Below are positions 1 to 37,126 of a stretch of DNA of 37,126 bases, one piece after another (the stretch's first letter is position 1; every line of letters starts with the position of its first letter). Source of the DNA: a virus (taxonomy: Duplodnaviria > Caudoviricetes); the IMG/VR virus record IMGVR_UViG_3300014201_000017, positions 1-37,126 of that record; one strand, written 5' to 3'. Below the pieces are notes generated by a model. The model was not told the origin of the DNA. It did no database searches and saw only the letters and a list, made by a program, of their open reading frames with translations. Position numbers and translations under genes: made by a program.

Positions 1-124
1 TAACTTGCGGAGTGGCAAGAAGACATATAAGAGTTTCGAGAGGTTCGCCATCCTTAAAGGCTTCGATCCTGATTAAAGGCTCATTTGAACCGAAATTTTT
101 TCCTATAATAAAGCGTAGATCCAT
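1..124 (-). CDS. Hypothetical protein, runs off the window edge (MDLRFIIGKNFGSNEPLIRIEAFKDG...)
   Basis: ATG at 124 downstream of AAAGAGG; frame stays open to the window edge; hand-translated. Confidence 0.45.
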   Translation of the reverse strand, partial: MDLRFIIGKNFGSNEPLIRIEAFKDGEPLETLICLLATPQV

Positions 125-125
125 T

Positions 126-326
126 TCACTCATCGCTGACCTCTTTAAAAAAATCAAGAAAATGTGGATGATTTATATATTCCCTGTACATATATTTCCA
201 CATATCACCGACACATGGCTTACAAAACTGTTCATATATTGGTCTTGAACCTGCATGGTATTTAATTATTTGTTGGTTAATTGAAATTTCCTTACCGCAA
301 CGCGGACACAAAGGAAGATCAATCAT
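126..326 (-). CDS. Small zinc-finger hypothetical protein
   Basis: CPRC...CKPC; start overlaps the end of the upstream gene and follows a GAGG RBS. Confidence 0.6.
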   Translation of the reverse strand: MIDLPLCPRCGKEISINQQIIKYHAGSRPIYEQFCKPCVGDMWKYMYREYINHPHFLDFFKEVSDE

Positions 327-540
327 CGCTCACCTCTTTAACATCAATCGCATCTTTTTCAGCAGTAAATGTTATTCCATCAGTCGTATAATAATGGGTT
401 TTATAAAGATTACTGTAATCACGATATCCACGAAATCTGGTTTGCCCTGTATCAAGATGTTGCATAAACAATCCTTCGCACATTTTATGAGGAACAACAG
501 AATAATCATATAGTTTTACAGCATCACTCTCCGTCATCAC
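319..540 (-). CDS. Hypothetical protein (true start probably the ATG at 524-region junction or internal; uncertain)
   Basis: ORF track; ends KEVSDD like its neighbour (KEVSDE). Confidence 0.5.
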   Translation of the reverse strand: MMTESDAVKLYDYSVVPHKMCEGLFMQHLDTGQTRFRGYRDYSNLYKTHYYTTDGITFTAEKDAIDVKEVSDD

Positions 541-787
541 CCATCCCCAGAATATCGACTTTAATATCGCGCTTCAGATAATTCAAAGCATCAATAGCTC
601 CCATACTGTAAACTTGCTCAACAGAATTATGGGGTATTTTTTTTAACGTTTCTTTTTCATCAAAAATTAAATCGTCAATCATGTCGATTACTGTCTGAAT
701 GTCACTATCACGCTTTGTGTTTATCTGAGTCATATTGTACAAAACCTTCTCCACCACACCAACAGCACAATGACATGTCACCGCCAT
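524..787 (-). CDS. Hypothetical protein; real start possibly ATG 682 (MIDDLIFDEK...), just downstream of site A
   Basis: ORF track; its 3' end is duplicated at the window end. Confidence 0.5.
   Translation of the reverse strand: MAVTCHCAVGVVEKVLYNMTQINTKRDSDIQTVIDMIDDLIFDEKETLKKIPHNSVEQVYSMGAIDALNYLKRDIKVDILGMGDDGE
534..636. repeat. 103-bp exact direct repeat, copy 1 (copy 2 = 37024-37126)
   Basis: Base-for-base identity TCATCACCCATCCCCAG...GAATTATGGGGTA. Confidence 0.97.
688..716 (-). repeat. Putative recombination site A (L arm intact, R arm degenerate)
   Basis: Minus strand AAAGCGTGATAG-tgacat-TCAGACAGTAA; the L arm contains the TGA stop of ORF 708..776. Confidence 0.55.
708..776 (-). 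CDS. Micro-ORF or fragment with a CxxCxGxG motif (MSLCCWCGGEGFVQYDSDKHKA)
   Basis: 3' part of track ORF 708..902, whose 5' part overlaps the tRNA; ends KA-TGA-TAG inside site A. Confidence 0.35.
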   Translation of the reverse strand: MSLCCWCGGEGFVQYDSDKHKA

Positions 788-819
788 CTATATCTTCAAC
801 TTTAATGTTAATAAAAACC

Positions 820-891
820 TGCCAGCAGACAGGAATCGAACCTGCGTCTCCCACGCTGCGGGTGGGACTCTGCCATTGAGTTACTGCTGGC
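820..891 (-). tRNA. tRNA-Cys(GCA)-like gene, atypical (possible pseudo-tRNA)
   Basis: Acceptor (G)CCAGCAG/CTGCTGG(C), D stem ACTC/GAGT, anticodon arm CCCAC-CCGCAGC-GTGGG, T arm GCAGG-TTCGATT-CCTGT; C at position 33; no encoded CCA. Confidence 0.75.
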
Positions 892-948
892 GTAAAAATC
901 ATGCAATATCACATGCCTCTTTGCATTTGTCGCATCTGGGGCAGATTG

Positions 949-1173
949 TCATTCGGCCTCCGGTGGCAACGGCATAGACATCCAGTGTGTTATACGCGGA
1001 TAATCTAACCTGAATTGATCATCATTTTCATGTATAAAAATACATGTATCGACTTCTGATCCATTATAGGCAATAACACTTTTTCCGAAAGGTGGAATTC
1101 TCTCACTACATTTCTGCCAGCCATCTTTGGACGGGAATTCTATGCCGGATTCTGTGCATGTTACAGTGGTCAT
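949..1173 (-). CDS. DUF551-family phage protein
   Basis: WQKCSERIP...ITHWMSMPLPP signature. Confidence 0.85.
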   Translation of the reverse strand: MTTVTCTESGIEFPSKDGWQKCSERIPPFGKSVIAYNGSEVDTCIFIHENDDQFRLDYPRITHWMSMPLPPEAE

Positions 1174-1174
1174 T

Positions 1175-1249
1175 TCATCTCTCCATCATCCCTTCATATT
1201 TACCCCGGAAAACCAACACTCTTTGATATTCTTTTGGTAATTTATCCTC
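1175..1249 (-). pseudogene. 5'-truncated DUF551-like remnant (EDKLPKEYQRVLVFRGKYEGMMER)
   Basis: EDKLP...RVLV resembles the DUF551 N-terminal motif; no start codon; begins exactly at the outer edge of site B. Confidence 0.55.
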
Positions 1250-1273
1250 AAGCGCGATAGGTTATTTTTTGTC
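1250..1273 (+). repeat. Putative recombination site B
   Basis: AAGCGCGATAG-gttatt-TTTTGTC; 23/24 identical to 2639-2662. Confidence 0.7.
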
Positions 1274-1577
1274 AATTAGTCCAAATTACCTCTTTTGAGG
1301 TTCCGGTAGTTGATCTTGCATGACATAAGCCATCAAAAGGCATCCAGCAAGCACCTTTGTTTTCACAAACTATTATCTGACCTTTCCTAAAATAACAAAA
1401 ATTTGCAAGATTTTTGTAATCTAAATCATTAAATTTATAATGTCTTCCTGCTTCTTCATAGGGCGGATCAATAAACCATGTTGCCTCTTTATTTTCAATT
1501 TCTTCATAATTTTTATTATATATTTTCCAAATGTCTTTTAAATCATCAATTTTCATTTTATCAATATCTAAGTTCAT
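1272..1577 (-). pseudogene. C-terminal half of an N6-adenine DNA methyltransferase (Dam/D12-like)
   Basis: WFIDPPY catalytic motif and GQIIVCEN; no SAM-binding motif I; ATG 1577 has a GGAG RBS. Confidence 0.7.
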
Positions 1578-1599
1578 AAATTCTCCAAAAACCACATTC

Positions 1600-1631
1600 A
1601 AAAAGCGCGATAGGTGTCACTATCAGTCATT
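1600..1631 (+). repeat. Putative recombination site C (complete)
   Basis: AAAGCGCGATAG-gtgtca-CTATCAGTCATT; GATAG/CTATC inverted core around a 6-bp spacer. Confidence 0.75.
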
Positions 1632-1641
1632 GAATAATATT

Positions 1642-1785
1642 TTACCCGGACCCGTCCCCGGACCCGGACCCGGACCCGTACCCGGACCCGTACCCGTACC
1701 CGGACCCGTACCCGTACCCGGACCCGTCCCCGTCCCCGGACCCGTACCCGGACCCGTACCCGGAAGCCTTTTTTATTCTTCCCAT
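1642..1785 (-). CDS. 47-aa Gly-X repeat microprotein (MGRIKKASGYGSGYGSGDGDGSGYGYG...)
   Basis: ATG 1785 overlaps the end of the upstream gene; GGG codons alternate with TAC/TCC/GAC; TAA at 1642-1644; missed by the ORF track. Confidence 0.8.
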   Translation of the reverse strand: MGRIKKASGYGSGYGSGDGDGSGYGYGSGYGYGSGYGSGSGSGDGSG

Positions 1786-2138
1786 ACAGGCACCTTTGCT
1801 ATTGATTTTCGGGCTACTTCAGTGCAATCCAGAATCTCAACTGCTTCCAGTAATTCCACTTGATCAACTTCGCATGGAAACTTGCATGTGCCGGGTTTTT
1901 TTACGCCCTCCATCGCAAGCTGGGATAATGATGCAGCACCATCCCAATACCATAATCTTCTGGCTTTATGCAGAACGACTTCACGTCCATTTCGTGACTG
2001 GATTTCACCAGCAAACACACCTGCAGAATAAGTGCGCACGATGACATATCGTCCGTTTTCCTTTTTTTCCATATTTTCATTTCCTGAAAACATCTGCAGC
2101 AGTTTGCATATGTCCTTCAGTTTCATTTCGTCTAGCAT
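1773..2138 (-). CDS. Conserved phage protein (DUF6948-like, Sm/SH3-like), typical partner of Gly-repeat ORFs
   Basis: YVIVRTYSAGVFAG...ARRLWYWDGAASLSQLAMEG motif. Confidence 0.8.
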   Translation of the reverse strand: MLDEMKLKDICKLLQMFSGNENMEKKENGRYVIVRTYSAGVFAGEIQSRNGREVVLHKARRLWYWDGAASLSQLAMEGVKKPGTCKFPCEVDQVELLEAVEILDCTEVARKSIAKVPVWEE

Positions 2139-2166
2139 ATTTCTTCTCCCGTTGTTTTAAATATTT

Positions 2167-2424
2167 TCATCCACAAAAAAACAAAGCTCCAAATAACGCA
2201 AAATACACGGATTCAAAAGCAGTCATCTGTCTTTTCCCTTCTCGTTTTGTTGTCTCAAATGTTTTATTTCCAGCATAAAAATAATATCCATGATAAAATT
2301 TTGTTCCATCAAAAATATAACAACACAGATAAGTACCGTTACTGTCCGGCATCCGCTCGCTGCATTTCTGCCAGCCGTCTTTGGACGGGAATTCGATGCC
2401 GCTGTGTTCGCAGGTCAGTTTCAT
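2167..2424 (-). CDS. DUF551-like protein with a replaced, hydrophobic C-terminus
   Basis: N-terminus SGIEFPSKDGWQKCSER is identical to that of 949..1173; lacks THWM; ends VYFALFGALFFCG. Confidence 0.65.
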   Translation of the reverse strand: MKLTCEHSGIEFPSKDGWQKCSERMPDSNGTYLCCYIFDGTKFYHGYYFYAGNKTFETTKREGKRQMTAFESVYFALFGALFFCG

Positions 2425-2426
2425 TT

Positions 2427-2612
2427 TTATCCTATCATCTTCAAAAAAGATTCCAGCATCTCTCGCGGTATCCTGATTGTGATGCCTTCGTCCGATCCAT
2501 ATATCTCGCCTACAATCACATCCTCGTTTCCCAGATACTTCAGGTATTTTTTTAAGGTGCCATTTTCGTATTGGTATTCGAATTCCACGAAATAGGATAC
2601 TGGGTCAGACAT
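2427..2612 (-). CDS. Hypothetical protein
   Basis: GGAG RBS plus ATG directly after site D. Confidence 0.65.
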   Translation of the reverse strand: MSDPVSYFVEFEYQYENGTLKKYLKYLGNEDVIVGEIYGSDEGITIRIPREMLESFLKMIG

Positions 2613-2635
2613 TATATTTACTCCGAAATATGATT

Positions 2636-2662
2636 AAAAAGCGCGACAGGTTATTTTTTGTC
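2636..2662 (+). repeat. Putative recombination site D
   Basis: AAAAAGCGCGACAG-gttatt-TTTTGTC; the spacer contains the TAA stop of the upstream minus-strand ORF. Confidence 0.7.
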
Positions 2663-2908
2663 CTTCCAATCTCCGAACGATATTCTATTCTCATCTTCTT
2701 CAAAATAAAGCACCTTGATACTTCTTCTTGATAGATTAAAATGTCCACATATTCTGACAGCCTGATCGTATGTTTTGTATCCAATCTGTCGTGGTTTGTA
2801 ATTGTGTGGAAATTTAACCACATAAATCAGCATTACTTCCCCACCATATGTAAAAGACACATCATACTGACTCCTGAAAATGCTGTTATAAACCCCAGAG
2901 AAGCACAT
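2651..2908 (-). CDS. Hypothetical protein (likely start at the internal MLIYVVKF)
   Basis: ORF track; the stop codon lies in site D. Confidence 0.5.
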   Translation of the reverse strand: MCFSGVYNSIFRSQYDVSFTYGGEVMLIYVVKFPHNYKPRQIGYKTYDQAVRICGHFNLSRRSIKVLYFEEDENRISFGDWKDKK

Positions 2909-2942
2909 ACTATATTTTTAAATGTTTGGTCATCAGACATCA

Positions 2943-3368
2943 TCATTCAGGCTCCTTCCCATTCCGCCAGTTTATGTCAGGCTCGACAGATATGTTATTA
3001 ACTATTTTTTGTTCTCCGCGCTCATGTTTTTCAAGATCTACTAATCTAGCCAGTATCGGATTCAGCGCCTCGTACAGGTCGGACATGGAGACGCCGGATT
3101 TATCATCAAGTGCATCAAGCCTTATTGTATTCTTCTCAAACATCTTCTCCCATGTATTTGATAATGGCCGCCACATATCATTGAGTTCATCGACTCTTTC
3201 TTGACAGTCAGTGATTACGCCTTCATGGTCTGCCAGAATCTTTTCGGCAGCATGCATGCGCCTCTCGAGTTCAGTCAGACTTACAGTATGCGATGTATCA
3301 GGGCGCACACTTTTACCGCACCAACATCTCGGCATGTGACAATCAGTCATAATGATTTTCCGATTCAA
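2943..3368 (-). CDS. Hypothetical coiled-coil protein
   Basis: ORF track; heptad-like composition. Confidence 0.6.
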   Translation of the reverse strand: MNRKIIMTDCHMPRCWCGKSVRPDTSHTVSLTELERRMHAAEKILADHEGVITDCQERVDELNDMWRPLSNTWEKMFEKNTIRLDALDDKSGVSMSDLYEALNPILARLVDLEKHERGEQKIVNNISVEPDINWRNGKEPE

Positions 3369-3491
3369 GAGTTATATGAATACCGTTATTTGCCAAACGA
3401 CTAAAATCCTTTGCTATTTCTGCTATGTGAGCAGTCAGGATCAGCATGATCAGCAGAAGTATTGTCTTTAATGTTGCGTCAATAACATCCA

Positions 3492-3626
3492 TTATATTTC
3501 CCCTCTTTCCGCTTTCAATATCCTGACCGTCGCAATACATTCATGCAGCTGTCTTAATGCGGCATTTATATCATGCTTTTCAAGGCTTTTGTCAATTTCA
3601 ACAAGAGATTCAATTAAAAAATCCAT
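3492..3626 (-). CDS. 44-aa hypothetical protein (MDFLIESLVEIDKSLEK...)
   Basis: Hand-translated; its stop overlaps the next ATG. Confidence 0.4.
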   Translation of the reverse strand: MDFLIESLVEIDKSLEKHDINAALRQLHECIATVRILKAERGEI

Positions 3627-3636
3627 AAAGAAAGGA

Positions 3637-3822
3637 TCATTCTTTATCTTTTCGGGTTCCATTTTTGCTTCTCCTTCTCCGGACTTTTGTTATTGATTCT
3701 GAATAAATGACGTATTGAATCCCCACCATCTTTCCCTTCAGCAAGCCCTGTCTGATCAGCCGTCTGATCTGAGATTTGGAAAGCCCGGTCTTCTCAGAAA
3801 CATCTTTTACGCTCATCAGCAT
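3637..3822 (-). CDS. Excisionase-like / MerR-type helix-turn-helix DNA-binding protein
   Basis: MSVKDVSEKTGLSKSQIRRLIRQGLLKG..VG..YVI pattern. Confidence 0.85.
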   Translation of the reverse strand: MLMSVKDVSEKTGLSKSQIRRLIRQGLLKGKMVGIQYVIYSESITKVRRRRSKNGTRKDKE

Positions 3823-3894
3823 TTGTTGATTCCTGCGTGTTATATGTTTATACTTGGCCTGTTTATCTCCCTTGAGATAGATGGTTCAGACACT

Positions 3895-3927
3895 AGCCGC
3901 CCTCCCAACGGGGCGGCTTCTTTGTTT
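3895..3927. terminator. GC-rich hairpin, possible intrinsic terminator (U-tract on the + strand)
   Basis: AGCCGCCC-tcccaacg-GGGCGGCT followed by TCTTTGTTT. Confidence 0.6.
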
Positions 3928-4075
3928 ATGATACTTCCCATAAATGTTCAGGATCTGGGATAAAAACCATTGATTCAGCCTGACCTTCCGTCCATGCATT
4001 AAGAACCCAGCCGCCGATTACTTTTGCTCTGCAAGTGGTTTCTCCGATTTTTTCCCAGTCAAATTTTATTCTCAT
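3926..4075 (-). CDS. 49-aa phage microprotein (MRIKFDWEKIGETTCRAKVIGGWVL...SMVFIPDPEHLW)
   Basis: Hand-translated; coupled to the upstream stop; RAKV.GGW...FIPD pattern seen in small phage proteins. Confidence 0.7.
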   Translation of the reverse strand: MRIKFDWEKIGETTCRAKVIGGWVLNAWTEGQAESMVFIPDPEHLWEVS

Positions 4076-4077
4076 TA

Positions 4078-4932
4078 TTATCTTAACTCCGTTGTTTGTA
4101 CTTCTACCTGATGGCTCAATCTTGGCTTGGCTTTCTCTGCCAGCAGGGCATTGACATGATCTGATGCGCTCACATTTTCTTCTTTCTGAATCTGAAACAC
4201 ATCATCGACTGAAATCATTTTATCTTTGATTGCTGTACCGACTCCAATCAACGATCTAAGGTCATCTGCTGTAATATCATTAAGCGTTGGACGCTCATAA
4301 TATTCCAGAATCATTTCTTTATCGATCCCCATTTTTGCCAGTTTGTCGAATACTTCTTTTACTTTCACGAGCAATGAAGATGATTTTGTATCGCCAACGG
4401 AAGCCACCATGGCCTTTTCATATATACGGTTTACCAAAGCCTTCGGAATAACCTTGAAGATAGCGTTGCGTAAAGCCTTGGCGCTGGCAGCATTGCTCAG
4501 CATTGTCTGCATATCAGCATTTGCTGTATAACCACCCTTACCGCCTTTCTGTCCGAATATAATACTAACTTTATTCTGCATTGCGATCTTGACATTTTTC
4601 TCTAGATCCCAGCAAACGCCTTCTGCTGTAATATGTCGACCATCATTTTCAACAATTCTGGTGGCGGCGTGAATATTTCCCCAGCTTGAAATCATTATCT
4701 CTGCCAATCGTATTGATGGCCCTTTGATTTCAATCTTGACTCCATCCTTGTCTTTGCGAGGAAGAACATAAAAACAGCTTTGTGCAGTTTCTTCATCTAT
4801 TGTTGCAAGGACTTCAGCTTCAGAAATTGCCTGTTTAACATCTCTGGGATAAGCCTTGGCGGTTGAAATCATCACATCAATCTCTGCACGTGCAATCATG
4901 CCATTATCTTGAATCATCAATTCCTGAGTCAT
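4078..4932 (-). CDS. Putative single-strand annealing / recombination protein
   Basis: Adjacent to a RecE-like exonuclease; AKAYPRD...GPSIRLAE...WGN...ALRNAI pattern; function inferred from synteny. Confidence 0.6.
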   Translation of the reverse strand: MTQELMIQDNGMIARAEIDVMISTAKAYPRDVKQAISEAEVLATIDEETAQSCFYVLPRKDKDGVKIEIKGPSIRLAEIMISSWGNIHAATRIVENDGRHITAEGVCWDLEKNVKIAMQNKVSIIFGQKGGKGGYTANADMQTMLSNAASAKALRNAIFKVIPKALVNRIYEKAMVASVGDTKSSSLLVKVKEVFDKLAKMGIDKEMILEYYERPTLNDITADDLRSLIGVGTAIKDKMISVDDVFQIQKEENVSASDHVNALLAEKAKPRLSHQVEVQTTELR

Positions 4933-4986
4933 TTTGTTTCCTCGTTAATAGGTTTAATCCGCACCTTTATTGAACCTGTAGCATAC

Positions 4987-5099
4987 TGGTGGCAATCGAC
5001 CGGACTTCAACCGGATAATTTGCGAGAAACCCCTCTCCTTTTATCTCGCGTCAGGAGTCGCTTCTAGGGTGCGGCACTGCTCCGCCGCCCGCGATTGCC
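4987..5099 (-). ncRNA. 113-nt tRNA-like RNA with an 8-bp acceptor stem, T arm and encoded ACCA, but no canonical D or anticodon arms
   Basis: GGCAATCG.../...CGATTGCC-ACCA; CCGG-TTGAAGT-CCGG; internal hairpins GCGGC/GCCGC and GCGAGA/TCTCGC. Confidence 0.7.
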
Positions 5100-5104
5100 A
5101 TAAA

Positions 5105-5914
5105 CTATAAATTCACCGCCCAATTAGGAAGCCCAAGTGTCTGGGTTTCATGTCCGGGCCATATATCCGTTTCATAACAATTTTTCATTTCAGCCAGAAC
5201 CCTTCTTAAAGTGCTATGCGCGGATTCGAGCGCAGTTTCGTCAAGTATATATACGGCAACGAGAAAAGGAAAGGTTTTTTCGACACAAACAAACACGTGG
5301 TTTATGATGTCGTTTCCAGTGGCCGCCCTGATACCTTCCCGATTAAATGCCGCCTGCAAATGATAGCCATGAGCGACCATGGCATTCTGGAAAGTCCGAG
5401 GATCTGCACTGCTTATAGTCTTTAGATCGACAGTCATATTGGCATGCCAGCAATCCGGGCGAGTCTTGAGTCCTAAACCTGTATCTTGATCATTCCAGAA
5501 TATCGAATTCTCATATCGAGCATTTGATATTAATTCCCACGCCTGAGAATGTTTATAAACGCTTTGTTGCATGGCTAATAACGTATCAAACTGATTTTTT
5601 GTAATCATGGTTTTTCCATGATGTGTTTCCTGAAAAATTTGATAGGTTTCCTTTCCTGCTTTAGTCCTTCTATCAATTTCAGGAATAATTGCATATTCCT
5701 TGTCAAATTTATCTGGCTCCAGGACAATGGTATGAAAAGCTGATCCAAAAGCCATTGCGTCTGTGGTTATTTTCTCAGGTGCTTTTGGATTATGATAAGC
5801 ATTCCAGTAATGTGCTGGAGACTTCATAAATTCTACAATCCCGGATCGGCTTGTTGATCCTTTATGATTATGATAATCATCATTTGACATATTTTCGTAA
5901 ACTATAGCGCCCAT
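5105..5914 (-). CDS. RecE/exonuclease VIII-like PD-(D/E)XK nuclease (DUF3799-like)
   Basis: GSAFHTIVLEP, YENSIFW, KTRPD, VDLKT, YHLQAA motifs. Confidence 0.9.
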   Translation of the reverse strand: MGAIVYENMSNDDYHNHKGSTSRSGIVEFMKSPAHYWNAYHNPKAPEKITTDAMAFGSAFHTIVLEPDKFDKEYAIIPEIDRRTKAGKETYQIFQETHHGKTMITKNQFDTLLAMQQSVYKHSQAWELISNARYENSIFWNDQDTGLGLKTRPDCWHANMTVDLKTISSADPRTFQNAMVAHGYHLQAAFNREGIRAATGNDIINHVFVCVEKTFPFLVAVYILDETALESAHSTLRRVLAEMKNCYETDIWPGHETQTLGLPNWAVNL

Positions 5915-5924
5915 AACTTAGTTC

Positions 5925-6740
5925 CTAATCATTTAATATTCTTTTGATAAGATAATGCGGCAATAATACTTGAATTCCATCAATTATCATTAATATACCT
6001 TCTCCGTGAGGGTCTTTTGCAAACAAGTAATCTTTATTCATGAAAGTTAAAATATGCCATATCGTCCCGTCAGATGTTTGTGGGATTGAGGGTTCTGCTA
6101 TATCTTTCTTGATTTCTTCTTGAATCTTCTCTATATGATCATCAAGATTTTTTTGCCTAAGTTTTTGTGCTTCTTCTGCTTCTCTATCCTGTATTTTCTG
6201 CGCTAATAGTTTTAACTCAACCGCCTTTGCTTCCTGTTGTCTTGCAATTTCTGCTTGCTCGGCGCGTTGGGCATCAAGACGCGCTTGTTCCTCTTTTCTG
6301 ATTGCATCAAGCCTGGCTTGTTCTGCTTTTCGTGCTTCCTCCTCAATTCTGAGTTTTTCTTTACGATCTGCTTCAGCTTTTTCAAATTCAGCGCGTTTAA
6401 TTGCTTCAATTTCATTTAAATAATCTTTTTCCAATGTTTCTAAATATTTCTCGGTAGGCACTAACATATCGGTTAAGCGTTTTGCTTCCGCATTAATGCT
6501 GCGCTGCCATTTTAACGCATCTTCGTTTAATTCTTTGCGCTTTTTATCAATATTAACCCGATAATTTTTCATTTCTAAACGTGCAGTGCGCACCAATCTA
6601 TACCCTTCTTTATCATCAATTCCTTTAATTGTCAGATTGCCAAACTTTACTGATAATTGAGCAATTTCAGAATCAACAACGTTAAATTTAACTAATTGTG
6701 ATTTAATAAAACTATCTTCCATTATCCAATCCTCCGCCAT
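5925..6740 (-). CDS. Coiled-coil recombination-module protein (DUF1351-like)
   Basis: IDKKRKEL...INAEAKRL motif, long E/A/R-rich helix, position upstream of the exonuclease. Confidence 0.65.
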   Translation of the reverse strand: MAEDWIMEDSFIKSQLVKFNVVDSEIAQLSVKFGNLTIKGIDDKEGYRLVRTARLEMKNYRVNIDKKRKELNEDALKWQRSINAEAKRLTDMLVPTEKYLETLEKDYLNEIEAIKRAEFEKAEADRKEKLRIEEEARKAEQARLDAIRKEEQARLDAQRAEQAEIARQQEAKAVELKLLAQKIQDREAEEAQKLRQKNLDDHIEKIQEEIKKDIAEPSIPQTSDGTIWHILTFMNKDYLFAKDPHGEGILMIIDGIQVLLPHYLIKRILND

Positions 6741-6826
6741 GGTATATCTTTCCCGTGTTTACAGTAATGACAATAATGATCCGCGCTGATGGCTCCACAT
6801 TTTGGACATCGAAATTGAACCGGCAT
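6722..6826 (-). CDS. 34-aa zinc-ribbon microprotein (MPVQFRCPKCGAISADHYCHYCKHG...)
   Basis: Hand-translated; CPKC...CHYC; TAATG coupling at both ends. Confidence 0.55.
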   Translation of the reverse strand: MPVQFRCPKCGAISADHYCHYCKHGKDIPWRRIG

Positions 6827-6987
6827 TATATAGTTACCTTCTCAATAGTCCTGAATTTTTCACCCTCTTTTTTCCTCATGTCGTATCGCCTGCTCTGGAT
6901 TGCATTTTCAAGAACGCTCAGTTCAAGATAATCAAGAATATTTATAAGACCGGTGATTTGTTCTATTACTTCAATAGGGGTAGTCAT
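6826..6987 (-). CDS. 53-aa microprotein, paralog 1
   Basis: MTTPIEVIEQITGLINILDYLELSVLENAIQSRRYDMRKKEGEKFRTIEKVTI; homologous to 7858..8019. Confidence 0.85.
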   Translation of the reverse strand: MTTPIEVIEQITGLINILDYLELSVLENAIQSRRYDMRKKEGEKFRTIEKVTI

Positions 6988-7232
6988 TTTAATTCCTCAA
7001 GTTTGCTGATAACTTCTCTCAGATCAATAATTTCTTCTTCATATGCTTTCCACTTCTCGTAGTACCAGTCAGCGCAGTTAAGACATTGCTTCAATCTTGC
7101 GTTAAGTTTTTCGATAGTGCCTTCAGGAGACTTACTCATACCAGGGTCTTCGTTGCTCTTGTTCGATGTCTCTGCATCTTTGCATGTCGTCTTGTTCCCG
7201 CAAATCATCTTCACCAGTCGCGTCATCTTCAT
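6984..7232 (-). CDS. Hypothetical protein
   Basis: GGAGG RBS; ATGA coupling to the next gene. Confidence 0.65.
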   Translation of the reverse strand: MKMTRLVKMICGNKTTCKDAETSNKSNEDPGMSKSPEGTIEKLNARLKQCLNCADWYYEKWKAYEEEIIDLREVISKLEELK

Positions 7233-7250
7233 AGTCCTCCCGGAAATCTC

Positions 7251-7478
7251 TCATTTTTTAATCCTCTTGTTTGTAAACCTGATGATATGGCCTCGCTGGA
7301 ATTCCCCTATCAGCCCTATCACGCTTATCAGTGTCCTGCCATCATTGACGCATCGCACCAAAAACCATGGGCCATGCTCGGAGATTTTCACTCTTGTGCC
7401 TGCCCGGAACGACTTGCCGAATTTCCTCATTCTCGTTCCCCCCATGGACACCAACAGTGGCAATTTTCTCCACCACAA
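7251..7478 (-). CDS. Hypothetical protein (likely start MRKFGKSF at ~7430)
   Basis: ORF track. Confidence 0.5.
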   Translation of the reverse strand: MWWRKLPLLVSMGGTRMRKFGKSFRAGTRVKISEHGPWFLVRCVNDGRTLISVIGLIGEFQRGHIIRFTNKRIKK

Positions 7479-7636
7479 AGTTTTTCTTTCAATCTTTTTA
7501 CTGCTTTCATCAAGGCTTTTTGAGGCGCTGAAAGTGAGCAGCTGGTTGAGGCTCTTTTATAGCCAAAATCCAATTCTTCAGGGCTGTATTTGCTTTTAGC
7601 CCTTGTCTGGTGATAGTCGTTTCTGTATTCGTACAT
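7427..7636 (-). CDS. Hypothetical protein with a C-terminal Cys cluster
   Basis: GGAG RBS; CGGENCHCWC. Confidence 0.55.
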   Translation of the reverse strand: MYEYRNDYHQTRAKSKYSPEELDFGYKRASTSCSLSAPQKALMKAVKRLKEKLCGGENCHCWCPWGERE

Positions 7637-7857
7637 TTTTTATGCTCCATCATTACTTTTTATGGTGTCTACATAATGATAAATACTGATTTCATACCAT
7701 GCATAATTTTTGACAAAATCTTTGGCATCTTCTAAATTTTTAAACCCTATTAAGTGACCCGGTGTGCGAGGTAAATGATAATCTGGTTTTTCATTTTTGA
7801 CTTCGGCTACGCCATAAACACATAAGCAATTACGATGCCACCAGCGATTGTTAACAT

Positions 7858-8019
7858 TTACGCCCCCACCTTTTCAAGACCTGCAAACTTTTTGCTTTCT
7901 TCTTTGCGCATGTCGTATCTGCGACTCTGGATCGCATTTTCTAGTACGCTCAATTCTAGATAGTCCAGCCGCTCGATCATTTTTACGATTGAAGTGATGA
8001 TGTCAATTGGTGTAGTCAT
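7858..8019 (-). CDS. 53-aa microprotein, paralog 2
   Basis: MTTPIDIITSIVKMIERLDYLELSVLENAIQSRRYDMRKEESKKFAGLEKVGA. Confidence 0.85.
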   Translation of the reverse strand: MTTPIDIITSIVKMIERLDYLELSVLENAIQSRRYDMRKEESKKFAGLEKVGA

Positions 8020-8150
8020 TAGTACGGTGCCCCTCTCTGTTCAAGTTGAATGTCTCTGGTTCGGTCGGCGTCATCAGCTGCTTTCAGGTCATCCCAATCG
8101 TCAGCATCTAAACAATTCTCTTCACAATATTCGTCTACAAAGTCGTACAT
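8019..8150 (-). CDS. 43-aa highly acidic microprotein
   Basis: MYDFVDEYCEENCLDADDWDDLKAADDADRTRDIQLEQRGAPY; GAGGTGG RBS; TAATG coupling. Confidence 0.7.
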   Translation of the reverse strand: MYDFVDEYCEENCLDADDWDDLKAADDADRTRDIQLEQRGAPY

Positions 8151-8354
8151 CTATGCCACCTCTTCGAATAATTCCTTGTGGCCTATGTCGGTATTGGCCA
8201 GCCCAATTAGAAAGCCCATAGCCTTGATTTGGCGCAGGACGGTCACTGTCAAGGTCTTGGTACCCGCTATTTTGGCAAAGCCTCTGGACATGTCACACAT
8301 GGGATAGAATTTTATTTCGCCGTAAACTGATTTGCCTTCGACTGTAATATTCAT
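8151..8354 (-). CDS. Conserved hypothetical phage early protein
   Basis: VYG...YP.C...FAKIAGTKTLT motif. Confidence 0.7.
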   Translation of the reverse strand: MNITVEGKSVYGEIKFYPMCDMSRGFAKIAGTKTLTVTVLRQIKAMGFLIGLANTDIGHKELFEEVA

Positions 8355-8491
8355 GCTGCATCACTCCTATTGAGTGATTTGGCGCGCATTTGAGCATCTG
8401 AAATCATGTTGAAATAATCAACAACTTCGTTATTGGAGTTAATTACGAGCCAGTTGCCTGTTTTGATGTCTTGGGCTAAATAATGTTTCAT
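8351..8491 (-). CDS. 46-aa hypothetical protein (MKHYLAQDIKTGNWLV...), first gene after the strong promoter
   Basis: AGAGG RBS; the track ORF (8632) extends through the promoter, so the start is reassigned. Confidence 0.65.
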   Translation of the reverse strand: MKHYLAQDIKTGNWLVINSNNEVVDYFNMISDAQMRAKSLNRSDAA

Positions 8492-8537
8492 TTTCTTTTC
8501 CTCTTTGTGCCGAAGCCCTATGCCCGACCACATGATC

Positions 8538-8574
8538 ATTATAAACGAATAACGCCCGGATGCAAGCGTTATTC
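8538..8574 (-). promoter_or_regulatory. Strong sigma70-type leftward promoter overlapped by an operator-like inverted repeat
   Basis: TTGCAT-N~17-TATAAT on the minus strand; GAATAACGC-N10-GCGTTATTC at 8547-8574. Confidence 0.75.
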
Positions 8575-8582
8575 TCATTAAA

Positions 8583-8942
8583 TTAGGCGCTAATTCTTTG
8601 ATAAGTTTTTGACCTGATCGAAACGCTGCCATGCTTCTCGCGGATTTGATCGATCGAATATTGCCCCTTGGAGCGGCTTTTCCACCCCGCAGGCCGGAAT
8701 TTCCACATCATCTTTTTAGGTGCCCATTTGAAGCCAGCGCCCTTGAGGGTCTCACGGTGGGGTCGTGTGTCTCCGGACACCCAAATCCATGACCCGCAAA
8801 TTTCGATGTCAAGGCCAAGCCCTATGATCGCGTTAAGAGCGGCATTGAGTTCGTCCCCGTATGCCCCTGCGTCAAAGCCATCGTCTGTCTTGATGCTCCC
8901 CGCTTCGAAGTCTTGAAGGGCAGCCCATGCGAGATTGATCAT
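8583..8942 (-). CDS. C-terminal domain of a phage DnaJ-associated protein, J-domain absent
   Basis: IEICGSWIWVSGDTRPHRETLKGAGFKWAPKK.MW motif; no HPD motif. Confidence 0.7.
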   Translation of the reverse strand: MINLAWAALQDFEAGSIKTDDGFDAGAYGDELNAALNAIIGLGLDIEICGSWIWVSGDTRPHRETLKGAGFKWAPKKMMWKFRPAGWKSRSKGQYSIDQIREKHGSVSIRSKTYQRISA

Positions 8943-8956
8943 TATTTTCTCTCATT

Positions 8957-9026
8957 TTGTGCCGATGCGTTGTGCCCGACCACGAGAGGACTATAAATCA
9001 TACAATGCGTGAGCGCGAGCGTTATT
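8957..9026 (-). promoter_or_regulatory. Second copy of the promoter/leader element (cf. 8504-8573)
   Basis: Shared AATAACGC...TTTATA.T...GTGGTCGGGCA-N-TCGGCACAAA before the RBS and ATG. Confidence 0.65.
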
Positions 9027-9175
9027 TGCACAAAAGGTGATATTTTCCCGAAAAGGGACAAATGACTATTATTTTTGAGGGTTTAGCGCAATAATTGGGT
9101 CGATCTGAATGTTAAAACCCCTTAGATCGATCAATTTCTGATCAATCACAAGGGGGTGTGTTCAGGGAAACGTAC

Positions 9176-9260
9176 TTGAAGATAAGAAAGACTAAGGCCG
9201 GAAACCTTAGACGACTTGCAAAACCTAAGCAAAGTATATCATTCTCTTTCTTATCCTCAA
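9176..9260. promoter_or_regulatory. 16-bp inverted repeat with an inner hairpin; overlaps a putative leftward promoter
   Basis: TTGAAGATAAGAAAGA / TCTTTCTTATCCTCAA (15/16); CTAAGG-N7-CCTTAG; minus strand TTGAGG-N16-TATACT. Confidence 0.55.
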
Positions 9261-9369
9261 GCACTTTTATTCAAAAAATTGAATTTAAAGGCGCATACCA
9301 TGAATCTGTACACCCAAAGGCCAATTATCGTTCAAAAACCCCTCAACCATTAAGACAAGGAAACGGAAT

Positions 9370-10095
9370 ATGTCTATCCAGAAAACAGTACCGAACTATT
9401 TAAGGCATCAGCCATCCCCTTACACAAACATCATCAATGAAACCATGGCGCTCATTCCTGACGCTGCTGCCCTTGGTATATATGTTTATCTTTTATCCAA
9501 GCCAGAAAATTGGGAAATACATATAACAGAACTGATGCGAAGATTTAATAAAGGTCGAGACTATATAGCGAGTAAATTAAAAATTCTAAAAGAAATTGGT
9601 TTGTACAAAGTTCAATCAATAAGAGATTCGTCAGGAAAAATATTACATTGGGAAACTGTTCTTTATAAATACATTCCAAACCAGATTACTGAAAACCCGG
9701 AATCTGGTAAAGAGGCCAACAGCCAGATTACTGAAAATCCAGAATCTGGTAAAACCAGATTCTGGGAAACACCCCCCCCTAATAAAGAAAGAGCTTTAGT
9801 AATTAAAGATGTTAATAAAAAAGCTTTTAAAAGCTCTTGTATTTCCAAACCTGAAAAGCCAAAACAAACACGCCAATCAATGCGCGCAGAAAATGAGCAA
9901 AAACATCATTGGCATGCTAATGCAAAAGTCTGTGAGCCAGTTACAAAAGACGAGGTTGTTTGTGTCAGCTGCAAAAGGCCAACCACTCAATGCGGGTGTT
10001 ATGGTGTTGAGCCTCCCAGAATGCCCAAAGAAATCGCAAAAATGTTTACTCAAGCCGCATTAGCCAAATTAGGGAAAGCTGCATCACCAAATTAA
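9370..10095 (+). CDS. Phage replication initiator (HTH, lambda O-like organisation)
   Basis: ALGIYVYLLSKPENWEI...ELMRRF..GRD HTH motif; internal DNA repeats. Confidence 0.85.
   Translation: MSIQKTVPNYLRHQPSPYTNIINETMALIPDAAALGIYVYLLSKPENWEIHITELMRRFNKGRDYIASKLKILKEIGLYKVQSIRDSSGKILHWETVLYKYIPNQITENPESGKEANSQITENPESGKTRFWETPPPNKERALVIKDVNKKAFKSSCISKPEKPKQTRQSMRAENEQKHHWHANAKVCEPVTKDEVVCVSCKRPTTQCGCYGVEPPRMPKEIAKMFTQAALAKLGKAASPN
9681..9765. repeat. Iteron-like replication origin inside the initiator gene
   Basis: CCAGATTACTGAAAAYCCRGAATCTGGTAAA twice, plus a partial CCAGATTCTGG; followed by an A-rich tract. Confidence 0.75.
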
Positions 10096-10104
10096 GGATA
10101 AAAT

Positions 10105-10332
10105 ATGTACAATGGACGGTATGGGAACCTTTCTGCAATTGAAGGCGCAAGAATGTTATTGCAAGACGTTGCAAATAATTGCACATGGGAAAATATCAAC
10201 GCGGATGACTATGATGCAAACCGATTAATGAAAACAATCGAAGGATTGCAAATGATCATTCATAAAAACGGCGGCAAGCAACCTATTACATGGCTTCCCT
10301 TTTTATACAAAAGAGGGCTTCATCTTGTCTAA
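10105..10332 (+). CDS. Hypothetical protein
   Basis: AAGGA RBS; ORF track. Confidence 0.6.
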   Translation: MYNGRYGNLSAIEGARMLLQDVANNCTWENINADDYDANRLMKTIEGLQMIIHKNGGKQPITWLPFLYKRGLHLV

Positions 10333-10540
10333 GGCAGTAGATATAGCAAAAAAACATGAGCTATGGGCCTTAATCCGGGCACTGGGACGACTTTATGACG
10401 AAGATGAGGGGCTCCTTAGGGTCTACGCAAAAGATCGCTATGAGGCTTGTATTGGCGATCTGGATGGGGCTATTGCGTGCTTTCGGGATCTGCTGGAAAT
10501 TGATGGGTGGCGAGAGAAGCAGAAAATGCATAAAAAATAA
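10325..10540 (+). CDS. Hypothetical protein
   Basis: TTG start after GAGGG; overlaps the upstream stop. Confidence 0.55.
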   Translation: MSKAVDIAKKHELWALIRALGRLYDEDEGLLRVYAKDRYEACIGDLDGAIACFRDLLEIDGWREKQKMHKK

Positions 10541-10549
10541 TCAATGCGC

Positions 10550-10576
10550 AAAACCCTCATAAGTATTAGGGTTTTT
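10550..10576 (+). terminator. Possible intrinsic terminator
   Basis: AAAACCCT-N10-AGGGTTTTT. Confidence 0.5.
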
Positions 10577-10592
10577 CTGGATTTGAACAGGG

Positions 10593-10601
10593 TTATCCAC
10601 A
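10593..10601 (+). promoter_or_regulatory. Consensus DnaA box
   Basis: TTATCCACA in an intergenic region, followed by three GTGAA repeats and an AT-rich stretch. Confidence 0.55.
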
Positions 10602-10687
10602 AGTTCTGTGAATCTGTGAAACATCTCGTGAAACATTTTATGTAGAAAAAATAAATTTAATGTTTGAAAAATGTACGTTAATGTGCC

Positions 10688-11080
10688 ATGTTATCAATTC
10701 ACGTGGAACATGGATGTATCCTGATGACAGCGACTCCGCAAAAACGTTCTGGAAGAGGAACAAGAACTAACCTTTGCCCGACCTGTAAAAAAATAAGGGA
10801 TGGTGGATCGAAATATTGCCGGGCATGTGCAAATGCCCGCGCAAGAGAATGGCGGAAAACACACCCTTTAAATCCTGAGCAACGCAAAAAGGCAATTATT
10901 CGGGCAAAAGTCAAAATGCGCCTGAGAAGGGGCTTATTAATAAAATACCCTTGTGAAGTATGCGACGATCCAAAAGTCGAGGCTCATCACGATAATTATG
11001 AACATCCCTACTGTGTTAGATGGCTTTGTCGAAAATGCCATAATGACTGGCATAAAAATCAAAGGGAGCAGATCCGATGA
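10688..11080 (+). CDS. HNH-like zinc-finger protein
   Basis: CEVC...EAHHDNY..P..VRWLCRKCH..WH. Confidence 0.8.
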   Translation: MLSIHVEHGCILMTATPQKRSGRGTRTNLCPTCKKIRDGGSKYCRACANARAREWRKTHPLNPEQRKKAIIRAKVKMRLRRGLLIKYPCEVCDDPKVEAHHDNYEHPYCVRWLCRKCHNDWHKNQREQIR

Positions 11081-11517
11081 AAGTGAAGATCAACCTCCCA
11101 TGGCCCCCCTCAGTCAACAGAATCTGGAAAACTACCAGCAAAGGTGGCTGGTACTCAACAAAAGAAGCAAAAGAATATCGAATCTCCGTTACCTATCTTG
11201 CCATAGCAGCAGGTATACGTAATTCCTTTCCTTCTGGAAACGTCCGAGTCTGCCTTTTTGTTTATCCCCCAGACAAACGGAAAATCGACCTCGATAACCG
11301 GGCAAAAGTCATTCTGGATGCTTTACAGGACGCCAAAGTCTATAATAACGATTCCCAGATCAAAATCCTGCACATGGAAATGCTCGAAGTCCGAAAGGGA
11401 GGATTTGTAACTGTCATCATTAACAAACTGGATGGGCATGAAATTGGCAAGATGGAGGAAACATCAAATGGATCAGTCAACGATGCAGAGCGCCAGGAAC
11501 CTGATAATCAAGCATGA
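11077..11517 (+). CDS. rusA: RusA-family Holliday junction resolvase
   Basis: LPWPPSVNRIW, PPDKRKIDLDNRAKVILDAL, NDSQI. Confidence 0.93.
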   Translation: MKVKINLPWPPSVNRIWKTTSKGGWYSTKEAKEYRISVTYLAIAAGIRNSFPSGNVRVCLFVYPPDKRKIDLDNRAKVILDALQDAKVYNNDSQIKILHMEMLEVRKGGFVTVIINKLDGHEIGKMEETSNGSVNDAERQEPDNQA

Positions 11518-11920
11518 AGGTTTTAAAGCATGGCCCTACAAAGACTCTCGCGGGTTTTTGACAATCGGATATGGTCATTGTCTTGCCACAACCCCTATCA
11601 CTTCCCAAGCTGCCAAAGCTGTACTCGATGACGACATGACAGCAGTAGTTTATGCTTTGCAGAAGTATGCCCCTGTTTTTGACAATCTCTGCCCGGAACG
11701 TCAGGCTGTCCTGATCGACATGACATACAATCTCGGGATCACCGGCATTTTGAAATTTGCTGATATGTGGGCCTCAATCGAAAAAGAAGACTGGAAAGCA
11801 GCATCAGACGCCATGCTGAATTCAAAATGGGCTCTTGAAGTTGGAAAACGGGCGATGGAAGACGCCAATATCATGCTGACAGGAAAAATTAACCTTCTCG
11901 CCGATTATGGTAACAGTTGA
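11468..11920 (+). CDS. Endolysin, T4-like lysozyme (GH24)
   Basis: KHEG...YKDSRGFLTIGYGH, RQAVLIDMTYNLG, SKWA; start reassigned to the ATG after GGAGG. Confidence 0.92.
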   Translation: MDQSTMQSARNLIIKHEGFKAWPYKDSRGFLTIGYGHCLATTPITSQAAKAVLDDDMTAVVYALQKYAPVFDNLCPERQAVLIDMTYNLGITGILKFADMWASIEKEDWKAASDAMLNSKWALEVGKRAMEDANIMLTGKINLLADYGNS

Positions 11921-11978
11921 TTTTTGTGCTATCCGCCAGTAATATCAACAGATTAACTTTTCACCCGGAGCAACTGAA

Positions 11979-12164
11979 ATGAAGAAAGCAAACTCAAAAC
12001 ACCACAAAGAAGCAAAAAAACATATGGAAAAAGCCGAGAAGATGTCAGAAAAGATGCATCATCACATGAGCATGGCGCACAAGGCCATGGGCAAAATTGG
12101 AACCGCTGGCGAAGAAAAGAAAATGGCCAAAAAAGGAAGCAAGAAAGGCAGCAAGTACCCATAA
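11979..12164 (+). CDS. 61-aa Lys/His/Met-rich protein
   Basis: GGAG RBS; low-complexity basic sequence. Confidence 0.75.
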   Translation: MKKANSKHHKEAKKHMEKAEKMSEKMHHHMSMAHKAMGKIGTAGEEKKMAKKGSKKGSKYP

Positions 12165-12409
12165 TGAATACCAGAATCTGCAGCGCCTGCAAGGGAACAA
12201 AACTCCTGCTCTATATCGGGGGCATAACCAGGGCATGCAATCTGTGTAATGGTATCGGCCATGTGGAAATTCCACTGGCCGATGAACCAGAACCAGAAAA
12301 AGAAATTCAGATGAAAAAACGTGGACGTCCTCCAAAGCAGGTAGAAAATATTTCCACAAATAACGAGGTGGCCAATGGCGAAAGTAGGCAGGGGCAGGCC
12401 AGCGTTTAA
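12164..12409 (+). CDS. Small DnaJ-type zinc-finger protein with an AT-hook-like KKRGRPPK
   Basis: CSACKG...CNLCNGIG. Confidence 0.7.
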   Translation: MNTRICSACKGTKLLLYIGGITRACNLCNGIGHVEIPLADEPEPEKEIQMKKRGRPPKQVENISTNNEVANGESRQGQASV

Positions 12410-12767
12410 AATAACTCAGGAGATTATTGATAAAGCAGAATCTTTGTCAGCTGCTGGACTTACCAAAGAAGAAATAGCCCATTGTCTGAATATTTCATAT
12501 CAAACATTAAATGAAAAAAGCAAAATAAATGCTGATTTTTCTGAGGCTATAACGCGCGGACGATCAAAAGGCATTGGAATGATGGCCAATAATCTGGTGA
12601 AATTGGCCAAAGGTGGAAATGCCGCAGCAAATATTTTCTGGTTGAAAGCGCGTGCAAAATGGAAAGAACGTGATGAAGAAGTAGAAGACATTCTCACCAA
12701 GGCAAGCAAAATGCTGGATGAAGTAAAAGAGATTGCAAATAAATGCTTGCAAACCCCCAACAAGTAG
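12375..12767 (+). CDS. terS: Terminase small subunit
   Basis: GRP, HTH (GLTKEEIAHCLNIS), AANIFWLKAR..W; directly upstream of TerL. Confidence 0.85.
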   Translation: MAKVGRGRPAFKITQEIIDKAESLSAAGLTKEEIAHCLNISYQTLNEKSKINADFSEAITRGRSKGIGMMANNLVKLAKGGNAAANIFWLKARAKWKERDEEVEDILTKASKMLDEVKEIANKCLQTPNK

Positions 12768-14296
12768 AAAAAGATTTTAATGATCTGCGATTAAAACTCC
12801 TGAGTTCTTTTCTGGGTTTTACGCGGTTTTTTTATGAGTTAAGAACTCAAAGAGAATTTATAGTCAGCAATCCTCTGCATTGTGAGCCACATGTTGTAAC
12901 AATGTGTCGTGAACTCACAGACGTATTTTTAATGAAAACTCCGCGCCTCATGATTAATGTGCCGCCCGGCTGGTCGAAAAGTGCTTTATGTCAAAGTTTT
13001 ATTACTTATTGTTTTGCATGGTATTCGGATTGCAGATTTCTTTATCTCAGTCATTCATTTGATCTTGCTGCATCACATACACATACCGTAAAAAAGATTA
13101 TGGAAATGAAAGAGTACAGACAATTATTTGCTGTCAATATTCGCCGGGATCAGTCGGCAAAAGATTTTTTTGAAACAACAGAAGGGGGAGCAGTTGCTGC
13201 ATTTGGTGCAAAAGGTAGTATCGTTGGTAGAGACGCTGGGCTTCCTGGTCTGGATCGGTTTAGCGGCTGTCTGCTTTTGGATGATATGCACAAACCTGAT
13301 GAAGTCCATAGTGATACCATTCGTGAAAAGGTTCACAAAAATTACTTCGAGACAATTGAAACTCGTTTGCGCAGCGCAAATGTGCCCGTGGTGTTTATTG
13401 GACAAAGGCTGCATGAAGATGACCTATGCGCTCATTTGCTTAATGGGGCCGACGGGCAACAATGGAAACATGTCTGTATTAAGGCGCTGGATGCCACTGG
13501 CAATGCTCGATATCCGGAAGTAATGCCAAAGTCCAAGCTCCTGACAATGCAGAAGACTCAGCCCTATGTGTTTTCATCCCAATATCAGCAGGAACCGATA
13601 CCAGCAGGCGGCGCATTATTCAAAACCGAATGGTTTGAGGTATTGGACGAGGAACCAGAAATACTCGCAACGTTTATCACATTTGATGGGGCCGAGACCG
13701 AGAAACACTATAATGATGCAACAGCAATGTCATTCTGGGGTCTTTATAAACTCAAACACGAGAGCCACGATACCGATATGTATGGTCTGCACTGGCTGGA
13801 TTGTCTTGAGGAATGGGTGGAACCAAAAGATCTTGAGGAATTGTTTCTGGATTTCTATGCTGCCTGTCTCAGGCATCCCGTTAAGCCCACAGCAGCAGGC
13901 ATAGAGAAGAAATCAACCGGCACAACACTTCTGTCAGTGTTAAAGAAGCGTCAGGGCCTGAGCCTGATAGATATAGAGCGGTCAGCTGCAGATGGAAGCA
14001 AGTCTGACCGGTTCATCGAGATTCAACCTTATATTGCCAGACGACAGGTAACCCTGCCAAAATACGGCAAGCATAATGCGAAAGTCATCAAGCATATGAC
14101 CAGTATCACAGCAAACAATACCCATGCCAGGGATGATATTGCCGATACCTGTCAGCAGGCCATCGAGATTGCCCTGATTCGCAAATTGATAATCAGGCAG
14201 ACAGTACAGGGCACCAAAGACGTTGATGACAGGGTAAAGTATGTCATGGGCAATTTTACAAGATTGCAGAGACTCAAAAGGAAGGCCATATCATGA
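12743..14296 (+). CDS. terL: Terminase large subunit
   Basis: MINVPPGWSKS (Walker A), LLLDDMHKP (Walker B), GQRLHEDD, SQYQQEP, nuclease FDGA...HARDDIAD. Confidence 0.95.
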   Translation: MLANPQQVEKDFNDLRLKLLSSFLGFTRFFYELRTQREFIVSNPLHCEPHVVTMCRELTDVFLMKTPRLMINVPPGWSKSALCQSFITYCFAWYSDCRFLYLSHSFDLAASHTHTVKKIMEMKEYRQLFAVNIRRDQSAKDFFETTEGGAVAAFGAKGSIVGRDAGLPGLDRFSGCLLLDDMHKPDEVHSDTIREKVHKNYFETIETRLRSANVPVVFIGQRLHEDDLCAHLLNGADGQQWKHVCIKALDATGNARYPEVMPKSKLLTMQKTQPYVFSSQYQQEPIPAGGALFKTEWFEVLDEEPEILATFITFDGAETEKHYNDATAMSFWGLYKLKHESHDTDMYGLHWLDCLEEWVEPKDLEELFLDFYAACLRHPVKPTAAGIEKKSTGTTLLSVLKKRQGLSLIDIERSAADGSKSDRFIEIQPYIARRQVTLPKYGKHNAKVIKHMTSITANNTHARDDIADTCQQAIEIALIRKLIIRQTVQGTKDVDDRVKYVMGNFTRLQRLKRKAIS

Positions 14297-14499
14297 GACA
14301 GATAGCATTCAGTGGCATGTGGTGCAGCCCTCAAAATATTGTCAAAGACGGTGACTTCAGAATCAGGGGAACTATGTCCCCTCCTCTGATGAAAAATCAC
14401 CCCCCCATTCATCGCTACGAGAATTTCCCTTCGGTGGCCGAACGGGACAAACGATATAACGCACTGATGAAGCAGATGGATGATAGCTTTTGGATATAA
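14293..14499 (+). CDS. Hypothetical protein between terL and portal
   Basis: ATGA overlap with the terL stop. Confidence 0.55.
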   Translation: MRQIAFSGMWCSPQNIVKDGDFRIRGTMSPPLMKNHPPIHRYENFPSVAERDKRYNALMKQMDDSFWI

Positions 14500-14518
14500 T
14501 ATGACCTAATATGGCGAA

Positions 14519-16747
14519 TTGTTTCAGGAGCTCATAATGGACTACGGCATCCCGGATTCTGACTCGGAAGATTCCAATAGTGAAGGCGCCAAACTCAAGC
14601 GCATCAAAGGCAACATAGAAAGGTCTATCCAGTATTGGAAACCAAATGCAAAACGGTTCCATCAGTTCCAGAAATTCTGCTTCAAGTCACAGATAAGCGC
14701 CAGCGACAAGTCATCCCTGAATCAGGCTCAGAAGCCTATCCTGGAATTCAATATCGTTAACGCACCGCTGTCTCGTCAGGTTGGTGAGTTCAGCAAACAG
14801 GAACCATCAATAGAAGTCCGCAAGGAATGGGGTGCAGATATAGAGCCTCAGGTCATTGAAGTGGTAGACGGGCATCTCCGCCATATCTTCGATGAAGCCA
14901 AAAAACGCAACACACAATACAATGTCTATCGGGACGAGCTATCGGGTGGCTTCAGTCATTTCAAGGTCTGGACGGACTACGCCAATGAAATGAGCTGCGA
15001 TCAGATTATAAAAATGGGCAGGTCAAACAATCCTACAATGGTGGGATTTGATCCGATGGCGCGGGAAATTGACAAATCCGATGCTGAATATGCCTGGGAA
15101 TTGTTTCCCATGGACAAGGAACAATTCAAAAAAGATCATCCAGACATTCCGATTGATCAGCTTACTTTCCTCAAGTTCGATGGCGAGTTTAACTGGACAT
15201 TCAGAAATCAGGATCAATATGTCCTGATACTTGCGCATTATTACGAAAAAATAAGAACAAAGAAAAAGATCGTCAAGCTGGCTGAATTAAAGAATTTCAC
15301 GCCAGAAGTTCAGAAGATGTTCAAGCAGACCATGCTTAAAAAAGATTATGAACAGAAAATTGAGGAATGGAATTCCACCTATCATGTAGAGCAGCCTCCA
15401 GCGATCGTGGAAGAAAGAAAAAGCGATTTCATTCACATTAGAAGATCAGAAATCATCGAATCAAAGATAATCGAAGAAAAAGACACACCATTCAAGCATC
15501 TCAATCTCGTATTTGTTGATGGTGATTCTGTCATCATTCAGGACGATGAAACTGCCGCAATGGAGCAATTTACAAAGCCTTACATTTATCACGCCGAAGG
15601 CTTGCAGCGCATGACCAACTTCACGGGGCAGGTCATCGCCAATGATTTTGAGAACATGATCCAGAGCAAATACATGATTGCCGAGGAGTCGCTCCCAACA
15701 CAGGAAGAAGCACTGGATGGATGGAGATCGCCACAGAAGGCAGATCTTCTGGTTTACAGAGCCTATTCTGATGTCAATCCTGACAAGCCATTACCTGTTC
15801 CCACAAATGTCACGCGCGTGGGATTGCCGCCAGAAGTGGTGACAACATTCAATTCTGCTATGCAGATGCTTCAGAATATTCTGGGTTCTTATGATGCTTC
15901 GCTCGCTCAATCGAACGAACAGAATATGTCTGGCGTTGCGATTGTTGAGGCAGCCACCCTGTCTAACGGTTCAGCCATGCCTTATGTAGTCAACTATATG
16001 CAGGCACTAACGCAAGTTGCCAATATCATTGTTGACCTGATTCCCAAGTATTACAAAACACCCAGAACAATCCCTATTATCAAAAAAGATGGCACGAAAG
16101 ACTATGTGCTTGTTAACCAGGAAGGTGGTGTGGATCTCAACTATGACAGCAATTCATTGCATGTCATGATCGAGGCCGGCGTTAATTTCGCCATAGCGAA
16201 AAACAAGGCATTACAACAGATCATTATGCTGATGAAGGTTTCGCCGGAGTTTGCCGAGTTTATGAATGACGTAGGGCTGGAAACTCTATTGGATAACATC
16301 GAGTTCAGAAACGCAGATCTCTTGCGCGAGAAGGTCAAGGCATGGCAACAGAAGAAGGCCCAGCAGAAACAACAACAGCCCGACCCGGAAGTCATGAAAG
16401 CCCAGATCATGCAGCAGCAGATGCAAATGCAGGCACAGCTGGAACAGCAAAAATTGCAGCTTAAAGGCGAGGAGATAAGTTCAAAGGCAACGCTGGAAAC
16501 TGAAAAATTAATAGTCGAAAAGGAAAAACAGGAAAATGAGCGACTCAAAATCCTCATGGCGGCGGGTGAATCAAAAAACAAACTCCTTGCGGCTGCGTCC
16601 AAAGCCCACGCTGAAGAAACACGTGCGTTTGCTGATTTGCATCTCAAGGCTGATCACCAGGATCACACTCAGGTGCGCGAGATCGCTGAAACTCTTATCA
16701 AGCATGCGCAAATTAATAAAAAAGATGATAAAATGAAAAAAGGCTAA
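14519..16747 (+). CDS. Portal protein, P22 gp1-like (likely start ATG 14537)
   Basis: ~740 aa, KPILEFN, SGVAI, LIPKYYKTPRTI motifs, long C-terminal Q/E-rich helix; synteny. Confidence 0.92.
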   Translation: MFQELIMDYGIPDSDSEDSNSEGAKLKRIKGNIERSIQYWKPNAKRFHQFQKFCFKSQISASDKSSLNQAQKPILEFNIVNAPLSRQVGEFSKQEPSIEVRKEWGADIEPQVIEVVDGHLRHIFDEAKKRNTQYNVYRDELSGGFSHFKVWTDYANEMSCDQIIKMGRSNNPTMVGFDPMAREIDKSDAEYAWELFPMDKEQFKKDHPDIPIDQLTFLKFDGEFNWTFRNQDQYVLILAHYYEKIRTKKKIVKLAELKNFTPEVQKMFKQTMLKKDYEQKIEEWNSTYHVEQPPAIVEERKSDFIHIRRSEIIESKIIEEKDTPFKHLNLVFVDGDSVIIQDDETAAMEQFTKPYIYHAEGLQRMTNFTGQVIANDFENMIQSKYMIAEESLPTQEEALDGWRSPQKADLLVYRAYSDVNPDKPLPVPTNVTRVGLPPEVVTTFNSAMQMLQNILGSYDASLAQSNEQNMSGVAIVEAATLSNGSAMPYVVNYMQALTQVANIIVDLIPKYYKTPRTIPIIKKDGTKDYVLVNQEGGVDLNYDSNSLHVMIEAGVNFAIAKNKALQQIIMLMKVSPEFAEFMNDVGLETLLDNIEFRNADLLREKVKAWQQKKAQQKQQQPDPEVMKAQIMQQQMQMQAQLEQQKLQLKGEEISSKATLETEKLIVEKEKQENERLKILMAAGESKNKLLAAASKAHAEETRAFADLHLKADHQDHTQVREIAETLIKHAQINKKDDKMKKG

Positions 16748-16766
16748 ATTTTAGGTTTATCCATTT

Positions 16767-16953
16767 ATGAAAATTTGTTCTATAAAAGGTTGTTACAGAG
16801 AAGTTTGTGCTAGGGGATGGTGTTCAAAACATTATGAATGATTGTCATGCGAAAGAGCATCCAGAACATGCTCAATTAATTTTGATGGGCAAGATATATG
16901 AAAAATTCAAGGCGACCAAGGAGCCAGCCAATGAAAGCAAAAAAGAAAAATAA
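16767..16953 (+). pseudogene. Internally deleted HNH endonuclease remnant
   Basis: 16767..16841 MKICSIKGCYREVCARGWCSKHYE; 16834..16953 MNDCHAKEHPEHAQLIL... Confidence 0.6.
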
Positions 16954-17062
16954 TTCTGTAAAAGCTATTAAATCCAGAGTAAAAAAGCATGAGAAGAAAG
17001 AAGACCAGCTTTACAAGAAACTGGAAAAAGCGAATAAAAAGTTTGAGAAAGGATTGAAATAA
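16931..17062 (+). CDS. 43-aa lysine-rich microprotein
   Basis: MKAKKKNNSVKAIKSRVKKHEKKEDQLYKKLEKANKKFEKGLK; AAGGAG RBS; TAATG coupling. Confidence 0.7.
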   Translation: MKAKKKNNSVKAIKSRVKKHEKKEDQLYKKLEKANKKFEKGLK

Positions 17063-17280
17063 TGATTTTGCAGTTGAATCCGACACTTCCAGTTTATATT
17101 CCGCAAGTGAATAAAACCGGGCAGGCGATTCTGGTTATTGATATGGGGTCAGAGCATCATCTATTATGGACAATCGCAATGGATGAAGGCGGAGAAATCT
17201 GGACATTGCCCAATCCAAAGGTCAGAGTTCAGTATAATATTACTATGGGGAGAATTAATAATGCCGCTCAAAAAAGGTAA
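17062..17280 (+). CDS. Conserved hypothetical phage protein
   Basis: LQLNPTLPV...G.AILVID.GSEHHLLW....GEIW..PN..VR...NITMGR. Confidence 0.8.
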   Translation: MILQLNPTLPVYIPQVNKTGQAILVIDMGSEHHLLWTIAMDEGGEIWTLPNPKVRVQYNITMGRINNAAQKR

Positions 17281-17515
17281 GAAAAATATTGGAAAGAATA
17301 TAGAAACCGAAGAAGCTGCAGGTAAACCAAAAAAACAGGCAATTGCGATTGCTTTGGATGTAGCCCGCAAATCAGGCGCAAAAATCCCCAAAAAACCCCG
17401 AAAGGCCAAAAGGAACAAAAAAGGAACAAAAAATGACTATCGAAATGAAATCACCAAATCAGGAACAGATGGGCGCAATGAAAAATTACATGGCAACCTG
17501 TTCAAACCTGATTGA
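17261..17515 (+). CDS. Small basic protein (MPLKKG...KQAIAIALDVARKSG; DUF6496-like)
   Basis: Start reassigned to ATG 17261 after GGAG; motif common in phage head modules. Confidence 0.75.
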   Translation: MPLKKGKKNIGKNIETEEAAGKPKKQAIAIALDVARKSGAKIPKKPRKAKRNKKGTKNDYRNEITKSGTDGRNEKLHGNLFKPD

Positions 17516-17663
17516 AACGCTTCATTCCTACAAAGTGAATTTTGAGCTTCAGATGGCGATCGCCAAGCTTCAGGAATCCATGTTCTGGTTCAACTCTTTT
17601 GTCATGAACAATCTGGAAGACAAGCTGAATGAATCAGAAGCTGTTTCTGACACCATCAATTAG
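17433..17663 (+). CDS. Hypothetical protein
   Basis: AAGGA RBS; ELQMAIAKLQESMFW helix. Confidence 0.7.
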   Translation: MTIEMKSPNQEQMGAMKNYMATCSNLIETLHSYKVNFELQMAIAKLQESMFWFNSFVMNNLEDKLNESEAVSDTIN

Positions 17664-17667
17664 GGTA

Positions 17668-17833
17668 TTGCATTTAATGGTCAGCTTGTGAATAATATCA
17701 CCAGCGACCATGCGCTTTACCCTCATGGAGAAATTCACCCCGCTACAGGGGATAATCTGTAGAAGACCGGGCTATACCCGGAGACCCATCACCTTGCCTG
17801 GAAACAAAGGCAGATTCAACGAGGCTTTGATTA
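17668..17833 (+). promoter_or_regulatory. Promoter plus structured 5' leader of the scaffold-coat operon
   Basis: TTGCAT-N17-AATAAT; hairpins CCATG/CATGG, CTACAG/CTGTAG, CCGGG/CCCGG, TGCCT/AGGCA. Confidence 0.6.
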
Positions 17834-18571
17834 ATGACTGATGAAACAGGGATAGATGCTGGCCAGCAAAGCCAGGCATCGGCTGTCGAACAACCAGTTA
17901 CACAGCAATCTGAAAGCACTGCACCAGCCGAAAGCCAGCAACAGGCTCAGGCTGAAAAAACATACACGCAGGCACAGGTCAACGCGATAGCAGCCAAGGA
18001 AGCTCGCAAGGCTGCCGAGCAGGCGGAAGCCAGATCAAGGGCTGAAATGGCCCGAAGTCAGCAGGCTGCGCCGCAACAGACCGCGCCAAGTGTGGGTGGA
18101 ATACAGCAGATGTCGCCTGAACAGATCCAGCAGATGATACGCCAGGAGGCGTTTCAGATGTCTCGGGAGCATCAGGCGAAACAGATTGAGGAAAGCTGGC
18201 TGAATTCGATGGATGCTGAAAAGCAGTCCGATCCTGAATTTGCTGATTTGTATGATGCGTTGAATATCGAAGCACAGCCACAATTAATCATGGCTATGCT
18301 TGGCATGGATAACAAGGGAAAGATCGTAAAGGATCTTGCCCAGAATCCAGCGAAATATGCCAATATTCTGACGCTCGCAAATGGTGGTGCTTTCAAGCTT
18401 GCCGAACTGGAATTGAGAAAACTCTCAAAATCAATTCAGGCAAATATGGAAGCCCAGAAAGGCCAGAAAGTCGATCCTCCTCTCGGTCAGGTCAAATCCT
18501 CTAACATTGGCGGGGATGATGGCAAAAACTCTGTGACCGACTTCCGGAATCAGGACTGGTTGCGGGGTTAA
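17834..18571 (+). CDS. Scaffolding protein
   Basis: Q/A/E-rich, KTYTQAQVN motif, immediately upstream of the coat gene. Confidence 0.85.
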   Translation: MTDETGIDAGQQSQASAVEQPVTQQSESTAPAESQQQAQAEKTYTQAQVNAIAAKEARKAAEQAEARSRAEMARSQQAAPQQTAPSVGGIQQMSPEQIQQMIRQEAFQMSREHQAKQIEESWLNSMDAEKQSDPEFADLYDALNIEAQPQLIMAMLGMDNKGKIVKDLAQNPAKYANILTLANGGAFKLAELELRKLSKSIQANMEAQKGQKVDPPLGQVKSSNIGGDDGKNSVTDFRNQDWLRG

Positions 18572-18623
18572 TAACTAGACAGCCATTCATCTCCAGAATG
18601 AACCTAATTTTGGAGACTCTAAA

Positions 18624-19955
18624 ATGGCTGTTCCACAAAATATTCTGCAACAGGTACAGACTTACCAGAAAGCCGAGTTGGCTTTCTGTCTTAACTCGTT
18701 TGTCGGCATCAGCATGGCAAACAAGAAATTCCAGAAATTTAATGAGCTGATCGCAAATTTGGGCGATGTGGTCACCTTCGATCGGGGTCCGCGTTACATT
18801 ACCTATAATGGTCTTGTAATTACCCAGCAGCAGTCAGATCAGCTTGTCCAGAGTCTTGAGGCATCCCAGTCAGCCAACGTATCAGCTGCTTATACAGATC
18901 AGCAGTTCATCTTCAACGTCCGGGAATACATGGACAGATTCGGTGAAGCTGCAATGAAGGAATTGGGTACCAAGATTGAAACCGACATTCTGAAGAACTT
19001 CATTTCTGGCGTGGTTATCAATGATCCACAGAATCCAAATTACGGAACACAGACTGCAAATCAGATTAATAGCGGCCCATTCCGTTTTTATGGCGATGGA
19101 GTTACGCAGATTAATTCATTCGGTCAGCTTGCTCAAGCAATTGCAAATTTCGAGGATTTTGGTGCTGCCAAAAGCAAAAGAATCGGAATTATCCCTACAA
19201 CTGCCGCTCCTGCGATCGTCAATACTGGTTTGCAGCAGTTTGTTCAGGGTAGAAACGAACGTATTGCAAATTCCTGGGAGCTTGGGGAATTTTCTGGCGT
19301 CAAGTGGTATACCTCAAATCTTCTCCCAACACAGGTAGCAGGTTATGTTGGTCAGGCTGGCGGAGCAAATGCTGTTGTAACTGTAGTTTCTGTCAATGAT
19401 CCTTCCGGCAATAACATAACCCAGATCTCTTTCACAGAACCGCAGGGACTTTCACAGGCAAATCCTCTAAACCCCGGCGATCTGTTACAGTTCAATGACG
19501 GTGTATCAGGCAAGCCAAATATGCGTTTCCTGACCTATATCGGGCATGCTATTTGTCAGCAGCCAGTACAGTTCCGCGTCCTGTCCTGTACGGCATCTGT
19601 TTCTGGTGCATTTACCGCAACCATCCAGACCACTAATGGCGTGGGCCTTGTATGGGCGCAGAATAACAATCAGAACCTGAACAACACCATTGTTGCTGGT
19701 ATGCAATGTACTGTACTGCCCAGCCACAAGGCCGGGATTATCATGTCTGGCGATCAGTTCTATCTGGCAATGCCTCAGCTGCCCGATCAGGAACCGTTCC
19801 CGACTGTCAATCAGCAGGACAAGGATTCAGGTGCCGCGATCAGGCATTACTGGGGCGTCCAGTTCGGTCAGAACGTAAGATCCTATGTGCGTGACAGCAT
19901 CTGGGGATCTACGCTCGTGAGCGAGAATTGCATGCGTCTCATTTTTCCCCAGTAA
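18624..19955 (+). CDS. Major capsid (coat) protein, P22 gp5-like
   Basis: 443 aa, LGDVVTF..P.Y N-terminal motif, LNPGDLLQF insertion-domain motif, synteny. Confidence 0.9.
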   Translation: MAVPQNILQQVQTYQKAELAFCLNSFVGISMANKKFQKFNELIANLGDVVTFDRGPRYITYNGLVITQQQSDQLVQSLEASQSANVSAAYTDQQFIFNVREYMDRFGEAAMKELGTKIETDILKNFISGVVINDPQNPNYGTQTANQINSGPFRFYGDGVTQINSFGQLAQAIANFEDFGAAKSKRIGIIPTTAAPAIVNTGLQQFVQGRNERIANSWELGEFSGVKWYTSNLLPTQVAGYVGQAGGANAVVTVVSVNDPSGNNITQISFTEPQGLSQANPLNPGDLLQFNDGVSGKPNMRFLTYIGHAICQQPVQFRVLSCTASVSGAFTATIQTTNGVGLVWAQNNNQNLNNTIVAGMQCTVLPSHKAGIIMSGDQFYLAMPQLPDQEPFPTVNQQDKDSGAAIRHYWGVQFGQNVRSYVRDSIWGSTLVSENCMRLIFPQ

Positions 19956-19970
19956 TTAAGCGATAAAACA

Positions 19971-19994
19971 GCCGGTGACAATTTGTCACCGGTT
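19971..19994 (+). terminator. Palindromic hairpin after the coat gene
   Basis: CCGGTGACAA-T-TTGTCACCGG; no strong U-tract. Confidence 0.55.
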
Positions 19995-20019
19995 CGATTA
20001 ACACAAGAGGATTTCAAAG

Positions 20020-20835
20020 ATGACTACAAATTACGACAATCAAGCAGTGCCAATCGTAAACCTGCCGTTTTACTACATTAATGGATTTATTGCGAGTACG
20101 GATGCCACCTCACCTCAGACAGTCCTTGATTTAAGCGCGGGTATCTGTCGCGATTCTACAAATACCTATGACATGAACCTTGGAAACTATAATGGACAGG
20201 TAAATCCTTCCGCGACTGCCAATGTATCAACTTCCATTAATTGCGCCGTGAATGGATTGAATGGTCTTGATACAGGCTCACTTGGCGCATCCAAGGTCTA
20301 TTATGTCTATGTAATTTCTGATCCTGTAAGCGGAAATCCATCTGGCGCAATGCTTTCTCTGGCAGCTCCTTCTGTCGGGCCTTTGATGCCATTTGGTTAC
20401 AGTGCATATAGGCATGTCAGTTTTGCAGTGACCGATTCCTCCGATCATTTATTGTTGGGATACTGGTCAGGCCAGAATGCAACCCGTCAGTTCATGTATG
20501 ATGCGCCGATTTCTGTCGGTACTACTTCCTCGGAAGCATCCTACACGAACATCAATCTGATCAAATTTGTCCCTCTGATTAATAACATTCCTGTATGGCT
20601 GAATTACAGCGCGAGCGGCACAGCCGGAGATACCCTGTCATTACAGCCGGGTAATGCAACTGGTGATGCTGTCGTGATTGAAATGCAGGTAAATAGTCAG
20701 GCAGTCAAAGGTCAGTGCATGGTGCTGGCTCAGAATGTAGTAATCAGCACTGTCAATTCTCCTGTTATCAACTACAAAAACAGCGGAACTGACACGATTG
20801 CCCTGACAGTCGGTGGATTCCAGTTCTACATTTAA
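20020..20835 (+). CDS. Virion structural protein (decoration/minor capsid candidate)
   Basis: Beta-rich; NGLNGLDTGSL...YYVYVI...MPFGYSAYRH; follows the coat gene. Confidence 0.65.
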   Translation: MTTNYDNQAVPIVNLPFYYINGFIASTDATSPQTVLDLSAGICRDSTNTYDMNLGNYNGQVNPSATANVSTSINCAVNGLNGLDTGSLGASKVYYVYVISDPVSGNPSGAMLSLAAPSVGPLMPFGYSAYRHVSFAVTDSSDHLLLGYWSGQNATRQFMYDAPISVGTTSSEASYTNINLIKFVPLINNIPVWLNYSASGTAGDTLSLQPGNATGDAVVIEMQVNSQAVKGQCMVLAQNVVISTVNSPVINYKNSGTDTIALTVGGFQFYI

Positions 20836-20850
20836 AACAGTAGGGATCAC

Positions 20851-21633
20851 ATGGCCCTGATTCCGGTATACACAAGCGTTGAGGAATATCAGTCACAGGC
20901 GGCCAATACAAATATTGTGCCGCCCAACGCCGCTTATCCGGCATCTTTACTTATCAGCAGGGCATGGAATCTCTCTGGAATTGTTGCAAGGGATTTTGAA
21001 ACGGAAATGGGTTCAGAAGGTGCGGATGGTCTGTTTCTGTTGAATGAGCTTCTGGAATACAAGGCTTGTGATCTTAAACTGATTCCCTACTTCCAGAGAG
21101 TAGAATTCAATCTGGTTCAGGGACAGGAAAGATATTACATCCCAAATCTTTATCAAATTGAAACATTCACATTCAATATTGGAGAAGTAAGATTTCCGAC
21201 TTTTAGCGCATCACGTACACAGTATTTCGGAGATGGACGCGTCGACAATATTCAGGCGCTCCCATTTGAATGGCATCTGGAACGCACATGGGGTGGAAGT
21301 TATTTTTATGTGTATTTTCTTCCTCAACAGCAATATCTGGGGAAAATAAGTGGGAAATTCGCCCTCACGAATGTTGAATTGCAGACAAATTTGGCGGAGT
21401 TTTATGACGGGTTTTATATATCGTATTTGAGGTACGCTCTGGCAAATTTTATGAGTTTAGAATATGACATTACTTTTGCAGAAGACAAAGCAAAAATGAT
21501 GAGGCAGATGGAGCAAAAATTGATTTATGTTTCTCCGCCGGATTTATCGGTCAGGAAGATTTCGTTTATGAATAGTAATGCCCCGTTTTCATGGGCACAT
21601 GCCAACATTTCTCCTGCGTGGAATGTATCATGA
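20851..21633 (+). CDS. Head-to-tail adaptor (P22 gp4-like)
   Basis: LISRAW..SGI...ADGLFLLNELL...YLRYALA helical pattern; synteny. Confidence 0.7.
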   Translation: MALIPVYTSVEEYQSQAANTNIVPPNAAYPASLLISRAWNLSGIVARDFETEMGSEGADGLFLLNELLEYKACDLKLIPYFQRVEFNLVQGQERYYIPNLYQIETFTFNIGEVRFPTFSASRTQYFGDGRVDNIQALPFEWHLERTWGGSYFYVYFLPQQQYLGKISGKFALTNVELQTNLAEFYDGFYISYLRYALANFMSLEYDITFAEDKAKMMRQMEQKLIYVSPPDLSVRKISFMNSNAPFSWAHANISPAWNVS

Positions 21634-21713
21634 TACCAGTTGAATCGAACTACTACAAAAGGCGATGGACTACCTAAAGGAACACCAATAAGTACCCAAC
21701 AAGGAGCAATAAA

Positions 21714-22733
21714 ATGACGACTGTAATCACACAGGAACAAGGTTACACAGGTTTATCACTCAAAATTCCTCGAGTGCTGACTCAATCTACTTTAGCTCAG
21801 GTAACAACTGCCGGCTGGTGGAATAATTACTATGTCTCAAGTGGACAACCGCCTTTACACCCGCAGGATCTTGTTTGCATTTGCTATTCATATGGAAATG
21901 CCAGTTTGCAGGCGACAGCTTTGTTTAGCGTCAGCATCTCAAATGGTGTGGTCACATTGTCTCTTGCAGAGGCGAATGTTGTATTGCCTACGATTGCAAA
22001 TCACATTGCCACGTATACAAATACGCTTGGAACACTTGGAGAAGATCCAGCAACAGCAATCAGTGGTGGAAACATTCAGGCGGGTTTGTCAGGTACTGCT
22101 GGCACACTTGCTTCGTATCCAGCAACTGCAGCCAAAGGATCATTGATCCTGAAAGGCGTTGCAAATACGGGCAATACTAATACCACGATCAGTAATGCAG
22201 CAATGGGTCAGGCTTCGGTGATCAGCATTCCTGATCCTGGTGCAGCAACCGCCAACTTCCTGTTGGATGCTGGAACTAATGATGCTGGCACATTCACGGC
22301 CCTTACTGCCACCACTGCAAACATCACCAATCTGAAATATGGCGCCACTCCGGTTCCACAGGTTGATCCAGGTTCCTGCACCATTACTGCCGCTGCTGGT
22401 GCTTCCAATACCTGTACCATCACCATTCAGCTGAAAGATGGTAGTGGCACCAATATGTCTCGCACCATTCCTTTCAAAGTTTATTTGGCAACAGATGCGA
22501 CTGGTTTGACATTACAATCCGCTGCATCGACAGGATATTCTGTTGCTTCAGGAGGAGTAAAAGATCCAACTGGAAGCACAACAATCACCCAAGGATTGTC
22601 TGCATTTTCCAGTGCTACCGGGGGCTGCGTGATAAGTCTTCTGGATACCGGAAAAGGTACAGGCAATTTAATCCTGATGTTGCCAAATGGGTTTAAAGCA
22701 TCAGCGGCAGTTACTTCTGGAAGCTATGGTTAA
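21714..22733 (+). CDS. Virion structural protein (T/G/A/S-rich)
   Basis: Composition and synteny. Confidence 0.65.
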   Translation: MTTVITQEQGYTGLSLKIPRVLTQSTLAQVTTAGWWNNYYVSSGQPPLHPQDLVCICYSYGNASLQATALFSVSISNGVVTLSLAEANVVLPTIANHIATYTNTLGTLGEDPATAISGGNIQAGLSGTAGTLASYPATAAKGSLILKGVANTGNTNTTISNAAMGQASVISIPDPGAATANFLLDAGTNDAGTFTALTATTANITNLKYGATPVPQVDPGSCTITAAAGASNTCTITIQLKDGSGTNMSRTIPFKVYLATDATGLTLQSAASTGYSVASGGVKDPTGSTTITQGLSAFSSATGGCVISLLDTGKGTGNLILMLPNGFKASAAVTSGSYG

Positions 22734-22849
22734 TATTATAAATAGGCAATGATATAATGCTAACTCGAAACCTAGGTTCGCTACCGAAAGGGCGGCATCT
22801 CACCGCCTTGGTTTCGTTTCCTGTTGAGATTAACACTAGAGAGGTGTTT

Positions 22850-23329
22850 ATGAGCGATATTGTTAAAGTTTGCAAAATTCATGGTGATTTAAATAAATAT
22901 CAAGTTTATTTTAATAAAAATGGAAAATATATATATCCTGCATGTAAGAAGTGTTCACTTTTAAGAAATCGTTCTTATGAGAAAAGAAATCCAGATAAAA
23001 TAAAGGAAATTAGAGCTAAAGGGTATTATAAAAGATTTGAAAAAGAGAGACTAAAATCAATTTTAAGATTACATAAAATATCCTATGAAAAATATATAGA
23101 ATTACTGCAATCACAAAATGAAAAATGTGCTATCTGCTTTAAAAAAGAAACAAAAACAATAAAAGGAAATAGAGTTCCCAGACCTTTACATTTAGATCAT
23201 GATCATAAAACAGGGAAAACACGTGAATTTTTGTGCCAAAATTGTAATTTAGGATTAGGACATTTTTGTGATGATCCATATTCATTAGAAAATGCTGCCA
23301 AATACATAAGGAAGCATTCCTGTGACTAG
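22850..23329 (+). CDS. Free-standing endonuclease VII-like HNH homing endonuclease
   Basis: Q..KCAIC...LHLDHDHKTGKTREFLCQNCNLGLGHF.DD; GAGGTG RBS before ATG 22850. Confidence 0.9.
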   Translation: MSDIVKVCKIHGDLNKYQVYFNKNGKYIYPACKKCSLLRNRSYEKRNPDKIKEIRAKGYYKRFEKERLKSILRLHKISYEKYIELLQSQNEKCAICFKKETKTIKGNRVPRPLHLDHDHKTGKTREFLCQNCNLGLGHFCDDPYSLENAAKYIRKHSCD

Positions 23330-24872
23330 AGACTCAGCCCCTCGCTACAAGGATTTACCACTGCGTATGTGCGGCGGTACAAAATACGGGAGATATCCTA
23401 AAATCTCATCCGAAGAAACCTATAACATGATTCAGTCTGACGGTTGGAATGTGCCTTTTGCCGGGTATAAAAATGTAATAACTATTGATCCGTTGGGTCA
23501 GGGAAGGGCTATATATTCCAGCAAAAAAGATAACAAGATGATTGCAATTATTGATTCTACCGTTTATATAATCAATCAATTTCTGGGTTATACAGTTGTT
23601 ATTGGAAATCTTGCTACAACTGCGAATACTGCGTGTTATATTTCTGAAAATAATAACGGGATAGTACTGATAAGCGACACTGAATATTTATATTCCTATA
23701 GTTATGCCACAAATGTTTTGACACAGCTCACTTCAACCAAATCAATTATTAATACGCCAGGATATATTACCTTTCAGAATGGAAAATTTATTGTTCCCGA
23801 TACTTCCACAAATCTCTGGTATATATCTGGCGTTGGAAATACCACATTTGCTGCTACTTCCCAATTCCAGGGAGCATTACAGACAAAACCAGATACTTGC
23901 CAAGCATGTATCAGATTTCCCGGAAAGGGAAATTTATTGCTTGTTATGGGAAATATAGTCACAGAGCAATGGCAGGATATTGGCGCGCAATTATTTCCAT
24001 ATCAGCGCACCGCATACAGTAATATTGACTATGGATGCGTAAATCCACAAAGCATTGCCACGAATGAAGATTATGCCTGCTGGGTTGCTGGAAATGAAAA
24101 ATCTGGCGTATTTATCATGTATACAGATGGCGGAAGTGTCAAACGCATATCAAATGACGGAATTGATTTTAAATTGGCCAATCTAACAGATCCATCCAAT
24201 GTTTATGGATATTTTTTTAGACAGGATGGACATTTGATCTATGTTGCGACATGGCCTGCTGACAGTATTTCATACGCCTATGATTTTAACACGAAAGAAT
24301 TCTCCACATTATCAAGCGAACAGATGGCGGCGTACATTGCAAAGGATGTGGTATTTTTCAATGGAAATTATTATTTTGTCAGCATCATTGATGGAAATAT
24401 CTATCAGATGAGCAGTAATATTTATACATATGATTATGGTAATAATAATGTGTTTGAAATACCTCGCATCAGGATTCCACCTCCTATTCGGCAGCCTGAT
24501 CAATCAAGATTTATCACTGGATATGTAGGATTTACTATTGAACAAGGCCAATTTGATTATGACTATAGAGATACCAGGAGTCTAAATTCTGATGAAGCAA
24601 ACAATCCTCTTGTAACTGAAAATAATGTCATCTATATAGGAAATGGCTATAATTTTAGAACAAATGTACCGAGAGTGTATTTGGCACTTTCAAAAGATGG
24701 CGGAGTAAATTTTGGAAATTACGTTTCAAAGAATATGAGGCCACAGGGAAAGAGACAGAATCGTTTGATGTGGTGGCGTCTTGGGCAGGCAAATGATCTT
24801 TCCATGCAATTCAGATTCTACGGGCTCAACAGGTTCGCCATGACGGATGGTATAGCAGGAATTTATCAATGA
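23322..24872 (+). CDS. Tail hub / DNA stabilisation protein (P22 gp10-like)
   Basis: 516 aa; F.QDGHLIYV, SKDGGVNFGN, WWRLGQA motifs. Confidence 0.88.
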   Translation: MTRDSAPRYKDLPLRMCGGTKYGRYPKISSEETYNMIQSDGWNVPFAGYKNVITIDPLGQGRAIYSSKKDNKMIAIIDSTVYIINQFLGYTVVIGNLATTANTACYISENNNGIVLISDTEYLYSYSYATNVLTQLTSTKSIINTPGYITFQNGKFIVPDTSTNLWYISGVGNTTFAATSQFQGALQTKPDTCQACIRFPGKGNLLLVMGNIVTEQWQDIGAQLFPYQRTAYSNIDYGCVNPQSIATNEDYACWVAGNEKSGVFIMYTDGGSVKRISNDGIDFKLANLTDPSNVYGYFFRQDGHLIYVATWPADSISYAYDFNTKEFSTLSSEQMAAYIAKDVVFFNGNYYFVSIIDGNIYQMSSNIYTYDYGNNNVFEIPRIRIPPPIRQPDQSRFITGYVGFTIEQGQFDYDYRDTRSLNSDEANNPLVTENNVIYIGNGYNFRTNVPRVYLALSKDGGVNFGNYVSKNMRPQGKRQNRLMWWRLGQANDLSMQFRFYGLNRFAMTDGIAGIYQ

Positions 24873-25216
24873 TAATAGTAAGCGTACCAACTGACAAATT
24901 GATTGATGAAGAAGGAATGCCAACACCTTCCTGGGGAAATTACTTTGATCAAAATACCCAACAACAACAGCAATCATTGAATGAGGAAGGGTTCTGGATT
25001 CCATCGGTTTCGTCAGCGACAGCCTCTGTAACGCCGCCCACCTCGGGAGGTCAGCTGGCACAGGTAGCTGCATCATTCGGCCAGCAGGGTGGCATAAACG
25101 CTGGTACAATTGTTTTTGATCCAGCTGAAGTCAATGGTGGATCAGCCCCTGCACCAAATGGCCAATTGAAAGTAATGCTGGCAGACGGAAACTTCCATGC
25201 CATAACGAATTCATAA
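24869..25216 (+). CDS. Small tail-associated protein
   Basis: LIDEEG.PTPSW.NYF motif; ATGA coupled to the gp10-like gene. Confidence 0.65.
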   Translation: MIIVSVPTDKLIDEEGMPTPSWGNYFDQNTQQQQQSLNEEGFWIPSVSSATASVTPPTSGGQLAQVAASFGQQGGINAGTIVFDPAEVNGGSAPAPNGQLKVMLADGNFHAITNS

Positions 25217-25227
25217 AGGACAATGAG

Positions 25228-25923
25228 ATGACCTTCGACTGGGGAAATGCATTTAGAGGGGGCGCCAGTGGTGCTGCTGCGGGTGCTTCGGCCGGCTGGC
25301 CCGGTGCCGTTATAGGGGGCGGTCTGGGCGCGCTCAGCGGCTTCTTCGGCAATGACGAAGAAAAGAAAACAAACGCCCTTTTGAATCAGATCCCCGATCA
25401 ACTCAAGCAGTATCTGATGCCGTACATTACCGCTGGCCAAGGCGCACTTGGCAAGGTAGGCGGCGAATACGAACATCTTTTAAGCGATCCTAATGAGATC
25501 ATCAATCGCATTGGGTCTGGCTATCATGAATCGCCTGGTTATCAATGGCGACTTGGACAGGGCGAAAATGCCATTAACAATGCAGCAGCAGCAGGTGGCA
25601 TGATCGGCACAGGGCAGCATCAGCAACAGGCAGGCCAGCTTGCTGAAAACCTTGCCAACCAGGATTATTGGGACTTTGTAAATCATGGTGTCGATATGTA
25701 CGGAAAAGGGCTTGCTGGTGAGCAGGGCCTTTCCACTCAGGGATTAACCGCGGGCGGAGATCTGGGGACGAGTCTGGCCAATCTGCTGCAAGGAAAAGCC
25801 GGGCTGAATTACACAAGAGGAACGACAAGCAATCAAAATAACAGTGATCTGGTCTCAAGCATCATAGCGGCACTGACAAAAAATAGCGGCAGCTTGAATG
25901 CCAGCGCGCATGGAGGATATTGA
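25228..25923 (+). CDS. DNA ejection protein (P22 gp7-like)
   Basis: Gly/Ala-rich hydrophobic N-terminus; PYITAGQGAL, SPGYQWRL.QG..AI...AAAGG. Confidence 0.82.
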   Translation: MTFDWGNAFRGGASGAAAGASAGWPGAVIGGGLGALSGFFGNDEEKKTNALLNQIPDQLKQYLMPYITAGQGALGKVGGEYEHLLSDPNEIINRIGSGYHESPGYQWRLGQGENAINNAAAAGGMIGTGQHQQQAGQLAENLANQDYWDFVNHGVDMYGKGLAGEQGLSTQGLTAGGDLGTSLANLLQGKAGLNYTRGTTSNQNNSDLVSSIIAALTKNSGSLNASAHGGY

Positions 25924-27182
25924 TCATGCCGGTATTCAATTTCAATCAGGCGGCATTTCCGGCAAGGACACCTCAGCAGGCCAGTCCGTTGGGTGGGGTG
26001 CTTTCTGATGCTATTGCCAAACGACTTGCCATGGCGAAAACACAGGCTGAAGAAGAAAAAGCACCTTATGCTGGAATATCTTCCCTGGCTGATACCCTGT
26101 CCAAAACAGCTTACGCTGGTGCTGTCACCCCACAATTCCAGTCAAAACTTCTTGAAAATGTAATGACCGCAGCAAATATTCCTGAAACAGAAAGACAGAG
26201 AGTGCTTGCTCAGATATTACAATATGGCGGCGCTAGTGGAGGTGCCGCAGGAACGTCCAGCAATCCAGCAATAGGGCGTCTTCAAAGCCTTGTCAGTCAA
26301 AAGCTGCAGCAGGCAACAGCAAATCCTCAAACTTCTCCGTTGGGTAATATTGCCAGTTCCATCATGAGATTATTCGGGGGAAACCAGAATGCTCCTTCTG
26401 GCGCTCAAGGCAGACAGCCTCCCGAGATCAATCAGCCAGCACTTGATCTGTATAATGCGGACAGAGGGCAGCCAACTCCTGCCGCCACTCCAGGAACGGC
26501 TCCTGCTGCGCCACAATCAAATCCTGCCGCGCCAACCCAGGGAGGTAGCTGGTTTGGTAAGGTCGGGAAGGCCAAAGGAACAATGGCCCAGGGAGAAAAA
26601 GAAGGTGTGGCTAGAGCCGACGCCTCAGCGCAATACGGCAAGGATGCAAAGTTTGTATTGGCTCAACAAAGAGCTTCCAAGCAGATAATAAGCCTGCTTC
26701 ATGACCCGGATATCAAAGGAATGATCCAGATCCCATTTTTTAATAAAGTGGTAAAAAGCGCCTATGAGCAGGCCGGGAGCAAAGAAACTCAGGAAAAGAT
26801 AGGAAGGCTTGATACAGCAATAAATAATTACATAGCTGCATCTCCTCAGCGCACGGATGCAGATAAAGATTTTCTTATAAGCCAGAAACCAAATGCAAAA
26901 GATCCTCTGCCGGTCAAGCTGGGGAAGCTCGCCCAATTGGAAATTTATAATGAAGCATATTTTGAGCAGTTAAAACTTGCCAATAAGTATGTAAGAGCTG
27001 GCGATGATCAAACGACTGCTGAAATCAAGGCTGCGCAGGATGTTGATATTGATAAAATTGAAAAAAGAATTAACAATGAAATTTTTGGTAATTCAAAAGG
27101 AAATTTGTCTGGAACTCCGTCGGGAAATAATTCTGGCGTAAATTGGATCAGAAGAAACGGAAAGCTCGTGAGGGCAAGATAA
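25920..27182 (+). CDS. DNA ejection protein (gp20-like position)
   Basis: Q/A/P-rich; second of three coupled genes. Confidence 0.65.
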   Translation: MIMPVFNFNQAAFPARTPQQASPLGGVLSDAIAKRLAMAKTQAEEEKAPYAGISSLADTLSKTAYAGAVTPQFQSKLLENVMTAANIPETERQRVLAQILQYGGASGGAAGTSSNPAIGRLQSLVSQKLQQATANPQTSPLGNIASSIMRLFGGNQNAPSGAQGRQPPEINQPALDLYNADRGQPTPAATPGTAPAAPQSNPAAPTQGGSWFGKVGKAKGTMAQGEKEGVARADASAQYGKDAKFVLAQQRASKQIISLLHDPDIKGMIQIPFFNKVVKSAYEQAGSKETQEKIGRLDTAINNYIAASPQRTDADKDFLISQKPNAKDPLPVKLGKLAQLEIYNEAYFEQLKLANKYVRAGDDQTTAEIKAAQDVDIDKIEKRINNEIFGNSKGNLSGTPSGNNSGVNWIRRNGKLVRAR

Positions 27183-29152
27183 TGGCACAAACCGTCAGAG
27201 ACGAAAGAGGACAAATTCATTCATTTCCTGATGATGCAAGTCCAGAGGAAATGAATAATGCTATATCCGAAGATAGTCATGGATGGGGAAGTGTTGGAAG
27301 AGATTTGTTATCATCTTTAAAATCTGCGCCAGAAGCTGGTATTAATTTGGCTAAATCAATTTGGCCAGGGATTAAAAATGTCGCAAGTTATGCAACCAGC
27401 AATAACCCATTCGAGACATTGGCAAATCTCGGTGGTGGTGGAGTTGAATCTGTGGCTGGTTTAGCAAGTTCTCCCCAACAGTTTGCTAGATATATAGCAG
27501 AAAAATTTCCACAATACGGCGAACTATTAGAGAAAGGAAGAACCATAAATAGGCAGGGGAGTTTAAATGATCCAACTATTTATGAATCATTAATTAATTT
27601 TGAAAAAGAACATGGGTTATCTGCACAAAGCCCAGAAGAACAAAGTGTTAGAAATTTAGGCGGCTTATTATTTGGCGGGAAAATACTTTCTAAACTTCCA
27701 AATATCGGATCACGTGTTGCCACCTTGGCTGCACAACAAGGAGGTGAAGGTGGAGATCCATTACATGCAGCAATTTTTGGCCTTCTAGGAGAAGGTGCAG
27801 GATATGGTGGTTCAAAAGCAAAATCAAAAGTTGCAAATAATATTGATTGGAGTAAAAAATATTCTTCTCCTTTAAGCAATGAAGAAATATTATCAAATGC
27901 ACAAGCAGCAGAAGGTACTAATACTGGTTTAGGAAGAATTATCAATAATCCTGAGTTAATGCGATATCTTGAAACAGAATCAAGAAAATATCCTCAATCT
28001 GGTTCCGAAGAAATTTTGGGCGCAACAGGAAACCAAGTAAAAGATATCGGTCAAGGAATAATAAATGACTTTAAAGGGGATATTCCTATAGAGCATTATG
28101 GGGATGAAGTTTTAAAAGCTTTAAAAGAATCAAAAAAAGATGTCACAAAAGAAAAAAATGCCAAATATAAAATTGTAAATGATTTAGCAGAAAAGCATGG
28201 TGTAGATACAGATCGAGGTAACTTTATTAAAACTGCTCAAGATGAATTGGATACAATGAAAAGTGATCCTCATCTATCTTTATTCCAGAATAAGGCAGAG
28301 ATTGCAAAACTTGAACAAATTGTTAAAAACAATAAAGGCAAAAGATATAGCCTAAGAGATACTGATTTTCTTATTGGAAAATTAGGCGAAGAAATGCAAT
28401 CACATTTTGAAAAAGGAAATACAGCAGAATACAATCTATATAAAAAATTAAGAGACAATCTTATCAAAGATAGGGAAGATGCTATTGAAAATTCATCTGC
28501 TCCTGAAGAATTAAAGAATGCACATAATGAAGCAAAAAATTTCTACAAGAATGAATATGCAGCTTATGAAGATCCAGATATTGCAAAATGGCTTAGAAGG
28601 GGTGGTGATACTGATTTATTGATTCGGCATTTCATTCGGACTGGTAAATTTTCCGATAGATCAAAACTAATCCAAAAGATTCAGGACAAGATTCCAGAAG
28701 ATAAAAAACATATATTGGGAAGCGCATATTTAACAGGAGCAATAAAAGATGGTGATTTCAATCCTCATCACTTAAGACAGCTTTATAAAGGGCTTGGTGA
28801 AAAACAAAGACAGGTTTTATTTCCCGACAAAGTAAATAAACAATTGGCAAATTATTCCAGGTTAGTAGAGATGAACCCGGAACCATTGAGCATGATGTCA
28901 AATCCAAAAACGGGATTTAGGGGTGTTCAGAATACCTCTATAAAAGATTTAGTAATGCCTGCTGTAATGGCTGCTGGCGGAGGTCATTACGGCGGAGTAC
29001 CGGGAGCATTGGGCGCGGCTCTACTACCTCATATTATGGGCAAAGCCAATCAACAGTTTATTATTAAACCGAAAGTAGAGAAAATCACCTCACAGGAATT
29101 TAGACAAAAGTTCATCAGGAAATTATTGGATGAAAGGGCAAAAAATGGCTAA
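27182..29152 (+). CDS. Large DNA ejection protein (gp16-like position)
   Basis: Start reassigned to the TAATG overlap; HSFPDDASPEEM N-terminal motif; helical; C-terminal GG-rich hydrophobic segment. Confidence 0.7.
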   Translation: MAQTVRDERGQIHSFPDDASPEEMNNAISEDSHGWGSVGRDLLSSLKSAPEAGINLAKSIWPGIKNVASYATSNNPFETLANLGGGGVESVAGLASSPQQFARYIAEKFPQYGELLEKGRTINRQGSLNDPTIYESLINFEKEHGLSAQSPEEQSVRNLGGLLFGGKILSKLPNIGSRVATLAAQQGGEGGDPLHAAIFGLLGEGAGYGGSKAKSKVANNIDWSKKYSSPLSNEEILSNAQAAEGTNTGLGRIINNPELMRYLETESRKYPQSGSEEILGATGNQVKDIGQGIINDFKGDIPIEHYGDEVLKALKESKKDVTKEKNAKYKIVNDLAEKHGVDTDRGNFIKTAQDELDTMKSDPHLSLFQNKAEIAKLEQIVKNNKGKRYSLRDTDFLIGKLGEEMQSHFEKGNTAEYNLYKKLRDNLIKDREDAIENSSAPEELKNAHNEAKNFYKNEYAAYEDPDIAKWLRRGGDTDLLIRHFIRTGKFSDRSKLIQKIQDKIPEDKKHILGSAYLTGAIKDGDFNPHHLRQLYKGLGEKQRQVLFPDKVNKQLANYSRLVEMNPEPLSMMSNPKTGFRGVQNTSIKDLVMPAVMAAGGGHYGGVPGALGAALLPHIMGKANQQFIIKPKVEKITSQEFRQKFIRKLLDERAKNG

Positions 29153-29211
29153 ATTATTTTATAATAGATTAGATAGCCTATGAATAACCCTATAAAGAAA
29201 CCATTAATCAT
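29149..29211 (-). CDS. 20-aa hydrophobic peptide MINGFFIGLFIGYLIYYKII
   Basis: GAGGA RBS; convergent with the ejection gene, with overlapping stop codons. Confidence 0.55.
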   Translation of the reverse strand: MINGFFIGLFIGYLIYYKII

Positions 29212-29279
29212 TGTATTAATCCTCAACAGTAAGGATTTAACTGTGCCATATATAGACAGCAAAGTAAAGGGGATTATTA

Positions 29280-31745
29280 ATGGCTAACCTGGATTCGCGC
29301 TTTATTTGTACAAGTGACCTCGATTCCCTCTACAGGGACAACGCCTCTGGCTTGCCCCTATCCGGCGGTATAATCACATTCTACTCAGACGTAAACAGAA
29401 CCACGCTAAAACCCGTCTATCAGCTCACTGGCACCCCCGGCAACTATACCTATTCCCCGTTGCCCAATCCCTGCGTATTGTCCAGCGCAGGCACGTTTCA
29501 GGACGCTTTGGGCAACAATATAGTCCCTTACTATTACCCGTTCACCGGCACCCCTTCAGCCAATACCGGTGTACAGGAACTGTACTATATAACCTGTGTA
29601 AACTCAGGTTTCGCTCCCCAGTTTGTGCGCCAGGGATGGCCCCAAGCCGCAGGAAGCGGCGTCTCACCTGTAAGCGATAACGAGGTTGAAAACTACATTC
29701 CAAATGGCCAGTTTCTGGCCCATAACAATATTCTCTCAATTACAGAGCCGCCAATTGTTCAATACACATTTGGTGCCCAGACGGTAGATGCCCAGCAGAT
29801 CGCCCAGGGTGGCTGGTATTTCGTTTATACAGACGCCAATTCGGCTGTATTCAACAACAGTTTCCAGCAGATCCCATCTTCTGGCGGCTGGGGGATGAAC
29901 AGCTTCCCGAGGTACATATTCAATTTTGTCTGTAGTTCGTTTAATGCCAGTGCATTGACAAGAGATCTGCGTATCCAGTGGCCGGATGTGAACAAGTTTT
30001 CATCAGGCAATCCAGTGGGCGAGACAAATTTCACCCTGTTTTTTGATGCCAAGAGTAATGACGGCAATTCATATACTTTCACCCTCGAACAGATTTATTA
30101 CTTTGGGACAGGTGGCACTCCGAGTGCGCCGGTTGTTACTCCCATCACCACATTTACAGTAGGCCCCTCTGAAAGTTTTGTTTCATACAATCTTCAGGAC
30201 ATAACCTTTCCATCCAATGCCGGAACCATAGGCACAAATGGAGATGATTATGTAGCCCTCTCTATTCGTGGGCCTGCGAGCGCATGGAACGCTGCCTTCA
30301 GTGATTTTGCCTTGGTTCAGGGAAATGAGACACTTTCATCTTTTCCCATCCAGACAAACGCCGAAATGCTCAGCCGCGCTTTGGCTGGCTGGATACCGAC
30401 TCCAAATCCAAATGGTTCCAGTCTATATTTGACCCTAAAACTGGGTCTGGAAGGATTCATCTATGATTCTTCGGAAGTAGGCGAGATAGTTGCGAAATCC
30501 ACACTAATTGACTTCAATAATACAAGTATAAGTACAATCTCCAATGAACTGTATTGTGATGGCTCCCAGTATTTGACAGCAGGTTATTCTCCATTAGGAA
30601 TTCCATATTCACGGTTGCAGGCAAAACTTGTTTATGCCGCAAGCAGCCTGAATCTTCCAATTTATGGAACAGGATTAAATTTTGCCTCAGCTCTGGGAAA
30701 CAATGATGCAGATCATATATTATTGATGAATAACAAATATGGATCTGGAGCCAATGCAACTGATGGAACAGTAATGACTGGATTCACATTTAACAACAAT
30801 CATGCAGATCCTGGTGCAACTGTAAATGTTACAGCTTATATGCAAACAGTTGTGACAGGAGTAATGAAAGGCATTATTACAGCAATGGCTGATACTGGAA
30901 CTACCGGCATAACATTTGTAGAAGGTAGAACGGGATTAATTAACAATTACAATATATGGCAATTCAATACCACTTCTGTAACAATTTCAGGCCTCGCGAG
31001 TACATATTTTACTTATACAGCAAATGCCACCAATTATTATGTCTGGTTTAAATACAATGGATCAGGAACTGATCCTGCCCCTGGGGGCACTGGAATCCAG
31101 ATCGATTTATTTACAGGCTATTCAACTCAGGATCTATGCAGATTGATAGTATTCGCATTAAATGGCGGATCAATGACTGATGTGATATGTACCGCAGGCA
31201 GTTCAATTACAGCAAATTCATGGTTTAAATTTACAACAGCAAATGGAAATAAATATTATGTCTGGTATAACCTTGGTGGTGGTGTTGATCCAGCGCCGGC
31301 AGGATTTACCTTGGGAATACCAGTTTCCATTACCGGAACTTCAACAGCAGCCCAGGTAACTGCTGCTACCATTTCAGCAATAAATGGTACTTATTTTGCG
31401 GTGCCCGATTTGCGTGGGCTATATCTGCGAGGCTACGATCCAAATTCAACCTGGGATATTGATTCTGTCAGTCGCTATGGCCTGAACGGTAATGCTCTTG
31501 GAAATGTAATAGGAACATTGGAAACGGATATGTTCTTGACTCATCTTCATGGGGCTGGAACATTAACAGCAGCACCTGCATCAGGTAATTTTGTTACAAC
31601 TTCAGGATCAAGTATCGGAACAACATCTGGAGTAGGTCTTAACACTACTCTTGGAACTGCTGCTGTTTCTGGAAGCACAGCATTGACTGGTGGATATGAA
31701 ACAACTCCCGTAAACATGGCGATCGGTTACGCAATAAAATATTAA
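29280..31745 (+). CDS. Tail fibre/spike protein with a split tail-collar domain
   Basis: GLPLSGG.ITFY head-binding-like N-terminus; VGEI...LYCDGSQY and VPDLRGLYLRG collar motifs; ETTPVNMAIGYAIKY terminus. Confidence 0.85.
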   Translation: MANLDSRFICTSDLDSLYRDNASGLPLSGGIITFYSDVNRTTLKPVYQLTGTPGNYTYSPLPNPCVLSSAGTFQDALGNNIVPYYYPFTGTPSANTGVQELYYITCVNSGFAPQFVRQGWPQAAGSGVSPVSDNEVENYIPNGQFLAHNNILSITEPPIVQYTFGAQTVDAQQIAQGGWYFVYTDANSAVFNNSFQQIPSSGGWGMNSFPRYIFNFVCSSFNASALTRDLRIQWPDVNKFSSGNPVGETNFTLFFDAKSNDGNSYTFTLEQIYYFGTGGTPSAPVVTPITTFTVGPSESFVSYNLQDITFPSNAGTIGTNGDDYVALSIRGPASAWNAAFSDFALVQGNETLSSFPIQTNAEMLSRALAGWIPTPNPNGSSLYLTLKLGLEGFIYDSSEVGEIVAKSTLIDFNNTSISTISNELYCDGSQYLTAGYSPLGIPYSRLQAKLVYAASSLNLPIYGTGLNFASALGNNDADHILLMNNKYGSGANATDGTVMTGFTFNNNHADPGATVNVTAYMQTVVTGVMKGIITAMADTGTTGITFVEGRTGLINNYNIWQFNTTSVTISGLASTYFTYTANATNYYVWFKYNGSGTDPAPGGTGIQIDLFTGYSTQDLCRLIVFALNGGSMTDVICTAGSSITANSWFKFTTANGNKYYVWYNLGGGVDPAPAGFTLGIPVSITGTSTAAQVTAATISAINGTYFAVPDLRGLYLRGYDPNSTWDIDSVSRYGLNGNALGNVIGTLETDMFLTHLHGAGTLTAAPASGNFVTTSGSSIGTTSGVGLNTTLGTAAVSGSTALTGGYETTPVNMAIGYAIKY

Positions 31746-31755
31746 AGGAATCAAA

Positions 31756-32367
31756 ATGGGATTCAATCCGGAATATTTTTTTCCAACAGTAATCACAAAC
31801 ATCACGAGGCTGAATGGTGGTGTTTTTGGTACCGTGAAAGCGACAGATGTTTACCCTGCCGTGGATGTGACAGATGTATCGCAATCTCCTTATGGAACCA
31901 CTAAGCCATATGAGATTGTCCAGTTATTGAATTTTGTTTTGAGCAGTATGGGCTGGATTATTTATCAACCTGTGCTGGCTGGAAGTCCAGCCAATCTGAA
32001 TGCAACTTACAATAATGGTATCGCAGGCGTAGGCGCATCCTTGACAAATGCAGGCACACAAGCCGCTCTTGTGCTGGATGGACAAACTGCAATAGTTGGA
32101 GGAAGATATTTAATCAACAACCAGACAACAGCTGCACAAAATGGTATTTATACTGTTTTGACAACAGCAAATCTGGGAAGTGCTACAACAAACTGGGTAT
32201 TGACGAGAGTGGTTGATTTCAATAGTTCGTCAAATATCCTGAATAATGGTTTGGTATATGTCCTGTACGGAAGTACATACGCAAATCAGATACAGCAGGA
32301 TACATTTTCAGGTTCCATTACAGTAGGAACAACAGCGATAAATTATGCTCAATGGACATTTACTTAA
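31756..32367 (+). CDS. Tail-fibre-associated structural protein
   Basis: LDG...GGRYLINNQTTAAQNGIYTV...WVLTR motif. Confidence 0.75.
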   Translation: MGFNPEYFFPTVITNITRLNGGVFGTVKATDVYPAVDVTDVSQSPYGTTKPYEIVQLLNFVLSSMGWIIYQPVLAGSPANLNATYNNGIAGVGASLTNAGTQAALVLDGQTAIVGGRYLINNQTTAAQNGIYTVLTTANLGSATTNWVLTRVVDFNSSSNILNNGLVYVLYGSTYANQIQQDTFSGSITVGTTAINYAQWTFT

Positions 32368-32380
32368 AGGATAAAACAGA

Positions 32381-32761
32381 ATGGCTACTCTTTTCTCAAT
32401 GACTCGTGATGTTGCCGGCTATAACGGATTTGGTCTTAAACCAACGGATACGGCATATTCAGTTACTTTATCTGCTAACACAGACACTCATTTTGTAGTG
32501 CCTTCCATGAGCGCAATAGGCGGCACTAATACAGCAATTAATAATAATCCTGTTCTTATAGCAATTTTTTACTTTACTCCCGGCGCAGAAGTCTGGTGTG
32601 CTTTAAATGCAACTGCTATTGTTCCGGCAGGAGACACATGGGGAGCTACAACATCCGAAGGAAATCCTTCTGCGTGGCAGGTTAACGGAGGAGATGCGAT
32701 TCATGTAATTACAGCTGCAACGGGCGTGAGCGTAGGCATAAGATTATATGTTATTAGTTGA
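32381..32761 (+). CDS. Putative structural protein
   Basis: Beta-rich; in the tail operon. Confidence 0.65.
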   Translation: MATLFSMTRDVAGYNGFGLKPTDTAYSVTLSANTDTHFVVPSMSAIGGTNTAINNNPVLIAIFYFTPGAEVWCALNATAIVPAGDTWGATTSEGNPSAWQVNGGDAIHVITAATGVSVGIRLYVIS

Positions 32762-32778
32762 CGTAAAAGGATTTTTAA

Positions 32779-32964
32779 ATGCCATGGCCAAGACTTAAAG
32801 ATTTCGGAATAGTAGATAATCCATTAATCTACTCTCCATTTGAAGAAAACAATGCGCCTGATAGCGGTGGTGGCCCTCCTGCATTTAATGATTTCCTGCT
32901 TCTTAATTCTTTTCCCTTTTTGTTGCTTAATGGAAATAATCTAACCTTGCTGGGAGCTGTCTGA
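32779..32964 (+). CDS. Small tail-operon protein
   Basis: AAGGA RBS; FLLLNS.PFLLLNG repeat. Confidence 0.6.
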   Translation: MPWPRLKDFGIVDNPLIYSPFEENNAPDSGGGPPAFNDFLLLNSFPFLLLNGNNLTLLGAV

Positions 32965-32965
32965 C

Positions 32966-34510
32966 ATGTCAGGAGAAAATATCAATCAAGTTTATATTGC
33001 CAATCCCATTACATCGAACACATCAACTGATTTGATGTATTTTGGACAGTCACCTTATGGATCAGGCAATGATGCGGCGATGACTTATGCCAATTTTGCT
33101 GCACAATTTGGCGCTCCATACACCCCCGCAGCCTTGACAGAAGTGAGTGATACCAATGTCACGTTGACCCTCGGCGGTACTCCGTCCACAGCTCTGTTAC
33201 ATGCGGCCAGCATTACTGCGGGCTGGACAGGCACCTTGTCAGGCACGCGGGGGGGTACAGGCGTAAACAATGGCGCCAGCACCATAACAATCGGTGGCAA
33301 TTTTGCCATGTCTGGCGCATACACTTTTACGGGAACACTCACTGCAACCACTGCTGTCACCTTTCCTACCAGCGGGACGCTTGCAACGACTTCCCAGCTT
33401 CCAACACCAGCAGCCCTTACTGAAGCCAATGATACAAATGTAACCCTTACCCTCGGCGGTACACCTGCAACTTCTTTGTTGCAGGCCGTGAGTATTACCG
33501 CTGGATGGTCTGGGCAGCTTTCGCTCGCTCGCGGTGGTACCAATGCAAATTTGACTGCATCAAACGGTGGCATATTTTATTCAACTGCCAGTGCAGGAGC
33601 TATTCTTGCTGGTACAGCTACGGCAGGTCAATTACTGACTTCTGGCGCTTCCACTACGCCTGCATGGACAACCAGCACCTATCCGGCAACCAACGCTGCA
33701 AATACCCTGTTATATGCTTCCAGTGCCAATACCATGGCAGCACTTGCCACAGCAAACAGTTCTGTACTGGTAACCAGCGCAGGAGGTGTTCCCAGCCTTT
33801 CAACGACGTTGCCAAATATTGCCATTGGGACACCAACTTCGGGCACCCTGACAAACTGTACTGGTCTGCCTATCGCAGGAACCACGGGCTATGGCACAGG
33901 TGTGGCAACTGCTCTGGCTGATAATGTTGGATCAGCAGGCGCTTTTGTGATAAATGGTGGCGCGCTTGGAACACCATCATCCGGAACAATGACAAATGTT
34001 AGCGGGACAGCTTCCAGTTTGACTGCAGGCCAGGCATCTGCGTTGGTTGGCAATACCCCTTCGTATTTATCTGCATCAACCATCGGTCATGCTGTAGGAG
34101 GATCATCAACAAATTATCAGATGGGCGCTCCATCCATACCTTTGACGCAAGGAACATGGCGAGTAAAAATGACGCCTGTGATGAATTTTGGCGCGTCAAG
34201 TGCCGGTTGTTTTGTTGATTATTTGAGCGGATTTTTCGCCGCAGATGGTGCCAACAATGGCACAGCTCCTACTGCAATTTCTGCGACAACGACAGGGCCA
34301 ATTACATACAATGCCTTGTCTAGCGGAGGCACATACAATCCAATGCCAAGTCAGTCAGCGACAGGTAATTACATGGTGTTTCCTCTCGAATGCTACATAA
34401 CGGTTGCCAGCGGAACACAAACTGTTTATGGGGTTCTTTCTGTGGGATGGGTAACTTCAACTGGGCTTTTATGGGGCTGTTTTCTTGAGGCGTACAAGGT
34501 TTCCAATTAA
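32966..34510 (+). CDS. Tail fibre protein
   Basis: RGGTG/RGGTN and LGTPSSGT.TN fibre motifs; duplicated TPAALTE..DTNVTLTLGGTP unit. Confidence 0.8.
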   Translation: MSGENINQVYIANPITSNTSTDLMYFGQSPYGSGNDAAMTYANFAAQFGAPYTPAALTEVSDTNVTLTLGGTPSTALLHAASITAGWTGTLSGTRGGTGVNNGASTITIGGNFAMSGAYTFTGTLTATTAVTFPTSGTLATTSQLPTPAALTEANDTNVTLTLGGTPATSLLQAVSITAGWSGQLSLARGGTNANLTASNGGIFYSTASAGAILAGTATAGQLLTSGASTTPAWTTSTYPATNAANTLLYASSANTMAALATANSSVLVTSAGGVPSLSTTLPNIAIGTPTSGTLTNCTGLPIAGTTGYGTGVATALADNVGSAGAFVINGGALGTPSSGTMTNVSGTASSLTAGQASALVGNTPSYLSASTIGHAVGGSSTNYQMGAPSIPLTQGTWRVKMTPVMNFGASSAGCFVDYLSGFFAADGANNGTAPTAISATTTGPITYNALSSGGTYNPMPSQSATGNYMVFPLECYITVASGTQTVYGVLSVGWVTSTGLLWGCFLEAYKVSN

Positions 34511-34545
34511 TAATTCCAGACCGCGACTGGATTCTCACAAATGCA

Positions 34546-35313
34546 TTGCTGGCGAGTGATGTCTACAACAATGACATTGCCCCTGCCGAGCAACTGAAGG
34601 GCTGGACGAGATTTTATTGCCCCAGTGAGCCTTACCCTTCTGGATACTTTGGGGCCGCTTATGTGGACTCTGTTGCGAAGCCTTCGAAGGCTATCGTTGC
34701 GCATCGTGGTACAAAGAGCGTGCAGGATCTTGTCGAGGATATCAGTATTCTTGCGGATATGCCGTTTGAGCAGTTAAATGATGCTGTCGATTTTTCACGA
34801 GAAGTTAGAGACATATTGCCTGCTGGAATTGAAATTTCTCACACTGGTCACTCTCTGGGAGCGGTCATTGCAGAAATCATGTCAATGTCATTACTTTTCT
34901 CGCTCGAAAGTATTACATTTGAAAATCCAGGTTCGCTTGAGATATTCGGCAAGTGGAATAAAAAGATTAACCTTGACCCCAAAATACCCATCAAGACTTG
35001 CAGCACCATTATCCAGTCCCGCGTCAACATGATCAACACATGCAATACTCAGGCTGGATCGGTGTATTACCTCAAGGACAAGAAACTTGGTTTGGGCGCT
35101 CACTGGGGGCGTCATCCAGAGTCTTATCTTGAGAATCCCTTCTACATGACCGCAAATACACTTGAGCAGCATCCTATTGCCGGGATGCTGGCATATCTGG
35201 AATCAGGTGGCATTATTGCCGCTGTTGAGGACTGGCCTGCTGGCTTTGAGGCTGGCTATAAAATGTTCCTGGCTGATCTGAACACTGGACAATCAGAGGC
35301 CGAGTGTCCATGA
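34546..35313 (+). CDS. Alpha/beta-hydrolase, class-3 lipase-like
   Basis: IVAHRGT, TGHSLGA nucleophile elbow, TFENPG; frame open upstream to 34489. Confidence 0.85.
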   Translation: MLASDVYNNDIAPAEQLKGWTRFYCPSEPYPSGYFGAAYVDSVAKPSKAIVAHRGTKSVQDLVEDISILADMPFEQLNDAVDFSREVRDILPAGIEISHTGHSLGAVIAEIMSMSLLFSLESITFENPGSLEIFGKWNKKINLDPKIPIKTCSTIIQSRVNMINTCNTQAGSVYYLKDKKLGLGAHWGRHPESYLENPFYMTANTLEQHPIAGMLAYLESGGIIAAVEDWPAGFEAGYKMFLADLNTGQSEAECP

Positions 35314-35427
35314 ATCTCAGAAAATCTGATCCATGCTCAGCAAAGACAATAATGACAACAATCGCCTGAAGTATTATGACAAAAGCATTTTTCAGTTTTT
35401 TGATCATTTATTTATGCCCTGGAAAAG

Positions 35428-35465
35428 AACGCCTGATTCGGTGATATTGAAACAGGCGTTTTTCT
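35428..35465. terminator. Bidirectional terminator-like hairpin near the convergence of the two arms
   Basis: AAAAG-AACGCCTG-N17-CAGGCGTT-TTTC. Confidence 0.6.
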
Positions 35466-35671
35466 TATTTCAGGAGAGATACTTCAGCAGCCTGTAATCC
35501 CTTTTTACCCTGTTCGACCTTGAATTCTACATGGTCACCTTCGGCAAGAGATTTATATCCACTTCCCATTATTGCCTTGAAATGAACAAATACATCTTCT
35601 CTGTCCTGCCGGGAGATAAAACCATATCCCCTGCTGTTGTTAAACCATTTAACAATTCCTTTCTCTTTCAT
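35465..35671 (-). CDS. csp: Cold-shock domain protein (CspA family)
   Basis: GIVKWFN..RGYGFI (RNP1), DVFVHF (RNP2), GYKSL.EG..VEF...QG.KGLQA. Confidence 0.96.
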   Translation of the reverse strand: MKEKGIVKWFNNSRGYGFISRQDREDVFVHFKAIMGSGYKSLAEGDHVEFKVEQGKKGLQAAEVSLLK

Positions 35672-35709
35672 TTTGATATTCCCTGTGTCTGATTAATACA
35701 CAGATTATC

Positions 35710-35919
35710 TTAAATCAAAGCTCTCGTGAGGTCTTTAAAAACTTTTGCGGTCTTGCCCATCATGCATAGATTATACGGAGAAAGGTCTCCATATGCGGGA
35801 TTTTTAGTCAAATACCATTGATATGCTTTATCCTTGTCTCCATCGAATACTTCTCTGGCTTTTTCTATGACATCTGAGAGAGTTTTTACCGTGTAAGTCT
35901 TTCTTTGCTGCTTGACCAT
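35710..35919 (-). CDS. Orphan MbcA/ParS/Xre antitoxin C-terminal-domain-like protein (DUF2384)
   Basis: AREVFDGDKDKAYQWY..KNPAYG..SP..L pattern. Confidence 0.75.
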   Translation of the reverse strand: MVKQQRKTYTVKTLSDVIEKAREVFDGDKDKAYQWYLTKNPAYGDLSPYNLCMMGKTAKVFKDLTRALI

Positions 35920-35941
35920 TCTGTATACCTTCTGTTTCCTG

Positions 35942-36241
35942 TTACCTTTTCAGACATGAAATTATTGCTTTGAAACATCCCGAACAGCCATCATCTGTAT
36001 GCTGCTCAATCTTTACATTAACATTTGTGACCTGTTTAATTCCTTTATGATGATGCTTTACCCGATGGAAAAATCCATTTTTGTCACTGCTTGCCTCTGA
36101 TCTGTGATAATGTTTACCATCAAGTGAATCACTTTCTTCCTTGATATCATCTCCATCGCTTTCTGTTATCGGTATCTGATCTGATTTCATATCGAGTCCC
36201 TCCGTGTATGTTTCAATAACACTGTGAATTCGATAAACCAT
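35942..36241 (-). CDS. Hypothetical protein (likely start MKSDQ at 36190) with a Cys-rich C-terminus
   Basis: GGAGG RBS before 36190; ends DDGCSGCFKAIISCLKR. Confidence 0.6.
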   Translation of the reverse strand: MVYRIHSVIETYTEGLDMKSDQIPITESDGDDIKEESDSLDGKHYHRSEASSDKNGFFHRVKHHHKGIKQVTNVNVKIEQHTDDGCSGCFKAIISCLKR

Positions 36242-36261
36242 CCCTGAAACCCTACAGTATT

Positions 36262-36498
36262 TTATTTGATATTGGTTCTTGATATATTATATTCATTCCG
36301 TTTCCTGATTAAAGCCTTCTGCAGATACTTCCCCGCATCTTCCCTGACATATTTCCCGGATGGGAAAAATCTCCACTCTGACCAGAGCTGCTGGTATGTC
36401 ATGTTATCTATGGTTTGGCGGGTTTGTTTATTGGGTTTCATTTTTTTCCTCAATAATTTTCTGATCTGCGGGTGTTCCAAAAAATATTCATTATTCAT
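36262..36498 (-). CDS. Hypothetical protein
   Basis: AGGA RBS after site E; IDNMTYQQL...WRFFPSG motif. Confidence 0.65.
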   Translation of the reverse strand: MNNEYFLEHPQIRKLLRKKMKPNKQTRQTIDNMTYQQLWSEWRFFPSGKYVREDAGKYLQKALIRKRNEYNISRTNIK

Positions 36499-36520
36499 AA
36501 GTTATCCTGAAAAGAATCCC

Positions 36521-36552
36521 AAAAAGCGTGATAGGTTCTACTTATCCGTTCA
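36521..36552 (+). repeat. Putative recombination site E
   Basis: AAAAAGCGTGATAG-gttcta-CTTATCCGTTCA; abuts the stop of 36542..36739. Confidence 0.7.
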
Positions 36553-36739
36553 CTGTATAAACATTATCAATCGTGAAGTCACTGCCAAGAACCCTGATTT
36601 TTATTCTTGTTTGATCATGATATTCAATAATAAGGTCAGTTGACGGACAGTTAAATTTCTCACAGACTCTTTTGCATTCTTCTTCTATGATGGAAGCATG
36701 TTTTCTGGCAATATCATTACAAATATCTTCTATGTTCAT
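36542..36739 (-). CDS. Hypothetical protein flanked by sites E and F
   Basis: AAGGA RBS; ORF track. Confidence 0.7.
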   Translation of the reverse strand: MNIEDICNDIARKHASIIEEECKRVCEKFNCPSTDLIIEYHDQTRIKIRVLGSDFTIDNVYTVNG

Positions 36740-36780
36740 TACCGATCCTTACCGTTATTTGCCGATTCTATGGGCTTTCA

Positions 36781-36810
36781 AATGACTGATAGGTTCTACT
36801 ATTACGCTTT
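36781..36810 (-). repeat. Putative recombination site F (complete, inverted relative to C and E)
   Basis: Minus strand AAAGCGTAATAG-tagaac-CTATCAGTCATT; R arm 12/12 identical to site C. Confidence 0.75.
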
Positions 36811-37017
36811 GCGTACATAACAATCATTCTGTGCATTATATTCATAATCGTCTTGCCAGTCAGGTGCGCACCATGCGCAAAAATCTTCGCTTTCAATTCT
36901 GGTAAATTCTTTTGCAGTTGGATGATGCCTTTCTGGATTTTCCTGTTTATCTTCTTCATGTCTGCGAGTGCGACGATCTTGCGGAGATTCGCAGCAATAA
37001 TTTTCAGGCATCATCAT
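36802..37017 (-). CDS. Hypothetical protein ending KA-TAA-TAG inside site F
   Basis: AAGGAG RBS and ATGA overlap with the upstream stop; the alternative frame 36768..36959 is also open. Confidence 0.5.
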   Translation of the reverse strand: MMMPENYCCESPQDRRTRRHEEDKQENPERHHPTAKEFTRIESEDFCAWCAPDWQDDYEYNAQNDCYVRKA

Positions 37018-37023
37018 TCTCCT

Positions 37024-37126
37024 TCATCACCCATCCCCAGAATATCGACTTTAATATCGCGCTTCAGATAATTCAAAGCATCAATAGCTCCCATACTGTA
37101 AACTTGCTCAACAGAATTATGGGGTA
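37024..37126. repeat. 103-bp exact direct repeat, copy 2
   Basis: Identical to 534-636. Confidence 0.97.

What the first reader, a model, noticed from the sequence alone, without database searches (positions are those of the whole stretch)
688..36810. Family of dif-like arm/6-bp/arm sites at gene ends: candidate cassette-shuffling system in the phage accessory region
Seen: six related sites. C (1602-1631, +) is AAAGCGCGATAG-gtgtca-CTATCAGTCATT. F (36781-36810, -) is AAAGCGTAATAG-tagaac-CTATCAGTCATT. E (36523+) is AAAGCGTGATAG-gttcta. A (716-, minus strand) is AAAGCGTGATAG-tgacat. B (1250+) is AAGCGCGATAG-gttatt. D (2638+) is AAAGCGCGACAG-gttatt. After circularisation all six fall within ~2.8 kb, and I saw no full site in the structural arm. 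Each lies at a gene 3' end; five overlap or abut the stop codon, and two genes end KA-stop-TAG inside the arm. Spacers come in pairs on the + strand: E/F GTTCTA, A/C RTGTCA, B/D GTTATT. Established: two ~11-12-bp arms with an inverted inner core around a 6-bp asymmetric spacer is the architecture of tyrosine-recombinase sites (dif/pdif), and pdif modules are flanked by oppositely oriented sites. Inference: accessory microgenes move as modules between these sites. No recombinase is encoded in the window, so it would be a host or helper enzyme. The arms do not match E. coli dif well (only B's right arm TTTTGTCAATT is 8/11 to the XerD arm), so the specificity may be new. Alternatives: operators of a DNA-binding protein such as the HTH at 3637..3822, or boxA-like RNA signals (CGCTTTTT).
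Basis: partly seen in the sequence, partly recalled or inferred. Interest (0 to 1): 0.85.

Follow-up and report, generated by a model that had tools for sequence, protein, structure and literature searches.

The report
Phage array of XerL dif mimics
This integrase-less phage carries two full and four one-armed copies of the chromosome-terminus site found beside the xerL recombinase gene in Coxiella-like bacteria, and likely borrows that host enzyme to integrate and possibly to gain or lose small one-gene cassettes.

Summary
The six sites are real, but only C and F are two-armed; A, B, D and E have one arm plus a spacer. The arms are not XerC/D arms. They match a site in eight uncultured gammaproteobacterial genomes (C and F: 23 of 24 arm bases to the best one). 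All eight encode XerL, six within about 7 kb of the site. In both single-contig chromosomes tested, GC skew and KOPS flip at the site. So the motif is a variant (inner GATAG, not GATTA) of the Legionellales dif/XerL site, which phage LME-1 is known to hijack. Six related phage records carry one full site at the same position; the five searched lack an integrase. The new part is the extra direct-repeat half-sites bounding one-gene modules: a three-site array in one relative and a filled/empty pair with the crossover in arm+GT. Against XerL-driven shuffling: most paired spacers differ, no prophage, excised circle or host with a matching spacer was found, and ordinary phage recombination on 13-16-nt repeats could give the same junctions. 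Verdict: XerL dif mimic about 0.9; XerL-driven cassette traffic about 0.5.

The parts
1602..1631 (+). Site C: full dif(XerL) mimic, 12-bp arm / GTGTCA / 12-bp arm
   Evidence: 23 of 24 arm bases identical to the chromosomal site of G055, spacer 0 of 6 in that orientation
36781..36810 (-). Site F: full dif(XerL) mimic, spacer GTTCTA on + strand; probable attP, as it sits where relatives have their single site
   Evidence: 23 of 24 arm bases to G055, spacer 3 of 6; homologues of ORFs 35710 and 35942 lie left of the single site in G001 and G004
36523..36552 (+). Site E: one-armed site, arm identical to the bacterial arm, same spacer as F
   Evidence: 14-nt exact direct repeat with F seen in the sequence
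36542..36739 (-). 65-aa ORF, sole cargo of the 258-bp E-F module; stop codon inside E
   Evidence: no Pfam or PHROG hit
1249..1278 (+). Site B: one-armed site, arm + GTTATT + TTTTGTC; same 13-mer follows the arm in D and in two relatives
1272..1601 (-). 109-aa ORF, sole cargo of the 353-bp B-C module; weak match to DNA methyltransferase PHROGs
2638..2667 (+). Site D: one-armed site, 23 of 24 nt identical to B
687..716 (-). Site A: one-armed site (arm 705-716, spacer 5 of 6 to C), inside ORF 524-787
820..891 (-). tRNA-Cys(GCA)-like gene between A and B; makes ORF 708-902 doubtful
7316..7327 (-). Seventh arm outside the cluster, no partner arm at 6 bp; role unknown
3637..3822 (-). Excisionase-like HTH protein; homologue found only in G001 among the site-bearing relatives tested
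4078..5914 (-). Exonuclease VIII-like gene (5105-5914) and neighbour of unknown family (4078-4932; annealing protein by position only): basis of the homologous-recombination rival
   Evidence: exonuclease 40% identical to an LME-1 protein
37024..37126 (.). Exact copy of 534-636 at the contig end; closure of the genome uncertain

Best explanation
The six sites are two full and four one-armed copies of the terminus site that lies beside xerL in Coxiella-like bacteria, so this integrase-less phage likely integrates with the host's XerL recombinase, and small one-gene circles likely entered its genome at that site by the same enzyme. Shown: the sequence match, the linkage of the bacterial site to xerL, its position at the replication terminus, the lack of a detectable integrase, and junctions at the sites in relatives. 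Inferred step 1 (about 0.9): XerL binds these arms. Inferred step 2 (about 0.7): one full site, most likely F, serves as attP, as for LME-1. Inferred step 3 (about 0.5): a circle carrying one good arm plus a GT-starting spacer recombines with the full site at the spacer's left edge. This leaves a half-site on the left and regenerates the full site on the right, giving [half-site]-gene-[full site], seen as E-F and B-C here, once in G005 and twice in tandem in G002. Where spacers match (E/F; B/D; A/C 5 of 6) a normal two-exchange reaction would do. Where only GT matches, one strand exchange resolved by replication or a phage resolvase (RusA and endonuclease VII are encoded) would be needed; that part is speculation.
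For: Bacterial match: an exact-pattern scan of 185,579 genomes gave 19 loci, 5 of them Coxiellaceae or uncultured Gammaproteobacteria, intergenic, one exact match per genome. All 5 encode a ~405-aa tyrosine recombinase, 56-71% identical among themselves; one is 57.5% identical to the C. burnetii plasmid enzyme, and they share the C-terminal motif of L. pneumophila XerL in Table S3 of PMC9765430. Three more genomes (G260, G283, G439) have the site 1.5 kb, about 10 bp and about 60 bp from xerL; in all, 6 of 8 have it within about 7 kb. In G260 and G283 GC skew and KOPS change sign in the interval holding the site. The published LME-1 arm and the QpH1 site upstream of xerL have the same build with inner GATTA. 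No PF00589 hit in the window or 5 relatives, three of them with terminal repeats, against 14 of 14 control genomes. Each relative has one full site among the distal early genes. G005 versus G003: 96% identical over 11.6 kb, differing by a 250-bp insert whose crossover lies in a 16-nt repeat of arm+GT. G002: three direct sites with one gene between each. One-armed dif-like attP sites are described for Vibrio and Pseudoalteromonas IMEX phages (PMC12715192, passages).
Against: No phage spacer equals any of 8 bacterial spacers (best 3 of 6 for C, 4 of 6 for F), whereas LME-1's att is identical to its host's dif over 22 bp. No prophage: 0 of 400 gammaproteobacterial genomes hold the early-gene family, and no repressor was identified. 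The host is inferred from the site alone; the cold-shock protein gave no support. G005, B-C and G002 junctions pair non-identical spacers, while experimentally seen pdif rearrangements involved identical or near-identical spacers (PMC13141974, passages). G003 and G005 also have a breakpoint about 45 nt left of the site at a start codon, so site-independent mosaicism operates right there. Three of six relatives (G003, G004, G484) show no clear extra site. No joints or circles were seen in three runs, but these are contigs only. The loose core pattern does not separate xerL-positive from xerL-negative genomes (17 of 68 vs 12 of 68, P=0.40); the stricter 10 of 68 vs 0 of 68 (P=0.0014) was chosen after seeing the data. 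The skew test on G053 contig C1 was inconclusive.
Confidence: 0.55

Rival explanations
1. One site is an ordinary XerL attP (LME-1-like IMEX). The second full site and the half-sites are inert scars copied and shuffled by phage-encoded homologous or microhomology recombination between intergenic regions of co-infecting relatives.
For: Crossovers lie in 13-16-nt exact repeats, enough for Red-like recombination (general knowledge). The phage encodes an exonuclease VIII-like protein. A breakpoint 45 nt away is not at the site. Spacers mismatch in most pairs, and second arms score near random. Other repeated intergenic and gene-start segments exist in the same region.
Against: Geometry is constant: half-site left, full site right, in 4 phages. 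The 13-mer after the arm is identical in 4 modules with unrelated genes and is outside the called ORF, wholly or mostly, in 3 of them. E/F share the full spacer, and that spacer occurs in single full sites of G002 and L169.
Confidence: 0.33
2. The sites bind XerL but do not integrate the phage. They serve to resolve phage genome multimers during replication or to titrate host XerL.
For: No prophage found, no repressor found, phage spacers differ from all bacterial spacers seen yet pair with each other. Plasmid-borne XerL/dif pairs exist (PMC9765430).
Against: Lambda-like layout with an excisionase-like gene; the single site in relatives sits among the distal early genes near the end of the late operon, about where attP lies in lambdoid phages; the true host is simply not sampled.
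Confidence: 0.07
3. The motif is an operator for the phage HTH protein or an RNA signal (terminator or boxA-like).
For: Sites lie between genes of one operon; the same palindrome type occurs as probable terminators in unrelated genomes; the G001 site could fold with a G-U pair followed by a U run.
Against: The HTH has no detected homologue in G002, G003 or G004, which all carry the site. None of the six window sites folds better than shuffles (z from -1.6 to +1.8), and none of the four in 1-4200 is called as a terminator. Neither idea explains the copy at the bacterial terminus beside xerL.
Confidence: 0.05

Closest known systems
dif/XerL of Legionellales and its IMEX phage LME-1 (Nicholson, Deecker, Ensminger 2022, PMC9765430)
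   Same: About 30-bp site with near-palindromic arms and a 6-bp centre, at the terminus, served by a single ~405-aa XerL; short-tailed phage carrying a dif mimic; shared exonuclease VIII-like gene.
   Different: Inner arm bases are GATAG/CTATC, not GATTA/TAATC. xerL is usually next to dif in these hosts (over 400 kb apart in L. pneumophila). LME-1 has one mimic, identical to host dif; this phage has two full and four half sites, and no spacer matches a sampled host.
pdif / dif modules of Acinetobacter plasmids (PMC9455709, PMC13141974)
   Same: Several dif-like sites bound accessory genes; spacers occur in matching pairs; host Xer is the presumed enzyme; single-module differences between relatives.
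   Different: Phage, not plasmid; XerL, not XerC/D (arms match XerC at 2-6 of 11 and XerD at 1-8 of 11); most sites are one-armed; no alternation of inversely oriented complete sites.
Vibrio IMEX arrays (CTX, TLC, dif-type DJR phages; PMC12715192, PMC9226527)
   Same: Integrase-less elements with full or one-armed dif mimics; tandem insertion regenerates one complete site.
   Different: There the array builds on the chromosome from replicating elements. Here it builds inside a tailed phage genome from 200-350-bp single-gene units with no replication functions. No XafT-like activator was identified.
Integron cassette arrays (recalled, not tested against a paper)
   Same: One small gene per unit, all in one orientation, site at the gene's 3' end, only 2-3 bases shared at the crossover.
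   Different: No IntI, no attC hairpin, and the site is a dif mimic.

Membership tests
dif/XerL site | About 30 bp, inverted arms around a 6-bp centre, similar to the published sites | tested here: met
   C and F; G283 arm differs from the published LME-1 arm only at the two innermost bases
dif/XerL site | Bacterial counterpart is intergenic and lies at the GC-skew terminus | tested here: met
   2 of 2 single-contig chromosomes, sampled at 20 stretches each; G053 contig inconclusive
dif/XerL site | Genomes with the site encode XerL | tested here: met
   8 of 8; one looser match, G091, had no xerL with this query
dif/XerL site | XerL catalyses recombination at the site | not testable with these tools
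   needs an assay
IMEX (LME-1 type) | Carries a dif mimic and encodes no integrase | tested here: met
   0 of 6 records with PF00589; no recombinase family among 59 window ORFs
IMEX (LME-1 type) | Found integrated at host dif | tested here: inconclusive
   0 of 400 sampled genomes hold the early-gene family; true host not sampled
IMEX (LME-1 type) | attP centre matches host dif centre | tested here: inconclusive
   No match to 8 sampled bacterial spacers; host unknown
pdif dif module | XerC and XerD arms | tested here: not met
pdif dif module | Module bounded by two complete, inversely oriented sites; C and D modules alternate | tested here: not met
   4 of 6 sites one-armed; spacers all direct
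pdif dif module | Modules vary between relatives with junctions at the sites | tested here: met
   One filled/empty pair, G005 vs G003; crossover cannot be placed more finely than 16 nt
Integron cassette array | IntI integrase and attC hairpin sites | tested here: not met

The most novel reading that the evidence does not exclude
Tailed phages of Coxiella-like bacteria use their dif mimic as an integron-like platform: host XerL captures and stacks single-gene (and tRNA-like) circles at the phage's own attP, needing one arm and only a GT dinucleotide of spacer identity.
Probability: 0.35. Interest if true: 0.85.

Novelty: new variant of a known kind. Interest (0 to 1): 0.6.

Why it matters
If XerL does move these modules, dif-module shuffling would extend from Acinetobacter plasmids to tailed phage genomes and to a single-recombinase Xer system, giving a site-specific route to phage mosaicism. 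Even on the conservative reading, the work identifies the dif variant of several uncultured xerL-bearing gammaproteobacteria, adds a family of integrase-less podoviruses as candidate IMEXs beyond LME-1, and shows that a dif mimic can point to a phage's host group. The E-F and B-C modules give small, direct substrates to test spacer and arm requirements of XerL.

Tried and rejected
XerC/D specificity: rejected; B's 8 of 11 XerD match is not shared by the other sites. RNA hairpin or terminator: not supported. Capsid-defined relatives: 47 records searched whole gave matches near control level, exact ones only in records already found by the pattern; 156 capsid and early-gene loci (2.10 Mb, partial genomes) held 1 full site, G001 itself. 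So the site does not follow capsid or early-gene lineage. Pattern hits set aside: 8 of 14 loci, 15 of 21 (mostly perfect palindromes in unrelated phages) and 35 of 41 (low arm scores); most of the 68 metagenome hits and 14 of 19 genome hits were not followed up. B-type searches found only already known records. Reads: only assembled contigs of three wetland runs; no joints; X1 may be the window's source. Prophage search, host hints from the cold-shock and lipase genes and repressor search led nowhere. No gene family shared by all site-bearing genomes suggested an activator. A 40-bp blastn of a bacterial site against plasmids gave only weak hits. Order-level searches around G055 and G260 held 2 genomes each. 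Earlier scan notes: nothing. G332 was not scored.
Full report
Context. The window is a 37,126-bp virus record, estimated 96% complete. It has a P22-like portal, terminase, lysozyme, RusA, endonuclease VII, an O-like replication gene, an exonuclease VIII-like gene and an excisionase-like HTH, but no recombinase family among 59 ORFs scanned. Small early genes run on the minus strand from about 8.9 kb down to 1 and from 37.0 kb down to 35.5 kb.

Observation. Only C and F have two arms: a matrix built from 12 bacterial sites scores 2 full sites in the window against 0.03 expected (most of those bacterial sites were themselves found with phage-derived patterns). A, B, D and E are an arm plus a spacer. 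Stops fall inside five sites and 11 nt from C, but the ORF ending in A overlaps a tRNA-Cys gene and A lies inside ORF 524-787. The contig end repeats 534-636, so closure is uncertain.

What the site is. A scan of genome contigs gave 19 loci; 5 were Coxiellaceae or uncultured Gammaproteobacteria, each with one exact intergenic match (G056 has a second two-armed site). A paper search found the single-recombinase dif/XerL system of Legionellales, discovered through phage LME-1 (PMC9765430; I read parts 1-5 of 7 and two supplement look-ups; the site alignments are figures I could not see). All 5 genomes encode an XerL orthologue. A search with that protein found it in 68 of 300 sampled genomes of the class. 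In two single-contig chromosomes from that list the site lies 1.5 kb from (G260) and about 10 bp from (G283) xerL, and GC skew and KOPS polarity flip in the interval that holds it. G439 has it about 60 bp from xerL. The published LME-1 att (PMC5071653, passages) and the site upstream of xerL on QpH1 have the same build with inner GATTA/TAATC; ours have GATAG/CTATC. C and F match the G055 arms at 23 of 24 positions. Against: a loose core pattern is not enriched in xerL-positive genomes (17 of 68 vs 12 of 68; the second count includes G126, an unpublished genome), and the stricter 10 of 68 vs 0 of 68 is post hoc. The G053 skew test was inconclusive. I conclude that the motif is a dif(XerL) variant.

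Related phages. Pattern scans of viral contigs gave six related records: G001-G005 and G484 (L009 duplicates G003), plus two metagenome fragments. Each has one full site among the distal early genes. None of the 5 searched has PF00589 (G005 was not searched). Extra one-armed sites occur in G001 (1), G002 (2) and G005 (1), and none is clear in G003, G004 or G484. G002 reads site-gene-site-gene-full site, all direct, with 200- and 227-bp units. G005 and G003 are 96% identical over 11.6 kb and 100% identical right of the site; G005 has a 250-bp insert bounded by a B-type half-site and the full site, and the crossover lies within a 16-nt repeat of arm plus GT. The window's E-F (258 bp) and B-C (353 bp) have the same geometry. 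The spacer of E and F occurs in the single full sites of G002 and L169, and that of C in G003. LME-1 has only one mimic.

Mechanism. Most likely one full site is attP for host XerL, as in LME-1, and small circles with one arm entered at it, each time leaving a half-site on the left and a full site on the right. One-armed dif-like attP sites are described in other IMEX phages (PMC12715192, passages), and XafT relaxes arm requirements for XerCD (PMC9226527, passages). The weak point is the spacer: pdif rearrangements seen experimentally involved equal or near-equal spacers (PMC13141974, passages), yet G005, B-C and G002 junctions share only GT or GTT. Phage homologous recombination on 13-16-nt repeats gives the same junctions, and a site-independent breakpoint lies 45 nt left of the G003/G005 site. 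No prophage (0 of 400 genomes), no matching host spacer (0 of 8), no repressor and no circle were found; read data were contigs only. The HTH-operator and RNA-signal readings are unlikely.

Comparison and novelty. It works like LME-1 (met: mimic, no integrase; open: integration) and resembles pdif modules (PMC9455709, passages) without meeting their definition. Six paper searches listed no report of GATAG-type XerL sites or of several dif mimics bounding accessory genes in a tailed phage; a third paper using the term XerL only searched plasmids for it (PMC11472951, passages), and PMC12407071 (passages) describes LME-1 particles. Most subscription papers and all figures are outside this library. 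Integron features and the repeat lengths usable by Red-like systems are recalled. Verdict: new variant of a known kind; XerL dif mimic about 0.9, integration about 0.7, XerL-driven cassette traffic about 0.5; interest 0.6.

Noticed in passing
window 37024-37126 and 534-636: The contig's last 103 bases copy an internal stretch. Either two strain variants differ downstream of ORF 524-787, or the end is a mis-join. Gene order in G003 (an MMMPEN-starting gene next to the 524-787 homologue) fits the 37023-to-534 join; Logan contigs support 533-to-534.
   Followed up: partly
window 820-891 (-); L015 4877-4953 (+): Atypical tRNA-like genes lie next to the sites: tRNA-Cys(GCA) here and a tRNA-Ser(GCT) call with a short variable arm as cargo of the G005 insert (ARAGORN only; below Rfam's threshold).
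   Followed up: partly
window 34546-35313 (+): Tle-like phospholipase / lipase class 3 gene at the end of the late operon.
   Followed up: partly
window 35465-35919 (-): Cold-shock protein and an Xre/MbcA/ParS-like antitoxin fragment at the end of the early operon.
   Followed up: no
window 1642-1785 (-): Short ORF made of GSGYG-type repeats just right of site C.
   Followed up: no
G056:C10:42434-42458 and C17:14321: One host genome has two two-armed sites on different contigs, and a second, distant recombinase gene next to its xerL.
   Followed up: no
L242 7344 (Legionella plasmid): A site with one GATAG-type and one TTATC-type arm lies about 110 bp downstream of a plasmid xerL homologue.
   Followed up: no
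one search hit list: XerL-like recombinases at 40-45% identity are common on Pseudomonas and Burkholderia plasmids (412 records).
   Followed up: no
window 7289-7327: A seventh arm with a second CTATCAG core 9 bp away, outside the cluster.
   Followed up: no
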